Positions 1 to 64,000 of a stretch of DNA of 64,000 nt are shown here, piece after piece; position 1 is the stretch's first letter, and every line of letters begins with the position of its first letter. Both the position numbers and the translations under genes were made by a program. Under the pieces are notes generated by a model. The model was not told the origin of the DNA, did not search any database, and was given only the letters and a program-made list of their open reading frames with translations. The stretch lies in the NCBI GenBank assembly GCA_947623655.1, contig CANQHG010000007.1:20390-84389 (forward strand), given 5' to 3'. Origin of the DNA: an uncultured Clostridia bacterium (GTDB taxonomy: Bacteria; Bacillota; Clostridia; Christensenellales; Borkfalkiaceae).

Positions 1-956
1 CGCAAAAAAAGCGAGTTTTTTCGCTCAAAGAAGAACGGGAAGAAACGGAAGACGGCATCACTCCCGTGCGGACAGGCTATCCGGGCGCATGGGTCAACAT
101 CATGTACGGCTGCAATAACTTCTGCTCTTACTGCATTGTCCCTTATGTGCGCGGGCGCGAGCGCTCGCGTCGCCCGGAAGAGATCGTAAACGAGGTGCGT
201 TCGCTCGCGGAGGCAGGGTACAGAGAGATAACACTTCTCGGACAGAATGTCAATTCCTACTACGGCGACGACGGCACTGCTTTTCCTGAACTTCTCGATA
301 AATGTGCAAGCGTTGAGGGAAACTTTCGTCTCCGCTTCATGACTTCTCATCCGAAAGATTTTTCCGAGGAACTCGTGAAAGTCATCAAAAAACACAAAAA
401 GATCTGCAGCTGCATCCATTTGCCCGTTCAGTCCGGGTCCAACCGCATTCTTTCTCTCATGAACCGACGGTATACGCGGGAGAAATACTTGGAAGAGATT
501 GCGCTTTTGCGAAAAGAGATTCCCGATTGCGCCGTAACGACGGATATCATCGTCGGTTTTCCCACGGAGACGGAAGAGGATTTTCAGGAGACGCTGTCCC
601 TCGTGAAAGAGGCCGGATTTGCCTCGGCCTTTATGTTCATATACTCTCCCCGCACGGGCACAAGGGCTGCAGTCATGGAAGGGCAGATCGCGGAAGAGAT
701 CTCAAAGGACAGGCTTTCAAGGCTCATCGACGCCGTTAATGAACAGACGAGAAATATCAGCGCGGGATACGTCGGGAAGACTGCGGAAATTCTCTGCGAA
801 GGGTATGACGAGAAGAAAAAGATGTATCTCGGCAGAGACGAATACGGCAGAATGGGCTATTTTGCCGATGATAGGGATAGGATCGGCGAGTTTGTAACGC
901 TCAGGATCGAGCATGCGAACGGCATTTCTTTATACGGAAGCGTCGTCGAAGAGTAA
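1..956 (+). CDS. miaB: tRNA methylthiotransferase MiaB (radical SAM), 5' end cut by window edge
   Basis: Frame is open from base 3. Has the radical-SAM motif [16 protein letters not shown] and a TRAM-like C-terminus. Lies upstream of mutS-mutL-miaA. Confidence 0.88.
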
Positions 957-969
957 CGGAGGAGAACAA

Positions 970-3531
970 ATGGGACTTTCACCGATGATGGATCATTGGA
1001 AAAAGGTAAAGGAAGCCCACCCCGACTGCATCGTCTTTTACCGTTTGGGGGACTTTTATGAAATGTTTTTCGAGGACGCCGAAAAGGCAAGCAAGATCCT
1101 CGATCTGACCTTAACGGGAAGAGACTGCGGGCTCAAAGACCGTGCGCCCATGTGCGGCGTGCCGTTCCATGCCGCAGACGCCTACATTCAGAAGCTCGTG
1201 GAGGCGGGCGAAAAGGTCGCGATCTGTGAACAACTTTCCGATCCGAAGCAATCGAAAGGCATGGTCGACAGGGACGTCATTCGCGTCGTTACTGCAGGCA
1301 CGGTGACAGAGGAAAGTCTTCTCGACGAAAAAAAGAATAATTTCATCGCCTGTGCCTATAAGAAAAATAATAAATATGCCTTAGCATGGGCGGATATCAC
1401 GACGGGCGAGCTCAACTGTGCGGAACTTTCCGGTGCGGAAAAGTGCCTCTCGACGCTGATCAATCTTTCCGTTGCTGAGATCATCTGTAACGACGATTTC
1501 CTCTTTGAAACGAAAGACAGTGCAGAGGTGACAAGAGGGGCGCTTCCGCCGATCTCCTGTTATCTTCCGTATGCTTTTCACTATGTAAGTGCCGAAAAAA
1601 GCCTCAAAGATCAGCTCTCAGTCGCGTCTATGGACGCGTTGGGACTTGGCGGGCACGAAGAGGCGACGATCGCAGCAGGGGCGCTCATCGCTTATCTCCT
1701 CGAAACGCAGAAGCACGCGCTCAAGAACATCAATTCTCTCCGTTTTGCGGACAGTTCGGAGCACATGACCCTTGATCCGTCGGCGCTACGCAATCTCGAG
1801 ATTTTGAAGAACAACGGAGAGGGGAAGAAATACGGCTCTTTGCTGTGGCTTCTCGACAGAACAAAGACAGGAATGGGCGCGAGGAAGTTGGCTTCTCTGC
1901 TTCTCACTCCGCTCAAAAATATCGACAGGATCAATAAGCGGCTCGACGCCGTGGACGAACTTTATCGCGCGGGTGTCATACGTATGGGGCTTTCCGATAT
2001 GCTCGGCGCTATGCATGATATCGAGCGGCTCACGGGACGCATTTCCAACGGCAATCTGCAGCCGAGGGACTGTCTTGCGCTCTCTGCTTCCCTTGCCGTC
2101 GTGCCGAATATCAAATTTCAGCTCTCCGGGTTCAATTCCGCGCTTCTCTCTTCGGTCGCGAACCGTATGGCGGACACGACAGAGATCTGCGCCCTCATCA
2201 ACGGTGCGATTGCGCCCAGCGCTACGACGTTGAAAGAGGGAAGTTACATCAAAGAAGGGTATAACGAGCAGCTCGACGCGCTGCGGGACGTCAAGACGCG
2301 CAGTAAGGCTCTTCTGTCGGAACTTGAAGCAAGAGAGCGCGAACGTACGGGGATCAGAACGCTGAAAGTAGGTTATAACCGCGTCTTCGGCTACTATATC
2401 GAGGTGAGCAACTCTTTCAAAGACCGCGTGCCCTATTCCTATACGAGAAAACAGACTCTGACGACAGGGGAACGCTACATCAGCGACGAACTCAAAGAAC
2501 TCGAGACGAAGATCCTTGGAAGCGACGATCAGGCTCAACGGCTCGAAGAACATCTCTATCTGGAACTTCTCGGGATCCTCGAAAAAAATATTGTAGTTTT
2601 TCAAAAGATCGCGGGGGCGATCGCAGAGCTCGATGTTCTTGTCTCCTTTGCGACCGTCGCGAAAGAGAATAAATATACCCGTCCGCAACTCATACAAGAA
2701 GGGGCGCTCGAGATTGAAGAAGGGCGTCACCCCGTCGTAGAGGCGATCTCAAAGGAACGTTTTGTCCCGAACGACTGCGTTCTCGACACGGGAGAAAACC
2801 GTACGATGATCTTGACGGGGCCCAACATGGCGGGCAAGAGCACCTATCTGAGACAGAATGCGCTCATTGTCTTTTTGGCGCATGTGGGATGCTTTGTCCC
2901 TGCAAAGAGAGCGGTCGTGCCGCTCACGGACAGAATTTTTACCCGTATCGGCGCGAGCGACAATCTGATTCTCGACAGAAGTACGTTTATGGTCGAGATG
3001 ACGGAAGTAGCGAACATATTAAGAAACGCCACGGAGAAGAGTCTTTTGATCCTCGACGAAGTGGGACGGGGGACGAGCACGTTTGACGGACTTTCCATTG
3101 CGTGGGCAGTTATCGAGTATCTCACGCAGAATATCCGCGCGAAGACATTGTTTGCCACTCATTACCATGAACTTACCGAGCTCGAGGGAAAACTCGAGGG
3201 GGTAAAGAACTATAAAATCAGCGTCCGTGAGATCGCCGGGAGTATCGTCTTTTTGCGGAAGATCGTGCGCGGGGGCGCTTCGCGTTCCTTTGGCGTGGAA
3301 GTTGCGGCGCTTGCAGGCGTTCCCGAGGCCGTGACGGCGCGGGCGAAAGCCATTTTGCGTTCTCTCGAAAAGAAAGACAAGACCCGTGCCGAGACGCCGA
3401 TCGAAGAGGAAGAACCGATTGAAGAAGAACGTTTCAATTTCAGGGAAGAGCTCAGCGGACTCGACGTCAATATGCTTACGCCCATGCAGGCGCTTGCACT
3501 CATATCGGAATGGAAGGAGAAAATCAAATGA
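970..3531 (+). CDS. mutS: DNA mismatch repair protein MutS
   Basis: N-terminus MMDHWKKVKEAHPDCIVFYRLGDFYEMFFEDA, Walker A GPNMAGKSTYLRQ and DEVGRGTSTFDG. ATG at 970 follows GGAGGAG. The upstream part of the ORF overlaps the miaB end. Confidence 0.95.
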   Translation: MGLSPMMDHWKKVKEAHPDCIVFYRLGDFYEMFFEDAEKASKILDLTLTGRDCGLKDRAPMCGVPFHAADAYIQKLVEAGEKVAICEQLSDPKQSKGMVDRDVIRVVTAGTVTEESLLDEKKNNFIACAYKKNNKYALAWADITTGELNCAELSGAEKCLSTLINLSVAEIICNDDFLFETKDSAEVTRGALPPISCYLPYAFHYVSAEKSLKDQLSVASMDALGLGGHEEATIAAGALIAYLLETQKHALKNINSLRFADSSEHMTLDPSALRNLEILKNNGEGKKYGSLLWLLDRTKTGMGARKLASLLLTPLKNIDRINKRLDAVDELYRAGVIRMGLSDMLGAMHDIERLTGRISNGNLQPRDCLALSASLAVVPNIKFQLSGFNSALLSSVANRMADTTEICALINGAIAPSATTLKEGSYIKEGYNEQLDALRDVKTRSKALLSELEARERERTGIRTLKVGYNRVFGYYIEVSNSFKDRVPYSYTRKQTLTTGERYISDELKELETKILGSDDQAQRLEEHLYLELLGILEKNIVVFQKIAGAIAELDVLVSFATVAKENKYTRPQLIQEGALEIEEGRHPVVEAISKERFVPNDCVLDTGENRTMILTGPNMAGKSTYLRQNALIVFLAHVGCFVPAKRAVVPLTDRIFTRIGASDNLILDRSTFMVEMTEVANILRNATEKSLLILDEVGRGTSTFDGLSIAWAVIEYLTQNIRAKTLFATHYHELTELEGKLEGVKNYKISVREIAGSIVFLRKIVRGGASRSFGVEVAALAGVPEAVTARAKAILRSLEKKDKTRAETPIEEEEPIEEERFNFREELSGLDVNMLTPMQALALISEWKEKIK

Positions 3532-5411
3532 GTATCAATATATTGACTCCCGACGTCTATAACCGTATCGCTGCGGGTGAAGTGGTCGACAGGCCCTATT
3601 CGGTCGTAAAAGAACTCGTTGAAAATGCCATAGACGCCGGCGCCACCGAGATCACAGTGGAAATCGAGGGCGGCGGGAAACAAAAGATCCGCGTTGTTGA
3701 CAATGGTTGCGGTATCGAAAAAGACGAACTCAAAAAGGCTTACCAACCCCATGCGACGAGTAAACTTGCGGACGCGGAAGATCTTTTTACGGTCTCAACG
3801 CTCGGTTTTCGCGGAGAAGCCATCGCCTCGATTGCGTCCGTTTCCCGCATGAGTATCACTTCCGATGTGGGACAGGGCGCATATGCGCTCTCCTGTGAAG
3901 GCGGAGTGCTGGGCGAAGTTTATTCCGCAGCCGGTGCGCGCGGCACGGAAGTTGTTGTGAGCGACCTCTTCTACAATACGCCTGCTCGCCTGAAATTTTT
4001 AAAAACGGACAGCCAGGAGGAGGGCGACGTCACCAATATGATGGCGAGGTTTATTTTGTCCCGCCCCGAAATATCCTTTCTCTATACGGCAAACGGAAAA
4101 GTCAAATTCCGTTCTTTGGGCGAGGGGCTTCCTTCCGCGATCACGGTCGTCTACGGGGCTTCCACGCTCGAAAACTGTCTTGAGATCGCCGCGGATAAGC
4201 ATGGTATCGTATTGCACGGGTTTATCGGCAACAGAAATTTCTCAAAACCGAACAGGACTTATCAGAGCTTATTCGTCAACGGACGGTACGTTGTCAACCA
4301 AACGGTCGCGGCAGCGGTTACAAATGCCTACGCCGCGTATCTCATGAAGCGGCAATATCCGTTTTACGTTCTTTTCCTCGATGTTCCGCAGGAGATCGTG
4401 GACGTAAATGTGCACCCCAATAAGGCGGACGTCAGATTTCAAGACAACCAGATCATTTATGGAAGCGTGTACGCCGTCATTTCTTCCGTGCTCGACGGTA
4501 ATTCGCGCGCCGTGGAATATCTCGTCGGCGTCAAGGAAGAGCTGCAAAAAGAAGAGGCTGCGAGGTCTTCTGCTGTTCAAACGGCACATGCCGCGCCGCA
4601 AACAGTTGCATCTCAGCCCATGATGACATATGAAGAGGCGAAAAAAGAGCTTGAATTCGATGTCTCTCCCAATAAAAACGCGCCTTCCGAGCCGAGATTT
4701 TATATTCCGGATCCCGTCCGCTATGAAGTTCATGCGCCGTCTGCCTCCGTGGCCATAGAGAAACGGGAAGACGTCTTTGCCGAAAATCAAAGACTTCTGA
4801 GGGAGAAAGAAAGGGCAAAACAAGAGCATGTGGATGTAAAAAGTTTGACTTTCAAAGGAGAACTTTTTCACACATACCTCTTTTATGAGGCAGGGGACGA
4901 AGCTTTCATTGTTGACCAGCATGCGGCGCACGAGCGGCTCATCTACGACAGATTGCAGGAAAAGCTTGCTTCCCGCACGGTGATCTCTCAACCCATGCTC
5001 GTCCCGTATCTTTTGGATGTAAATGCGGCGGAATTTGCTTTTTTAACAAAGAATTTTCAAATTTTGAGGGAAATGGGCTTTGAGATCGATGAATTCGGCA
5101 GCGGCTGTGTAAAAGTTTCCGCAGTACCGACGGAACTCATGGACATCGATCTGAATGCCTTTTTCGGCGAAGTATTGGCGTCGATGGAGTCGTTGCGGGC
5201 GATCAGACTTTCAGATTTGCTCAAAGACAAGCTTGCTTCTGCGGCTTGTAAAGCCGCAGTAAAGGGCGGGGAATTTCTGACTGATGCAGAGGCAAAAAAA
5301 CTTTTGGAACGTATGGACGGGGATATGGGACTCAAATGTCCGCATGGCAGACCCGTTGCCGTTAAAGTGAAGCGAAGCGAAATGGAGAAGCTTTTTAAGC
5401 GCATCGTATGA
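3528..5411 (+). CDS. mutL: DNA mismatch repair protein MutL
   Basis: GHKL ATPase N-terminus IAAGEVVDRPYSVVKELVENAIDAG and DNGCGI. C-terminal dimerisation domain with CPHGRP. ATG at 3528 follows GGAAGGAG. Confidence 0.94.
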   Translation: MSINILTPDVYNRIAAGEVVDRPYSVVKELVENAIDAGATEITVEIEGGGKQKIRVVDNGCGIEKDELKKAYQPHATSKLADAEDLFTVSTLGFRGEAIASIASVSRMSITSDVGQGAYALSCEGGVLGEVYSAAGARGTEVVVSDLFYNTPARLKFLKTDSQEEGDVTNMMARFILSRPEISFLYTANGKVKFRSLGEGLPSAITVVYGASTLENCLEIAADKHGIVLHGFIGNRNFSKPNRTYQSLFVNGRYVVNQTVAAAVTNAYAAYLMKRQYPFYVLFLDVPQEIVDVNVHPNKADVRFQDNQIIYGSVYAVISSVLDGNSRAVEYLVGVKEELQKEEAARSSAVQTAHAAPQTVASQPMMTYEEAKKELEFDVSPNKNAPSEPRFYIPDPVRYEVHAPSASVAIEKREDVFAENQRLLREKERAKQEHVDVKSLTFKGELFHTYLFYEAGDEAFIVDQHAAHERLIYDRLQEKLASRTVISQPMLVPYLLDVNAAEFAFLTKNFQILREMGFEIDEFGSGCVKVSAVPTELMDIDLNAFFGEVLASMESLRAIRLSDLLKDKLASAACKAAVKGGEFLTDAEAKKLLERMDGDMGLKCPHGRPVAVKVKRSEMEKLFKRIV

Positions 5412-6319
5412 AAAAAATGCTTGTCATCTGCGGGCCGACCGCCTCGGGAAAGAGCGCTCTTGCGGTGGAGTGCGCCCGTCTTTTAAACGGCGAAATCGTC
5501 TCATGCGACGCACTTTTGGTCTACAGAGGGCTCAATATCGGCACCGCCAAGCCGACAGAAGAGGAAAAAAAGGGCATTCCGCACCATATGATCGACGTTA
5601 TCGATCCAACGGGCTCTTTTTCCGTCAGCGATTTTGAGCGGCAGGCGGTCCCTATCGTCGACGATATTTTTGCAAGAGGAAAGACGCCGATTCTCTGCGG
5701 CGGCACGGGATTTTATATCAATTCCATTCTCTACGCGCATGCGTTCGGCAATGCGCCCGCGGACAGCGCCGTGCGGGAGAAGTACGAAAAAATCGCCCGA
5801 GAAGAGGGGAAAGAAACACTTCATGCTCTCCTTGAAAAAGTCGACAGAGAGAGCGCGGAAAAGCTTCACAGTAACGATGTAAAACGCGTTGTGCGCGCGC
5901 TTGAAATTTATGAGTTGACAGGAAGAAAGAAGTCTGAACAGACGGACGGCAGTACGCCGCGCTATCCCTTTGAAGCCTTTGAATTTTTATATCCCCGCGA
6001 AGAGTTATACCGTCGCATTGAGGCGCGCGTCGATAAAATGTTTGCATGCGGGCTCGTTGATGAAGTTGAAAATCTTTTACAAAATGGCGTTTCCGAGGAT
6101 GCACAGTGCATGCAAGGGATTGGGTATAAAGAAGTCGTGGATGGCCTGAAAAATGGGTATTTGCATAGTACTATGTCAGACATAATAAAGAAAAATACCC
6201 GTAATTATGCGAAAAGACAGATAACTTTCTTTAAAAAAATGGAAAATCTACACGAAATTACGCCGTGCGAAGTCGAGTCGGCGGCAAGAGAGGTTGTTAA
6301 AATATATGAATGTAAATGA
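5408..6319 (+). CDS. miaA: tRNA dimethylallyltransferase MiaA
   Basis: P-loop ICGPTASGKSALAV, GGTGFY and TRNYAKRQITFF. ATGA overlap with the mutL stop. Confidence 0.93.
   Translation: MKKMLVICGPTASGKSALAVECARLLNGEIVSCDALLVYRGLNIGTAKPTEEEKKGIPHHMIDVIDPTGSFSVSDFERQAVPIVDDIFARGKTPILCGGTGFYINSILYAHAFGNAPADSAVREKYEKIAREEGKETLHALLEKVDRESAEKLHSNDVKRVVRALEIYELTGRKKSEQTDGSTPRYPFEAFEFLYPREELYRRIEARVDKMFACGLVDEVENLLQNGVSEDAQCMQGIGYKEVVDGLKNGYLHSTMSDIIKKNTRNYAKRQITFFKKMENLHEITPCEVESAAREVVKIYECK
6160..6187 (+). repeat. Dispersed palindromic motif, copy A (TTTGCATAGTACTATGTCAGACATAATA), inside miaA
   Basis: Read directly. Shares 16 identical nt with copies D and E, and 25 nt (1 mismatch) with copy C. Translated in the miaA frame as LHSTMSDII. 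Confidence 0.9.
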
Positions 6320-7529
6320 AATTATTTCCAATGCGGAAGCCGATTTAAAGGAACCTTTCCGTATGATTGACGAGGTTGCACTGTTCAATCAGGAAAAAGT
6401 TTTGAACGCGTTTCGTGAAGCGCGGATCGCGCTTCGTCATTTCTCCCCGTCGACGGGTTACGGCTACGGCGATGAGGGAAGAGAGGCTCTCGGAGACGTC
6501 TATGCGCATACGTTCGGCGCCGAACGTGCCATTGTCTCACCCGCGCTTCTTTCTGGAACGCATGCGCTTACGGTCGCTCTCTTTGGCGTTCTTCGCCCGG
6601 GAATGCGGATTTTATTTGTGACGGGAGCTCCCTACGATACGATTCGTCCCGTCATTTGGGGAGAGGGAAACGGTTCGCTTGGGGATTTCGGCGTGTCCTT
6701 TAACATTGTGTCTTTAACAAAAAGCGGGAAAATCGACCTCAAAAATGTCGCCGCTCATTTTGAGATGCGGCACTATGATATGATTTATGTCCAGCGTTCT
6801 CGCGGTTACGAGCTACGCGACGCTTTTACGGTTGAAGAAATCGGAAAACTTTGCAAATTTGTCCGTTCACACGGCTTTGAAGGTTGCATTTTTGTCGATA
6901 ACTGTTATGGCGAGTTTGTCGAAGAGACAGAACCGACCGAGGTCGGCGCCGATCTCATGGTCGGTAGTCTCATTAAGAATCCCGGAGGCGGGCTCGCTCC
7001 CACGGGCGGTTATATTGCAGGAAGAAAAAAGTATATTGAATTATGCGAAAACCGCTTGACTGCGCCGTCCGTAGGAGGGGAGATCGGGTCGTATGCCTAC
7101 GGCTATCAACCCTTTTTTCAAGGATTTTTCCTCGCGCCGCATGTCGTTGCACAGGCGCTCAAGGGCGGCCTTCTCATCGGAAAGTGTATGGAAATTCTCG
7201 GCTACAAAAATTTCCCGGCGACGGACAGGCCGCTTGCGGATATCACCCGTGCTATCCGTTTCAACACCGAAGAGGAGCTTTGCGCTTTTATCCAGTCTGT
7301 ACAAGACGTGTCTCCCGTCGATTCTTTCGTAAAACTGGAACCGTGGGATATGCCGGGGTACGACGATAAAGTCATTATGGCAGCGGGGACCTTTGTGGCG
7401 GGGGCGAGCATCGAACTCTCCGCCGACGCCCCCATTCGTAAACCCTACACCGCCTATTTTCAGGGTGGATTGACCTATGAGCACTGCAAGCTCGCCTGCC
7501 GCGCCGTGCTCGAAAAACTGATTCAATGA
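6306..7529 (+). CDS. Aluminium-resistance/YnbB-like PLP-dependent enzyme (Cys/Met metabolism family)
   Basis: Sequence STGYGYGDEGREALGDVYAHTFGAERAIV and a size of about 407 aa fit the YnbB-type family that often follows miaA(-hfq) in Firmicutes. The start could instead be TTG at 6294. Confidence 0.75.
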   Translation: MNVNEIISNAEADLKEPFRMIDEVALFNQEKVLNAFREARIALRHFSPSTGYGYGDEGREALGDVYAHTFGAERAIVSPALLSGTHALTVALFGVLRPGMRILFVTGAPYDTIRPVIWGEGNGSLGDFGVSFNIVSLTKSGKIDLKNVAAHFEMRHYDMIYVQRSRGYELRDAFTVEEIGKLCKFVRSHGFEGCIFVDNCYGEFVEETEPTEVGADLMVGSLIKNPGGGLAPTGGYIAGRKKYIELCENRLTAPSVGGEIGSYAYGYQPFFQGFFLAPHVVAQALKGGLLIGKCMEILGYKNFPATDRPLADITRAIRFNTEEELCAFIQSVQDVSPVDSFVKLEPWDMPGYDDKVIMAAGTFVAGASIELSADAPIRKPYTAYFQGGLTYEHCKLACRAVLEKLIQ

Positions 7530-7541
7530 TGTATGAAGTTA

Positions 7542-7581
7542 AAAAACAGCTCTTCCGAGGGAACGGAGGAGCTGTTTTTGT
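7542..7581. terminator. Bidirectional rho-independent terminator between convergent genes
   Basis: Stem AACAGCTCTTCCG / CGGAGGAGCTGTT with A-run and T-run flanks, between the YnbB-like gene end and the upp end. Confidence 0.65.
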
Positions 7582-7588
7582 ATCCATT

Positions 7589-8218
7589 TTATTTTGTTCC
7601 GAATAATCTGTCGCCTGCGTCGCCGAGACCGGGGAGAATATAGCCGTTTTCATTCAAGCATCGATCGAGGGTGGAGACGTAGATCTGCACGTCGGGATGT
7701 TCACGCGCCACTTTGTTGACCCCTTCGGGCGCGCCGATGATGGACATTAACTTGATATGTTTGCAACCGCGCTTTTTGAGCGCCGTAAGCGCGTCGCAGG
7801 CGGAACCGCCCGTCGCAAGCATGGGGTCGACAAGGAGAACCATTTTCTCTTGTATTCCCTCGGGCAATTTGCAGTAATATTCTTGCGGCTGAAGCGTCTT
7901 TTCGTCGCGGTACATGCCGATGTGGCCGACTTTTGCATTCGGGAAAACTTTATGTACGCCGCTCACCATGCCGAGTCCCGCGCGAAGTATGGGAACAATG
8001 GCGACACTTCCCTCGGGAACGCGGTATTGCCTTGTGACTTCGAGAGGGGTCTCCACGTCTACGGGCGCGAGCTCAACGTCGCGCATGCTCTCATATGTCA
8101 TGATGATCGTGATCTCTTCCACAAGTTCGCGGAACTCTTTCATGCCCGTGCTCTTGTCGCGCAATATGGCGATCTTGTGGTTGATCAAGGGGTGATCGAA
8201 GATAAAGACATTATTCAT
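7589..8218 (-). CDS. upp: Uracil phosphoribosyltransferase
   Basis: [33 protein letters not shown] and [12 protein letters not shown]. 209 aa from the internal ATG preceded by GAGGAAAA. The longer ORF extension is AT-rich leader. Confidence 0.93.
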
Positions 8219-8336
8219 ATCAGTTTTCCTCACAGTTCGGAAATAATCCTTGTCTATCATAGCATAAAAATCCCGATAATACAAGGTCATACAGACAAAA
8301 ATCCAAAAAAATTTAAAAAAATCGTTTCCGAAACTC

Positions 8337-8386
8337 TTGACAAAGGCCGTGGGCCGTGTTATCATGATGATATCAAAATGATATCA
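8337..8386 (+). promoter_or_regulatory. Sigma-A-like promoter plus two tandem TGATATCA palindromes upstream of the SPFH gene
   Basis: TTGACA (8337-8342), 17 nt spacer, TATCAT (8360-8365). TGATATCA occurs at 8368-8375 and 8379-8386 (11-bp period) around the expected +1. Confidence 0.45.
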
Positions 8387-8398
8387 CAATCGGAGGAT

Positions 8399-9361
8399 AT
8401 GAAAATGGAAGAAAACAAAGCCGTAAGGCCCTTGAACATCGTGGACGAACGTCCGGCAAAACACGCCAACGGCTGGGTGATGCTGTTTGTGATCTTCGGC
8501 ATGATCGTTGCGGGTATTGCAATGTTTGCCCTCGGCATCGTGTTCGGCGTCGATAAAGAAAACGCTGCGCTGATTGCTCTTGCGCCTGTCGGGATCCTGA
8601 CGTTGGTTGCGACGATCTTTATGACGTTCGGCTTCAAGCTTCTTCAACCCAACGAAGCCTATGTTTTGACGCTTTTCGGTAAATATTACGGTACACTCAA
8701 GACGGACGGCTTCTTTTGGACAAACCCGTTCTGTGCTGCCGTCAATCCCGCAAGGGCGATCGCGGGTATCTCGCGCAAGCTCTCTTTGAAAGCGATGACG
8801 CTCAATAACGACAAACAGAAAGTCAACGATGAGGACGGAAATCCCATTGAGATCTCCGTTGTCGTCATCTGGCGTATCACAAATACCGCGCGGGCAGTTT
8901 TTAATGTGGAAAATTATATGTCTTATATTTCCACGCAGTGCGACGCGGCGATCCGTCAGGTCGCGAGGCAGTATCCCTACGACGTTTCCACGAATGGGGA
9001 CGAAAATTCTCTTCGCGGCAGTGCGCAGGAGATCGCGGCAATTCTTCGCGAGGAGCTTCAGCAGCGTGTAGACATCGCGGGCATCGAAATCATTGAGGCA
9101 CGCATTTCTCACCTTGCCTATGCGCCCGAGATCGCGGCGGCGATGTTGCAACGCCAACAGGCTTCCGCCATCATTGCCGCACGGCAGAAGATCGTGGAAG
9201 GCGCCGTCTCCATGGTACAGATGGCTCTCAACAAGCTGTCTGAGGAGCAGATCGTCGAACTCGACGACGAGAGAAAGGCACAGATGGTCTCTAATCTTCT
9301 CGTCGTGCTCTGCGGCAACCGTGACGCCCAGCCCGTTGTGGGTACAGGATCGATCTACTAA
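8399..9361 (+). CDS. SPFH/band 7 domain membrane protein
   Basis: N-terminal TM helices, then a stomatin/prohibitin-like core ([32 protein letters not shown]). ATG at 8399 follows GGAGGA. Confidence 0.82.
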
Positions 9362-9369
9362 ATCGTGTT

Positions 9370-10245
9370 ATGAAAAATCTCTTTGGTTTTTTGATCAAGG
9401 ACAAGAATGTTTGGCCTTTGCCCGAGCCCGACGGGAGCGAGTTCATCGTCAAGCGCGCCGAGGAAGAGGTGAAACTGCGTCTTTCCGCCATGGATCGCGA
9501 GGATGACACCATTCAAAAGGCGGCGAATTTTCCGCCTTGGCTGACTCATCTCTTCGGGATCATGCTGATGTGCGGCGCATTGCTTTTCGTCGTTGCCATC
9601 GAACTTTTGGGAGAGGATGAGATGGACTATGAGTTTGCCGTCTCATGCGGATTTTGGTACTTCATCGGCTTCGGTGGGGGGCTCACGCTGATTTCCGCCC
9701 TTTTCTTTCTTATCCAAACAATTAAGAGGAAGTCCGTGCTGAATTCCTCTGCCGTCAAAGAGCATGAGAACAGGTACGAAAAGATCAAAAGGGAAGCGCT
9801 TGAAAGCATGCTCGTGCCGCAAGGCGCCGTTCCCGTGGATGTACTTTCCTATCCGTACAGGATCAGAAACGGAAAGCGCAAGGGCGTCATGACCGATGTT
9901 TTTGCGAATCTTCCGCTCTACGCTTTCCGCGACGGGGAAGCGTTCTGCCTTGCCGACGACACCTATGTTGTCCGAATACCTTATGAGAGCGTTGTTTCTC
10001 TGTCTTGCGTCCGTAAGCGGACGATGTTCATTGGATGGAATAAGGGGGAGAAATTCAATAAAGGTGCGTTCAAGTCCTTTAAGATCCGTTGCAACAGCTA
10101 TGGACAGCTGTTTGTAAAGCCGTTTTACCGCTTGGAAATCAGGGGCAGCGAGACGTTTGAAATTCTCTTTCCGCCCTATGAATTTGAAACGCTTGCACCC
10201 ATGCTCGGTTATAAGGCACTGGTCGTGATCGATGTGAAAAAATAA
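9370..10245 (+). CDS. Hypothetical membrane protein (2 TM helices plus a C-terminal soluble domain)
   Basis: ORF begins 9 nt after the SPFH stop. Hydrophobic helices LFGIMLMCGALLFVVAI and FWYFIGFGGGLTLISALFFLI. No family recognised. Confidence 0.55.
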   Translation: MKNLFGFLIKDKNVWPLPEPDGSEFIVKRAEEEVKLRLSAMDREDDTIQKAANFPPWLTHLFGIMLMCGALLFVVAIELLGEDEMDYEFAVSCGFWYFIGFGGGLTLISALFFLIQTIKRKSVLNSSAVKEHENRYEKIKREALESMLVPQGAVPVDVLSYPYRIRNGKRKGVMTDVFANLPLYAFRDGEAFCLADDTYVVRIPYESVVSLSCVRKRTMFIGWNKGEKFNKGAFKSFKIRCNSYGQLFVKPFYRLEIRGSETFEILFPPYEFETLAPMLGYKALVVIDVKK

Positions 10246-10258
10246 AAGAGAGGTTGTT

Positions 10259-11035
10259 ATGTCCGAAGAAATTGTGCGTGCGGAAGGGCTCAAAAAGACT
10301 TTTTTGCTCTCCAAAAAACAGCAAAAAATTGAAAAAACAGGGGAGACAAGGCGGATTGCCGTCAATGGCCTTTCCTTTTCGGCGTATCGCGGGGAGATCT
10401 ACGGCCTCCTCGGTCCCAACGGGGCCGGCAAGACGACGACGCTCCGCATGCTCTCCACACTCATCAGACCGGATGCAGGCGACGCTTTCATTTGCGGCCA
10501 TTCCGTGGTAAAGGAGCCCGCAAAGGTGCGTGACGAGATCGGCTTCATGACGAGCGAATTAAAGCTTGAGGGCTTTTTCACACCCGACTATCTCTTCGAT
10601 TTTTTCGGCGCCATGCACGGCGTGGACAAAAATACGCTTCAACAAAGAAAAAGAGATCTGTTTTCAAAGTTCGGCATCGATAAGTTCGCTGAGGTACAGG
10701 TCAAAAACCTTTCGACGGGCATGTTGCAAAAGGTCTCTCTCGTCATTTCTATTGTTCACGACCCGACCGTCGTGATCTTCGATGAACCCACGAACGGGCT
10801 TGACGTGCTCACGGCAAAGGTTGTCACAGATTTTCTTGCCGAGTTGAAAGCGATGGGGAAGAGCATTCTCTTGTCCACTCATATCTTTTCTCTTGTCGAA
10901 AAGCTATGCGATCGTGTGGGCATTATTTTCGACGGGAAAATGGCGGCCGAGGGCCCGCTTGAAGAGATCGCAAAGGGAGACCTTGAGAAGAGCTTTTTCG
11001 ATCTGTATTACAGCATCAAGGGGGAAATGGTATGA
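10259..11035 (+). CDS. ABC transporter ATP-binding protein
   Basis: Walker A GPNGAGKTTT, signature LSTGMLQKV, Walker B VVIFDEPTNGLD. Confidence 0.92.
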   Translation: MSEEIVRAEGLKKTFLLSKKQQKIEKTGETRRIAVNGLSFSAYRGEIYGLLGPNGAGKTTTLRMLSTLIRPDAGDAFICGHSVVKEPAKVRDEIGFMTSELKLEGFFTPDYLFDFFGAMHGVDKNTLQQRKRDLFSKFGIDKFAEVQVKNLSTGMLQKVSLVISIVHDPTVVIFDEPTNGLDVLTAKVVTDFLAELKAMGKSILLSTHIFSLVEKLCDRVGIIFDGKMAAEGPLEEIAKGDLEKSFFDLYYSIKGEMV

Positions 11036-12144
11036 AACTGTTGGCGCTCATTAAGAAAGAATTTCACCGTTTCTTTCATGACCCGCGGCTCATTATCACC
11101 ATGCTTCTCCCCGGGATCGTCATCTTTTTGCTCTACACGGTCATGGGCGAGGCCATTCATGCGGAACCCTCGACCTATGATTATAAAGTCTATGTGCAGG
11201 GGGAGGCTCCTGCCGTCACTTCTTTGATCGAAGCGGTTGTCAAAGAGAGTAAAAACACCGTCGAATGGCTTCCGCTCGAGGACATGGATACGGCGAAAAA
11301 GCAAGTGGAAGAGGGGGAGAAGACCGCCATTCTCACTTTTACGGAGAATTTTGAAGAACTTCCCGAAAACAGCGCCGTCTCTATCGTCTACGACCCCATG
11401 GATGAGGCGGGAAGCGAGTTTTATGCGGCCACTGTGGCTGTTCTGGAGAGGATTGGCATGAAATTTTCCATCCATTCCGAGCCGCTCGCCTCGGAGGAGC
11501 ACATCGGCCGGGAGATCATGCAACAAATCCTGCCTTTTATCATTGTGTGTTTTGTGTTTTCGGCTTGCATGTCTGTCACGCTCGAATCGGTCGCAGGAGA
11601 GAAAGAGCGGGGAACGTTATCGACCATTCTTGTCACTTCGGCAAAGCGTTCGCATATCGCTCTCGGGAAAATTATCCCGCTCGCCTGTTTTTCCATGCTC
11701 GGAGCGCTCTCAAGTTTCCTTGGCGTCGTTCTCTCGATGCCAAAACTCATGGGGCTTTCGGTGGGGATGCTCGGCGGATACGGGTTCGGGACGTACGTTC
11801 TTCTGTTTTTGCTCATTATCAGTTTTGTTCCACTCATCGTAGCGCTCATTTCAACGATCTCCACGGCGGCGCGTTCGGTGAAGGAGGCCTCTGCCTATAC
11901 AAGCGTCCTCATGATCTTCGTCATGGTCCTCTCGCTTGTGACGGCGTTTCTGCCCGCCATCGGGAACTGGGCCGTCGCCATCCCCGTGCTCAATGCCGTC
12001 GTCTTTATGCAACAGCTCCTCGCGGGAGCTCTCCCCGTGTGGCAGGCGCTTGTGAGCGTCGGGGCGAACCTTCTCTATACGGCCGCCCTTGTCTTGGCGA
12101 TGACGAAGATGCTTTCCAGCGAAAAAATCATGTTCGGGAAATAA
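11032..12144 (+). CDS. ABC-2 type transporter permease (NatB-like)
   Basis: ATGA overlap with the ATPase gene. One N-terminal TM, a large extracytoplasmic loop and a C-terminal multi-TM bundle, typical of ABC-2 permeases. Confidence 0.8.
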   Translation: MKLLALIKKEFHRFFHDPRLIITMLLPGIVIFLLYTVMGEAIHAEPSTYDYKVYVQGEAPAVTSLIEAVVKESKNTVEWLPLEDMDTAKKQVEEGEKTAILTFTENFEELPENSAVSIVYDPMDEAGSEFYAATVAVLERIGMKFSIHSEPLASEEHIGREIMQQILPFIIVCFVFSACMSVTLESVAGEKERGTLSTILVTSAKRSHIALGKIIPLACFSMLGALSSFLGVVLSMPKLMGLSVGMLGGYGFGTYVLLFLLIISFVPLIVALISTISTAARSVKEASAYTSVLMIFVMVLSLVTAFLPAIGNWAVAIPVLNAVVFMQQLLAGALPVWQALVSVGANLLYTAALVLAMTKMLSSEKIMFGK

Positions 12145-12148
12145 ACGT

Positions 12149-13387
12149 ATGGACGAATTTTTAAAGCTTTATCTTACGGGAAAACGGGCGGAGGATCTGA
12201 AAAAATTCAACCATTTCCGCACGGTCATCGCCCTTTTGGGGGCATTATTTGCCGTGATCCCCGTATTTATCAATCTTTTTGGAGCAAAAAACGCTCCCTT
12301 GAGCATTGTCTTTACCGTGCTCGGTTTTCTTTTGGAAACCGCGGCGGCCGTCCTTTCTTTCGTACAGAAAAAGTTTGTCGGTGCGCTTGTTGAGCTTGAG
12401 AATGCCGCGATTGAGATCGAAAAAGAGGGGGAAGAGCGGGAAAATTACAAAAAGCTCTATGAGGTCTGGCTAGAAACTTTCGAGAAACAGGATCTCCGCA
12501 TGGTATTCTCGGCCGTATTTACGGTACTTGGATTTGCGATCCTCGCCGCGGCCGTGCTAATTTCGACATATATGGAACTTCCCGAGATTGTCTTGCCCAT
12601 TGCGTGCATCGTCGCCGCCGTCGTTCTCACGACCCCCGCATTCATGCAAGCGACGGGCGAGGCGAAGGCGCGGGCTCTGCTCTATGAAAAGGCGGGGCGG
12701 GAGATCGACGAGATCAAGCGCAGTAAATTCGGCATTTCCGAAAGGAAGATCTTTTCGCAGTCCGAAAATGCCCGCGGCTATTCGATGCTTCCCGTGCCCG
12801 TTGCGATGTTTTTGAAGGACGGGACGGAAAGTGAGGACTTCCGCATCGTCAACAAGCGGAGCGGTATCGTCGCCGCCTTTCTCGGCCTCGTCTTTGTCGC
12901 CTTGATCTTTTTGATGGGATTCTGGGAGGAAATGGAGCCGACGGTCGCGTGGACGGTCATATTGAGCGTGTTTGCGGCCGCGATTGTGCTCTTTTTCGTG
13001 CTCGCCCTTCCACTTGAGGGCAGAAAGAAGGGGATCTACAGAAGAAATGAGCAAAAACTCACGGACAGCCGCGCAGATACCCTCCGCCGACAGCTGCAGG
13101 GCGCGTGGATCGCACAGCAGAGAAGGGGAAACATCATGTTTCTGTGCTTTCTGCTTGCGCCTCTTTTCATCGGCGTTATCTACGGGATCATCGGCCATGC
13201 GCTGGGGTATGAGCTCAGCCTCATCGTCGCGATCGGGTCAACGTTTATGATATGTCTCATTCCCGCGGCGATCGTTTCCTTGATCATTTGGACCATCATG
13301 TACGCCGTTTACCGCAAGCACGTGCGCCCGACGGAGGCCGAACTTCAAAAAATACTCGAAGAGGAGAGACCGGATGAACGACGGTGA
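12149..13387 (+). CDS. Hypothetical polytopic membrane protein
   Basis: 412-aa ORF starting 5 nt after the permease stop. Several hydrophobic helices separated by charged helical linkers. No family recognised. Confidence 0.55.
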   Translation: MDEFLKLYLTGKRAEDLKKFNHFRTVIALLGALFAVIPVFINLFGAKNAPLSIVFTVLGFLLETAAAVLSFVQKKFVGALVELENAAIEIEKEGEERENYKKLYEVWLETFEKQDLRMVFSAVFTVLGFAILAAAVLISTYMELPEIVLPIACIVAAVVLTTPAFMQATGEAKARALLYEKAGREIDEIKRSKFGISERKIFSQSENARGYSMLPVPVAMFLKDGTESEDFRIVNKRSGIVAAFLGLVFVALIFLMGFWEEMEPTVAWTVILSVFAAAIVLFFVLALPLEGRKKGIYRRNEQKLTDSRADTLRRQLQGAWIAQQRRGNIMFLCFLLAPLFIGVIYGIIGHALGYELSLIVAIGSTFMICLIPAAIVSLIIWTIMYAVYRKHVRPTEAELQKILEEERPDERR

Positions 13388-13562
13388 TAAGAGCAAAAAA
13401 CAGGTGCCGCTACGGCTCAGCCCGTCGCTCTACGCAGAGCTTTCAAAGTGGGCGGAGGAGGATTTCCGCTCGCTCAACGGGCAGATAGAATATCTTCTCT
13501 CGAACTGCGTCAAAAAGCGCAGAGGGGGGAAATATGCCAAAAAAGAGGAGGATGACGTATAA
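13374..13562 (+). CDS. Arc/CopG-like ribbon-helix-helix DNA-binding protein
   Basis: 62 aa. VPLRLSPSLYAELSKWAEEDFRSLNGQIEYLL fits the RHH beta-strand plus two-helix pattern. Overlaps the upstream gene by 14 nt. Confidence 0.6.
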   Translation: MNDGDKSKKQVPLRLSPSLYAELSKWAEEDFRSLNGQIEYLLSNCVKKRRGGKYAKKEEDDV

Positions 13563-13950
13563 TTCTCCCCGTTTTTGCCGTTTTGAAAAGTATTATGTCA
13601 GACATAAGATATGTCAAATCATAATTTGTTGCCCTTAAAGGAGCTTTTATGCCCATATCTTCAGGGATCGCGCTCGGCGTCAATGTTGCGCTGATCGTTA
13701 TATAGGCCATTTTCTTTGCGTGCGGATCCGTATCGTTTCGAGGAGCTTTGTCTACACGGTCAAAGGGAAACAGGTCGTTGTTTGTTTCAGTTTCAAAAAC
13801 GGGGCGCAGATTTTTGTGAACGGCTGACTCGAGGAGTAGTTTTAGGATGCCCATGCTTCCCGTTTTACGCTCCGTGCCACGATCGATGGGAAGGAATTCA
13901 AGGCCCATATCTCGATCGGCTTTTCCGTCAAGGTCGAAGCCTATTATCAT
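13510..13950 (-). CDS. Hypothetical protein (orphan, 146 aa)
   Basis: ATG preceded by AAAGGAGAG on the minus strand. No family recognised. Its 3' end overlaps the convergent RHH gene by 53 nt, so the true stop or extent is uncertain. Confidence 0.4.
   Translation of the reverse strand: MIIGFDLDGKADRDMGLEFLPIDRGTERKTGSMGILKLLLESAVHKNLRPVFETETNNDLFPFDRVDKAPRNDTDPHAKKMAYITISATLTPSAIPEDMGIKAPLRATNYDLTYLMSDIILFKTAKTGRIIRHPPLFWHISPLCAF
13583..13611 (+). repeat. Dispersed motif, degenerate copy B (TTGAAAAGTATTATGTCAGACATAAGATA)
   Basis: 24 of 29 positions match copy A. Contains the perfect 7-1-7 palindrome TTATGTC-A-GACATAA. Confidence 0.7.
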
Positions 13951-14039
13951 GGCACTCTCCTTTCACCCGATTCGGTCGGTAAGTAATCGATACCATGAAA
14001 AAGACCCGCCATCGGCGGGTCTTTCTTATGGGAAAAAAT

Positions 14040-14230
14040 TTAGATCCGTAAGTTTTATGGGATTCTTCGGTCGCTACGCTCCCTCAGATTGAGCGGCCAC
14101 GCTGCGACCCGCCCCGCTCCTGAGCAATCGCGTTCATCCTGAGCGTAGCGAAGGATCTCATAAACCTACGGGACTCCACTTCGTATGAGGAGATTCTTCG
14201 GCCCACAAGGGGCCTCAGAATGAGCGAAGA
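14040..14230. repeat. REP/MITE-like cluster of GC-rich imperfect palindromes
   Basis: Arms of about 45 bp at 14042-14085 and 14134-14178 are reverse complements (GATTCTTCGGTCGCTACGCTCCCTCAG vs CCTGAGCGTAGCGAAGGATC). A further hairpin is ATTCTTCGGCCCACAAGGGGCCTCAGAAT. Intergenic. Confidence 0.65.
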
Positions 14231-14236
14231 GGCGAA

Positions 14237-15964
14237 TTAAGCTCTTTCTTCTTTGACCTTTTTGTAGCCCTTTTGGGGGCCGAGGCGGAATAGGTCGATC
14301 TTACTTCCGAATTTGAGCAGGAGGACTGCAGCGGCGATCGCAACGACGGAGACAACGATCACAATGATCGTCCACGGCTCGAGTGTTTCGGCTTTTACGC
14401 GCGACCAAAGCTCATTGATACGGATGCTCGCCGCTTCGTCGTAGTAATCCATGACAGCGCTGCGGGCAATGACGTCTTCGGGGGGAAATTGTGCGAAGAG
14501 CTGACGTTTTTCGGCCTGTTCTGGCTCTGCGGGAATGCTCACATACTCGTCTTCGGCGTGGTTCTCCCCGAAGAAGAAGTAGCTCAGATCGTAATCGACG
14601 GGTTCATCGTACTCCTCACCTTCCTCAAATTCATCCTCGGGGTAGTATCCATAGAGATAATCGGCGTAGTCGAGCATCTCGAATTCTTCGCCTGAGATGA
14701 CGGATGTGTAACCGATATAATAGCTATTTCGCATGGCATTCTGCGGCATGGACATGAAGTTGACGAATGCCTGCGCCGCTTTTTTGTTGGCGCCCTTCGG
14801 CATGACCCATCCGTCGAAGAACAGGTTTGATCCCGCTTCGGGAACAAAGTAGTTGAGATATGCCGTCTTTTCGTCTTCGCCGTCTTCACTTTTTCCGCTC
14901 TCAGCGAGGTCGAGCGCGTATACGGCGTCACCGCTCCACGCATAGTTGAGCCAGATCTTGCCGTTTACCATATCGGATTTTCCCGTATCCGTTTCAAAGC
15001 TGTAGATGTTGCTCTTGATATCCATAAGTGTGGGCTCGACGGCGCCGATCGTTCCGTCGTCCGTTGCATTGAAAATCGCCGTGAGCTTGGGAATGTAGTC
15101 GTCGGCCGCTCTGTCGAGAGACAAGAGTTCGTCTTGATAGGTGACGCCGAGGGCGGCAAAATAGGTGTCGCGCACATTGTCTTTTGCGGTGATCTTGCTC
15201 TTGAAGCGGGAGTCGGTAAAGACGTCCCAACCAAGCGTTTCAAGTGTGTCTTCGGCAATGCCTGCCGCTTCGAGGGCTGCGGGATTGTACACAAAGCCCG
15301 TCGTTCCCCACATATATCCCGCCGCATAATCCTGCCAATAGATCGCGCCGCCGTCCGGATCGCTTCTGATCTCGAGTCCCGCATTCGTCGCAAATTTTTC
15401 GGCAATGAAAGGGGAGACGTTCCGCACATAGTAATTTTCGGGAATTGTCTCGTCGAAGAATGTTTCGTCGTACTTTTCAAGTCTTCCTTCCGCCGCAAGC
15501 TTCATGATCATATAGTCGGAAGGGCACAGAAGATCGTATTCGTTACCGAGGATGATCTCGTTGTACATATCCTCGTTGGTGCCGAACGTGGAATATTCCA
15601 CCTGTATTTTTTGTCCATATGTGCGTTCGTACCATTCGCAGAAATCGTCGAGAATGCGCGGACCCTCTTCGGAGAGGGCGTGTCCCATCGTCTCCTCATA
15701 CCATGCTTTGTAATCGTCGTCCACGATGTCCGATTCGATGTGGATATGATCGCCGTTTTCGTCGAGAAGGGGATCGCCGTTCTCGTCGAGCTCATGGAGT
15801 TCGTCGAAAATGAATGTTTTTTCGCCGCCCTCGTCGATGTATTCCTCCCAATTATAGACGCGGAGCGTAATGACGTCTTCGCCGCCGCAACCTGTAAGCG
15901 TTGCAAGCGTGGGGAGCAGCATAGCGCCTGCGAGGGCAAGACTGAAAATTTTATTCCTTTTCAT
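14237..15964 (-). CDS. potD: Spermidine/putrescine ABC transporter substrate-binding lipoprotein, extended form
   Basis: Lipobox LTGCGG and a PotD-like core (YNWEEYI, LLCPSDYM). Has acidic insertions and a C-terminal hydrophobic helix. Last gene of the potABCD operon. Confidence 0.8.
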   Translation of the reverse strand: MKRNKIFSLALAGAMLLPTLATLTGCGGEDVITLRVYNWEEYIDEGGEKTFIFDELHELDENGDPLLDENGDHIHIESDIVDDDYKAWYEETMGHALSEEGPRILDDFCEWYERTYGQKIQVEYSTFGTNEDMYNEIILGNEYDLLCPSDYMIMKLAAEGRLEKYDETFFDETIPENYYVRNVSPFIAEKFATNAGLEIRSDPDGGAIYWQDYAAGYMWGTTGFVYNPAALEAAGIAEDTLETLGWDVFTDSRFKSKITAKDNVRDTYFAALGVTYQDELLSLDRAADDYIPKLTAIFNATDDGTIGAVEPTLMDIKSNIYSFETDTGKSDMVNGKIWLNYAWSGDAVYALDLAESGKSEDGEDEKTAYLNYFVPEAGSNLFFDGWVMPKGANKKAAQAFVNFMSMPQNAMRNSYYIGYTSVISGEEFEMLDYADYLYGYYPEDEFEEGEEYDEPVDYDLSYFFFGENHAEDEYVSIPAEPEQAEKRQLFAQFPPEDVIARSAVMDYYDEAASIRINELWSRVKAETLEPWTIIVIVVSVVAIAAAVLLLKFGSKIDLFRLGPQKGYKKVKEERA

Positions 15965-16773
15965 TTGTCTGCCTCCTTTTTCTTGCGGCCGGCAAGATTG
16001 GATATGAGTACGAACAGCACGATGACGACGAAAATGATCGTCGTGAGCGCCCAGAAAGAGGAAAGGGTCACTGCCGTGTGTGCGTTGCCTTTCATTGTGG
16101 CATTGAAGACGTATGTGGAGATAGTCTCAAAGCCGGCCGGGCGGGTGTAGACGGTGACGATATAATCGTCGAGCGAAAGCGTGACGGCCAGCATGAACCC
16201 CGAAATGACCCCGGGGATGATTTGCGGCAACACGACCTGCATGAGCGCTTTAAAGGGGCTTGCGCCGAGGTCGAGCGCGGCTTCGTAGAGGGAGTTATCC
16301 ATCTGTTTGAGCTTCGGCATGACGGAAAGCACGACAAAGGGCGTGCATATGACCATATGTCCGATGAGAAGGGTGAAATAGGATTTTCCGAGCCCGACCG
16401 CAACAAAGGTAACGGCAAGCGCGAGCGCCGTGACGATTTCGGCATTGATGACGGGGATCTGTGAAACCGCGTGGATGGCCGTCTTTGTGCGTTTTTTACA
16501 GTAAAACATGCCAAGCGCACCCATCGTGCCGAGCACGGTTGAGAGCGTCGCCGCGATGAATGCGAGCAGAAAAGTGTTCCCGATCATGCCGAGCACTTTG
16601 GAATTGGTGAAGAGGTCGGCGTAGTGTTTGAATGAGAAGCCCTGAAACCGTCCGATCATGTCCGTTTTGTCGAAGCTGTAGACGGCGAGGAGAAGAATGG
16701 GGAGATAGAGAAGAAGTAGTACAAGCCCCACAAATCCGGCTTTGAGGCATTTTGAAAGGATAGGGTGCTTCAT
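15961..16773 (-). CDS. potC: Spermidine/putrescine ABC transporter permease PotC
   Basis: MetI-type permease with EAALDLGASPFKA (EAA motif). ATGA overlaps with potB and potD. Internal ATG chosen because the longer ORF overlaps potB. Confidence 0.87.
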   Translation of the reverse strand: MKHPILSKCLKAGFVGLVLLLLYLPILLLAVYSFDKTDMIGRFQGFSFKHYADLFTNSKVLGMIGNTFLLAFIAATLSTVLGTMGALGMFYCKKRTKTAIHAVSQIPVINAEIVTALALAVTFVAVGLGKSYFTLLIGHMVICTPFVVLSVMPKLKQMDNSLYEAALDLGASPFKALMQVVLPQIIPGVISGFMLAVTLSLDDYIVTVYTRPAGFETISTYVFNATMKGNAHTAVTLSSFWALTTIIFVVIVLFVLISNLAGRKKKEADK

Positions 16774-17579
16774 AAATTCGTCCCCCTTACATTTTCTTCC
16801 GATTTGAACCCGCCCGAGAGCAGGGTAGACACAAATACGACGATGAGAAGCACGAGGGCGACCATAGAGCCCATGTGCCAATCAGAGCCGAAATATTCAT
16901 AGATGAACTTGCCGATGATCGTCACTTTCGCGTTTCCGAGCATATCGGAGACGACGTAGTTTGTCATGGAAGGAAGAAAGACCATTGTAACGCCGCTCAT
17001 GATGCCGGGCATCGAGAGGGGAAGCGTGATACGGAAAAACGTCGTAAACGCATTCCCGCCGAGATCTGCGCTCGCCTCATAAAGAGATGTGTCGATCTTG
17101 AGCATCGTCGTGTATAGGGGCAGAATCATAAAAGGCAGAAAGTCATAGACCATGCCGACGATCGTCTTGAAAATGTTTGCATTTTCGAGCCACGAAAGGG
17201 CTTCGCTCTGCGAAAGGAGGTTGAAGAGCTCGCGCAAGGCATTGACTCTCAAGACGAAGTTGATCCACATCGGCAACACAAAGAGCATTAAAATGACAAA
17301 CTTCTTTTTGAGTTTGCTCCGTGCGAGGATGAGCGCGACGGGGTAGGCGATGACGAGACAGATAACCGTTGTGATCAGCGCTATCACAATCGAATAGACG
17401 ATGGTGGAGAGCTTGGTCGGATCTGAAAAGAAGCGCAAAAAGTTAGAAAAGGAAAAGTGCATCTGCCTGTCTGTGAAAGCATAAAAGAGGATGACGCACA
17501 TCGGGATGATGACGAAAAAGACGAGGAACACCGCATAGGGAATGCACAGCGTTTTTCTTGAGAAACGGGGGAGCTTCAT
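16770..17579 (-). CDS. potB: Spermidine/putrescine ABC transporter permease PotB
   Basis: EAA motif [15 protein letters not shown] and six TM helices. Overlaps the potA stop. Confidence 0.87.
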
Positions 17580-19084
17580 GCCTCATCCTCCTTGCCCTTG
17601 GGCTTCAGGGTGAGCTTGATCTTATCTCGGGGAATGATGACGGACACATAGTCGTTTTCGTTCCAGAGATCTTCGGTGGAAAAGACGAAATCTTCCTCGT
17701 TTTCTTCCGTTCTGACGATGAGACGGTAGTGGTCGCCCTTGTAGATGATGGAGATGATGTGTCCCATGACGCCGCCTGCGTCCTCTTCGTCGCTGATCGT
17801 GATGTCGTTAAGCCCGACCTCGACGCGAACTTCCGTATCCGTGAGATCGATCTTTTCGCCCTCTTTGGTGATCAGATACTCTTCCTCGTCGATATGGCTT
17901 CCCGGATAGAGGCTCGTGACGTCGCATTCCCACTCGCCGTCGCCGAAGCGGACGGTATTGTGTTTGGTGATGATACCATCGTAGACGTTTGTCGTAAATT
18001 TGGGCTTCATGAGGTGAATCTCGTCGGGAGCGATCTTCATGCCGATTTTCTCGCCAACTTTTCGGCACTCGGTGGAGTTGATGACAAACTCATATTTCCC
18101 AACTTGCACTGTTATCTCATAGTGGATACCCTTGAAGACAACGGAAATGACTTCGCCCGTGAGCATACCATCTTCGGGGGCGCACATGCGGATATCTTCG
18201 GGGCGGACCACGACGTCTACGGGTTCGTTGACGGGAAAATCGTCCACACAGGCAAAATCTTTGCCGCAAAAACGCACTTTATGCTGCCCGACGACTGTCC
18301 CGTTCATGATGTTGCTTTCGCCGATGAAGTCTGCGACGAAAGTGTTTGCGGGCTCGTTATAGACGTCGGTGGGGGTGCCAATCTGCTGGACCACGCCGTC
18401 CGACATGACGACAACGGTGTCGGACATTGTGAGAGCCTCCTCCTGATCGTGCGTGACATAAATGAAAGTGATCCCGAGACGCTTGTGCATCTTCTTGAGC
18501 TCGATCTGCATCTCTTTCCTCATCTTTAAGTCAAGAGCGCCGAGCGGCTCGTCCAAAAGGAGAATCTCCGGTTCGTTGACGATGGCGCGGGCAATGGCGA
18601 CGCGCTGTTGCTGGCCGCCCGAAAGGGTGGAAATAGAACGCTTTTCAAAGCCCTCGAGGTCTACAATCTCGAGCGCCTTTTTTACTTTGGCGGCGATCTC
18701 CTTTTTTGTCAGTCTCTCTTTTTTTGTGTACTCTTCGCCCTTATCGTTGCGGTAAGTGTTGATGACGCGCTTGCATTTCAGCCCGAACGCGATGTTTTCA
18801 TATACGTTCAGATGAGGGAAGAGCGCATACCGCTGGAAGACGGTGTTCACGGGCCGCTTGTTGGGGGGGAGAGAGGAAATATCTTTCCCGTTCAGAAGAA
18901 TCTGCCCGCTCGTGGGAAGTTCAAATCCCGCGATCATGCGGAGCGTCGTCGTCTTGCCGCACCCCGACGGGCCCAAAAAGGTGATGAATTCTCCCTTGTT
19001 GACATAGAAACTCATATTGTCTATGATGAGATTCTCGCCGAAGTATTTCGTGACTCCTTTCAGTTCGATGATGTGTTCCGCCAT
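17576..19084 (-). CDS. potA: Spermidine/putrescine ABC transporter ATPase PotA with an extended C-terminus
   Basis: [34 protein letters not shown]. 502 aa with two TOBE-like segments ([15 protein letters not shown] and [15 protein letters not shown]). Confidence 0.9.
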
Positions 19085-19108
19085 AGAAACCTCCTTTCGT
19101 AAAAATCT

Positions 19109-19642
19109 TTAAAAATTGGGCGGGGTGGAGATCCAGATGAATCTTGCCTTACCCTTGCCCTTGTTTACAATATAGTGTTCTTTTTTCGCCGTATAATAAA
19201 AGCTCTCGCCCTTTTTGGCGGTATATTCTCTGCCCGCGATCACGACGGCGATCCTGCCCTCCAATACATAGCCGAATTCCTCGCCTTCATGGGGAAAATC
19301 ATTCTGCGTCCGTGCCTGCGGTCCGAGCTCTACGAGCACGGGTTCCATCATGTTTTTTTGCGCGTTCGGAATGACCCAACTGAAAAGCATGCCGTCGGCT
19401 TGCTTTTCAATATATTCAGGCTCCGTAAAAACGACTTTTTCTTCCGCTTCTTCATGGAAAAAATCGGAAAGATTGCTTCCGAGTGCGTTGAGAAGATCGA
19501 CGAGGGTCGCAATAGAGGGGCTGGTGAGGTCGTTTTCGAGCTGGGAGATATAACCTTTCGTCAATTCGCAGCGGTCTGCCAACTCTTCCTGCGTCAGATT
19601 TTTTTGCTGGCGCATGTCTTTCAGCTTTGCACCAAGTTCCAT
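19109..19642 (-). CDS. XRE-family HTH regulator with a C-terminal cupin domain (PuuR-like)
   Basis: HTH LRQQKNLTQEELADRCELTKGYISQLEN plus cupin HEGEEFGYVLEG. Directly upstream of potA. Confidence 0.85.
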   Translation of the reverse strand: MELGAKLKDMRQQKNLTQEELADRCELTKGYISQLENDLTSPSIATLVDLLNALGSNLSDFFHEEAEEKVVFTEPEYIEKQADGMLFSWVIPNAQKNMMEPVLVELGPQARTQNDFPHEGEEFGYVLEGRIAVVIAGREYTAKKGESFYYTAKKEHYIVNKGKGKARFIWISTPPNF

Positions 19643-19674
19643 TTTAACACTCCATGTTTAGTAAAAATAAACTT

Positions 19675-19719
19675 TTTGATATTTTTTATCAAACTTTTGC
19701 AATAATAAACCAAAAGTTT
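19675..19719. promoter_or_regulatory. Two AT-rich inverted repeats upstream of the regulator/pot operon (candidate operators)
   Basis: TTTGATA-N5-TATCAAA (19675-19693) and AAACTTTTG-N11-CAAAAGTTT (19691-19719), 33-77 nt upstream of the regulator ATG. Confidence 0.3.
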
Positions 19720-19923
19720 AATAAAAATAAACCAAAACCGCAAAAAAGTATACTTGATATGGCGTGGAATGTCAACTGTTTTCAGGCGAATTTGTAAAAA
19801 TAATTTATAAAATATATTGAGTCACGGACGAGCTGCTCTCGCGCACGCGCGAACAATAGAATATATAGAACAAATTGAGCGGTCGTTCCGCATAAAATCA
19901 GACGTGATGGGGGAGAGAAGAGC

Positions 19924-19952
19924 ATAAAAAAAGACCTGCCGTGCGGCAGGCC
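19924..19952 (-). terminator. rpsT terminator
   Basis: The minus strand reads GGCCTGCCGCACGGCAGGTC followed by a T-run, about 15 nt after the rpsT stop. Confidence 0.65.
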
Positions 19953-19966
19953 GTGTTTTGAAAAAA

Positions 19967-20227
19967 TCAGAGAGCGGCAAGCTTTTTCGCGAGCTTTGCC
20001 TTTTTATTCGATGCGTTGTTCTTGTGCAAAATACCCTTCGTAACAGCGGAGTCGATCGCGGAGACTGTCTCGGGATAGAGAGCAGTCGCCTGTTCCTTAT
20101 TGCCCGCTTCCACGGCTGCAAGGAACTTTTTGATCTGTGTTTTGAGCGCCGACTTCACGGCTTTGTTCTCGAGGGTCTTTTTTTCGGTGACAAGGACGCG
20201 TTTTTCAGCGGATTTGATGTTGGGCAC
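19967..20227 (-). CDS. rpsT: 30S ribosomal protein S20
   Basis: [32 protein letters not shown] start preceded by GGAAGGAG. The long upstream ORF extension is not coding. Confidence 0.9.
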
Positions 20228-20350
20228 GATATTTCTCCTTCCTAAAGATGCTTTCTCTTGATAAATCTTGATTATTTTAGCATAAAATACATTGCTTGTA
20301 AACTGTTTTTTAATGGTATGCGGAAAAATTTTTGGAAAAAAGGAGAAAAA

Positions 20351-21145
20351 ATGCAGACGCAACGGCCCAAGATCGGCGTTTTCGACAGCGGAATAGGGGG
20401 ACTTACCGTTCTGAAAGAATGTTTTCGCATGTTTCCCACGGCAGAATATTATTATCTGGGCGACAACGAACGCGCTCCGTACGGAAACAGAAGCGAAAGG
20501 GAAATCGTCTCGTTTGTCGGCGAAGCGCTCGGAATATTTCAAACGCTCGGAGCGGACGCCGTTGTGCTTGCATGCAATACGGCGACGGCCGTCTGCCTCG
20601 AAGAGATGCGCCGAAAGTTTCCCTTTCCCATCATCGGTACGGAGCCCGCCGTCCGTCTCGCCGCAAAAGAATGTAAAAGATCGTTGGTTCTCTCTACTGT
20701 GCGTACCGCCGCGAGTGTGCGGCTCAAAAAACTCATCGATAGCGAGCGAAACTGTGAATTTACGGTGCTTCCGTGCGCCGATCTGGCGGCCGAGATCGAG
20801 CGTTGCATTGCGGAAAAGGGGGAGTTTGGGAAATTCGTCCACGCGCCGATCTATAATGGCCCAAAACCCGACGGCGTTGTGCTGGGATGCACCCATTACG
20901 TTTTTTTTAAGGACGAATTGGCAGCTATTTACGGTTGTAAGGCCTTTGACGGGAACGTCGGAGTGGCAAAATCGCTGTTTACGCTTTTTAATTTAGGGCG
21001 GACTGACCACCATGGATTTATCCAAAATCAAAACATTTGTTTTGAGAAAAATATAAAAGAATGGGCCGAAAAGCAGATAGTTTTTCTTGGAAACGCCAAA
21101 TATTTCAATGAAAAAATTTTTTACTCAAACATTTGTTTTAAGTAA
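20351..21145 (+). CDS. murI: Glutamate racemase
   Basis: [22 protein letters not shown] and GCTHY. ATG at 20351 follows AGGAGAAAAA. Confidence 0.9.
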
Positions 21146-21168
21146 GACTAAAAAAATAACGAGAATGG

Positions 21169-21220
21169 TGGAAAAAAATGGGCTCAAGTGGTTGACAAGC
21201 CCTAAAAAGCATGTTATAAT
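21169..21220 (+). promoter_or_regulatory. dcw promoter with three TGG repeats at 10-bp period (candidate MraZ operator)
   Basis: TGG at 21169, 21179 and 21189. TTGACA (21192-21197), 17 nt spacer, TATAAT (21215-21220), about 28 nt upstream of the mraZ ATG. Confidence 0.5.
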
Positions 21221-21247
21221 GAACGTACATTGAAAAGGAGGTGTCTT

Positions 21248-21697
21248 ATGGAGATGCAATTCGTGAGCGGAAAAGCGTATCACCAGCTTGATGCGAAAAA
21301 CCGTACGCGCATTCCGGCCAAATTCAAGAATTCGTTTCCGAAAGACGAAAAACTTTTCTTTGTCAAGTACATCAGCGGCTGCGTCGCGATCATGTGCGAC
21401 TCGGTCATGCAAAAAAAACTTCTCTCTTTCGGCGACGTCGATCCCGCCGACGAGGAGACTTACGACGCAAAACGGTATATGTATAGCGTCGTCGACGATT
21501 TGGTGGAAGACGGACAGGGCAGGTTTATGATCCCCAGAGAATATCGCGAGCATGCGGGTCTCAAGAAGGATCTTGTCTCCGTCGGTATGGGCGACTACAT
21601 CGAGATCTGGGACGAAACGGCGTTCGAAGAGAAGATGAAAGGAATGTCCGTTCAGACCGCGAACCGCATCAAGAAAGAATACAAGGAAAAACAATGA
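21248..21697 (+). CDS. mraZ: Transcriptional regulator MraZ
   Basis: LDAKNRTRIPAKF and a second SpoVT/AbrB-like half (GRFMIPREYREHAGL). ATG follows AAGGAGG. Confidence 0.9.
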   Translation: MEMQFVSGKAYHQLDAKNRTRIPAKFKNSFPKDEKLFFVKYISGCVAIMCDSVMQKKLLSFGDVDPADEETYDAKRYMYSVVDDLVEDGQGRFMIPREYREHAGLKKDLVSVGMGDYIEIWDETAFEEKMKGMSVQTANRIKKEYKEKQ

Positions 21698-22623
21698 GCG
21701 CTTACCATCACCCGATCATGCTCGATGAGGTGATAGAGGGGCTCAACATAAAGCCGAACGGGCTTTATTTCGACGGAACATGTGGCGGCGCGGGACATTC
21801 GTATGCGATCCTTGAAAAGGATCCCGCCGCAAGGCTTATTGCAACAGATAAAGACGCCGACGCCGTGGAAGAGGCGAACAAGCGTCTTGCACCGTTTGCG
21901 GGTCGGTACCGCTTGGTACGAACGGACTTCAAAAATTTTGAGGAAATTTTATCCCCCGACGATAGGCTCGACGGTTTTTTGTTGGATCTCGGCGTCTCTT
22001 CCCACCAGATAGATGACGCGGAACGGGGCTTTGCCTACCGAATCGCGGAAGCGCCCCTTGACATGCGCATGGACAAGCGCTCGGCGTTGACTGCGGCAGA
22101 CGTCGTAAACGGCTACGCCGAGGATCGTTTAAAACGTATTCTCAAAGAGTACGGCGAGGAGCCCTTTGCGGGGACCATAGCCCGCAGTATCGTGCGGGAG
22201 CGCCAAAAGGCACCGATTTCGACCTGTGGGGCGTTGAAAGAGATCGTGGAAAACAGCTTTCCGCCCAAATTCCGTTCGGCGGCATGTGCGCGGCAGACTT
22301 TTCAGGCGATTCGCATCGAGGTAAACGGCGAGCTCGAAGGGCTCGAAACGTGCATCAGAAAACTCATTGCAAGGCTCGGCAAGGGCGGGAGAGCGTGCGT
22401 TATTTCTTTCCATTCCTTGGAAGACAGGGTGGTAAAGAACGTGTTCAGAGATCTGTCCACGGCATGTACTTGTCCGAAAGATTTTCCCATCTGCGTATGC
22501 GGAAGGGTAAAACAGCTCGAGATCCTTACAAAAAAGCCTCTTATGGCTTCCGAACAAGAACAACAAGCCAATCCGCGCTCGAAAAGCGCAAAACTGAGAA
22601 TTGCCGAGAAAATTACAGAATGA
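21694..22623 (+). CDS. rsmH: 16S rRNA (cytosine1402-N4)-methyltransferase RsmH
   Basis: HPIMLDEV, DGTCGGAGHS, LLDLGVSSHQID and SFHSLEDRVVK. Confidence 0.94.
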   Translation: MSAYHHPIMLDEVIEGLNIKPNGLYFDGTCGGAGHSYAILEKDPAARLIATDKDADAVEEANKRLAPFAGRYRLVRTDFKNFEEILSPDDRLDGFLLDLGVSSHQIDDAERGFAYRIAEAPLDMRMDKRSALTAADVVNGYAEDRLKRILKEYGEEPFAGTIARSIVRERQKAPISTCGALKEIVENSFPPKFRSAACARQTFQAIRIEVNGELEGLETCIRKLIARLGKGGRACVISFHSLEDRVVKNVFRDLSTACTCPKDFPICVCGRVKQLEILTKKPLMASEQEQQANPRSKSAKLRIAEKITE

Positions 22624-22669
22624 ACGGGCAATTTGTCGAATACAATATTTTAACGAGGAGATAGGGGTC

Positions 22670-23401
22670 ATGGCACAGTCAGCTCTGCTTGAAAGAGAAT
22701 ATACGACGTCTCAAGAGGACGAAAAAAATACACCGGAAGCCATTGCACACAGAAAGAGAGGCAGCGAGATCTACAGGGAAGTGTTCGGCCAGAAAGATTT
22801 CAAACCGGAGGACGTCACTGCGGCGTTTTCTATGCCCGCGCCGTCCGCAAATGCGGCCGTCCTTACGGAAGCGCCCGCGTCTGCTCCCGCTGCTCCCGAG
22901 GCTCCGGCCCGCAGAGAGCTCTTTTCAAACTACGAATATAAAGATCATACGCTTTACAGGACGGATGTAACCGAGGATACGGCAACGGCTATACCTGAAG
23001 CGGCGCCCGCTTTCCGTCCCGAGACCGTTCCCGAGGCGGAAAATGAGGATCTTCTTCCCACGCGCCGCACGATGGAAATGCTTCAGCGCGGCGCACTCTA
23101 CAGGCCCGATACAGAGACCGAAATGAAGCAAGAGGAACGCGTCGGTTTCTTCGCGTCTTTGTCGGCAAAGACAAAGATGGTGCTTGCTATTGTTTCCGCT
23201 CTCATCGTGGTGGCGATCGCGCTCGTCTGTATCAATACGGGCATCATCAATTCGATCAAGTCGGGGATCACGTCAAAAGAAGAGGAGTTGCGTGGGCTCA
23301 CGGAATATTCCGAGGAACTCAACGGGCGCATCGAAGAGGTCACAGATCCCGCTTATGTCGATGACTATGCGGAGCACGAACTCGGAATGACGCGTTCTTA
23401 A
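22670..23401 (+). CDS. FtsL/DivIC-like cell division protein with a long Pro/Ala-rich N-terminal region
   Basis: Position between rsmH and the PBP gene. Single TM helix MVLAIVSALIVVAIALVCI followed by a short coiled coil. ATG at 22670 follows GAGGAG. Confidence 0.6.
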   Translation: MAQSALLEREYTTSQEDEKNTPEAIAHRKRGSEIYREVFGQKDFKPEDVTAAFSMPAPSANAAVLTEAPASAPAAPEAPARRELFSNYEYKDHTLYRTDVTEDTATAIPEAAPAFRPETVPEAENEDLLPTRRTMEMLQRGALYRPDTETEMKQEERVGFFASLSAKTKMVLAIVSALIVVAIALVCINTGIINSIKSGITSKEEELRGLTEYSEELNGRIEEVTDPAYVDDYAEHELGMTRS

Positions 23402-23465
23402 AAGGGAGGATTTTCCCATCAAAAATCAATATTCCGTAACGGTTTTACGAAAGAGGTTATTTGCC

Positions 23466-25163
23466 ATGTTATTGGTAATAGCCTTTATTTTTTGTCTTTT
23501 TTTGGGAAGATTCTTCTATATCCAGGTCGTTTGGAAAGATAAACTGCACTATCTCGCGCTCGATCAGTGGACAAGGGAAATTCCCGTCCATGCGGGGAGA
23601 GGGAACATTTACGATACAAACGGCGAACTTCTTGCGGGGAACACGGCGGCATACAGCGTCTATGCCCGCGCAAACGCAGTGGAAGACGCGGAAAGCGCTT
23701 CCGCCGTCCTTTCGGGTATCCTCGGGCTCGAGAGAGAAATACTCAAAGAGAAACTTTCCGATAAGAGCAAATCAGAGATCGTTTTATTGAGAAAGACAGC
23801 CAAAGAGACCGTGGAAGCTTTGGCGGGACAAAACATTCGGGGTGTGTATTATGCCCGTGACGATGTGCGGGTCTATCCTTACGGTGCGCTCGCTTGCCAA
23901 CTCCTCGGGTTTACTTCTTTCGACGGTTCGGGAACGACGGGTTTGGAAGGGTACTACAACGGTTTTCTCGCGGGAAAGGATGGCGAAATATTGTATGAGA
24001 CCGATCTCGTAGGGGTCGATCTCGAAAACGCTGTCGCCGCTTTTCTTCCTGCGGAAGACGGGTTGCATGTCAAGCTTACGGTGGATTTCCGCATTCAGTC
24101 CCTTGCGGAGCAAGTCATGGGCAAGGTGCTGTCCGAGACGCAGGCCAAAGCCGCGCGGGCGATCGTGCTCGATCCGTCCGATTTTTCGGTGCTTGCCATG
24201 GTAAATCTTCCGTCTTACGATCTCAACGAGATTCCGAGAGATGATATCCAAAAGCTCAACGCTCTTTCGCGAAACTCTCTCGTTTCGGACATCTACGAGC
24301 CGGGGTCTACGTTTAAGATCGTTACCGCCGCCGCCAATATCGAAGAGGGGCTGAAGGGCAACGCGAGTGCGCTCCCTTTAAACCACGTCTTCTCCTCTTC
24401 TCGTACGCGCATGGTGGACGGGACGACGATCAAGTGTTGGAGCGATCATCAGAACGGAAAACATTCCAATCAAACGCTTGCGGAAGCGTTGAACAATAGC
24501 TGTAATCCGTGCTTTGTGGATCTCGCGCTTGCATTGGGGAAAGAAACTTTCTACGAATATCTGAAAGCGTTCCAGTTCGGCAAGGCGACGGGCATTGATT
24601 TTTCGGGAGAGTCCATCGGCATGCTTCTCCCCGAGAGCATCGTCCGTGATTGCGATCTCGCGCGTATCGGCTTCGGCCAGACAATAGCTGTCAGCCCTCT
24701 TCAGCTCGCGTGCGCGGTCGCCTCCGCTGTCAATGGAGGATATTATTACGCGCCCCGCCTCGTGAAAGAGATTTTTTCGCAAGATGGGCGTGTAAAAGAA
24801 AATACGGAAACAAAACTCCTGCATCGCACGGTCAGCGAAGAGACGTCGGGCATTCTTTCCTCCATGCTCGAGGGAGTCGTGCGCGACGGAAGCGGGAAAA
24901 AAGCTTACATTGAGGGATACCGTGTTGCGGGAAAAACGGGAACAGCACAAAAGTATGAAAACGGTCGTATCGCGCAGGGGAAGTATGTCTCCTCGTTTGT
25001 GGGATATTTTCCCGCAAATGCGCCAAAATATCTTGCGCTCATTATTGTAGACGAACCGCAGGGGTCTTACTACGGCAGCACGGTCGCGGCACCCTGTGCA
25101 AAAGATATCTTTCAAGGCATCATCGATATGATGAAATTGCCCAAAACGGAGGTGGAGCCATGA
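23466..25163 (+). CDS. Class B penicillin-binding protein (FtsI/SpoVD-like transpeptidase)
   Basis: PBP dimer domain plus transpeptidase motifs STFK, SNN-type SCN and KTGT. AAGAGG lies 9 nt upstream of the ATG. Confidence 0.9.
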   Translation: MLLVIAFIFCLFLGRFFYIQVVWKDKLHYLALDQWTREIPVHAGRGNIYDTNGELLAGNTAAYSVYARANAVEDAESASAVLSGILGLEREILKEKLSDKSKSEIVLLRKTAKETVEALAGQNIRGVYYARDDVRVYPYGALACQLLGFTSFDGSGTTGLEGYYNGFLAGKDGEILYETDLVGVDLENAVAAFLPAEDGLHVKLTVDFRIQSLAEQVMGKVLSETQAKAARAIVLDPSDFSVLAMVNLPSYDLNEIPRDDIQKLNALSRNSLVSDIYEPGSTFKIVTAAANIEEGLKGNASALPLNHVFSSSRTRMVDGTTIKCWSDHQNGKHSNQTLAEALNNSCNPCFVDLALALGKETFYEYLKAFQFGKATGIDFSGESIGMLLPESIVRDCDLARIGFGQTIAVSPLQLACAVASAVNGGYYYAPRLVKEIFSQDGRVKENTETKLLHRTVSEETSGILSSMLEGVVRDGSGKKAYIEGYRVAGKTGTAQKYENGRIAQGKYVSSFVGYFPANAPKYLALIIVDEPQGSYYGSTVAAPCAKDIFQGIIDMMKLPKTEVEP

Positions 25164-26596
25164 AACTTTCAAAACTTGCCGTAGAGGGGGGCGGAACGCT
25201 CAGGGGTGCGGATATAGAAATTCGGTCGCTGTGCGCCGACAGCCGCGTGGCGGGAGAGGGGGATCTTTTCTTTTGTATCAACGGCACGCATGAAGACGCT
25301 CACCGTTATGCGGGTGAAGCGGAAAAAAGAGGCGCGGCCGCCCTCGTTTGCGAGAGGGAAACGGAGACGTCTCTCCCCTGTATTCTCGTGCCCGACTGCC
25401 GTGCCGCCATGGCGCGCATCGCGGCGGCATTTTACGGTCATCCCGAAAAATATATGACGATGATCGGCGTGACGGGAACAAACGGAAAAACAACTGTTAC
25501 GCACATGCTCTATTCCATTCTGACTGCGGCTGGAAAAAGAACGGGACTCATCGGAACGCTCGGGGCGAAATTCGGAAAAACAGTTCTTCCCGCTTCGCTC
25601 ACGACTCCCGATCCCATTTCTCTGTTTTCTTTGCTTGCGGACATGCGCCGCGAACACATCGAAGTCGTCGCGATGGAAGTTTCCGCTCATGCTCTCGCTT
25701 TAAAAAAAGATCGTCCGATCGTGTACGGAGGCGCGATTTTCACCAACCTCACGCAAGATCATCTTGATTTTTTCTCGGACATGCGCTCGTACGGCGAGGC
25801 CAAACTCTCTCTCTTTTCGCGTTGTCATCTTGCCATTGTGAACAGTGACGACCTTTTTTCGCCGAGAATTGCCGAAAGGGCTCCGCAAACGCTCACATAC
25901 GGGCTCGACGGCCCGGCCGACTGCTTCGCCATGATCGAGGAGGAGTCCCTCGGCGGGATCAGGGCGCTTCTGAACTTGGAAGACGACCTGTGCGAGATCG
26001 ATCTTCCGATGACGGGCCGCCATAACGTCGCCAATGCCCTTGCGGCCGCCGCATGTTGCAAGAGGTTGGGCGTGAGCATGGAAAAGATCGCAGAGGGACT
26101 CTCGGATGTGCATGTCGAGGGAAGGCTTGAGCATGTGGGGAGCATCAACGGCGCAGAGCTCTTTGTGGATTTTGCGCACACGCCGGACGGTCTTGAAAAA
26201 TCGTTGAAAGCGCTGAAAAAACATGCTGCGGGCAAGCTCATTGCCGTGTTCGGCTGCGGCGGCAACCGTGACAGGGCCAAACGGCCCATTATGGGAGAAG
26301 TCGTAGCGAAAAATTGCGATTTTGCGGTCATTACATCGGACAATCCCCGCTTTGAAGATCCGTGCGCCATCATTTCAGAGATCGAGGCGGGCTATAAAAA
26401 GGTCAGCCGCGATTATGTTGCCGTCGAGGAGCGGGAAAAGGCGATCGCCTATGCCGTCGGAAAGCTCGGGAAAGGCGATATCCTTCTTGTTGCGGGAAAA
26501 GGGGGCGAGACAGAACAGGAGATCATGGGCGTAAAATACAGTTACAGCGATAAAGACGTTTTAAGGACTCTCATGGGGAGAGGAAATGCTCAATAA
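25160..26596 (+). CDS. murE: UDP-N-acetylmuramoyl-L-alanyl-D-glutamate--2,6-diaminopimelate ligase
   Basis: GVTGTNGKTT, Mur ligase middle and C-terminal domains, and DNPR (SDNPRFEDP) typical of MurE. Confidence 0.9.
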   Translation: MKLSKLAVEGGGTLRGADIEIRSLCADSRVAGEGDLFFCINGTHEDAHRYAGEAEKRGAAALVCERETETSLPCILVPDCRAAMARIAAAFYGHPEKYMTMIGVTGTNGKTTVTHMLYSILTAAGKRTGLIGTLGAKFGKTVLPASLTTPDPISLFSLLADMRREHIEVVAMEVSAHALALKKDRPIVYGGAIFTNLTQDHLDFFSDMRSYGEAKLSLFSRCHLAIVNSDDLFSPRIAERAPQTLTYGLDGPADCFAMIEEESLGGIRALLNLEDDLCEIDLPMTGRHNVANALAAAACCKRLGVSMEKIAEGLSDVHVEGRLEHVGSINGAELFVDFAHTPDGLEKSLKALKKHAAGKLIAVFGCGGNRDRAKRPIMGEVVAKNCDFAVITSDNPRFEDPCAIISEIEAGYKKVSRDYVAVEEREKAIAYAVGKLGKGDILLVAGKGGETEQEIMGVKYSYSDKDVLRTLMGRGNAQ

Positions 26597-27536
26597 ATTA
26601 TTGCTTTGCGTTCTCTTTTCTTTTCTTTTGTCTCTTGTGCTCTGCGCTGTGGAGATTCCGCTTCTCAAAAAGCTGAAAGCAGGCCAAAACATTCTGGAAT
26701 ATGTCAAGGAGCATAAAGATAAGGGCGGTACGCCTACGATGGGCGGGCTAGGGTTTGTGATCGCCGCCTGCACGGTTGTGCTCGTTTTGTGCGGCGTATC
26801 GGATAGACCCTTTACGGTGTGCGTTGCCGTGGGGGCGGGATATATGCTTGTCGGCTTGCTCGACGATCTTTTAAAGAAACTGCGCGGCAAAAATTTGGGG
26901 CTGAGACCATATCAGAAAATTGTTTTCCAGCTTGCTGTCGCCGTGATCGCAAGCATTTACGCATGTCGGAGCGGAAGAACGCTTCTTTTCTTGCCCTATA
27001 CGAAAACTGCGGTCGACATCGGTTGGTGGATATTGCCGCTCGGCGTATTTGTGTTCCTCGCCACTGTCAACAGCGTCAATCTTACAGATGGCTTAGACGG
27101 GCTGGCGGGTTCTTCGTGCGCCTTTTTCTTTTTATTTTTGGGATCGTTGCTTCTTCTGCAAGGGGAAAACGTCACGCCATGCCTTTGTTTTTGCCTGACG
27201 GGCGCGCTTGCGGCCTATCTTGTGTTCAACGTCTCCCGCGCGAGCGTTTTCATGGGGGACACGGGTTCTCTCGCCTTGGGGGGATTTGCGGCAAGTCTCG
27301 CCCTTTTTACGGGAAACGCGCTTGCCGTGCCTTTCCTCGGGTTTGTATTCGTTCTTTCAAGCATATCCGTCATTATACAGGTCATACACTATAAACGGAC
27401 AGGCAGACGGGTATTCCTGATGGCGCCCATTCACCATCATTTTCAGGAAAAGGGATTTTCCGAGGCGAAGATCTCCTATTGTTATGCGATCCTGACTGCG
27501 GTATTGGGTTTAACGCTTCTTCTTCCCTACGCCTGA
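26586..27536 (+). CDS. mraY: Phospho-N-acetylmuramoyl-pentapeptide transferase
   Basis: PTMGG, NLTDGLDGLA and APIHHHF. Confidence 0.94.
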   Translation: MLNKLLLCVLFSFLLSLVLCAVEIPLLKKLKAGQNILEYVKEHKDKGGTPTMGGLGFVIAACTVVLVLCGVSDRPFTVCVAVGAGYMLVGLLDDLLKKLRGKNLGLRPYQKIVFQLAVAVIASIYACRSGRTLLFLPYTKTAVDIGWWILPLGVFVFLATVNSVNLTDGLDGLAGSSCAFFFLFLGSLLLLQGENVTPCLCFCLTGALAAYLVFNVSRASVFMGDTGSLALGGFAASLALFTGNALAVPFLGFVFVLSSISVIIQVIHYKRTGRRVFLMAPIHHHFQEKGFSEAKISYCYAILTAVLGLTLLLPYA

Positions 27537-27575
27537 CTCTTGCGCGGGAAAAGCCGCGGAGAGGAGGAGAATTGA

Positions 27576-28964
27576 ATGCTTTATTCCGAGCAAGTGTTTC
27601 TGGTGGCGGGACTTTCCCGTTCGGGGATCGCGGCGAGCGAATTTCTGATCTCGCACGGTGCAAAAGTGTATGTGTATGACGATGTAGACGACGCAAACGT
27701 GCGCACAGCTGCGGAACATCTCAAAGAGATCGGCTGTATCAACGTCACAAAGGAAGAACTTGCGGAAAAGTCGGAGAAGTGCGACGTGCTCGTGCTCTCT
27801 CCGGGCATTCCCGTAGATCACCCGCTTCCAATCTCATTCAAGCGGGCGGGGAAACGTATCATCGGCGAGGCGGAACTCGGCGCTCTCAATTTGCGTTGCC
27901 CTTGCGTTGCCGTAACGGGGACAAACGGAAAGACGACGACGGTCTCCATGCTCGAGGCGATCTTCAAAGCGGCGGGGAAAAAGGGGATCGCATGCGGCAA
28001 TGTTGGAAGACCTCTCACGTCCTGCCTCGGCGAACTCGGCGAGGACGGCATTGCGATCGCGGAGATCTCGTCGTTCCAGCTTGAAACGCTCTATTCCCTG
28101 CGCCCGCACGTTGCAGTGATCCTCAATGTGACGGAAGACCATCTTAACCGCCACTATAACATGGAAAATTACATCTATCTGAAGTCCAGACTGCTCAAAA
28201 ATGCCGCGGAGAGCGAATTTGCCGTGTTGAATTACGACGATCCGATCGTCCGCGGTTTTGCGGAAAAGACAAAGGCGAAAGTTGTGTGGTTTTCTCTTTC
28301 GGAGAGGGTGGACGGCGCCTATGTGCAGGATAACAGTTTCTGTTACTTCGGGGAAAAACTGTTTTCTGTAGATGAGCTTTCTCTTGAAGGCGAACACAAC
28401 GTCGCCAACGCGCTTGCCGCGATCGCAGCCGCAAGATTGATGGGCGTCGGCAACACGGCTATCCGTACAGCGCTTAAGGAATTCCGCGGCGTAAAACATC
28501 GTCTCGAAAAGGTCGGCGAGATCAACGGCGTCACTTTTATCGACGACTCCAAGGCGACCAATGTCGATTCCGCCATCAAGGCAGTAGGCAGCGTTAAGGG
28601 AGAAAGCGTGCTTCTTCTTGGCGGCAAGGATAAGGGGTATTCTTATGAACCGCTCTTCGAGGTCTTGAAAACATCGGGCGTCGTCCATGCCGTCATCTAC
28701 GGCGAAAACGCTTTCCGCATTCTCAATGCAGCCCTCAAATGCGGTTATTCCGCCGTTACGCTGTGCCGTCCCTTCGATCTTGCTGTCCGCGTCGCCTATC
28801 TGATCTCCGAAAAGGGGCAAAATGTTCTTTTGTCTCCCGCGTCGGCAAGTTTCGACGCCTTTGCGAACTACGAGGAACGGGGAAAACGCTTCTGCGAACT
28901 CCTCGAAACATTCAAAAGGGAGGCACAGCCGTATGCAAAGACCCGCGGAGAGTACGACGAATAG
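27576..28964 (+). CDS. murD: UDP-N-acetylmuramoylalanine--D-glutamate ligase
   Basis: GLSRSG N-terminus, VTGTNGKTTT and DDSKATN. Confidence 0.93.
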   Translation: MLYSEQVFLVAGLSRSGIAASEFLISHGAKVYVYDDVDDANVRTAAEHLKEIGCINVTKEELAEKSEKCDVLVLSPGIPVDHPLPISFKRAGKRIIGEAELGALNLRCPCVAVTGTNGKTTTVSMLEAIFKAAGKKGIACGNVGRPLTSCLGELGEDGIAIAEISSFQLETLYSLRPHVAVILNVTEDHLNRHYNMENYIYLKSRLLKNAAESEFAVLNYDDPIVRGFAEKTKAKVVWFSLSERVDGAYVQDNSFCYFGEKLFSVDELSLEGEHNVANALAAIAAARLMGVGNTAIRTALKEFRGVKHRLEKVGEINGVTFIDDSKATNVDSAIKAVGSVKGESVLLLGGKDKGYSYEPLFEVLKTSGVVHAVIYGENAFRILNAALKCGYSAVTLCRPFDLAVRVAYLISEKGQNVLLSPASASFDAFANYEERGKRFCELLETFKREAQPYAKTRGEYDE

Positions 28965-30081
28965 AGAGCGAAAGGGGAGGGGCGACCTCCTCTTTTTGGG
29001 CGGCGTCATTCTTCTCGCAGGGCTCGGGCTCGTATTTGTATATTCCGCAAGTTCATACAATGCCAAAGTGCAGTACGGAGACGAATTTTTCTTTTTTAAA
29101 AAACAGCTCGTCGGTTTTGTCATCGGGCTGGTCTCCATGATCGCCGTCTCCTTTCTTCCGTATGAAAAACTCAAAAAAGGGGGGATCCCGGCCCTTGTCT
29201 TATCGCTGATCCTTCTTGCTCTCGTCTTTGTCCCGGGACTCGGCAAGAGCAATTACGGCGCGACGCGCTGGATCGGTTTCGGCTCTTTCACAATACAGCC
29301 GTCCGAGATCGCAAAATACGGCTTTGTGCTCTTTACGGCGGGATATTTTGCCAAAGATCCGGGTCGGATGCGCAAATTTACGGGTCTTCTGCCCGTTCTT
29401 TTCGCGGGACTCTCCGTTTGCGTGCTCATTATGCTCGAGCCGAACATGTCCGTGACGATGTGCGTGGGCGCGATTATGATCGGAATGATCTTTTTGGGCG
29501 GTGCGAGATGGAAGAGTCTCTTCGCTATTTGCGTCCCCGTGCTTCTGGCTGTCCCTGCGCTCATTATTGCGGAACCGTACCGCTTGCAAAGGCTCTCAGC
29601 CTATCTCGATCCGTGGGCGTCTCCGCGCGGAGAAGGGTATCAACTGATCCAATCCCTTTACGCGCTCGGAAACGGAGAATTTTTTGGGGTCGGGCTCTTC
29701 CGGTCACGCCAGAAATACCGTTTTCTTCCCTTTGCGGAGAGCGATTTCATCCTTTCGGTCATTGCGGAAGAGACGGGTTTTTTCGGGATTCTTCTTCTTT
29801 TTCTTCTCATCGGTTTTCTCGTGTGGAGAGGGTTCCGCATCGCGAGAAATTGCAAGGATTTTTACGGCTACATGCTTGTCTCAGGCATCACGCTCGCTTT
29901 CGCCGTACAGTCGGCGCTCAATGCGCTCGTCGTCAGCGGGACAATTCCGCCCACGGGACTGCCTCTCCCGCTCATTTCGGCGGGAAACACGTCTCTCATT
30001 GTCACAATGACGGGCATGGGGGTCGTGTACGGGGCGTCAAGGCACAATGAAGTGCGATCTCCACATAAAATATACAAATAA
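28933..30081 (+). CDS. ftsW: SEDS-family peptidoglycan glycosyltransferase FtsW/SpoVE
   Basis: IQPSEIAKY, ESDFILSVIAEETGF and PLPLISAGNTS. ATG at 28933 follows GGGAGG and overlaps the murD end. Confidence 0.9.
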   Translation: MQRPAESTTNRERKGRGDLLFLGGVILLAGLGLVFVYSASSYNAKVQYGDEFFFFKKQLVGFVIGLVSMIAVSFLPYEKLKKGGIPALVLSLILLALVFVPGLGKSNYGATRWIGFGSFTIQPSEIAKYGFVLFTAGYFAKDPGRMRKFTGLLPVLFAGLSVCVLIMLEPNMSVTMCVGAIMIGMIFLGGARWKSLFAICVPVLLAVPALIIAEPYRLQRLSAYLDPWASPRGEGYQLIQSLYALGNGEFFGVGLFRSRQKYRFLPFAESDFILSVIAEETGFFGILLLFLLIGFLVWRGFRIARNCKDFYGYMLVSGITLAFAVQSALNALVVSGTIPPTGLPLPLISAGNTSLIVTMTGMGVVYGASRHNEVRSPHKIYK

Positions 30082-30144
30082 AACGCGGAGCCCCGCCATG
30101 CAGGGTCTTTCTCTGCGTTTTCAGAAATACATGAGGAGATAACC

Positions 30145-31401
30145 ATGGATAAATATATCATAGACGGGGGGCGGAGACTTTTCGGCAGTGTGAATGTGCA
30201 ATCCGCGAAGAATGCCGTTCTGCCGCTCTTTGCGGCGTCTGTGTTGACCGATAAACAAGTGACAATACGCGAAACCCCGCCGATCGCCGACGCATTCTGT
30301 ATGGCGCAGATATTGAAAGAACTCGGGGCGAGCGTAAGTTTTGCGGACGGCGACGTCGTTATCGATAGTTCGAACGCCCATAGCCACGTCATTTCTTCGG
30401 CGCTCACAAAAGAACTCCGCTCGTCGGTTTTTATGCTCGGTTCGTTGCTTTCGCGCTTCCGCCGCGCCGTTATCGCCTATCCGGGCGGCTGCGACATCGG
30501 ACTTCGGCCGATCGACCTGCATCTGAACGCCTTAAAGCGTCTCGGCGTTAAAATTTCGGAACGGGACGGATACATATATTGCGAATGTGAAAAACTTGTC
30601 GGCGCAGAGATTGTTCTCGACTTTCCCAGCGTCGGTGCGACGGAAAATATCATGCTCGCGGGCGTGAAAGCGGAAGGGAGAACGGTGCTTGCGGGCGCCG
30701 CAAAGGAGCCGGAGATCGTAGATCTTCAAAATTTTTTGAACGGCATGGGGGCGAAAGTGCGAGGCGCCGGCACCGACGTCATCGAGATCGATGGAGTCGG
30801 CTCCCTCGGCGGAATCACCTATAGACCCGTGAAAGACCGCATAGAAGCGGGGACTTTCCTCATTGCCTGCGCGCTCTGCGGCGGCGAAGTGGAAGTTGTG
30901 GGCGTCACACCCGATAATTTAGGCATGCTTCTTCACAAATTGCGTGAAAACGGTTGCAAAATACATACAAAAAATGATAAAATAAGATTGTCGAGTTACG
31001 GCAGACTCAAATGTAACCGCCGCATCGAGACCATGCCTTTTCCGGGCTTTCCAACCGATCTTCAGGCGCAGATCACAGCGCTCAACGCCGTATGCGAGGG
31101 CGGTGCGCTCATTGTGGAAAATCTTTTCGAGACCCGCTTCAAATATGTGCCCGAACTCCAGAAAATGGGCGCGGATATCGAAGTAAGGGGAAGAAATGCG
31201 TTTGTCCGCGGGGTGAACGGCTTGCACGGCGCGGCCGTTACGGCGGGGGATCTGCGCGGGGGCGCGGCACTCGTTCTTGCGGCACTCGGCGCCGAAGGCA
31301 TTTCGGAGGTTTTGGATCTCTCGCATATCGACAGAGGCTATTCTGACCTCGAGGGGAAGTTCAGATCGCTCGGGGCGGAGATCAAAAGGGTCCGCATCTG
31401 A
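30145..31401 (+). CDS. murA: UDP-N-acetylglucosamine 1-carboxyvinyltransferase
   Basis: GSVNVQSAKNAVLP, GGCDIGLRPIDLH and FPGFPTDLQAQ. Confidence 0.94.
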   Translation: MDKYIIDGGRRLFGSVNVQSAKNAVLPLFAASVLTDKQVTIRETPPIADAFCMAQILKELGASVSFADGDVVIDSSNAHSHVISSALTKELRSSVFMLGSLLSRFRRAVIAYPGGCDIGLRPIDLHLNALKRLGVKISERDGYIYCECEKLVGAEIVLDFPSVGATENIMLAGVKAEGRTVLAGAAKEPEIVDLQNFLNGMGAKVRGAGTDVIEIDGVGSLGGITYRPVKDRIEAGTFLIACALCGGEVEVVGVTPDNLGMLLHKLRENGCKIHTKNDKIRLSSYGRLKCNRRIETMPFPGFPTDLQAQITALNAVCEGGALIVENLFETRFKYVPELQKMGADIEVRGRNAFVRGVNGLHGAAVTAGDLRGGAALVLAALGAEGISEVLDLSHIDRGYSDLEGKFRSLGAEIKRVRI

Positions 31402-31430
31402 CCCAATTCGGAGACACATCGGAGATACAT

Positions 31431-32207
31431 ATGAAAGCAAGAGTGCTGATTACGACTATCGTATCCTTTCTTTTGCTCTGCGCGGTCGTTGCGGCGGGGC
31501 TCAACGCCGTTTTTACGGTCAATGCCGTAAAAGCGCAGTTTTCGGTGACGTCCGAAGACGGTGAAAGAGAGGCGTCGGAATTGAAGCAAAAGCTCGATGG
31601 ATACATCGGATCGAGCACGATTTTTCTCGACGAGGAGGAAGTCCGCGCCCTCATTGCCTCCTATCCTTGCATGAAAGCGGAAAAGGTCGAAAAGCACTAT
31701 CCGTCTACAATCGAAGTATGCGTGACCGAGCGCAAAGAGGCTTTTGCCGTTCTTACCGAGCACGGCTATGCAGTTTTTTCAGACGATGGGACGTATCTAT
31801 ATAATAAGGATAACTTAACAAATCGCATGGGCGGAGAGAATATTCTTCTGAACGGTTTTTCGTTCTCCATGGAGCAAGGAGAGAGACTTGAAGAGAAGAA
31901 ATTTTCGGATGTTCTCGAAGTCTACGGCGTCTTTACAGAGCTTTTGAAAGAGGCGCGCGCGAATGTCGTCTCCATTACTTACAACCCGGGACTTGTGTTC
32001 GATACGTTTGTGATCGGCATGAAAGAGGGGGTGAGGATCGAGATCGTGTCGCCCGATGAACTTGCTGCGGAAAAAACGCGGGCGGCGCTTTCGGACGAAA
32101 AGTACGGTTATCTTGTGAGAACGGACGGCGAACGGCTTTGCGGGTGCATCACTGCGGTCGCGGCCGACGGAAATATTTTGGTCGATTACGACATCGCGCG
32201 TAATTGA
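31431..32207 (+). CDS. FtsQ/DivIB-like cell division protein
   Basis: Single N-terminal TM helix then a POTRA-like segment (YPSTIEVCVTERKEAF). Positioned before ftsA. Confidence 0.65.
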   Translation: MKARVLITTIVSFLLLCAVVAAGLNAVFTVNAVKAQFSVTSEDGEREASELKQKLDGYIGSSTIFLDEEEVRALIASYPCMKAEKVEKHYPSTIEVCVTERKEAFAVLTEHGYAVFSDDGTYLYNKDNLTNRMGGENILLNGFSFSMEQGERLEEKKFSDVLEVYGVFTELLKEARANVVSITYNPGLVFDTFVIGMKEGVRIEIVSPDELAAEKTRAALSDEKYGYLVRTDGERLCGCITAVAADGNILVDYDIARN

Positions 32208-32280
32208 CAGATCGAGCGGAAACAAGCGTCCTTTCGGGGGCGCTTTTTTTGTTTTATGTGTGAAATAACAGTTCAACTTC

Positions 32281-32310
32281 TTGACAACAATATAAGACAT
32301 GTGTTATAAT
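32281..32310 (+). promoter_or_regulatory. Internal promoter upstream of ftsA-ftsZ
   Basis: TTGACA (32281-32286), 18 nt spacer, TGtTATAAT (32302-32310). Confidence 0.5.
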
Positions 32311-32347
32311 ATTTCCATAAATCCAACTGCGGAAAAAAGGACGGAAC

Positions 32348-33490
32348 ATGAGTCGCAAAAGCGTAGCTGTCATGGACATTCGCTCCTCCGAGATCACAGT
32401 CGTCGTGGGAGAAAGGGGCGTCAATAACACCTTTGTATTCAGGGCGATCAAAACAGTGGAATACGGGGGATATAACGGCGGAGTTTTTTTCAGTGAAAAA
32501 GAACTTTCCGATACGGTATCTTCCGCCTTGCGCGAAGTCGAAAAAGTGTGCGGGGAAAAGATCCGAAATCTCTATGTGGGGGTGCCGGGTGAATTCCTCG
32601 AAGTCAGACTTTCGGAACCCGTGACGGGGTTTTCCAAACGGAAAAGAATTTCCGATAAGGACATCGCCGCCTTGTACGACAGCGGAAAAGAGAATGTTCT
32701 TGGCATGAATTTTCTTCGTGCCGGAAGCGCCGTTTTTACAACGGCGGACAAGCGCAGAGTGATAGATCCCGTCGGTATATTGTCAACTTCACTTAAGGGT
32801 ATTGTCTCATATTGTTATTGCAGCGCTTATTTTTCGGAGACCGTGGAAAAGATTTTTTCGGGCACGGGCATACAGCTTACATATCTTCCTTCCATGCTGG
32901 CAATGGCCTGTTATCTCATTCCGTCGGAGACGCGCGACGAATATGCTTTTCTTCTCGATGTGGGGAACTTCTCTTCGACGGTCATGCTCATACAGGGCAA
33001 TGCGATCCTCGCCCAGTCGACGGCTCCCGTCGGGCGTGCGCAGATCCTGAAGCAGCTTATAGACGCTTTTTCTCTTCCGTACGACGCGGCGACCGCGCTT
33101 CTCGGCAAAACAAATCTTTACACGCGGAGCAACGCGGGCACATTTGAGTTCACGAGCAGAAATATTTCCTATGAAGTGGATCTCGATCGGCTTGTGGAAG
33201 CAGTGAAAGACGGGCTCGACGCCGTATGTGAAATGGTCGGCGAATTTATGGAGAATATGCACGGACGCGAGCTCGATTATAAGCCGCTCTATGTCACGGG
33301 GGAGGGCATCTCCGATATCAGAGGGGCGCTCGAGCATGTCAGCAAGCGTGTAGACCGCGTTTGCGAGTACATAGCGCCCGATCTTCCCTATTACGACAAA
33401 CCATCAATGAGTTCATACATCTCCCTTGTCGATATGGCATGTACCGACAAACGCAAAGGCGGATTTTTCAATCATTTATTCGGAGGCTGA
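32348..33490 (+). CDS. ftsA: Cell division protein FtsA (short, divergent)
   Basis: Actin-like fold starting VAVMDIRSSEITVVVGE. Positioned immediately upstream of ftsZ. Confidence 0.8.
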   Translation: MSRKSVAVMDIRSSEITVVVGERGVNNTFVFRAIKTVEYGGYNGGVFFSEKELSDTVSSALREVEKVCGEKIRNLYVGVPGEFLEVRLSEPVTGFSKRKRISDKDIAALYDSGKENVLGMNFLRAGSAVFTTADKRRVIDPVGILSTSLKGIVSYCYCSAYFSETVEKIFSGTGIQLTYLPSMLAMACYLIPSETRDEYAFLLDVGNFSSTVMLIQGNAILAQSTAPVGRAQILKQLIDAFSLPYDAATALLGKTNLYTRSNAGTFEFTSRNISYEVDLDRLVEAVKDGLDAVCEMVGEFMENMHGRELDYKPLYVTGEGISDIRGALEHVSKRVDRVCEYIAPDLPYYDKPSMSSYISLVDMACTDKRKGGFFNHLFGG

Positions 33491-33492
33491 GA

Positions 33493-34815
33493 ATGTTTAC
33501 TGATTCCTATCGATCGAACGAAACTACGAACGATTATACCGACTTTATCGAAAAAAACGAAAGAGCGGAGGAACCCGCCCGCATAGACGGAAAAGCAAAG
33601 ATCAAGGTGATCGGCGTGGGCGGCGCGGGAAATAACGCCGTCAATCGCATGATCGAAGCAAATATCAAGAGCGCGGAGTATATTGCAGTGAATACCGACG
33701 CGCAGATTCTTGCTTGCAGCAAAGCGCCTACCCGCATACAGATCGGGCGGACGCTCACCAAAGGTCTCGGAGCAGGAGCCGATCCCGAAACGGGGCGTGC
33801 CGCCGCGGAAGAGGATAAGGATCAGCTTATTAAAGCTATCGAAGATACTGATCTTCTGTTCATTACGGCCGGTATGGGAGGCGGAACGGGCACGGGTGCC
33901 GCGCCTGTCATTGCAAAACTTGCGCGTGACAGGAGGATCTTGACGGTCGCTGTCGTTACAGAACCTTTCTCCTTTGAGGGAAAGCATAGAATGGACAACG
34001 CAAGAAAGGGGATCGAAGAGATCAAGAAGCATGTCGATACCATCGTCATTATTCCCAACGATAAGATTCTCGAGATCGTGCCCAAGAATAGTTCTTTCCC
34101 CGAAGCGCTCCGCGTTGCAGACGACGTGCTCAAGCACGGGATCCGCGGCATTGCGGATATTATCGTCACGCCCTCCATTATCAATCTCGACTTTGCGGAT
34201 GTGAAGACGATTTTGAAAGATAAGGGCCTCGCGCACATGGGCGTCGGCGTGGCGAAGGGAGAGAATCGTATCGTCACGGCCGTCCGCCTTGCCGTTAATT
34301 CGCCGCTTCTTGAAACTACGATCGAAGGGGCGACCGCGGTTCTCATCAATATCACGGGCGGTAACGACCTCACGCTCGATGAGACGCAGACAGCCGTCAG
34401 CCTTGTGCAGAGCGTGGTCGATTATTCCGCCAACATCATCTTCGGCACCTGTATCGATGAAAACATGCAGGACGAAGTGCAGGTCACGGTGATCGCTACG
34501 GGGTTCCAATCCAAAGAGAGCGTACATAATGCCTTTGCGGAGGCAGCTCTTCGCCGCGATGAGCCCATCGCGAATCCTGTGTTTGCGGAAAGACCTCGCG
34601 CCGAATCGCGTCCCGCCGCGCAAGAACCAGAAAAAGTTGTACCTGCCCCTGCTCCCGCGCCCGCCGCAGAACCCGTGCCGTCAAAGACCGTAGATACAGT
34701 CAGCGCAACTGTGTTGCCGGCCGGCGAGCGTTCGCACAGCGATTTTTCGGAAGAAGAGCGTAGCGATATGCCGCAATTTTTACAGCATCTTCTCGGCAGA
34801 AAGAAGTCGCAGTGA
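33493..34815 (+). CDS. ftsZ: Cell division GTPase FtsZ
   Basis: IKVIGVGGAGNNAVNRM, GLGAGADPE and GMGGGTGTGAAPV. ATG at 33493 follows GGAGG. The upstream ORF part overlaps ftsA. Confidence 0.95.
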   Translation: MFTDSYRSNETTNDYTDFIEKNERAEEPARIDGKAKIKVIGVGGAGNNAVNRMIEANIKSAEYIAVNTDAQILACSKAPTRIQIGRTLTKGLGAGADPETGRAAAEEDKDQLIKAIEDTDLLFITAGMGGGTGTGAAPVIAKLARDRRILTVAVVTEPFSFEGKHRMDNARKGIEEIKKHVDTIVIIPNDKILEIVPKNSSFPEALRVADDVLKHGIRGIADIIVTPSIINLDFADVKTILKDKGLAHMGVGVAKGENRIVTAVRLAVNSPLLETTIEGATAVLINITGGNDLTLDETQTAVSLVQSVVDYSANIIFGTCIDENMQDEVQVTVIATGFQSKESVHNAFAEAALRRDEPIANPVFAERPRAESRPAAQEPEKVVPAPAPAPAAEPVPSKTVDTVSATVLPAGERSHSDFSEEERSDMPQFLQHLLGRKKSQ

Positions 34816-34838
34816 ATTCATAAATAATAAACACACAT

Positions 34839-34866
34839 AAAAATCCGCCTGAGAGGCGGATTTTTG
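34839..34866 (+). terminator. ftsZ terminator
   Basis: AAAAATCCGCCTGAGAGGCGGATTTTT. Confidence 0.75.
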
Positions 34867-34868
34867 CA

Positions 34869-34900
34869 TAAAAAAGAGAGCCTTCCGGCTCTCTGATTTT
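34869..34900 (-). terminator. groEL terminator
   Basis: The minus strand reads AGAGAGCCGGAAGGCTCTCT followed by a T-run, directly after the groEL stop. Confidence 0.7.
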
Positions 34901-36541
<1,641 letters not shown>

Positions 36542-36585
36542 TTATAGATTGGATTTTTGGTTATGAGATGACGGTCTGAGAGGGC

Positions 36586-36870
36586 TTACTCCACGATCGC
36601 CAGGATATCGCTCTGTTTGATGATGGTGAATTCCTTACCGTCGACCTTAAAATCAGAGCCTGCATACTTGGAGCAGAGGACTTTATCGCCGACTTTCACC
36701 TGCATTACGGTCTCTTTGCCGTCCACGATCCCGCCGGGACCCACGGCAACGACGACGCACGTCTGCGGTTTTTCCTGTGCGGAAGAGGGAAGAATAAATC
36801 CGCTCTTTGTCTTTTCCTCGACTGTGACCGCTTCCACGACCACTTTGTCGAACAATGGTTTGATATTCAT
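36586..36870 (-). CDS. groES: Co-chaperonin GroES
   Basis: MNIKPLFDKVVV and YAGSDFKVDGKEF. 94 aa. Confidence 0.96.
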   Translation of the reverse strand: MNIKPLFDKVVVEAVTVEEKTKSGFILPSSAQEKPQTCVVVAVGPGGIVDGKETVMQVKVGDKVLCSKYAGSDFKVDGKEFTIIKQSDILAIVE

Positions 36871-36921
36871 TGAAAACCTCCTGTTGAGCCCGATTTGACG
36901 GGATCTTTATTTTCTGTCTCT

Positions 36922-36949
36922 ATTATAAACCTCTGTGACACAATGTCAA
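36922..36949 (-). promoter_or_regulatory. groESL promoter (no CIRCE seen)
   Basis: The minus strand reads TTGACA, 16 nt spacer, TATAAT, about 50 nt upstream of the groES ATG. Confidence 0.55.
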
Positions 36950-36999
36950 ACAGGATAGGAAAAATTTTCCCTGTTTTTTTGGCAAAAAAAGGGGAATGA

Positions 37000-37028
37000 T
37001 TGACATGGACCGTTTTCAATGCTATAAT
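37000..37028 (+). promoter_or_regulatory. Promoter placing +1 at or next to the dCMP deaminase ATG (leaderless candidate)
   Basis: TTGACA (37000-37005), 17 nt spacer, TATAAT (37023-37028). ATG at 37035 is 6 nt after the -10 box, with no SD sequence. Confidence 0.5.
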
Positions 37029-37034
37029 AGTGGC

Positions 37035-37478
37035 ATGGATAAGTGGGATAAAAGATTTATGAAACTCACCGAAGAGGTGGGGACTTGGGCAAGTTGCTTC
37101 CGCCGTAAAGTCGGGGCAGTCATTGTGCGAGATAACCGCGTGATGACGACGGGTTACAACGGAGCGCCGATGGGCATTCGGTCATGTATGGAAAAGGGCG
37201 AATGTCTGCGCGAGAAAATGAATATCGAGAGCGGAACACATCAGGAGCTATGCTTCGCCGCGCATGCGGAGCAAAACGCGATCATTCAAGCGGCGCGGTA
37301 CGGCATCAATATCGACGGATCTACGCTCTATTGTACGCACCAGCCTTGCGTTATTTGCGCCAAAATGATCATCAATGCCGGAATCAGACGGGTCGTCTAC
37401 AAAGAGGGATATCCCGATGAATTTTCCATGCAGCTCTTTCACGAAGCGGGCACGGATATAGAAAAATTTGAGGAGTAA
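37035..37478 (+). CDS. Deoxycytidylate (dCMP) deaminase, ComEB family
   Basis: Zinc motifs HAEQNAI and PCVICAKMI. The start at MDKWDKRFM matches the usual family N-terminus. Confidence 0.85.
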   Translation: MDKWDKRFMKLTEEVGTWASCFRRKVGAVIVRDNRVMTTGYNGAPMGIRSCMEKGECLREKMNIESGTHQELCFAAHAEQNAIIQAARYGINIDGSTLYCTHQPCVICAKMIINAGIRRVVYKEGYPDEFSMQLFHEAGTDIEKFEE

Positions 37479-37479
37479 T

Positions 37480-38001
37480 ATGGCAAAAAATCCTATTGTA
37501 ACGTTTGAAATGGCAAACGGGAAAATTTTTAAGGCAGAACTTTATCCCGAGATCGCTCCGAATACCGTGTATAACTTTCTTTCGCTCGTCCAAAAGGGCT
37601 TTTATAACGGTGTGATCTTCCATCGCGTCATCAAGGGCTTTATGATACAGGGCGGAGATCCGCTTGGCCTCGGCACAGGCGGGCCCGGATATCGCATCAA
37701 AGGGGAATTTCTTGCGAACGGGTTTAATAATACATTGAAGCACGAAAGAGGAGTTCTCTCCATGGCGAGGGCGCAGAATTTTGATTCGGCGGGTTCTCAA
37801 TTCTTTATCATGCACGCCGAAGCCGACTACCTCGATGGGCAGTATGCGGCGTTCGGCAAGATCGTCGAGGGCATGGAGGTTGTCGACGAGATCGCGTCCG
37901 CCCGCGTAGACTATCGCGATAAGCCGCTCACCGAACAGAAGATGCAAAAAGTGACGGCCGATACATTCGGCGTCGCCTATCCCGACCCGATAAAAGCATA
38001 A
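37480..38001 (+). CDS. ppiB: Peptidyl-prolyl cis-trans isomerase (cyclophilin type)
   Basis: FHRVIKGFMIQGGDP and GSQFFI. ATG follows GAGGAG. Confidence 0.92.
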   Translation: MAKNPIVTFEMANGKIFKAELYPEIAPNTVYNFLSLVQKGFYNGVIFHRVIKGFMIQGGDPLGLGTGGPGYRIKGEFLANGFNNTLKHERGVLSMARAQNFDSAGSQFFIMHAEADYLDGQYAAFGKIVEGMEVVDEIASARVDYRDKPLTEQKMQKVTADTFGVAYPDPIKA

Positions 38002-38013
38002 TAACGTATCGGA

Positions 38014-38038
38014 GCATAGTACTATGTCAGACAGAATA
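38014..38038 (+). repeat. Dispersed palindromic motif, copy C (GCATAGTACTATGTCAGACAGAATA), overlapping the purB start codon
   Basis: 25 nt with 1 mismatch to copy A. The motif ATG (38024) is the purB ATG. Confidence 0.88.
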
Positions 38039-39460
38039 CTGTATGAAAGCCCCTTGAGCACACGTTACGCGAGCAAAGAGATGCTGGAAAATTTCGGAGA
38101 CGAAAAGCGGTTCCGTCTTTGGAGAAAGTTATGGATCGCGCTAGCGGAAAGCGAGAGAGAACTCGGGCTCCCGATCACGCAGGCGCAGATCGATGAACTT
38201 AAAGCCCACGCCGACGATATCGACTACGAGAAAGCGGACGCATACGAACGCTCTGTGCGGCACGATGTCATGGCGCATGTCAAGGCGTACGGCGACGCCG
38301 CACCGTCGGCAAAGGGGATCATTCATCTCGGCGCAACAAGCTGTTTTGTGGATTGCAATGCCGAGCTCATCGTTTTGCGCGACGGGCTCGACATTCTTTT
38401 GAAAAAACTCGTCAACGTGATGGATAAACTCACGTCGTTTGCTCTGCGGTATAAAGACCTCCCGACGCTCGGATTTACGCACTTGCAGCCCGCCCAACTC
38501 ACTACGGTAGGCAAAAGGGCGACTCTGTGGCTTCAGGATCTGTTGCTCGACTATGAAAACCTTATTTCGCTCTATACACACTTCCGTTTGCGGGGCGTTA
38601 AGGGCACTACGGGTACGCAGGCAAGTTTTCTCGATTTGTTCGACGGCGACGAGTGGAAAGTCAAAGAACTTGAAAAACGGGTTTGCGCGAAGCTCGGCTT
38701 TGAACGGGTCTATGGCGTGACGGGACAAACTTATCCGAGGAAGTTCGACTATAATGTGCTGTGCGTTCTCTCGCAGATTGCACAGAGCGCGTATAAATTC
38801 AGCAACGACATCAGACTCTTGCAGAGCATGAAGGAGATCGAAGAACCTTTTGAAAAAGCGCAGATCGGTTCTTCGGCAATGCCCTATAAACGTAATCCGA
38901 TGCGGTGCGAACGTATGGGGGGTCTTTGCCGCTATATGCTCACGCTTCCCATGAACAGCGCCTTTACGTCGTCCACACAGTGGTTCGAACGCACCCTTGA
39001 CGACTCGGCAAACCGCCGCATCGTCAATGCGCAAGCTTTTCTTACTGTTGACGCAGTTCTCGAAATATATATGAACGTTGCGGACGACCTTGTTGTTCAT
39101 GAAAAAGTCATCGAAAAACATGTAGCGGAGGAACTTCCGTTCATGGCGACCGAGAACATCATCATGGAATGCGTGAAAGCGGGGGGCGACAGGCAGCAAC
39201 TACACGAGCGGATCCGCGTACTTTCTCAGGAAGCGGGCGCGCGTATCAAGGATGAGGGCGCAGACAACGACTTGTTAGAGGAAATCGCAAAGGATGAGTT
39301 GTTCGAGGCCGTGAAAGACAGGATCGGTGAGATCGTCGATGCGAAAAAATTTATCGGAAGAGCGCCGAAGCAGACGGAGGAATTCGTCGGAAAAGAGATT
39401 GCTCCCATTCTCGAAAGACACAAAAATTTGCTTGGCGCAAAGGGAAACGTCAAGGTTTGA
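38024..39460 (+). CDS. purB: Adenylosuccinate lyase
   Basis: SPLSTRYASKEM N-terminus, GSSAMPYKRNP signature, 478 aa. Confidence 0.94.
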   Translation: MSDRILYESPLSTRYASKEMLENFGDEKRFRLWRKLWIALAESERELGLPITQAQIDELKAHADDIDYEKADAYERSVRHDVMAHVKAYGDAAPSAKGIIHLGATSCFVDCNAELIVLRDGLDILLKKLVNVMDKLTSFALRYKDLPTLGFTHLQPAQLTTVGKRATLWLQDLLLDYENLISLYTHFRLRGVKGTTGTQASFLDLFDGDEWKVKELEKRVCAKLGFERVYGVTGQTYPRKFDYNVLCVLSQIAQSAYKFSNDIRLLQSMKEIEEPFEKAQIGSSAMPYKRNPMRCERMGGLCRYMLTLPMNSAFTSSTQWFERTLDDSANRRIVNAQAFLTVDAVLEIYMNVADDLVVHEKVIEKHVAEELPFMATENIIMECVKAGGDRQQLHERIRVLSQEAGARIKDEGADNDLLEEIAKDELFEAVKDRIGEIVDAKKFIGRAPKQTEEFVGKEIAPILERHKNLLGAKGNVKV

Positions 39461-39469
39461 GGTTAAATT

Positions 39470-40483
39470 ATGACGGTTTTGGTAACAGGCGGAGCCGGGT
39501 TTATCGGCTCACATACAGTCGTTGAACTTCTGAATGCGGGCTATGATGTTGTTGTTATCGATAACTTGTGCAATTCCAATCGTGAAGTGCTCGACCGTAT
39601 TAAGAAAATCACGGGCAGAGACGTCTATTTCTATGAGAACGACGTTCGGGATCGTGCGGCGCTTGAACTCATTTTTACGGCGTTCGATATCGAATGGGTC
39701 ATCCATTTCGCGGGTCTGAAAGCTGTGGGCGAGAGCGTGCAAAAGCCCATGGAATATTACGACAATAATTTGGTTTCCACACTCGTCCTCGCGGAGACTA
39801 TGCAGAAATTCGGCGTCAAAAAAATAGTTTTCTCTTCTTCTGCGACCGTTTATGGCGACCCGAGCGAGCTTCCGCTCCGCGAAACAAGCGCCATGAACCC
39901 CACGACCAATCCTTACGGAGCGACGAAAGTCATGCAGGAGAACATCTTAAAGGACATTTATACCTCCGATCATGAATGGACCGTGGCGCTTCTGCGTTAC
40001 TTTAATCCCGTGGGCGCCCATGAGAGCGGGCTCATAGGTGAAGACCCTAAGGGTATTCCGAACAATCTTATGCCTTATGTGGCGCAGGTCGCGAGCGGAA
40101 AGCTTAAGGAAATAGGCGTGTTCGGGAACGACTATCCCACGCACGATGGCACGGGCGTCAGAGACTATATCCACGTCGTCGATCTGGCCAAAGGACATCT
40201 GGCGGCAATCGAGAAGATAAATGCGGCCGGCGTTTATGTCTATAATCTCGGCACGGGGAACGGATACAGCGTGCTCGACATGATCAAGGCGTTCTCAAAG
40301 GCATGCGGAAAAGAGCTGCCTTATGTAATCAAACCGAGAAGGGCGGGGGACATCGCAACTTGTTATGCATCAGCGGAGAAAGCGGAAAAAGAGCTCGGAT
40401 GGCATGCGGCGTACGATCTCGAGAAGATGTGCGCGGACCAATGGAATTGGCAGAAGAAGAATCCAAACGGCTATAATTGTTGA
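39470..40483 (+). CDS. galE: UDP-glucose 4-epimerase
   Basis: VTGGAGFIGSH, YGATK (YxxxK) and the typical 337-aa length. Confidence 0.94.
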   Translation: MTVLVTGGAGFIGSHTVVELLNAGYDVVVIDNLCNSNREVLDRIKKITGRDVYFYENDVRDRAALELIFTAFDIEWVIHFAGLKAVGESVQKPMEYYDNNLVSTLVLAETMQKFGVKKIVFSSSATVYGDPSELPLRETSAMNPTTNPYGATKVMQENILKDIYTSDHEWTVALLRYFNPVGAHESGLIGEDPKGIPNNLMPYVAQVASGKLKEIGVFGNDYPTHDGTGVRDYIHVVDLAKGHLAAIEKINAAGVYVYNLGTGNGYSVLDMIKAFSKACGKELPYVIKPRRAGDIATCYASAEKAEKELGWHAAYDLEKMCADQWNWQKKNPNGYNC

Positions 40484-40491
40484 TTTTTTAA

Positions 40492-40521
40492 ATTTTGCAT
40501 AGTACTATGCGTGACATAATA
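40492..40521 (+). repeat. Dispersed palindromic motif, copy D (ATTTTGCATAGTACTATGCGTGACATAATA)
   Basis: 30 nt with 1 mismatch to copy E. Lies between the galE stop (40483) and its terminator. Confidence 0.9.
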
Positions 40522-40531
40522 TTTGTAAAAG

Positions 40532-40555
40532 AACGGCATTTTGCCGTTTTTTTTC
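40532..40555 (+). terminator. galE terminator
   Basis: ACGGCA-TTT-TGCCGT followed by T8. Confidence 0.7.
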
Positions 40556-40635
40556 ATTATTTGCGCATATTACTTGGTATGGAATACAAAAAAATTTGTG
40601 TGGAGGTATCGGCGCGTTTTCCCGCGGGAGGGGGC

Positions 40636-40827
40636 ATGATCCCCGTTGAAATCGTTTGGGCGGATGGCAAGAGATATAAGGTCGATCGGGTGATCTCCGC
40701 GTCGAAGGCGCCTCGTTCGGTTCAGGCCGTATTGCCTGTAAGGTATACGGTTGTCGTCGGCGGGGCTATAAAACTGCTTTATTTCGAACCGCAGGGTGAG
40801 AGTTGGTTCGTCGAAGCAAAAGTTTGA
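40636..40827 (+). CDS. Small hypothetical protein (63 aa)
   Basis: ATG at 40636 follows GGGAGGGGG. The longer annotated ORF (from 40495) runs through the galE terminator. No family recognised. Confidence 0.4.
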   Translation: MIPVEIVWADGKRYKVDRVISASKAPRSVQAVLPVRYTVVVGGAIKLLYFEPQGESWFVEAKV

Positions 40828-40855
40828 TTTTTTTGCATTTTTGTCGAAAAATATC

Positions 40856-40884
40856 TTGACGGAAAGTTTGTAATCATGTATAAT
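40856..40884 (+). promoter_or_regulatory. tRNA-Trp promoter
   Basis: TTGACG, 17 nt spacer, TATAAT, ending 11 nt before the tRNA 5' end. Confidence 0.6.
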
Positions 40885-40895
40885 AACATGTGTTT

Positions 40896-40970
40896 AGGGG
40901 AGTAGTTCAATGGTAGAGCAACGGTCTCCAAAACCGTCTGTTGCGTGTTCGAGTCGCGTCTCCCCTGCCA
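40896..40970 (+). tRNA. trnW: tRNA-Trp (anticodon CCA), CCA-encoded
   Basis: Cloverleaf read by hand. Acceptor AGGGGAG/CTCCCCT, D-arm GTTCAATGGTAGAGC, anticodon stem ACGGT/ACCGT with loop CTCCAAA, T-arm GTTCGAGTC, 3' GCCA. Confidence 0.9.
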
Positions 40971-41034
40971 AAACAGCTTGCAGGAAATGTCTGCGGGCTG
41001 TTTTTTGTTCCTTAAAGTCATTTCGGCTTTTTTC

Positions 41035-41063
41035 TTGACTTTTTCCCCGTCATGTTTTACAAT
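41035..41063 (+). promoter_or_regulatory. Promoter placing +1 at or next to the rnhA ATG (leaderless candidate)
   Basis: TTGACT (41035-41040), 17 nt spacer, TACAAT (41058-41063). ATG at 41070 is 6 nt after the -10 box, with no SD sequence. Confidence 0.5.
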
Positions 41064-41069
41064 AGGCGC

Positions 41070-41534
41070 ATGAAGCGAGTGACACTCTATACCGACGGCG
41101 CCTGCTCGGGCAATCCCGGTCCCGGCGGGTGGGGAGCCGTTCTCATTTACGGCGAACACAGTACAAAACTTTCGGGCGGGGAGATCGGGACGACGAACAA
41201 CCGTATGGAGATCACGGCCGTTATCGAGGGCCTCAAGCGGTTAAAATATCCGTGCGAAGTGGATGTTTACTCGGATTCCGCCTATACCGTCAACGCCTTT
41301 GAAAACGGCTGGGTGTATGCATGGGAAAAAAACGGTTGGAAAAAGGCGGATAAAAAGCCTGTCTTGAACGAGGAACTTTGGAAAGAATTGCTCGATCTCG
41401 CTCGTGTCCATAAGGTAAGTTTTCATAAAGTGAAAGGGCATGCCGACAATGAACTAAACAACACATGCGATGAGCTGGCCCGTGCAGCGATCGAAGATCT
41501 GCGAAAAAAACTTATAAAAAACGACATAGACTGA
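41070..41534 (+). CDS. rnhA: Ribonuclease HI
   Basis: LYTDGACSGNPGPGGWG, TNNRMEI and KVKGHADNELNNTCDELA. Confidence 0.92.
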   Translation: MKRVTLYTDGACSGNPGPGGWGAVLIYGEHSTKLSGGEIGTTNNRMEITAVIEGLKRLKYPCEVDVYSDSAYTVNAFENGWVYAWEKNGWKKADKKPVLNEELWKELLDLARVHKVSFHKVKGHADNELNNTCDELARAAIEDLRKKLIKNDID

Positions 41535-41550
41535 TATACTATATTATATT

Positions 41551-42588
41551 ATGGAACGGGAAGAAAAGGCCGTACCTGTCATATACAAGATACTTCATAC
41601 TATAGGGATCGTATGCGGCGCAGTCATCTTCGAACTGTTCCTGTTTTTGTCTTTACGTTATTTCGGCGATTGGCATCCCGCGCTGTGGTGGACCGTGCTG
41701 TCTCTTTCCACTGCCCTGAACATCGCTTTGACGACCGTAGACCTTGTTTTTTACTTTTTGCGGAAGCAGATGGTCTATAAATTCTGCATTATTTCGTTCA
41801 TTTTTCTCGATTTTTTGCTGATCGGCCTCTATGTGCTTCTCAAGACGGGATTTATGGAAGTCATGCGCGACGAGGGGAGTTTTCAGGCGTATGTCGAGCG
41901 CGCGGGAAGCTGGATGACGGTGCTTTTCATTGCTCTGCAATTTTTACAGGTCGTGATCTTGCCCATTCCAAGCACCGTGACGGTCGTTGCGGGGACGGCG
42001 CTTTTCGGCCCCTTAAAGGGAAGTTTGTATAGTCTGACGGGTATCGTTATCGGCTCTCTCGTCGCCTTTTTGGTCGGCCGCTATGCAGGAACGCGCGTCG
42101 TTTCATGGATGGTGGGAAAAGAGACGCTTGAGAAGTGGCTCAAAAAAATCAAGGGAAAAGATAAACTTTTGCTCACCGCAATGTTTCTTTTACCCGTCTT
42201 TCCCGATGATGTGCTCTGCTTTGTAGCGGGTTTTTCATCGATGTCGGTTTGGTACTTTCTGGCGGTGATCCTGATATCAAGGGTACTCGCAATCTTTACA
42301 ACGAGCTACTCCGTCACGATCATTCCGTTCGACACGTGGTGGGGACTTTTGATTTGGGCGATTCTCATTATTGCCGTCATTGTTTTGTTTGTTTTCCTCT
42401 ATAAGAAATCGGACGCGATTCTCGGTTGGTTTGAAAAAAAATTTCACCATGAGACGTGGGTAAAACATGAAAAGAAAAAGGGGGAATTTCTCATCGAGGT
42501 GGTCGATCCCGATGGTTCTATTGTTTCGAAAGGGGTAGAAAAGGACGGCTCGGCGGAAAAAAAGAAAGAAGATATCGGCCATTCTTAA
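41551..42588 (+). CDS. TVP38/TMEM64 (DedA-related) family membrane protein with extra N-terminal helices
   Basis: Core VILPIPSTVTVVAGTALFGPLKGSLYSLTGIVIGSLVAFLVGRYAG. Multiple TM helices and a charged C-terminal tail. Confidence 0.78.
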   Translation: MEREEKAVPVIYKILHTIGIVCGAVIFELFLFLSLRYFGDWHPALWWTVLSLSTALNIALTTVDLVFYFLRKQMVYKFCIISFIFLDFLLIGLYVLLKTGFMEVMRDEGSFQAYVERAGSWMTVLFIALQFLQVVILPIPSTVTVVAGTALFGPLKGSLYSLTGIVIGSLVAFLVGRYAGTRVVSWMVGKETLEKWLKKIKGKDKLLLTAMFLLPVFPDDVLCFVAGFSSMSVWYFLAVILISRVLAIFTTSYSVTIIPFDTWWGLLIWAILIIAVIVLFVFLYKKSDAILGWFEKKFHHETWVKHEKKKGEFLIEVVDPDGSIVSKGVEKDGSAEKKKEDIGHS

Positions 42589-42616
42589 TGGAAATCGATC
42601 GGAGAAAATAGGATTC

Positions 42617-42648
42617 AAGCGGTTTGCAAACAGGTCAAACCGCTTTTT
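42617..42648 (+). terminator. Terminator after the TVP38-family gene
   Basis: AAGCGGTTTG-N9-CAAACCGCTT followed by TTT. Confidence 0.65.
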
Positions 42649-42706
42649 GGTATACGAAAACCACGCGTAGTCGCGTGGTTCAAAAGAGGCTTTGCCGATA
42701 AACATG

Positions 42707-42789
42707 AACGTTTCTCGGCTGCCCTTGAGGGACGCAAAACGCAATTCTGCGCATCAGCACAGTGCGCTGCGTTTTGCGATGAGTGAGCG
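42707..42789. repeat. Left inverted repeat (IR-L) flanking the recombinase gene
   Basis: CCCTTGAGGG-A-CGCAAAACGCAATT...GCTGCGTTTTGCG-ATGAGTG. Its reverse complement recurs at 44153-44240. Confidence 0.75.
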
Positions 42790-42990
42790 CATTATCCCGC
42801 GCGAACGGTGACCGAAGGCAGGATCGACCTGCCCGAGACGGCTGGTGCGAACGTAGTGAGCCCAAGAGGTTTCGAAAACCTCTCTGTCACTCGCAAACTC
42901 GTGACATCTCCCCTACGAGGGGCGACGAGCGACACCCCTGTCGTCACTCGCGTTGCTCGTGACACCCCTCAAGGGGTGGGCATGGACAAA
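42790..42990. repeat. GC-rich REP-like hairpin cluster
   Basis: Repeated GTCACTCGC-NNN-CTCGTGACA units and CCCCT-N-AGGGG hairpins (42886-42985). Non-coding by composition. Confidence 0.55.
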
Positions 42991-43241
42991 GACCTGCCAG
43001 TCTAAAAAATTTACACCAATCGGAGGATGTTAAATAACGGAGCAAAATAAAACTACAATACCACATTCAGTTTAGCACAAGGCAAATATTCTTGGGAATA
43101 AATTCAACAAATAACTCCTCACCAACAAGTCCGGAATAGAGAGTAGAGAAAATTTCTCTGCTCTTTTTATATAGACATTGGAATGAATATGTCGATAATT
43201 AATAAAGCGTATAATTTTATTTGAACGATCAGGAGGTACAT

Positions 43242-44138
43242 ATGTTATACAAAAAATGGCTCAATGAGTGGCTTGCGGTCTGCGTGAAACCTACGGTAAA
43301 GCAGAGAACTTACGAAAAGTACGAACGTATTTGTCAAAAACATCTCTTATCGCTCGGAAATTATCGGCTCGATGAGCTCACCGCGCCCGTCTTGCAGACG
43401 TTTGTCGCAAACAAAACGTCTTGCCTTTCGCCCAATACAGTGAATGTCATCATCTCCGTCCTCAAAAATTCCCTCAAAAAGGCCGTCACCCTCGGGGTAA
43501 CGGAGCGGGAATATGCGGACGGCGTCTCCCGCCCCCGCGCGTCGGAGAAGAAAATTGAGTGTTTCTTTAAAGAGGAACAAAAGAAACTCGAGACGGCCGT
43601 CCTCAAGGGCCCAAAAAGGCTCGTCGGCGTGCTCCTCTGCCTCTATACGGGGCTGCGCATCGGCGAGCTTCTCGCCCTCACATGGGACGATATCGATTTT
43701 GCGGATGGGGTCCTTTCTGTCACGAAGTCTTGTCATGACGGATGGGGGAAAGAGGGCTACAGAAGAATCATCGAATCCCCCAAAACAGGGAGTTCCGTTC
43801 GCCTTATCCCCGTTCCGAAACAGTTACAAGGGATGCTGAAAAGGGTGAAAAAGGAGATCGGCGGGACATACGTTGTCGGCGGGGACAAGCTCATATCGGT
43901 GCGTGCCTATCAGCGGAGTTTTGAATTGCTCTTAAAAAAACTGAATATCCCGCGCCGCGGATTTCACGTGCTCCGCCACACATTTGCTACCCGCGCCATC
44001 GAATGCGGGGTCGACGTAAAGACGCTTGCCGAGTTCTTGGGGCACAAAAATCCCACAGTAACGCTCAATCGCTACGTGCACAGCCTCATGGAGCACAAAC
44101 ACATGATGATGAACCGCCTCGGAAAACTTTTACAATAA
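43242..44138 (+). CDS. Tyrosine site-specific recombinase (phage-integrase family)
   Basis: SAM-like N-domain. Catalytic signature LRIGELLALTWDDID, HVLRHTFAT and LGHKNPTVTLNRYVH. ATG at 43242 follows CAGGAGG. Confidence 0.9.
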   Translation: MLYKKWLNEWLAVCVKPTVKQRTYEKYERICQKHLLSLGNYRLDELTAPVLQTFVANKTSCLSPNTVNVIISVLKNSLKKAVTLGVTEREYADGVSRPRASEKKIECFFKEEQKKLETAVLKGPKRLVGVLLCLYTGLRIGELLALTWDDIDFADGVLSVTKSCHDGWGKEGYRRIIESPKTGSSVRLIPVPKQLQGMLKRVKKEIGGTYVVGGDKLISVRAYQRSFELLLKKLNIPRRGFHVLRHTFATRAIECGVDVKTLAEFLGHKNPTVTLNRYVHSLMEHKHMMMNRLGKLLQ

Positions 44139-44152
44139 AAAAGCGAGCGGGG

Positions 44153-44240
44153 CACTCACCGCAAAACGCAGCGTACAACAAACCGTTCTGATGTGCAAAA
44201 ATTGCGTTTTGCGACCCTCAAGGGGGAGCCGAGGGAGTTC
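44153..44240. repeat. Right inverted repeat (IR-R) flanking the recombinase gene
   Basis: CACTCAC-CGCAAAACGCAGC...AATTGCGTTTTGCG-A-CCCTCAAGGGGGAGCCGAGGGAGTTC, the reverse complement of IR-L (about 75-80% identity by eye). Confidence 0.75.
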
Positions 44241-44357
44241 GCTTTGCCCACCCCTTGAGGGATGGGGGGACAGTAGCCGAGGTTGCCGTGCGGCCTCAAA
44301 AAAATGAAATTGTACTCATAAGAAGTCAATGATTGGGTAATATTCCTGCCCCGTTGA

Positions 44358-45170
44358 ATGCCCCGCATAATTTCTGACAAAGGAACTCCCGCAGAAGAAC
44401 AAACACAGACCATCGATGTGCAATCCACCGACGAAGAAGAAGCAGATGGATATGTTGCTCCTTCCGAGGAACAGGCGGAAGGAATTCTTTTAGAGGAAGT
44501 TTCTCCCATTCTCGCAGAAGCGCCTGTCGAGGAAAGTTCCTCCGAGGAAAGCTCTGAGAGCGCGGAAGAAGCAGTCGTGACAATAGCGGACGAGGAAACT
44601 CTCACCGAAGAACAAACATCAATTGACGATGAGCAATCCACCAACGTGGAAGAAAAGGCGGAAGATGTTGTTCCCGCCGAGGATCAGGCGGAAAGAATGC
44701 TCTTTGAGGAAGTGTCTCTCACTCTCGCAGAAACGCCTGTCGAGGAGAATTCTTCTGCGGAAAACGCGGAAGAAGCCACCGTGATAATGGCGGACGGGGA
44801 AACTCCCGCAGAACAGCCCGCAGAAGAAGCCCCCCCTGTAGAAGAGCCCGTCGAAGAACCTGCTCCCGCAGAAGAGGAGCCCGTTATCGAGGAACTTTCA
44901 AAAAGCGAGATCCGCGATGTTGAGACCTATGAGGAGACAAAAAAGGACGAGGACGGCATTGAGGTCGTCGGCGTGATGTTCCGCCGCCGCGGCAGGAAGG
45001 TGTATTGGTTCGATCCCGCAGGCAAAACATGGGAGAAAGGTGAGATCGCGCTCTACAAGTCGCCCGACAATCCTCCGCAGGAAGTCATCGTTGTGGATAA
45101 TGCAAAGCGCTCGCCGAGCAAGTTGCACCTCCCCCTGAAACCACTGTATAAGGCGACCCGACGCCCGTAG
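44358..45170 (+). CDS. Acidic tandem-repeat protein with a basic C-terminal domain (possibly a gene fragment)
   Basis: 270-aa ORF. The ATG immediately follows an in-frame TGA and has no SD. Two repeats of about 68 aa rich in E/D/S, then VVGVMFRRRGRKVYWFDPAGKTWEKGE. Confidence 0.45.
   Translation: MPRIISDKGTPAEEQTQTIDVQSTDEEEADGYVAPSEEQAEGILLEEVSPILAEAPVEESSSEESSESAEEAVVTIADEETLTEEQTSIDDEQSTNVEEKAEDVVPAEDQAERMLFEEVSLTLAETPVEENSSAENAEEATVIMADGETPAEQPAEEAPPVEEPVEEPAPAEEEPVIEELSKSEIRDVETYEETKKDEDGIEVVGVMFRRRGRKVYWFDPAGKTWEKGEIALYKSPDNPPQEVIVVDNAKRSPSKLHLPLKPLYKATRRP
44400..44816 (+). repeat. Coding tandem duplication (2 units of about 205 bp) inside the acidic ORF
   Basis: Unit 1 TIDVQSTDEEEADGYVAPSEEQAEGILLEEVS...AEEAVVTIADEET is paralleled by unit 2 SIDDEQSTNVEEKAEDVVPAEDQAERMLFEEVS...AEEATVIMADGET. 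Confidence 0.8.
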
Positions 45171-45316
45171 CCGCCGAAGAAGAGATAAACCGGAACGGCA
45201 TCGGAATAACGCACGCAAAAGGCACGCCCGCAGGTGTGCCTTTTTTGCTATTACGCTATTTCTGCCAAGTTATGGAAAATGTAGAAAGATTGCGCAAAAA
45301 ATTTTTTTCAAAAATG

Positions 45317-45368
45317 TTGACACAGTGTCAGAATTGTGTTATATTTACATTGACACGACGTCAGAATG
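45317..45368 (+). promoter_or_regulatory. Promoter with duplicated TTGACAC-N3-GTCAGAAT operator upstream of the TetR gene
   Basis: TTGACACAGTGTCAGAATT (45317-45335; contains palindrome TGACAC-A-GTGTCA) and TTGACACGACGTCAGAATG (45350-45368). The -10 box TATATT lies at 45340-45345. Confidence 0.55.
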
Positions 45369-45389
45369 CTGTATGAAAGGGGAAACACG

Positions 45390-46019
45390 ATGCCAAAGGG
45401 TTCTAAAGAATTGACCGACGCGAGAAAGGATGAGATCGTGAACGCGTGCGAAAAACTCTATAAAACGATGAGTTTCAAGGATATTACCATTAAGGAGATC
45501 GGCGCGGTTACGTCTTTTACGCGCACCTCGATCTATAATTATTTTGAAACGAAAGAAGAGATCTTTCTTGCTCTCCTCAAAAGGGAATATGAAAAGTTGA
45601 TCGAAAGTCTGAACACGCTTACCGAAGAGAACGTCGCGTTGTCTTCCGAAGAGCTCGCTTCTGCTCTTGCCCGCATTTTCGAAGAAAGGAGCTTGCTTTT
45701 GAAACTCATGACGATGAACAACTATGATATGGAAGCGTGCAGCCGTCCTGAAAACCTTGCGGAGTTCAAGGAGTCTTACGGCGAATCGTTGAGAGCGCTC
45801 GATAGATGTTTTTCGAAATTTACGGGATATCCGAAAGGGGAGAGGGAAGAACTTTTATATATTTTCTTGCCATTTGTCTATGGCATTTATCCGTATGCGG
45901 AAGTCACGGAAAAGCAGCGCGTAGCCATGACGGAAGCCAAAGTACCGTTTGTCTATCATTCGGTCTATGAACTTACCTATAACTGTGTAAAAAATCTGCT
46001 GAAAGGCAAAGGAGAATAA
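45390..46019 (+). CDS. TetR/AcrR family transcriptional regulator
   Basis: N-terminal HTH SFKDITIKEIGAVTSFTRTSIYNYF. About 209 aa. Confidence 0.88.
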   Translation: MPKGSKELTDARKDEIVNACEKLYKTMSFKDITIKEIGAVTSFTRTSIYNYFETKEEIFLALLKREYEKLIESLNTLTEENVALSSEELASALARIFEERSLLLKLMTMNNYDMEACSRPENLAEFKESYGESLRALDRCFSKFTGYPKGEREELLYIFLPFVYGIYPYAEVTEKQRVAMTEAKVPFVYHSVYELTYNCVKNLLKGKGE

Positions 46020-46023
46020 AATC

Positions 46024-46500
46024 ATGAAAAAAATTCTTGTAGCGTATTTTTCGGCGAGCGGAACCACGAAGAAAGCGGCGGCCCTTCTTGCGAAAGCGGC
46101 GAACGCCGACCTCTTTGAAATCGAGCCTAAGACGCCATACTCAGCGGCGGACCTCGATTGGACGAACAAAAAGAGCCGCTCAACGCTCGAAATGAACGAC
46201 CCCGCTTCCCGTCCGAAGATCGGGAATCACCTTGAAAACTTGGCGGACTATGACGTCGTGTTCCTCGGCTTCCCCGTATGGTGGTACACCGCGCCGACCA
46301 TTATCAAGACTTTTCTCGAAAGTTACGATTTTGCGGGCAAACAAATCGTTCTCTTTGCGACGAGCGGCGGAAGCGGACTCGGAAGAACGGAGAGCGCATT
46401 AAAGGCTTGCGCTCCGAACGCAGTCTGGAAAGGCGGAAAGCTTATAAACGGCGCAACCGAAAGCTCGCTTAAATCTTGGGTTGAGAGTTTGAATTTATGA
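46024..46500 (+). CDS. Flavodoxin
   Basis: MKKILVAYFSASGTTKK, FLGFPVWWYTAP and LFATSGGSG. Confidence 0.85.
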   Translation: MKKILVAYFSASGTTKKAAALLAKAANADLFEIEPKTPYSAADLDWTNKKSRSTLEMNDPASRPKIGNHLENLADYDVVFLGFPVWWYTAPTIIKTFLESYDFAGKQIVLFATSGGSGLGRTESALKACAPNAVWKGGKLINGATESSLKSWVESLNL

Positions 46501-47060
46501 AAATTGTGATTTTGACAGGCAGTCCGCAAAAGCACGGCTCGTCCAATATGCTCGCAGAGCAATTTATCAAAGGCGCAAAAGAAGCGGGCAACAGCGTTTC
46601 CGTTATTGACACGGCGCATTGTAACGTCAAGCCCTGCACGGGTTGCGTACGGTGCGGATACGGCGGTCCCTGCGCGTAAAAAGACGATATGGGTTCGGAG
46701 AGTGGCGTAATGCGCGGGATCAAAGCGGAAATACTCGGTGCGGATATGATCGTATTTGTTACACCGCTCTATTACTACGGAATGTCCGCACAGCTCAAAA
46801 TTGTCATCGACCGTTTCTGCGCGTTCAACGGCGAAATTCAGAGAAAGCACATGAATTCGGCGCTCATCTCCGTCGCGTGGAACGCAGACAGTTGGACGTT
46901 TGAAGCGTTAGAGGCACATTATAAAACGCTTGTACGGTATCTGAATTTCGTGGACTGCGGAATGATTCTTGGGAAAGGTTGCGGAACGCCCGATATGACA
47001 GCTCGCTCCCGCTATATGGCGGAAGCCTATGGGCTTGGCAAGAGCCTCATAAATCAATAA
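46497..47060 (+). pseudogene. NAD(P)H-dependent FMN reductase / iron-sulfur flavoprotein-like gene interrupted by an in-frame TAA
   Basis: MKIVILTGSPQKHGSSNML...CTGCVRCGYGGPCA-TAA(46677-46679)-KDDM...ADMIVFVTPLYYYGMSAQLK continues in the same frame. Confidence 0.7.
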
Positions 47061-47073
47061 AAGGAGTTTTGAT

Positions 47074-47826
47074 ATGAAAAAAATCACACAGGACGCGGGA
47101 AGAAAGGCGCTCGGGGAGTTCGCTCCCGACTTCGCGCATTTTAACGACGATATTCTCTTCGGCGAGAATTGGAACAATCATGATATCGACCACAAGACGC
47201 GGTGCATCATCACGGTCGTTGCGCTCATGTCGTCGGGCATTACGGATAGTTCGCTCAAGTACCATTTGGAAAATGCCAAAAAGGCGGGGGTGACGAAGAA
47301 AGAAATTGCTGCGGTCGTTACGCACGTCGGTTTTTACGCCGGATGGCCCAAGGCGTGGGCGGTATTCAACATGGCGAAAGAAGTCTGGGCGGCAGAGAGC
47401 GCGGAAACAGAAATGGCATCGCACGAAAATTCAATGATTTTCCCTATCGGCGCTCCCAACGACGGTTTCAAGCAGTATTTCAGCGGGAGAAGTTATCTTG
47501 CGCCCGTCTCCAAAGAACAGGTCGGCATCTTCAATGTCACATTCGAGCCCGCTTGCCGCAATAATTGGCATATCCACCATGCAACAAAAGGAGGCGGCCA
47601 AATTCTCATCGCGCTCGCGGGGCGCGGTTGGTATCAAGAGTGGGGGAAAGAGGCCGTGGAGATGAAGCCGGGGGACTGTATCAACATCCCTGCAGGGGTG
47701 AAGCATTGGCACGGTGCGGCAAAAAACAGTTGGTTCTCTCACCTTGCGATCGAAGTCCCGGGCGAAAACGGATCGAATGAATGGTTGGAACCCGTGAGTG
47801 AAGAAGAATATAATCAACTTCCCTGA
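47074..47826 (+). CDS. Carboxymuconolactone decarboxylase-family domain fused to a cupin domain
   Basis: N-terminal CMD/AhpD-like half (THVGFYAGWPKAW). C-terminal cupin half (NNWHIHHATKGGGQIL, GVKHWHGA). Confidence 0.72.
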   Translation: MKKITQDAGRKALGEFAPDFAHFNDDILFGENWNNHDIDHKTRCIITVVALMSSGITDSSLKYHLENAKKAGVTKKEIAAVVTHVGFYAGWPKAWAVFNMAKEVWAAESAETEMASHENSMIFPIGAPNDGFKQYFSGRSYLAPVSKEQVGIFNVTFEPACRNNWHIHHATKGGGQILIALAGRGWYQEWGKEAVEMKPGDCINIPAGVKHWHGAAKNSWFSHLAIEVPGENGSNEWLEPVSEEEYNQLP

Positions 47827-47834
47827 GGTGCGAC

Positions 47835-48128
47835 ATGGCATTGACGGTCAATATCTATTACACGGGGACGAACGGCAACGCGAAAAAGTTTGCGGAAGAG
47901 ATGCAATCGAGCGGTATTGTGGATAAAATCCGCGCCGAACAAGGCAATCTGCGCTATGAATATTTTTTGCCGATGGACGATCCCGAAACAGTCTTGCTCA
48001 TTGACGCATGGGAAAGTCAAGATGCGCTCGACTTTCATCACAAAAGCCCGATGATGAAAGAAATCGCCGCCCTCCGGGAGAAGTATCGCCTCAAAATGCG
48101 TGTGCAAAAATTCAGTGAGGTGAAATAG
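47835..48128 (+). CDS. ABM-domain (antibiotic biosynthesis monooxygenase-like) protein
   Basis: 97 aa. LLIDAWESQDALDFHHKSPMM is typical of ABM/quinol monooxygenase-like proteins. Confidence 0.7.
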   Translation: MALTVNIYYTGTNGNAKKFAEEMQSSGIVDKIRAEQGNLRYEYFLPMDDPETVLLIDAWESQDALDFHHKSPMMKEIAALREKYRLKMRVQKFSEVK

Positions 48129-48129
48129 T

Positions 48130-49071
48130 ATGGCGATAGATTTTCATGCGCATATCATCACCCCCGAATATAAATGGGGATTAAAATCTTTGAATATCGA
48201 CCCTCTTGCCGTAGACGGGTTTGCGCTTCCCGATTGGAGCGCGGAAGCCCATCTCGAATTTATGCGGGAAGCGGGAATAGAGAAAAGCATTCTTTCCTCG
48301 CCCACGCCGCATTTGTTGGGGGACGGCGGAAGGCTCACGGCGAAGATCCACAGGGAAGTCAACGTTTCGATAGCGGAAGTTTGCAAAAAACACCCCGATA
48401 AATTTTCTTTCGTCGCTTCCGTTCCTCTTCCGCATATCGAGGAAGCGATCGAGGAATACCGCTTTGCAAAGGAAAAGCTCGGAGCGGTCGGGGTAAAACT
48501 TACAACGCACGCGGGCGGCGTCTATTTGGGCGATCCCTCGCTCGACGGGTTTTAGGAAGAACTGAACAGGGACAATGCGCTTGTCATCGTTCACCCGCAG
48601 AGAGCGCAAGAATATCCAAAAACGCCCATTACGGGAACGGTCGCCGCGATTTTCGAGTACCCGACCGATACGACGCGGGCTGTCCTTAACATGATGGCGC
48701 GCAAAATCATGACGCGTTTTCCTAAAATTCGCTTTGTTGTTCCGCATACGGGGTCATTCCTGCCCTATATGTTGCAGAGGTTCGCGGGTGTTTCGGGTAT
48801 CCTTGCCTCTATGGGCATGATGGAGAGCGTGGACGTACAAAAGGAATTTGCGAATTTGTATTTCGACATTGCGGGCGATCCCGAACCCGTCGCGCTCGAT
48901 ATGCTTCTCTCTGTGGCGGGCGAAGATAAAATTGTGTACGGGAGCGACTTCCCGCACTCTTCCGCGAAAGTCGTTCTCGCAAAGAAAAAGCATTTAGAAG
49001 AAAGCCCGCGTTATGAGCAGCTTCTCCGTAAGGTTTACGGGGAAAACGAAAAAAAGTGTCTTGGAAAATAA
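48130..49071 (+). pseudogene. Amidohydrolase-2 (ACMSD-like) family gene interrupted by an in-frame TAG
   Basis: IDFHAHII metal motif...LDGF-TAG(48553-48555)-EELNRDNALVIVHP...VVPHTG...GSDFPH, one continuous frame with no other stop. Confidence 0.7.
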
Positions 49072-49342
49072 GAAGAAACGAGAGCGACCCACACCCGACG
49101 CACTTTTCGTGCGTCACCCGGTTGCAGCGGTCTCTGCCGCCGGAGCCCTTTCGGCGAGGCCACACTTCAAAGGGGAAGGCGCGTCTGTATGGCATTTCTG
49201 CGTCAGCTTAAACCGCGCATAAGCGCGTGTCGAAGGATCCCCTCAAACGTAGTCCGTGTGTTTGAAAAAAGGCGAGATCAAGGAAAAGGAAGAACTTGCC
49301 GCCGCGCTCGACTTGCAGATCGTTCGCGAAAGAAATAAACGT

Positions 49343-49372
49343 AAAACGGGCGGGAATTTCCCGCCCGAAAAA
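49343..49372. terminator. Bidirectional terminator
   Basis: AAAACGGGCGGGAATTTCCCGCCCGAAAAA, 10 nt beyond the lipoprotein gene stop. Confidence 0.7.
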
Positions 49373-49381
49373 CTTAAAGTC

Positions 49382-49807
49382 TCATTCGGCTTCAAAATAG
49401 AATTCATGCCCCATGCAATAAATCTTATTTTTCCAGTCATATGCGTATAAGGTAAAATTCTGATTGTCGCCTTCGTTCATCTCGACATAAAAAGTAATGC
49501 TCCTTTCGGCTACATAACCATAATCTATTTGTTTCACACCGTCTGCAACATGATAAAATACGAAATAGGCATCACCATGATCTATAGACGCCACAAAACC
49601 ATCCGTTCCTTCCACAGGTTCTGTCAAAGAAAGAACTATCTTTGATTCAGGCGTAAAAAATGGAGTATCCTCTTCATAGTCTTTTATATTAAAATTGCCC
49701 GGTTGGAAATCAAGAGAATAATCTCGCCAATCCTTGCAAGCAGAAAGGCAAAAGCCTACGCATACCAAAAAAATCGTCAGAATCAAATGTTGTGTTCGCA
49801 TCCGCAT
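49382..49807 (-). CDS. Hypothetical lipoprotein (low-GC)
   Basis: Signal peptide plus lipobox LILTIFLVCVGFCLSAC. No family recognised. Confidence 0.55.
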   Translation of the reverse strand: MRMRTQHLILTIFLVCVGFCLSACKDWRDYSLDFQPGNFNIKDYEEDTPFFTPESKIVLSLTEPVEGTDGFVASIDHGDAYFVFYHVADGVKQIDYGYVAERSITFYVEMNEGDNQNFTLYAYDWKNKIYCMGHEFYFEAE

Positions 49808-50257
49808 CTAGTCTCACCATCCACCATAAAGATTTCTCTATGTACATGTTCCGTTTCTTTGCAAATTATCGACCAGTCATCCACATTTCCAGAAAGTGAT
49901 AAATTAAGGAATAGCCCGCACATCAACAACGCAATTACAGATTTCTTTATCTTCTCCTCGTTTTCTTAAATTATTGTACATGCTTAGCTTAATAATTTTA
50001 GCATTAAGTTGCCTAATTGGATCATCTACTTTCCTTGATTATCAAAGTGCATTGGCAGACACCCCCGTCACTCAGATTCTTTGGCAAAAAAGATAAAATC
50101 TTTTCCAAATAATATCCCTCTACAGGACTAAATTATATTATAGCACGCGCTATTTGTCAATATGCATTTGGAAGAAATTTCCATTTATTCAACATGTTAG
50201 AAATAATAGTTACGCTCTTCACGTTTGAAAAAAAGCAAAAAAACATGTGCGCGATAC

Positions 50258-50286
50258 TTGCTTTTTAAGCGTCTGTTGTGTATAAT
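50258..50286 (+). promoter_or_regulatory. Promoter of the decarboxylase operon
   Basis: TTGCTT, 17 nt spacer, TGTATAAT (extended -10), 44 nt upstream of the ATG at 50331. Confidence 0.5.
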
Positions 50287-50330
50287 GATATTTGGTAGAG
50301 ATTAGTATTTTTTATCTCAAGAGGTCATGA

Positions 50331-51671
50331 ATGGATAAAATTTCTTTGTTGCGAAATCGGAAAGAGGCTGTCTTGCAAGCGGGGCATGATATCCGCTCGC
50401 AGATCTCGGCACTTTGCGACGACGGCAGCTTTGTAGAACTGTCTGCATTCAGTTTTTCAAAAACATTCGACGATCGGGATGCTCTCGGAGAAGGGGTGGT
50501 AACGGGGTTTGCCACTATCGGCGGGTATCCTTTTTATATTGTCGCCCTTAACTTTGCTATTTCCTATGGCGGTCTTTCGAAAGGGAATTGCGAGAAGATC
50601 GCAAAGACTTTGAATGCTGCCGAAAAGGGCGAGGCGCCTGTCGTGTATTTGTTGCAATCACAGGGCGTCCGCGTGGGAGAAGGAATTGCCGTGATGGAAG
50701 GCATCTCGACTTTGCTCCTGAAAGCAACACAACTCAAGGGCAGCGTTTTGCAATTTGCGGTCCTGCTTGGCGAGGTCTACGGATCTGCCGCGGCGCTCGC
50801 GTCTGTCTGCGACTGTGTGCTTTTTTGTAAAAATAGCGCTCTGAGCCTCACTTCTCCGCTCGTTCTTTCCGCCAAAGAGGGGAAAAACCTGACAGCGGCG
50901 GAAGTCGGTGGGTTCGATGCCATGAAAAATGCGCTTCTTCCCGCACTGAAAGTAAACGATGTAAGAGAGGCGGCGTCCGCAATTTTAAAAATTTCGGATC
51001 TTGTCGGGCTTCCGGTTGTCGATGCCGATCTCAACGAAACATCGCCCGCGCTCAACGAACATGCGGATGTACAGGCGCTCAAGGGACTTTTTGAGGACTA
51101 TATCGAACTCGGTGAGAACAGTTGCCCGGAGGTCAAGACGCTCCTCGGCCGCATCGGCGGGCTTTCCGTGGCGGCAGTGCTCTTCGACGGGGTGCGTTTA
51201 AATGCCGCTAACATCAGAAAAATCAAAAATTTTGCTGAGTTTGCATGCTGTTTCGGCATTCCCTTTATCACTTTTGTGGATTGCATGGGGCTTGAAGCGA
51301 CGCTCAGCGCGAATAATAGCGATGTTTTAAAGGAAATCGGAGAATATCTTTCGATGTTCGATGCGATCGATACTGCAAAGATCTCCGTTGTGACGGGCAG
51401 AGCTGTTGGGCTCGGATACAGTCTGTTTGCCGCAAAATCGATCGGATTTGACTACGTTTATGCCTTAGCGACCGCACAGATATCTCTCTTTGAGGATGAG
51501 GCGGGCGCGCAGATCGAACTGCGAGAACAAGGCGAGGCGGCAATCGCTCGCTATAGAGAAGAGCTGGCCGATCCCATACACGCCGCAGAGGGGGGGTACC
51601 TCGATAATATCGTTGAACCGCAATTTCTCAAACAATATTTGATCGCGTCTTTACAGACGCTCATAAAGTGA
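50331..51671 (+). CDS. Acyl-CoA carboxyltransferase-like subunit (12S/MmdA/GcdA family), short and divergent
   Basis: Two crotonase-like carboxyltransferase halves (GVVTGFATIGGYPFYIVALNF; GIPFITFVDCMG; VVTGRAVGLGY). 446 aa. Confidence 0.7.
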   Translation: MDKISLLRNRKEAVLQAGHDIRSQISALCDDGSFVELSAFSFSKTFDDRDALGEGVVTGFATIGGYPFYIVALNFAISYGGLSKGNCEKIAKTLNAAEKGEAPVVYLLQSQGVRVGEGIAVMEGISTLLLKATQLKGSVLQFAVLLGEVYGSAAALASVCDCVLFCKNSALSLTSPLVLSAKEGKNLTAAEVGGFDAMKNALLPALKVNDVREAASAILKISDLVGLPVVDADLNETSPALNEHADVQALKGLFEDYIELGENSCPEVKTLLGRIGGLSVAAVLFDGVRLNAANIRKIKNFAEFACCFGIPFITFVDCMGLEATLSANNSDVLKEIGEYLSMFDAIDTAKISVVTGRAVGLGYSLFAAKSIGFDYVYALATAQISLFEDEAGAQIELREQGEAAIARYREELADPIHAAEGGYLDNIVEPQFLKQYLIASLQTLIK

Positions 51672-51678
51672 GGAAAGT

Positions 51679-52014
51679 ATGCTGAATCTTCTTGACGGAT
51701 GGTTGAAAGTCGATCTTGGCGAGGGCGCGTTTTATGCCGTATTGGGCTTTGCGTTTGTTCTGGTCGGCATCATTGTGTTGATCGCCATTTTTACATTACT
51801 CGGTTTTCTTATGAAAAAACTGAACGAGCGTGCCGCGGCAAAGAAAAATACGGACAACTCGCCCGCAGTACAGAGCGCGGGAACATATGCTTCTTCCGAT
51901 CCAAAAGACTTCTCGGAGGAGACGGTTGCGGCGCTCATGGCAGCGCTCATGGCGTATTATCAGAATGAAAATGCGAAGTGCGATTTTGTCGTGCGGCGCA
52001 TCAAGAGATTATAA
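51679..52014 (+). CDS. OadG-family small membrane subunit of a Na+-translocating decarboxylase
   Basis: Single TM helix AVLGFAFVLVGIIVLIAIFTLLGFLM then a soluble tail. Position within the operon. Confidence 0.65.
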   Translation: MLNLLDGWLKVDLGEGAFYAVLGFAFVLVGIIVLIAIFTLLGFLMKKLNERAAAKKNTDNSPAVQSAGTYASSDPKDFSEETVAALMAALMAYYQNENAKCDFVVRRIKRL

Positions 52015-52040
52015 GTTTTTCAGAAATAAAGGAGTTCAAA

Positions 52041-52394
52041 ATGCGCAATTTTATTGTAACGGTAAACGGCAGACAGTATGAAGTCGGCGTTGAAGAGATC
52101 GGCGAAACGAATGTGCCTAAGGCGGTTCCGCTTGCGGCGCCTGTTCCCGCGGCGGCGCCCTCTCCCGCCCCTGCAGGCGGAAAGAGGACGAAAGTGCTCT
52201 CTCCTTTCCCCGGGCTCATTAAAAATCTGCTTGTGGAAAACGGCGCTTCCGTCAAAAAAGACCAGCCCATTCTCGTGCTCGAGGCTATGAAAATGGACAA
52301 CGACATCACTTCGCCCTGCGATGGGACGGTAACATTCAATGTGCAGAAAGGGGCGAACGTTGAGTCGGACGCACTTCTTGCGATGATCGGTTAA
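52041..52394 (+). CDS. Biotin carboxyl carrier protein (biotinyl domain)
   Basis: Ala/Pro linker then the LEAMKMDNDI biotinylation motif. ATG follows AAGGAG. Confidence 0.88.
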   Translation: MRNFIVTVNGRQYEVGVEEIGETNVPKAVPLAAPVPAAAPSPAPAGGKRTKVLSPFPGLIKNLLVENGASVKKDQPILVLEAMKMDNDITSPCDGTVTFNVQKGANVESDALLAMIG

Positions 52395-52406
52395 GCGGAG
52401 AGGCCC

Positions 52407-53588
52407 ATGCAAAATTTACTTGCGCTCGACATCGGAAAGATCTTTTCCGATTTGTGGAACTCCATGGGACTTTCGCAGGGGACTTGGCAGAACTATGTCA
52501 TGCTCGCCATCTCCTTTGTTTTAATGTTCCTGGCGATCGTCAAGAAGTTTGAGCCGATGCTCCTGTTGCCGATCGCATTCGGCATGTTCCTCATCAATAT
52601 TCCCGGCGCCGAAAAGGTGCTATGGGGCACTTACACAGACGAGGCGCATACCTACGATCTTGTGGAAAACAGGGGACTTTTGTGGTACCTCTATTATGGC
52701 GTGGATAAAGTGATCTATCCGCCGCTCATTTTCTTGGGAATCGGGGCAATGACTGACTTCGGTCCGCTTATCGCAAATCCCAAGAGCATGCTCATCGGGG
52801 CGGGAGCGCAGCTCGGCATCTTTATCGCGCTCTTCGGCGCTATGTTGCTCGGATTCGGAGGAGCGGAAGCCGCGGCGATCGCTATCATCGGCGGTGCGGA
52901 CGGCCCTACGGCGATCTACGTTGCAAAAACGCTTGCCGAACATCTTTTGCCCATGATCGCGATTGCGGCCTATTCCTATATGGCGCTCATTCCCGTCATT
53001 CAAAAACCCGTTATGCGACTTCTTACGACGAAAAAGGAGCGCATGATCCGCATGAAACCGCTTCGCCAGGTCACAAAAGCGGAGAAAATCATTTTCCCGA
53101 TCGCGATTACGTTGGTCGTCGGGCTCATCCTTCCCGATGCGATCCCGCTTCTCGGAATGTTGATGCTCGGCAATTTGTTCCGCGAATGCGGTGTGGTTGA
53201 GAGACTTTCCTCGCAGGCGCAGAACGGTCTCATGAACACGGTAACGATTTTTCTCGGCATTGCGGTCGGCTGTAAGGCAAAGGGGGATATTTTCCTCACG
53301 ACGGATACGTTGAGCATCATCGTTATCGGCGTCGTCGCATTTTACTGCGGCACGATCGGCGGGATTCTCACGGCAAAAATCATGTGTAAACTTACGCACG
53401 GGCAGATCAATCCGCTCATTGGCTCGGCAGGCGTTTCGGCTGTGCCCATGGCGGCAAGAATTTCCGAGGATGTCGGGAGGGAGTACGATCCCTCTAACCA
53501 TCTTCTGATGCACGCAATGGGGCCGAATGTCGCCGGCGTTATTGGTTCGGCGCTGGCGGCAGGTATTCTGCTTGCGATCCCTTGGTAG
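52407..53588 (+). CDS. Na+-translocating decarboxylase beta subunit (OadB/MmdB/GcdB family)
   Basis: Polytopic membrane protein with IIGGADGPTAIY and SAGVSAVPMAAR, typical of the beta subunit. Confidence 0.88.
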   Translation: MQNLLALDIGKIFSDLWNSMGLSQGTWQNYVMLAISFVLMFLAIVKKFEPMLLLPIAFGMFLINIPGAEKVLWGTYTDEAHTYDLVENRGLLWYLYYGVDKVIYPPLIFLGIGAMTDFGPLIANPKSMLIGAGAQLGIFIALFGAMLLGFGGAEAAAIAIIGGADGPTAIYVAKTLAEHLLPMIAIAAYSYMALIPVIQKPVMRLLTTKKERMIRMKPLRQVTKAEKIIFPIAITLVVGLILPDAIPLLGMLMLGNLFRECGVVERLSSQAQNGLMNTVTIFLGIAVGCKAKGDIFLTTDTLSIIVIGVVAFYCGTIGGILTAKIMCKLTHGQINPLIGSAGVSAVPMAARISEDVGREYDPSNHLLMHAMGPNVAGVIGSALAAGILLAIPW

Positions 53589-53611
53589 AGCGAAAAGAAG
53601 GAGTTTAATGT

Positions 53612-55063
53612 ATGTCTAAGAAAGTTTTGATCATGGATACGATCTTGCGCGACGCGCACCAATCGCATGCCGCAACGCGTATGCGGACGGAGCAGATGAT
53701 TCCCGTGCTTGCGCAACTCGATGAAGTCGGTTACTATTCACTCGAGGGCTGGGGCGGCGCAACGTTCGATACTTGCATGAGATTTTTGAATGAAGATCCT
53801 TGGGAAAGGTTGCGAACGCTCCGCACTTATTTGAAGAAGACGCCCATTCAGATGCTTTTGCGCGGGCAAAATCTTTTGGGCTATCGGAATTATGCGGACG
53901 ATCTTGTCGATAAGCTCGTCGAAAAATGTTTTGAGAACGGCATCGGCGTCATTCGCGTCTTTGACGCGCTCAACGATCCGCGCAACATCGAAGCTTCGAT
54001 GAAGGCGATCAAAAAATACGGTGGACAGCTCAGAGCGACCGATCCCGCCCGCGGTATTGCCGAGGCGGCAATTTCCTATACGACGAGCCCCGTCCACACC
54101 CTCGAATATTTTGTAAAACTTGCAAAGACCTACGAAGATATGGGCGCCGACAATATCTGTATCAAGGATATGGCAAATCTCCTTTTGCCGTTTGACGCCT
54201 ATAAGCTTGTCTCCGCGCTGAAAAAATCTCTCCGACCCGAAACGAAACTGCATCTTCACACGCATAATACGACAGGTACGGGCGATATGGTTAATCTGAT
54301 GGCGATCGAAGCGGGCGTTGATATCGTCGACACTGCGCTTTCGCCTCTGGCTAACGGTACATCTCAGCCTGCGACCGAGTCGCTTGTGGCGACGCTTCGC
54401 GGCACAGAATACGATACGGGCATCGATCTCAATAAATTGATTCCGATAGCCGAACATTTCAAAAAAGTTGCTTCCCAACTCGAAAAAGACGGTTCTCTCA
54501 ACCCGAAAGTGAGGCAAGTGGATGTGAAAACACTCATCTATCAGGTCCCGGGCGGCATGCTTTCCAACCTCATGAACCAACTCAAAAAAGCCGGTAAAGA
54601 GGATAAATTATCGGAAGTGCTTGCGGAAGTTCCCAATGTCCGCCGTGACTGCGGGTATCCGCCTCTCGTCACGCCGTCGTCGCAGATCGTCGGAACGCAG
54701 GCCGTGATGAATGTTGTCATGGGCGAGCGGTATAAGATGGTGACGAAAGAGACCAAAGATCTGTTCGCGGGAAAATACGGCCAGCTTCCGATGCCTGTCG
54801 ATAAAGATGTTGCGGAAAAGGTCCTCAAGGGGGAAAAGCCCATCACGCACCGCCCGGCAGACGATTTGGCGCCCGAATTCGACAGGCTGAAAGAGGAGCT
54901 GTTCCAAAAGGGATTTTACGCGCAGCGGGAAGATATTCCCGACGAAGATGTGCTTTCCTACGCGTCTTTTCCCGAAGTCGCCGAGAACTTTTTCAAATGG
55001 AGAAAGGCTTCGCGTGAGGGCGTCGATATGGATATGGCAAAGACGGGCGTCTATCCCGTCTGA
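53612..55063 (+). CDS. Oxaloacetate decarboxylase alpha / transcarboxylase 5S-type carboxyltransferase, without biotinyl domain
   Basis: ILRDAHQS, HLHTHNTTG (HMGL-like TIM barrel) and YQVPGGM. 483 aa with no AMKM motif. Confidence 0.88.
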   Translation: MSKKVLIMDTILRDAHQSHAATRMRTEQMIPVLAQLDEVGYYSLEGWGGATFDTCMRFLNEDPWERLRTLRTYLKKTPIQMLLRGQNLLGYRNYADDLVDKLVEKCFENGIGVIRVFDALNDPRNIEASMKAIKKYGGQLRATDPARGIAEAAISYTTSPVHTLEYFVKLAKTYEDMGADNICIKDMANLLLPFDAYKLVSALKKSLRPETKLHLHTHNTTGTGDMVNLMAIEAGVDIVDTALSPLANGTSQPATESLVATLRGTEYDTGIDLNKLIPIAEHFKKVASQLEKDGSLNPKVRQVDVKTLIYQVPGGMLSNLMNQLKKAGKEDKLSEVLAEVPNVRRDCGYPPLVTPSSQIVGTQAVMNVVMGERYKMVTKETKDLFAGKYGQLPMPVDKDVAEKVLKGEKPITHRPADDLAPEFDRLKEELFQKGFYAQREDIPDEDVLSYASFPEVAENFFKWRKASREGVDMDMAKTGVYPV

Positions 55064-55123
55064 GAAAAAGTGTAAAAACAGATGAATGCGAGGGCATTGC
55101 CCTCGTTTTCTATGGGGATCGTG

Positions 55124-56347
55124 ATGAAAGTTGTTGTCATCGGCGGGGGCGCGAGCGGACTCATGGCGGCATATGCCGCCGCAGAGAACGGAAACGACGT
55201 GACGCTCGTCGAAAAGAATGAAAAACTTGGGAAAAAGATATATATCACGGGCAAGGGAAGATGTAACGTGACGAACGATTGCGCCCCCGATGAATTTTTG
55301 CAGAACGTCGTGCACGGTGAAAAATTCATGCGCGGTGCGATCTATCGTTTTCCGCCTCAACGGCTGATGGATTTTCTGGAACGCGAGGGGTTGCCGTTGA
55401 CTGTCGAGAGGGGGAATCGTGTCTTTCCCGCCTCCAATCACGCGAGCGATGTGACAAAAACGCTTGAAAAAGCATGCAAAAGGGTGGGTGTTACCTTCGA
55501 TTTTAACACTGAAGTTTTGAAAATTGACATTTTGCATAGTACTATGCGTGACGTAATAACCAATAAAGGCATTTTGGAATGCGATGTAGCTATTCTTGCG
55601 ACAGGAGGGCTATCGTATCCGTCTACGGGTTCGACGGGAGACGGATATCGAATTGCCGGCGAGCTCGGGCATACCATCGTTCCATGTAAACCGTCTCTTA
55701 CAGGCCTTAATTGTAGGGGAGATTTTATGGCGGTGCAGGGCGTTTCTGTCAAAAATGCCGTTCTTACAGCGAAACAGGGGTCAAAAGTCATTTTTTCAGA
55801 ACTCGGCGAGTTGTTGTTTACGCATTACGGCGTGAGCGGACCTCTTGTCCTCACTCTGTCCGCACTTGTCAACCGCATGTCCTTTGAAAATTTAAGTATT
55901 TTTGTTGATTTCAAGCCCGCGCTCGACGATGTTGCGCTCGAGATGCGGCTTAAGAGAGATCTGTCTGAGCGGAAAAACGAGCAGATGAAGAGCGTGATCC
56001 GCGGTCTTTTGCCGGCAAGTTTGGGGATTTCTGTATTGGAGTATGCGCATATCCCGCTTTGGAAGCAGGCAAATGCCCTCACAAAGGAGAAACGGCGGGA
56101 TCTCTTGCATCTACTCAAGGCCTTTCCGCTCTATCCCGTTTCTCTGCGCGGGTTCAACGAGGCTGTCGTAACGTCGGGCGGAGTCGACCTTAAGGAAGTC
56201 GATCCCAGGACGATGGAGAGCAAGAAAATAAAGGGGCTGTATCTGTGCGGCGAAGTTCTCGATATCGACGCATTTACGGGCGGTTTTAATCTTCAGCTTG
56301 CTTTTGCAACGGGGTATATGGCGGGAAAATCCGTCGGAACGAAATAG
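55124..56347 (+). CDS. NAD(P)/FAD-dependent oxidoreductase, HI0933/BaiN-like
   Basis: VVVIGGGASGLMAA, ITGKGRCNVTN, ATGGLSYPSTGSTGDGY and DAFTGGFNLQ. Alternative ATGs at 55082 and 55112. Confidence 0.85.
   Translation: MKVVVIGGGASGLMAAYAAAENGNDVTLVEKNEKLGKKIYITGKGRCNVTNDCAPDEFLQNVVHGEKFMRGAIYRFPPQRLMDFLEREGLPLTVERGNRVFPASNHASDVTKTLEKACKRVGVTFDFNTEVLKIDILHSTMRDVITNKGILECDVAILATGGLSYPSTGSTGDGYRIAGELGHTIVPCKPSLTGLNCRGDFMAVQGVSVKNAVLTAKQGSKVIFSELGELLFTHYGVSGPLVLTLSALVNRMSFENLSIFVDFKPALDDVALEMRLKRDLSERKNEQMKSVIRGLLPASLGISVLEYAHIPLWKQANALTKEKRRDLLHLLKAFPLYPVSLRGFNEAVVTSGGVDLKEVDPRTMESKKIKGLYLCGEVLDIDAFTGGFNLQLAFATGYMAGKSVGTK
55529..55558 (+). repeat. Dispersed palindromic motif, copy E (ATTTTGCATAGTACTATGCGTGACGTAATA), inside the flavoprotein gene
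   Basis: 30 nt with 1 mismatch to copy D. Translated in frame as LHSTMRDVI. Confidence 0.9.
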
Positions 56348-56411
56348 CGTCATTTATTTGACTTTTACAAAGTAATTATTTATAATGAATAAGAGAAACA
56401 CGGAGGAGAAT

Positions 56412-57419
56412 ATGGTAGTTATACGCGGCGCGACGACGATCCCGTGCGACACGAAAGAGGAGATCCAAAAGGCCGTTTCCGAACTTTTGGAGCAGATCGA
56501 GAGCAGAAATGCCTTGAAACGGGACGAAGTGGTCAGCCTCGTCTTTTCGAGCACTTGCGATATTCATTCTTATTATCCCGCCAAGGCGGCGCGGGAAACA
56601 GGATTTATCAGCTGTTCGCTCTTTTCGGCGCAGGAACCCGAGATTGACGGCGCTCTTCCGCTCTGTATCCGCTGTATGCTTTTCGTAGAAAAAAATCTTG
56701 CGCCTTCGCATGTCTATCTCCGCGGTGCAAAAGTACTGAGAAAGGATCTTGCCGGAAAGTTCAATGTCGCGATTGACGGCCCTGCCGGAAGCGGAAAATC
56801 CACAGTCGCGAAGCGCATCGCGAAAGATTATAATATATTGTATCTTGACACGGGCGCCATGTACCGCGCATGCGCTTTGAAAGTGCTCGAAATGGGGATC
56901 GATCCGACCGATGAAGCCGCGATCGTCGCTCTCATGCGCGACGTGAAACTGGACGTCGTATACGAAAACGGCATTCAGAAGACAATGCTCGATGGGAAAG
57001 ACGTCTCCGAAGAGATCCGTCAAAACCCCGTTTCCATGGCTTCTTCGTCTGTATCCAAACACATGAGCGTGAGAATGCACCTTGTGGAAAAGCAACGCGA
57101 GATCGCGGGGAAGATGTCGTGCGTGCTCGACGGCAGGGATATCGGTACGTTTGTACTTCCCGATGCGGATTTCAAATTCTACCTCACGGCTTCGCCCGAT
57201 GTCAGGGCGAAAAGACGGTTTGATGAACTAAAGGCAAAAGGTACGGAAGTTGATTTCGGCCGTTTGAAAGAAGAGATCGTCCATCGTGACGAACAAGATA
57301 TGAACAGGGATTTCGCTCCCTTAAAACGAGCGGAAGACGCCGTCCTCATCGATACGTCGGATATGACGATAGACGAAGTGGTTGCCGCGATCGAGCGGTC
57401 TATGCAGGAGAAGATATGA
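56412..57419 (+). CDS. cmk: Fusion protein: AroH-class chorismate mutase (N-terminal) plus cytidylate kinase (C-terminal)
   Basis: N-terminal VVIRGATT, PAKAARE, CIRCMLF and HVYLRGAKVLRKDL resemble B. subtilis AroH. The C-terminal half has IDGPAGSGKST, LDTGAMYRA and DGRDIGT (Cmk). Confidence 0.85.
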   Translation: MVVIRGATTIPCDTKEEIQKAVSELLEQIESRNALKRDEVVSLVFSSTCDIHSYYPAKAARETGFISCSLFSAQEPEIDGALPLCIRCMLFVEKNLAPSHVYLRGAKVLRKDLAGKFNVAIDGPAGSGKSTVAKRIAKDYNILYLDTGAMYRACALKVLEMGIDPTDEAAIVALMRDVKLDVVYENGIQKTMLDGKDVSEEIRQNPVSMASSSVSKHMSVRMHLVEKQREIAGKMSCVLDGRDIGTFVLPDADFKFYLTASPDVRAKRRFDELKAKGTEVDFGRLKEEIVHRDEQDMNRDFAPLKRAEDAVLIDTSDMTIDEVVAAIERSMQEKI

Positions 57420-58201
57420 CAGAAGAGTCTTCTGAAAAACAGCTCTCGAAAAAAGAGCTCAAAGCCGAGCAAAAAAGGTTGAAAAAGCAGGAAAAAATGC
57501 AAAAAAAGCGGGAGAAGGCGATGAAAAAACGCAAACTTCTCTTTCCTGCCAACAAAAAGGGAAAGCATGTAATGCACATGATGAACTTTCTCCGCTTTCT
57601 CTTTTATCCCGTGCATTTTTTGATTTACCCTTATAAATTGTACGGACACAAAAAAGTGGGGCTCGGGGCATATATTTACATGGGCAATCACTACTGCATC
57701 TGGGACGTCTTCTATCCCGCTCGAACGACGGGAGAGGGGATCCATTATCTCATGAAAGAACCTCTTCTCTATGTACCCGTCGTTGGCTATTGGGCGAGGA
57801 GCGTGGGGGCAATTCCCGCAATGAGAGACGGATCGGATGTGAGAACGTTGATGGAAGCGATGAAAGTCTTAAAGAACGGCGAAAAGATATCTCTTTTCCC
57901 GGAGGGAACGCGGAATAAGGTTTCCGATGAAGAGTTTCTTCCGTTCCACGGCGGGGCGGCGCTTCTTGCGATCAAAACAAAAACGCCCGTTATCCCTTTC
58001 GTCATCTGTAACAGGCCGCGCGTCTTTCATGTCACGCACGTTGTTTTCGGCGAGCCCATGGAGCTCTCGGAATATTACGGCAAACGCATGACGCCCGAAG
58101 ACTATGCTGAAGCGGACGAAAAACTCAAAAACAGGCTGTATGGACTGCGCGAAGAGCATCGCGCTTTCCTTGTGGCAAAAAAGAAAAAGAAGGAAAAATA
58201 A
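57416..58201 (+). CDS. 1-acyl-sn-glycerol-3-phosphate acyltransferase-like (PlsC family) with a Lys-rich N-terminus
   Basis: HX4D box GNHYCIWD and FPEGTRN. ATGA overlap with cmk. Confidence 0.8.
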   Translation: MTEESSEKQLSKKELKAEQKRLKKQEKMQKKREKAMKKRKLLFPANKKGKHVMHMMNFLRFLFYPVHFLIYPYKLYGHKKVGLGAYIYMGNHYCIWDVFYPARTTGEGIHYLMKEPLLYVPVVGYWARSVGAIPAMRDGSDVRTLMEAMKVLKNGEKISLFPEGTRNKVSDEEFLPFHGGAALLAIKTKTPVIPFVICNRPRVFHVTHVVFGEPMELSEYYGKRMTPEDYAEADEKLKNRLYGLREEHRAFLVAKKKKKEK

Positions 58202-60565
58202 TTGAAGGTCATCGTTGCGAAAAACCGCGGTTTCTGCGCGGGCGTAAAACGTGCCGTCGATACCGCTCTCTCCGTCCCGCCCGAAAATACTTACGTTTTG
58301 GGCGAACTGATCCACAATAAAGAAGTCGTGGGTCGTCTGTCTGCGCGGGGAATATCGACCGTTTCGTCGCCCGACGAAGTGCCGCGCGGCGCTTCGCTCA
58401 TTATTCGTTCCCATGGCGTCGGGCGGGAGATCTACGAAAAATGCAGAGAAAAAGAGATCCGCGTGATCGATTGTACCTGTCCATTTGTCCGCCGTACGCA
58501 GGAGATCGTCCGCCAAGCGGGTGAAGAAAAAAAGACCGTTCTTATTGTGGGGGAACCCGACCATCCGGAGGTAAAAGGGCTCATCGGACAGTGCGACGGC
58601 GACGTCTATGTCTACTCCGACGAGCAAGCCGATTTTTCGCGTTTTCACGGTAAACAGGTCGTTTTGGTGTCTCAAACAACCTTTTCCGAGCAAAGATTTT
58701 TAAAAATTGCAAAAAATCTTAAAAATGCATACCCCAAAACAGTTGAGATTTTTCGAACAATTTGTTATACTACTGTCAGTAGGCAAAAAGAGGCGGAAAA
58801 ACTGTCCGAAATTTGCGACGCCGTGCTGGTGATCGGGGGTAGCAACAGCAGCAACACGGCGAAACTGTGCGAAATTGCGTCGGCAAAGGGAAAGCCGGTC
58901 ATTTGGCTCAACGGCGCGGACGATTTCGAATATGAAAATATCAAATTTTTTAAAAGGGTCGGCATCATAGCGGGAGCGAGCACTCCCGATTGGCAGACTC
59001 AGGAGGTTCTCTTCAAGATGGCAGAAAACAATGCGGAAGTACAGGAGACGACCGAGGTCGTCGAAGAAACGCCCGTGACTGAAGAGGTTACGGTGACGCA
59101 GGAGGCTGTTCCTGCATGTGACGCGGCAGAACCCGCACCCGAAACACAGGAAACGCCCGCGCCCGAAGCGGCGGAACCCGCGCCTGAGGCACAGGAAACT
59201 GCGCCTGTTTGCGATGCAGCGGAACCTGCACCCGAGGCACAGACGGAGCCCGCAGCCGAAGCGGCGGAACCTGCGCCCGAGGCACAGCAGGGCAACCTGA
59301 TGGAAAAAGTCGTGGAAGATCTCGGCAAGAACGTGCGTTACAAGAAAGGGCAGATCATCTCCGCAAACATCGTATCCGCAACGGACGAAGGAGTTTACGT
59401 TTCGGCGTCCGGCAAGCTTGAAATTCTTCTTGCGAAAGAAGAACTCGACTGTGAAGCATACAGCCGCGAGGCATATGCGGCGCGCGTCGGGGAAGAGATC
59501 CAGCTCATGGTTATGGAGATCACCCCCAAGGTGAAGCTCTCCGAAAAAGCTCTGAAAAAGATCAAGGAAGATGAGGCTCTCGTCAAGGAGATCGAGGGCG
59601 GCAAGGAGTTCAGCGTGGTCTGCACGGGCTTCAATAAGGGCGGCCTCACGGCTGAGCTCGGGACATACCCCGTATTCGTCCCCGCGAGCGAGATCCGTTC
59701 GGGCTATGTCAAAGACCTTGAAAAATATAAGGGAAAGGTTTTAAGACTCAAACTTCTCGAGATCCGTAAGGAACGCAGAAAGGAGATCATCGCTTCCCAA
59801 CGTGTTATTCTCGAAGCCGAGAAAGCGGAGCGCGAAGCTGTGAAAGCGCAAAAAGAGGCCGAATTCTTCGATTCCATCAACGTCGGCGACGTTGTAGAAG
59901 GTAAGGTAGAGCGCGTGACCACGTTCGGCGCGTTTGTCTCCGTGAATGGGTTTGATTGCCTCGCTCACATATCCGATCTTTCGTGGACGGGCGTTAAGGA
60001 TGTCAGCGAAGTGCTCGAGATCGGCAAGCGCTATGAGTTCAAGGTCCTCAAAGTGGATCGTGAAAGCAAGAAAGTCTCCATCGGCTACAAGCAGCTTCAG
60101 CCTCAGCCTTGGGATCTTGCCGCAGAGAAGTATGAGGAAGGCGACGTCGTACACGGTAAGGTCGTCCGCATCGTTCCTTTCGGCGCGTTTGTCGAAATCG
60201 AAAAAGGAATCGACGGTCTCGTCCATCTCTCTCAGATTTCCCATGAATGGCTCGAAAATCCCACGTCTGTCCTCTCCATTGGCGAGGAAGTCGACGCGAA
60301 GATCATTAAATTCGTTCCCGAAGATAAGAAGATCAACCTTTCCATCAAGGCGCTTCTTCCCCGTCCCGAGTTTGAACCTCGCCACGAGCGCGATGAGAAC
60401 GCCGCCAATAACGGGCAAGCTCGCCGTGCGCGTAAAAACAACAGGCGCGGCAATGCCGGTGGCGAATATGAAGAGGGCGAAGAGTACAGAGAGTGGACGG
60501 AGGGTGGCTACGGCGGCGCTTCCATCGCGGATCTGCTCGGCGGCAACGACGACGAAAACAAATAA
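58202..60565 (+). CDS. ispH: Fusion protein: 4-hydroxy-3-methylbut-2-enyl diphosphate reductase (IspH) plus 30S ribosomal protein S1
   Basis: N-terminal FCAGVKRAV and LytB fold. Acidic/Pro-rich linker. Four S1 motifs in the C-terminal half (GKVERVTTFGAFV, GKVVRIVPFGAFVEI). TTG start. This fusion is known in Clostridia. Confidence 0.88.
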   Translation: MKVIVAKNRGFCAGVKRAVDTALSVPPENTYVLGELIHNKEVVGRLSARGISTVSSPDEVPRGASLIIRSHGVGREIYEKCREKEIRVIDCTCPFVRRTQEIVRQAGEEKKTVLIVGEPDHPEVKGLIGQCDGDVYVYSDEQADFSRFHGKQVVLVSQTTFSEQRFLKIAKNLKNAYPKTVEIFRTICYTTVSRQKEAEKLSEICDAVLVIGGSNSSNTAKLCEIASAKGKPVIWLNGADDFEYENIKFFKRVGIIAGASTPDWQTQEVLFKMAENNAEVQETTEVVEETPVTEEVTVTQEAVPACDAAEPAPETQETPAPEAAEPAPEAQETAPVCDAAEPAPEAQTEPAAEAAEPAPEAQQGNLMEKVVEDLGKNVRYKKGQIISANIVSATDEGVYVSASGKLEILLAKEELDCEAYSREAYAARVGEEIQLMVMEITPKVKLSEKALKKIKEDEALVKEIEGGKEFSVVCTGFNKGGLTAELGTYPVFVPASEIRSGYVKDLEKYKGKVLRLKLLEIRKERRKEIIASQRVILEAEKAEREAVKAQKEAEFFDSINVGDVVEGKVERVTTFGAFVSVNGFDCLAHISDLSWTGVKDVSEVLEIGKRYEFKVLKVDRESKKVSIGYKQLQPQPWDLAAEKYEEGDVVHGKVVRIVPFGAFVEIEKGIDGLVHLSQISHEWLENPTSVLSIGEEVDAKIIKFVPEDKKINLSIKALLPRPEFEPRHERDENAANNGQARRARKNNRRGNAGGEYEEGEEYREWTEGGYGGASIADLLGGNDDENK
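59118..59290 (+). repeat. Coding tandem repeat (about 45-48 bp, 4 units) in the IspH-S1 linker
   Basis: GC(G/A)GC(A/G)GAACC(C/T)GC(A/G)CC(C/T)GA(A/G)(A/G)CACAG recurs at about 59123, 59168, 59216 and 59261, encoding AAEPAPEAQ units. Confidence 0.8.
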
Positions 60566-60582
60566 TTCTCTTTAAATTTACG

Positions 60583-60611
60583 AAAAATCCGCTTAATTGC
60601 GGATTTTTTTG
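60583..60611 (+). terminator. Terminator after ispH-rpsA
   Basis: AAAAATCCGCTTAATTGCGGATTTTTTT. Confidence 0.75.
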
Positions 60612-60649
60612 TTTATATATGTTTGAAAGAAAAAACAAGGAGAAAAAAA

Positions 60650-62467
60650 ATGGACAGACAGGGCAATATCCGCATATCAAGCGAAAATATGATGCCGATC
60701 ATCAAAAAATGGCTTTATTCGGAGAAGGACATCTTTCTCCGCGAGATCGTCGCAAATGCGTCGGACGCGATTACGAAGTATAAAAAGCTCATCGATCTCG
60801 GCGAGACTGCGGCGGAGGAGCACTATAAAATTACCGTCACCACAGACGATAAGGCGGGAACGCTTACCGTTGAAGACAATGGCGTCGGCATGACGGAGGA
60901 AGAGGTCGAAAAGTACATCACACAGATCGCTTTTTCGGGCGCGGCGGATTTCGTGGAAAAGTACGAAAAAGCGGGCGGGGATGGCATCATCGGGCACTTC
61001 GGGCTCGGCTTTTATTCTGCCTACATGGTTTCCGACAATATCGAGATCGTTACGAAATCTTACCGCGACGGCGCTACAGGCGTGCACTGGGAATCGGACG
61101 GCAACAGTACGTATACGATCGGACAGTGCGAAAAAGAGGGACACGGGACCAAAGTCATCATGCACCTTGCAAAAGAGGAGTCTGAATTTTTGCACGAAAG
61201 CGAGATCAGACGTCTTCTCAACAAGTACTGTTCTTTCATGCCGTATGAGATTTATCTCAATCCAAAGGGCGAGGACGACAAGCCCGTAAACACGCCCGAA
61301 CCTCTTTATCTGAAACAGCCCAAGGAGTGCACGGAAGAGGAGTACAAGTCCTTTTACCGCGACACTTTCAACGATTTCAACGAACCGCTCTTTTGGATCC
61401 ATCTGAATATGGATTATCCTTTCCGCGTCAAGGGCATTTTGTATTTTCCCAAAGTCAAGAAGCAAGTTGAATTGGAGCGCGGACAGGTCAAATTATACTG
61501 TAATCAGGTGTACATTGCCGATAATATCAAGGAAGTGATTCCGGAGTTTTTGATGCTTTTGAACGGCGTGATCGACTGTCCCGACATTCCTCTCAATGTC
61601 TCCCGTTCTTTCCTTCAGAATGACAGGCAGGTACAGAAGATCGCCGCGCATATCACCAAAAAGGTCGCGGACAGACTCACCGAGCTCTATCGCAACGACA
61701 GGGAAAAGTACGAGAATTGCTGGAACGACATTGCAACTTTCGTTAAATTCGGTTGTATCAAAGATGAGGAATTCTATAAAAAGGTAAAGGATATCATTAT
61801 TTACAAGAACATTTCGGGCGTTTATCAGCCTATCGAGAGCTATTTCGGCGAAGAAGTGAGCGATGAAGACGCCAAGGCAGGCAAGGAGCCGCAGGCTGCG
61901 TATTATGTTTCCGACGAAAACAAGCAGGCGCAGTATATCAAGATGTTCAAAGATGCGGGCCTCGACGCTATTGTCTGCAATACCTACATCGATCCGCATT
62001 TTATCAGCTATATCGAGTATAAGAATCCCAAGCGCGTGAGATTTTTGCGCATCGATGCGGATGTCGCGGGGGCATTGAAAGAGACAGGGGCAGAAGAGGA
62101 TCAGGAGATCGTCGGCGTTTTCACTAAGGCGCTCGAGGGAAAAAACGTCAAGGTCAAGACGGAAAAACTCAAAAACGCCGCTGTACCCGCCGTCATCAAC
62201 GTCTCCGAATTCATGCGGAGAATGAACGAGATGCACAGCTTCTATCAAATGGGTGAGTCACCTGAGGATCTGACTCTCATTGTCAACAGCGCATGTCCCG
62301 CAGTCGCCGCTCTTAAAGACGCACCCGAAGAGGCACAAAAGGTCGGCGCAATGCAGATCTACTATCTCGCCTTGATGAATTACCGCCAGCTTACCGCCGA
62401 AGAGACGGAGGCATTCTCCGCAGGTTATACCGACGTTCTTTTGAATTATTTGAAAGAGAGACAATAA
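60650..62467 (+). CDS. htpG: Molecular chaperone HtpG (Hsp90)
   Basis: LYSEKDIFLREIVANASDA, FGLGFYSAYMV and PLNVSRSFLQ. ATG at 60650 follows AAGGAG. Confidence 0.93.
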   Translation: MDRQGNIRISSENMMPIIKKWLYSEKDIFLREIVANASDAITKYKKLIDLGETAAEEHYKITVTTDDKAGTLTVEDNGVGMTEEEVEKYITQIAFSGAADFVEKYEKAGGDGIIGHFGLGFYSAYMVSDNIEIVTKSYRDGATGVHWESDGNSTYTIGQCEKEGHGTKVIMHLAKEESEFLHESEIRRLLNKYCSFMPYEIYLNPKGEDDKPVNTPEPLYLKQPKECTEEEYKSFYRDTFNDFNEPLFWIHLNMDYPFRVKGILYFPKVKKQVELERGQVKLYCNQVYIADNIKEVIPEFLMLLNGVIDCPDIPLNVSRSFLQNDRQVQKIAAHITKKVADRLTELYRNDREKYENCWNDIATFVKFGCIKDEEFYKKVKDIIIYKNISGVYQPIESYFGEEVSDEDAKAGKEPQAAYYVSDENKQAQYIKMFKDAGLDAIVCNTYIDPHFISYIEYKNPKRVRFLRIDADVAGALKETGAEEDQEIVGVFTKALEGKNVKVKTEKLKNAAVPAVINVSEFMRRMNEMHSFYQMGESPEDLTLIVNSACPAVAALKDAPEEAQKVGAMQIYYLALMNYRQLTAEETEAFSAGYTDVLLNYLKERQ

Positions 62468-62483
62468 ATTTCGCTTTTAGATA

Positions 62484-62512
62484 TTGACATTTTATATGTG
62501 GAATGATATAAT
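62484..62512 (+). promoter_or_regulatory. csp promoter
   Basis: TTGACA, 17 nt spacer, TGaTATAAT (extended -10). Leaves a 5' UTR of about 55 nt. Confidence 0.6.
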
Positions 62513-62571
62513 GTTTCTCGGTACGGGAAATTCGAGACATTTCTTATGCCGTACCAATAGGAGGTAACAAA

Positions 62572-62784
62572 GTGAACGGAACTGTTAAATGGTTCAACGA
62601 TGGTAAGGGGTTCGGATTTATTGCCAACGACGAGGGGGGAGACGACATTTTTGTGCATTACTCCGCCATTCAGATGGACGGTTTCCATACGCTGAAGGAA
62701 GGACAGAAAGTATCGTTTGATACGGCTCCCGATCCCAAGAACAGCGGGAAGTTACGTGCAATCAATGTTGTCCCGCTTTCCTGA
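62572..62784 (+). CDS. Cold-shock protein (CspA family)
   Basis: [15 protein letters not shown] (RNP1) and DIFVHYS (RNP2). GTG start after AGGAGG. Confidence 0.93.
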
Positions 62785-62800
62785 CAAACATGGGGAAAAG

Positions 62801-62827
62801 AAAAAACACGCTTCGGCGTGTTTTTTA
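62801..62827 (+). terminator. csp terminator
   Basis: AAAAAACACGCTTCGGCGTGTTTTTT. Confidence 0.75.
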
Positions 62828-62877
62828 TATAAAAATCAATCTGATATGACGGAAAAGTTATCTACTATGGCGCATTT

Positions 62878-62964
62878 GTCATAGACGAGCTCATGCCTAA
62901 ATGCCAAATTGACTTTTTGACCGCTTGATTTTTCTGTGCGTTTATGATATGATGGGAACGATAA
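62878..62964 (+). repeat. 87-bp upstream module, copy 1 (before the TfoX-N-like gene)
   Basis: GTCATAGACGAGCTCATGCCTAAATGCCAAA...TTTTGACCGCTTGATTTTTCT...ATGATATGATGGGAACGATAA. About 85% identical by eye to 63347-63433. Confidence 0.85.
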
Positions 62965-62985
62965 ACAGGAATGAGCGGAGGAATT

Positions 62986-63303
62986 ATGCCGTCAAGCAAG
63001 GAATATTTGAATTTCATTTTAGAGCAACTATCCGATTTAAAGGACATAGCTTGCAAGCCCATGATGGGCGAATTTCTTATTTACTATCGCGGTAAACTTG
63101 TCGGTGGTATTTACGATGACAGATTACTTGTAAAACCCGTGAAATCCGCTCTATCCTATTTGTCGGAAGCGGAGTATTCCTTGCCGTATGAGGGTGCAAA
63201 AGAAATGCTCAATGTGGACAATGTGGACGATAAGCTTTATTTAACAGGATTATTTGAGGCAATGTATGATGACCTGCCAATGCCGAAAATGAAAAAGCGG
63301 TAA
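62986..63303 (+). CDS. TfoX N-terminal-domain-like small protein
   Basis: YLNFILEQLSDL...MMGEFLIYYRGKLVGGIYDDRLLVK fits the TfoX_N pattern. ATG follows GGAGGA. Confidence 0.6.
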   Translation: MPSSKEYLNFILEQLSDLKDIACKPMMGEFLIYYRGKLVGGIYDDRLLVKPVKSALSYLSEAEYSLPYEGAKEMLNVDNVDDKLYLTGLFEAMYDDLPMPKMKKR

Positions 63304-63346
63304 GGTCAATTTAGCGGAGTAAAAAAAGCGAGGGCAGTTTGTCTTC

Positions 63347-63433
63347 GTCATAGACAAGCTCACGCCTAAATGCCAAAGTACAGTTTTGACCGCTTGATTT
63401 TTCTATTTGAATATGATATGATGGGAACGATAA
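63347..63433 (+). repeat. 87-bp upstream module, copy 2 (before the DUF3885-like gene)
   Basis: Same module as 62878-62964, including TTGATT, 17 nt spacer, TATGAT promoter-like boxes. Confidence 0.85.
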
Positions 63434-63461
63434 GTGTTAATTTAGCAGGGATAATAAAAGA

Positions 63462-64000
63462 ATGAATGCGATTGAAGAAATGATACGAAATAGGAATTTC
63501 AAATACGAGCCGCCTTATTTTTATAACAATCCTTTTTCATTGCGGTGTGAATTGGGTATTGGCGAAAGCAACGAGGCGTATTTGACTATCGCAAAGAAAA
63601 GAGCGGCGGAAATTTTTAATATTCTATTTGAAAACAATGTCGATTTGTTCTTCTTTGACAATTACATATATGACTTTGATTTTGATACGGGAAAAACTGT
63701 GTATATCAATAACCTGATTTCATTGGAGAAAAAGCGGCTTAAATTCTCTTTGGGCTATCAAAAGAAGTTTAAGCACGTAATTATTAGGGATATCCCCTTT
63801 GATAAAGATGACGATAATAACGACGAAATTGTTCGAAGAAATCGAATTTGTTGTTATCCGAATAAGAAATTCAACGCTATTGAGGCTATAAACTCTCAAA
63901 TTGACAATCAAGAAAATCCGATTATCCATTTCGTATCATTTAACAATAGCTGTATATTCTCGGTATATGATGATAGAGGGTGCAATATCGTGTTCTTCGA
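63462..64000 (+). CDS. Hypothetical protein, possibly DUF3885-like, 3' end cut by window edge
   Basis: Frame translated by hand is open from ATG 63462 to the window end (MNAIEEMIRNRNFKYEPPYFYNNPF...SVYDDRGCNIVFF). It is missing from the ORF track because no stop lies in the window. The family call is from memory of the YDDRG motif only. Confidence 0.5.
   Translation, partial: MNAIEEMIRNRNFKYEPPYFYNNPFSLRCELGIGESNEAYLTIAKKRAAEIFNILFENNVDLFFFDNYIYDFDFDTGKTVYINNLISLEKKRLKFSLGYQKKFKHVIIRDIPFDKDDDNNDEIVRRNRICCYPNKKFNAIEAINSQIDNQENPIIHFVSFNNSCIFSVYDDRGCNIVFF

Follow-up and report, generated by a model that had tools for sequence, protein, structure and literature searches.

The five motif copies carried by a 64-kb stretch of genomic DNA from a Borkfalkiaceae bacterium (the window, by which the whole stretch is meant) are members of a clade-specific element of ~100 bp, made of a ~25-bp core and helically phased A/T flanks. 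Its nucleotide sequence is under purifying selection within coding constraint, and neither paralogy nor random insertion accounts for it. The element corresponds to none of the promoters, RNAs, mobile repeats, uptake signals or chromosome-organisation sites described so far and is regarded here as a new polar DNA element that is predicted to be protein-binding or curved.

A search of the window with TTGCATAGTACTATGNNNGACATAA, allowing up to 3 mismatches, gave exactly five matches on the + strand only (Table 1), and no match was found in 100 dinucleotide-preserving shuffles of the window. The five co-oriented copies of the preliminary description were all recovered, and its host assignments (miaA, purB start, galE 3' end and an HI0933-like flavoprotein gene) agree with ours, the miaA product carrying the Pfam IPPT domain and PurB the Lyase_1 and ADSL_C domains. 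Motif position 1 (G1) of copy A corresponds to 6163. Size was misjudged in that description, as the element is far larger than the 28-30 bp given: phased A/T tracts reach from about -45 to +56, with A/T in 17/20 peak positions versus 3/15 trough positions for copy A, 19/20 versus 6/15 for copy B, 18/20 versus 9/15 for copy D and 16/20 versus 8/15 for copy E, and more weakly in 12/20 versus 4/15 for copy C.

Table 1. Positions of the five copies, their cores and their flanks in the window
Feature	Position	Strand	Remarks
Copy A, pattern match	6161-6185	+	0 mismatches to TTGCATAGTACTATGNNNGACATAA
Copy A, core TTTGCATAGTACTATGTCAGACATAATA	6160-6187	+	inside miaA, peptide LHSTMSDII
Copy A, extended footprint	6118-6218	+	-45 to +56, phased A/T tracts
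Copy B, pattern match	13583-13607	+	3 mismatches to TTGCATAGTACTATGNNNGACATAA
Copy B, core TTTGAAAAGTATTATGTCAGACATAAGA	13582-13609	+	degenerate, T9 variant
Copy B, extended footprint	13540-13640	+	
Copy C, pattern match	38012-38036	+	3 mismatches to TTGCATAGTACTATGNNNGACATAA
Copy C, core GGAGCATAGTACTATGTCAGACAGAATA	38011-38038	+	overlaps purB start
Copy D, pattern match	40495-40519	+	0 mismatches to TTGCATAGTACTATGNNNGACATAA
Copy D, core	40494-40521	+	between galE stop and intrinsic terminator
Copy D, extended footprint	40452-40552	+	
Copy E, pattern match	55532-55556	+	1 mismatch to TTGCATAGTACTATGNNNGACATAA
Copy E, core	55531-55558	+	inside HI0933-like flavoprotein gene (55082-56347), peptide LHSTMRDVI
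Copy E, extended footprint	55489-55589	+	

Copy B lies 20 nt past the stop of a 62-aa ribbon-helix-helix (RHH)-like ORF (13374-13562), and its A-tract at -13 to -10 is supplied by an upstream hairpin and the T-run of the latter. Its right half is nearly symmetric and the - strand reading is almost as good, so that its strand is partly ambiguous. It had been called degenerate, which its 3 mismatches bear out, yet it is a genuine copy, kept at the orthologous place in a relative (L150, position 18196) where it reads TTTGCGAAGTATTATGTCTGACATAATA. In copy C, the purB Shine-Dalgarno GGAG stands in place of the usual TTT and purB starts at the ATG of the motif (38024), giving the N-terminus MSDRILYESPLSTRYASKEM; an orthologous copy was found at the purB start in L096. 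In the same way, copy D, which is preceded by the galE stop (40483) 11 nt upstream and followed 6 nt downstream by the terminator (40527-40553), has orthologous copies at the galE 3' end in L042 and L047, and copy E has orthologous in-gene counterparts in L034, L071, L089 and L111.

At least 118 stretches, drawn from 55 or more species-level assemblies, carry the core; all belong to one clade of gut Clostridia (Borkfalkiaceae, Gallimonas, Coproplasma and uncultured Clostridia), and chance would give ~4. With up to 6 mismatches, 163 copies were counted in 917 kb versus 0 in a reversed-sequence control, and no copy was observed in 334 kb from more distant relatives or in viral contigs. Copies are syntenic, at orthologous positions across species, with a density of ~1 per 10-20 kb (5 in 64 kb in the window). 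Enrichment and lineage specificity, on which the preliminary description had staked its proposal, both hold against chance expectation, reversed control and distant relatives. As the loci were ascertained by an exact-match scan, conservation of the core among them is partly forced; motif-unbiased evidence comes only from MiaA homologues and orthologues chosen by protein, from orthologous DNA including L150 and from the 334 kb of distant relatives. Assembly artefact or contamination was excluded, since the motif occurs in at least 55 independent assemblies from several projects and assemblers and since codons are replaced without a change in gene length.

In MiaA orthologues that were picked by protein and not by motif, the codons AGT ACT ATG NNN GAC ATA ATA are invariant, while the variable codon is CGT, TTT, TAT or TCA, encoding R, F, Y or S. 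The earlier proposal of selection on the nucleic acid under coding constraint is borne out by these codons, which do not change while the middle one changes the amino acid. The peptide site, defined by a loose pattern, is kept in 119 of 120 MiaA homologues of 66-100% identity, and its T/I alternation would reflect ACT versus ATT, i.e. the C9/T9 difference that the DNA copies display. MiaA proteins of no more than 49% identity have at the motif place an unrelated sequence of equal length, which means that nothing was inserted and that codons were overwritten. As described before, a single forward frame is open (TTG CAT AGT ACT ATG NNN GAC ATA ATA), the other two running into TAG and TAA.

Transposition of a small selfish or mobile element (REP/RAYT, MITE or Rickettsia RPE type) would yield copies that are dispersed, partly palindromic and mainly intergenic, as they are here, with the occasional tandem or partial extra copies that were also observed. 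Nevertheless, this reading is largely refuted and its probability is close to negligible: host genes are of equal length, copies are fixed at orthologous sites in at least 55 species with uniform orientation, neither target-site duplications nor longer shared flanks were found, and sequence identity is maintained across family-level divergence, for which we know of no precedent among REP and MITE families. The in-frame inserted palindrome of Rickettsia, raised as a precedent in the preliminary description, fails on the overwritten codons, and its recombinase target on copies that are co-oriented, kilobases apart and syntenic across species. Enterobacterial REP/BIME sequences are likewise short palindromes repeated at the 3' ends of operons and between cistrons, and architectural or topological proteins, gyrase and IHF for example, have been reported to bind them. 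However, REPs are G+C-rich hairpins, species-specific, strictly extragenic, of mixed orientation and mobilised by RAYT transposases, whereas the present element is A+T-rich, also found inside genes, fixed at orthologous sites and uniformly oriented.

The core is invariant over AGTACTATG-N3-GACATAATA, and its left arm, TTTGCAT, is weaker. Three CATA(G/A)TA-type half-sites form two overlapping dyads, CATAGTACTATG and TACTATG-N5-CATAATA, as had been described, with centres 8.5 bp apart; a symmetric unit TACTATGTC-W-GACATAGTA recurs in arrays. From -45 to +56, A/T content rises and falls between ~0.33 and 0.85-0.99 every ~10-10.5 bp, A-tracts being phased over 4-5 turns upstream and 3 turns downstream of the core, and the periodicity is equal or stronger where flanking hairpins are absent. 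At positions -13 to -10, 73 of 78 non-redundant contexts have nothing but A/T (background 12.5%, p ~1e-59), and in 62 of these 73 the bases form an AnTn tract that lacks a TpA step (background 61%, p ~1e-5).

An RNA element, in which the sense transcript folds into a GCAUAGUACUAUGC or a UACUAUG-NNNGA-CAUAAUA hairpin as a target for binding or cleavage, was also considered, either for processing and stability or for leaderless mRNAs starting at the embedded AUG. It would suit the nearly always sense orientation in transcribed contexts, the placement of copies in 5' and 3' UTRs as well as between cistrons, and the embedded ATG that is the start codon of purB, rsmF-like, ABC ATPase and YcxB-like genes, without a Shine-Dalgarno sequence in the rsmF-like ones. 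Yet the covariation test gave 0 compensatory changes for hairpin P1 and only a marginal signal for P2 (7 cells, a value reached in 23 of 500 shuffles), most copies keep a C9/A23 mismatch, and a search of Rfam found no family at the motif. Moreover, the 10-10.5-nt A/T periodicity of the flanks, with interchangeable A- and T-runs lacking TpA, is a property of duplex DNA, and in ~20 cases a terminator T-run sets in 12-13 nt ahead of the copy, which would leave the copy out of terminated transcripts. An RNA function is accordingly very improbable, and the processing or stability hairpin suggested earlier is not supported. Phased A-tracts without TpA, together with the lack of convincing RNA covariation, point to an element that would act as bent or wrapped double-stranded DNA.

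Most copies (80%) are intergenic and sit after stop codons, beside terminators, before ribosome-binding sites or over start codons; next to terminators, either a T-run begins 12-13 nt ahead of position 1 or a hairpin begins 1-15 nt past the core. Gene calls were made with a crude caller and several are wrong (L117, L077, rsmF-like genes). Orientation follows genes: in-gene copies, with miaA, dxs and spoIIIAE among the hosts, are sense in 22 cases, all in one frame, versus at most 2 antisense, and spacers between co-directional genes hold 45 sense versus 3-4 antisense copies.

For the ~35 copies that overlap a start codon or precede a ribosome-binding site and its start codon by no more than 31 nt, the operator of a clade-specific global transcription factor or an alternative-sigma promoter for the downstream genes may be thought of. 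These genes often belong to nucleotide metabolism or translation (purB, folA, dgt-dnaG, thrS, rsmF-like), as do a phosphoribosyltransferase read by eye as PyrE and a Ham1-family NTPase read as rdgB. In addition, the core contains the -10-like and -35-like words TTGCAT, TACTAT and CATAAT, its boxes GCATA and CATAATA resemble forespore-sigma boxes, and strong Gram-positive promoters typically have phased A-tracts upstream. However, TTGCAT is 14 bp from CATAAT, GCATA is 13 bp from CATAATA where forespore sigmas have 17-18, promoters of the genome are canonical (TTGACA-17-TATAAT), and the start implied by CATAAT lands inside the ribosome-binding site or coding sequence, for instance in L016 and purB. 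About 30 copies lie in called convergent spacers with no co-oriented gene downstream and only 6 in divergent, promoter-containing ones; in thrS leaders the copy is downstream of the T-box terminator, and in-gene copies are 770-790 nt from the next gene. An operator or promoter is thus distinctly improbable.

Uptake signals such as the Haemophilus USS and the Neisseria DUS are closer in several respects. A surface receptor of the competence pilus would prefer the core, phased A-tracts would let the DNA kink on entry, and molecular drive would keep copies perfect without any function inside the cell. This would explain a long motif conserved family-wide, tolerated in one reading frame, common beside terminators and absent from viral contigs, and an element inert in the cell could be harmless over starts and ribosome-binding sites and in essential genes. 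USS and DUS are also family-specific, tolerated in genes in certain frames, often found beside terminators and present as near-perfect copies at many loci. The USS core is flanked by helically phased A/T tracts as well (PMC3458573). Here, however, the A-tracts stand on both sides, the core is far longer, its information content exceeds by far the amount that known uptake receptors recognise, and the host is a Gram-positive, spore-former-like clade of Clostridia. At ~1 per 10-20 kb, the motif is about ten-fold sparser than USS or DUS, which occur at ~1 per kb, and to our knowledge sequence-specific uptake is described in no Gram-positive bacterium. Above all, the polarity relative to genes (~70 sense versus ~5 antisense) has no equivalent that we know of among uptake sequences and is unexplained by coding capacity, since one or two frames stay open in the reverse complement; the Neisseria DUS paper does not discuss strand or orientation. 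An uptake signal is therefore unlikely.

Transcription-linked and replication-linked polarity are confounded, with 89 of 97 copies on the GC-skew leading strand and 53 of 58 sense; only 4 copies lie in informative contexts next to lagging-strand genes, and they split 2:2. A replication-polar site, comparable to Tus-Ter/RTP-Ter fork barriers or to KOPS/SRS, would take its orientation from the fork or a translocase, gene agreement being a by-product of gene-strand bias. The five window copies on the G-rich + strand and the asymmetric ~30-bp architecture fit such a site, Bacillus RTP-Ter A and B sites having a similar layout of two overlapping imperfect dyads. Polar chromosome-translocation signals could be useful to a clade with sporulation genes (spoIIIAE and a PRC-barrel protein that presumably resembles YlmC). 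Still, in convergent and divergent spacers the copy is nearer its co-oriented gene in 28 of 36 cases (p = 0.001), which fork direction alone does not predict, and the copies of L081, L038, L093 and the L045/L012 contig are aligned with a lagging-strand gene instead of with the GC skew. The Ter sites known so far are few (~10) and near the terminus, and KOPS, SRS and Chi are 5-8-mers kept statistically rather than 25-mers at fixed orthologous sites. A replication-polar site is hence rather improbable.

Compared with RTP-Ter and Tus-Ter, which are also asymmetric and polar sites of ~23-30 bp, the element differs in that 64 kb hold 5 copies, that these sit at gene boundaries, as they do in many species, and that their positions are tied to the neighbouring gene. 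SlmA-SBS (GTGAGTACTCAC), Noc-NBS, RefZ-RBM, RacA-ram and ParB-parS are likewise dispersed, lineage-conserved protein sites tolerated in ORFs, and the AGTACT centre of the left dyad is presumably shared with the SlmA site. Those sites are nevertheless simple, unoriented palindromes that number from a few to some tens in a genome, as a rule lie mostly within genes and lack phased A-tract flanks of 100 bp, whereas the present core is asymmetric, polar and largely intergenic at gene boundaries. Uptake sequences and chromosome-organisation sites, between which the preliminary description did not choose, remain the closest analogues, each failing at least one defining feature (polarity or copy pattern).

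The reading that we favour, tentatively and at somewhat less than even chances, is a directional nucleoprotein "punctuation" site on a ~100-bp double-stranded DNA element predicted to be protein-bound. A sequence-specific protein, in the simplest case as two dimers side by side, would bind the core with high affinity, and the A-tract flanks would curve the DNA intrinsically or let it wrap around the bound protein. The A-tract-rich side would face the incoming RNA polymerase of its own transcription unit. Gene boundaries (past stop codons, flush with terminator T-runs, before ribosome-binding sites, over start codons) would be preferred, and in coding sequence the element would be written by substitution where the protein tolerates the peptide xxS(T/I)MxDII. 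Several points weigh on this proposal. RNA polymerase should be hindered by a tight 100-bp complex that covers starts and ribosome-binding sites or sits within miaA, dxs and spoIIIAE, so that a permanently occupied site is difficult to envisage; intrinsic curvature can arise from phased A-tracts without any protein; and the RHH gene adjoining copy B belongs to a family wider than the motif clade.

Roadblock operators (PurR in E. coli purB, intragenic CodY and CcpA) as well as mTERF1 and Reb1/TTF-I are also protein-DNA complexes within or at the end of transcription units. They act on elongating polymerase, the polar ones (mTERF1, Reb1/TTF-I) depending on orientation, and RTP-Ter, with two dimers on its overlapping dyads, can also block RNA polymerase directionally. 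The present element is known by sequence and placement, blocking of transcription being a proposal, and we know of no dedicated genome-wide family of roadblock sites in bacteria. Beyond the preliminary description, the analysis adds the ~100-bp phased A/T flanks, the family-wide distribution and the gene-linked polarity. In our reading, the element would most likely serve as a roadblock, insulator or architectural site, at which co-directional transcription would pass and the boundaries of transcription units would be marked or shielded.

The pattern TTGCATAGTACTATGNNNGACATAA, with up to three mismatches allowed, was found at five positions of the window, all on the plus strand, and gave no match in 100 dinucleotide-preserving shuffles of the window. 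The 14-bp palindrome alone matched four times in the window against 0.04 expected. The five plus-strand copies of the preliminary description (A to E, see Table) were thus recovered, and the host genes that it had named were confirmed with Pfam. Its claim that the motif has a single stop-free frame also held, the only open reading being TTG CAT AGT ACT ATG NNN GAC ATA ATA. Copies occur at a density of 5 per 64 kb in the window and of 2 per ~20 kb in loci picked without the motif. Copy B lies 20 nt 3' of the stop of a 62-aa ribbon-helix-helix (RHH)-like ORF, and its orthologous position is kept in the relative L150 (L numbers designate stretches of relatives' DNA); its right half is nearly symmetric and reads almost as well on the minus strand. 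The window also contains an ORF for chorismate mutase and cytidylate kinase, a fusion that unusually combines an enzyme of aromatic amino acids with one of pyrimidine nucleotides.

Table. Coordinates of the motif copies and of the associated features in the window and in relatives
Feature	Sequence	Position	Strand	Context
Copy A	window	6161	+	inside miaA (Pfam)
Copy B	window	13583	+	
Copy C	window	38012	+	supplies the purB ATG (Pfam)
Copy D	window	40495	+	3' of galE (Pfam), 5' of terminator at 40527-40553
Copy E	window	55532	+	inside HI0933-like flavoprotein gene (Pfam)
RHH ORF	window	13374-13562	+	62 aa, Arc/CopG-like; overlaps stop of preceding 412-aa membrane-protein gene
Putative gene	window	13510-13950	-	146 aa, good ribosome-binding site, no Pfam match
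Gene series	window	36996-39460		TadA-like deaminase, cyclophilin-type PPIase, purB
Promoter	window	37000-37028		consensus, extended
Promoter	window	36949-36922	-	consensus, divergent, towards groES-groEL
Promoter	window	40856		canonical
Fusion ORF	window	56385-57419	+	344 aa: type I chorismate mutase (Pfam CM_1, aa 12-122), full cytidylate kinase (aa 128-340)
Array	L006	7387-7560		
Array	L022	5596-5770		
Array	L061, L018			
Array	L036	1504-1600		
Double site	L119	~1430		
Double site	L120	~1001		
Double site	L123	~1455		
Double site	L136	~1430		
Double site	L150	~1508		between thiI and penicillin-binding-protein gene
Double site	L053, L055			
SpoIIIAE/Dxs/PRC-barrel locus	L039	~1393		
SpoIIIAE/Dxs/PRC-barrel locus	L108	~7591		
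SpoIIIAE/Dxs/PRC-barrel locus	L032	~6991		
SpoIIIAE/Dxs/PRC-barrel locus	L010, L050, L062			
22-codon ORF	L003	~1850-1960		AGGAGG ahead
22-codon ORF	L099			AGGAGG ahead

Enrichment and conservation, which the preliminary description had proposed to check in relatives, were both found. An exact scan with GCATAGTACTATGNNNGACRKAA over one genome per species (596 Gb) returned at least 118 stretches against about 4 calculated chance matches. The stretches listed all came from one group, namely uncultured Clostridia MAGs from rabbit, chicken, mouse and human gut, Candidatus Borkfalkia and Borkfalkiaceae, Gallimonas, Coproplasma and 'uncultured Christensenella', and they represented at least 55 distinct assemblies; many genomes had multiple copies per contig. 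This number of independent assemblies excludes the assembly artefact that had been considered as a possible refutation. The exact MiaA protein of the window is not recorded, and its organism is placed only through relatives; syntenic contigs are present in ENA/NCBI metagenome assemblies, the one at 78% identity belonging to the rabbit-gut MAG Lapin-008. In 917 kb of relatives' sequence, 163 positions had at most six mismatches to the consensus (27 nt, 24 of them specified), and none did in the reversed-sequence control. No match was observed in viral contigs, nor in 334 kb around miaA of distant bacteria (MiaA at most 49% identity). No description of the motif was found in the literature on the sequence, on Borkfalkia or on phased or palindromic repeats in Clostridia.

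Orthologous positions repeatedly have a copy: inside genes (miaA, the flavoprotein gene, spoIIIAE, dxs), at the 3' ends of galE and of a PRC-barrel protein gene, in the thrS leader, upstream of dgt-dnaG and at start codons (purB and rsmF-like genes). Because these loci had been found through the motif, samples picked without it were also used. The residues xx-S-(T/I)-M-x-D-I-I were present at the site in 119 of the 120 best MiaA homologues (66-100% identity), the T/I alternation presumably corresponding to ACT vs ATT in the DNA, the C9/T9 difference among DNA copies (numbered from the G of GCATAG as position 1). In miaA orthologues retrieved by protein (L119-L123, L136, L150), AGT ACT ATG NNN GAC ATA ATA was invariant, rare ATA codons included, except for one change in L136 (GAC ACA ATA), while NNN was CGT, TTT, TAT or TCA and encoded R, F, Y or S; the left arm drifted (TTA CAC, TTG CAA, TTA CAG). 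Selection thus acts on the nucleotides of the motif under coding constraint, as had been proposed from the window. MiaA of other lineages has unrelated residues at the site and equal length, and the motif was therefore written over existing codons rather than inserted. Mobile REP/RAYT elements, MITEs and the Rickettsia RPE are rejected since MiaA is equally long whether or not it carries the motif, sites are syntenic across species and orientation is uniform; the RPE-like in-frame element suggested earlier is abandoned with them. Among relatives, in-gene hosts include SpoIIIAE (Pfam Spore_III_AE) and a transketolase-family gene identified as Dxs, in which the copy is in the C-terminal domain. 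The PRC-barrel protein with a copy at the 3' end of its gene is one that we take to resemble YlmC. The clade thus possesses sporulation genes.

The motif loci were collected by exact match, which in part forces the conservation of their core; beyond the forced positions, 121 distinct copies shared T at -3 to -1, Y14, S15, W16, T24 and A25. The middle triplet is essentially free, with TCA, CGT, TCT, TGT, CCA, CCT and CAT in the scan and also TTT and TAT in the unbiased loci. In degenerate copies the left arm is lost first and AGTACTATG-N3-GACATAAT is kept. The standard core, a stretch of ~25 bp, consists of three CATA(G/A)TA half-sites, rightward at 2-8, leftward at 7-13 and rightward at 19-25, which make two overlapping dyads centred at 7.5 and 16. 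Despite the dyads, what is conserved lacks overall symmetry, comprising three half-sites plus an A-tract upstream of them. A symmetric unit, TACTATGTC-W-GACATAGTA, was found in arrays upstream of dgt-dnaG and elsewhere. These arrays consist of one full and three or four partial or symmetric copies (TACTATGTCWGACATAGTA) in the ~320-nt spacer upstream of the dgt (HD dGTPase)-dnaG operon, and a similar array was seen 3' of a recG-like gene, identified by eye from the gene's 3' end. Double sites, CATAGTACTCTGTCTGACATAGTACTATGC, with a copy on both strands, were also observed in seven stretches; that of L150 lies ~9 kb upstream of miaA, just past the window's left end.

The A/T flanks are phased over an extended element of ~100 bp, and this is a new finding on the element. 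In 73 of 78 non-redundant contexts, the block from -13 to -10 consists wholly of A/T (background 12.5%), and 62 of these 73 blocks are AnTn tracts without a TpA step (background 61%), A-runs and T-runs being interchangeable. More widely, the A/T fraction swings from ~0.33 to 0.85-0.99 every 10-10.5 bp, with peaks at -43.5, -32.5, -21, -11.5, -2, 22.5, 32.5, 42.5 and 53.5, and is about symmetric around position 11, the midpoint between the dyads. TpA-free A-tracts in ~10.5-bp helical phase over several turns, as in curved or wrapped DNA, are thus present. Terminators do not cause the oscillation, because it is equal or stronger in subsets without flanking hairpins; when a terminator is present, its T-run serves as the -13 to -10 tract. 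The window copies follow the same phasing, copy A having A/T at 17 of 20 peak vs 3 of 15 trough positions. A tract period equal to the helical repeat of DNA, together with the equivalence of A and T, points to a property of the duplex (curvature or wrapping) rather than of RNA.

The RNA processing or stability hairpin suggested in the preliminary description finds no convincing covariation. Of the two candidate hairpins, P1 had 0 compensatory cells and P2 had 7, a count reached by 23 of 500 shuffles, with a C9/A23 mismatch in most copies. Rfam at the gathering threshold detected only tRNA-Trp in the whole window and nothing at the motif, and neither a K-turn RNA nor complementarity to the 16S anti-Shine-Dalgarno was recognized by eye. 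A housekeeping promoter is rejected. In sigma-70-type promoters the -35 and -10 hexamers are 16-18 bp apart, and the spacing of TTGCAT and CATAAT is 14 bp; moreover, many copies, among them ~30 called in convergent spacers, lack a co-oriented gene further on, some are downstream of the thrS T-box terminator, and the implied transcription start would land in ribosome-binding sites or coding sequences. Canonical TTGACA-17-TATAAT promoters exist in the window at three other places. For the sporulation sigma factors F, G, E and K, whose boxes (GnATA-type -35 and CATAnTA-type -10) are spaced by 14-18 bp, GCATA and CATAATA are present but 13 bp apart instead of 17-18 bp, and such a promoter is rejected. 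For sigma-54, inspection by eye revealed no GG 10-11 nt upstream of GC, where the all-A/T block lies. In the T-box leaders of thrS from eight species (L002, L008, L025, L026, L057, L065, L066, L091), the motif is located 3' of the T-run of the T-box terminator and 5' of the ribosome-binding site of thrS.

Gene context was taken from a 3-periodic Markov gene caller, which is crude and misses or miscalls some genes; by its calls, about 20% of the copies are in genes and 80% are intergenic. Of the in-gene copies, 22 are sense (on the strand of the host or adjacent gene), all in the sole open frame, vs three called antisense, one a miscall (L077, in fact miaA) and the other two on the 5' border of a divergent ORF. 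The bias is not accounted for by coding capacity, because one or two frames are open in the reverse complement. Between co-directional genes, 45 copies are sense vs four antisense, one of which is a miscall and another, L013, a real exception; overall, ~70 copies are sense vs ~5 antisense. Convergent spacers hold far more copies (~30 called) than divergent ones (6), and within these spacers the copy is closer to the co-oriented gene in 28 of 36 cases (p = 0.001). Typical sites are 7-25 nt past a stop codon or 0-15 nt ahead of a Shine-Dalgarno sequence; terminator-linked sites are 1-15 nt 5' of the hairpin or 12-13 nt past the start of the T-run. The ATG of the motif is the start codon of purB, of an rsmF-like gene (without Shine-Dalgarno sequence), of ABC ATPases and of a YcxB-like protein. 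In L003 and L099, an intergenic copy that would otherwise count as 'antisense' is crossed by a 22-codon ORF, MIAFFGLLHSTMSDITHVFLR, which may be due to chance.

Uptake signals (USS/DUS) occur about equally in both orientations, independently of gene direction, at roughly one per kilobase. An uptake signal of the Haemophilus type is the strongest rival explanation of the element, which is similarly over-represented and lineage-specific in both coding and non-coding DNA. Harmless copies over start codons would be accounted for by such a signal, yet it predicts neither the polarity nor the low density of the copies. Phased T-tracts, in-gene tolerance and association with terminators are common to the element and the Haemophilus signal (PMC3458573).

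A possible rival is a replication-polar site, Ter-like or orienting a translocase. The leading strand defined by GC skew holds 89 of 97 copies, a figure confounded with gene strand: as most copies are on the leading strand, replication and transcription polarity cannot be separated by it. The discordant loci favour genes. Copies beside lagging-strand genes in informative contexts number only four, split 2:2, one being a miscall. The within-spacer bias, three loci that follow a lagging-strand gene (L081, L038, L093) and a contig whose genes and copies oppose the skew suggest, without being conclusive, that polarity is linked to genes. On that contig, CALVXB010000003.1 (L045, L012, L013), genes and copies are mostly on the plus strand and the skew is slightly negative in three separate 8-kb blocks; either GC skew is unreliable in that genome or the lagging strand carries a long run of genes. 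The classical Ter systems (Tus-Ter, RTP-Ter), with few sites in two opposed sets round the terminus, are rejected since copies are too many and not terminus-restricted, five being co-oriented in 64 kb of uniform GC skew.

Chromosome-organisation palindromes (parS, NBS, SBS, RBM, ram, matS) are simple dyad-symmetric sites of 12-20 bp, each with a dedicated binding protein. The core CATAGTACTATG has no similarity to the parS, NBS and ram consensus sequences, and has only AGTACT in common with the SlmA SBS GTGAGTACTCAC. Likewise, no match to ComK AT-boxes or to the Fis, IHF and Lrp consensus was seen. A gyrase or topoisomerase IV cleavage site at the GTAC centre is rejected because the preferences of these enzymes are opposite to the flanking bases and because a 25-mer confined to one clade is not expected of a universal enzyme. 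The element thus resembles several known kinds of dispersed chromosomal signal and fails a defining test of each; it is filed under a general kind, as a putative dispersed, lineage-specific protein-binding or structural DNA site.

The neighbouring RHH protein was rejected as the binder and stays no more than a weak lead. Its ORF stop is followed within 20-27 nt by a motif copy in the window, L150 and L072 and by none in L119 or L136, and its family, with 1554 homologues of which some are labelled Oscillospiraceae, extends beyond the motif clade. An identical protein sequence is present in ENA/NCBI metagenome assemblies. The putative 146-aa gene on the opposite strand, annotated by public gene callers, overlaps the tail of the RHH gene and crosses copy B, where it reads LMSDIIL.

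We infer protein binding, wrapping and a function of the element as follows. The core would be a high-affinity site for a sequence-specific protein and would act as double-stranded DNA. The two dyads, 8.5 bp apart, could receive two adjacent dimers, of the kind formed by RHH, TetR-like or RTP-like proteins, and the phased A-tract arms would bend or wrap ~100 bp. The element may then be a directional nucleoprotein punctuation site, that is a roadblock, an insulator or an architectural site. Because direction is coupled to the transcription unit and unit boundaries are preferred, this punctuation reading is the one we favour, tentatively and at somewhat less than even confidence. A polymerase stalled at a roadblock would keep its RNA 3' end at roughly the place of the obligatory weak-hybrid A/T block, 12-13 nt upstream of the core edge, a coincidence that is suggestive only.

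A bolder and rather unlikely extension is that the element represents a new 'punctuation' class of bacterial chromosomes. Each genome would have directional nucleoprotein sites of ~100 bp, about a hundred or more in number, at gene boundaries and in tolerant genes. A clade-specific protein would recognize them and wrap their phased A-tract DNA, and they would serve as one-way barriers or insulators for transcription, supercoil diffusion or loop-extruding motors. In bacteria, such a class would be the counterpart of oriented insulator or terminator-protein sites.

For practical purposes, Borkfalkiaceae-like contigs can be binned with the motif as a diagnostic marker. The motif also calls for caution in gene calling, since it has an in-frame TTG and ATG and provides the real start codon of some genes. 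We know of no uptake signal in a Gram-positive lineage, and the element would be the first if it proved to be one instead. The element unites properties known until now only one by one: its core is long and invariant, its A-tracts are phased over 100 bp in a nucleosome-like manner, its polarity is strict and it is placed at the boundaries of transcription units. Throughout the family, the selection on it is strong enough to impose nine codons on MiaA, SpoIIIAE, Dxs and a flavoprotein. If a protein reads the element, it would constitute a new genome-wide cis/trans system in a very common and almost uncultured group of gut Clostridia.
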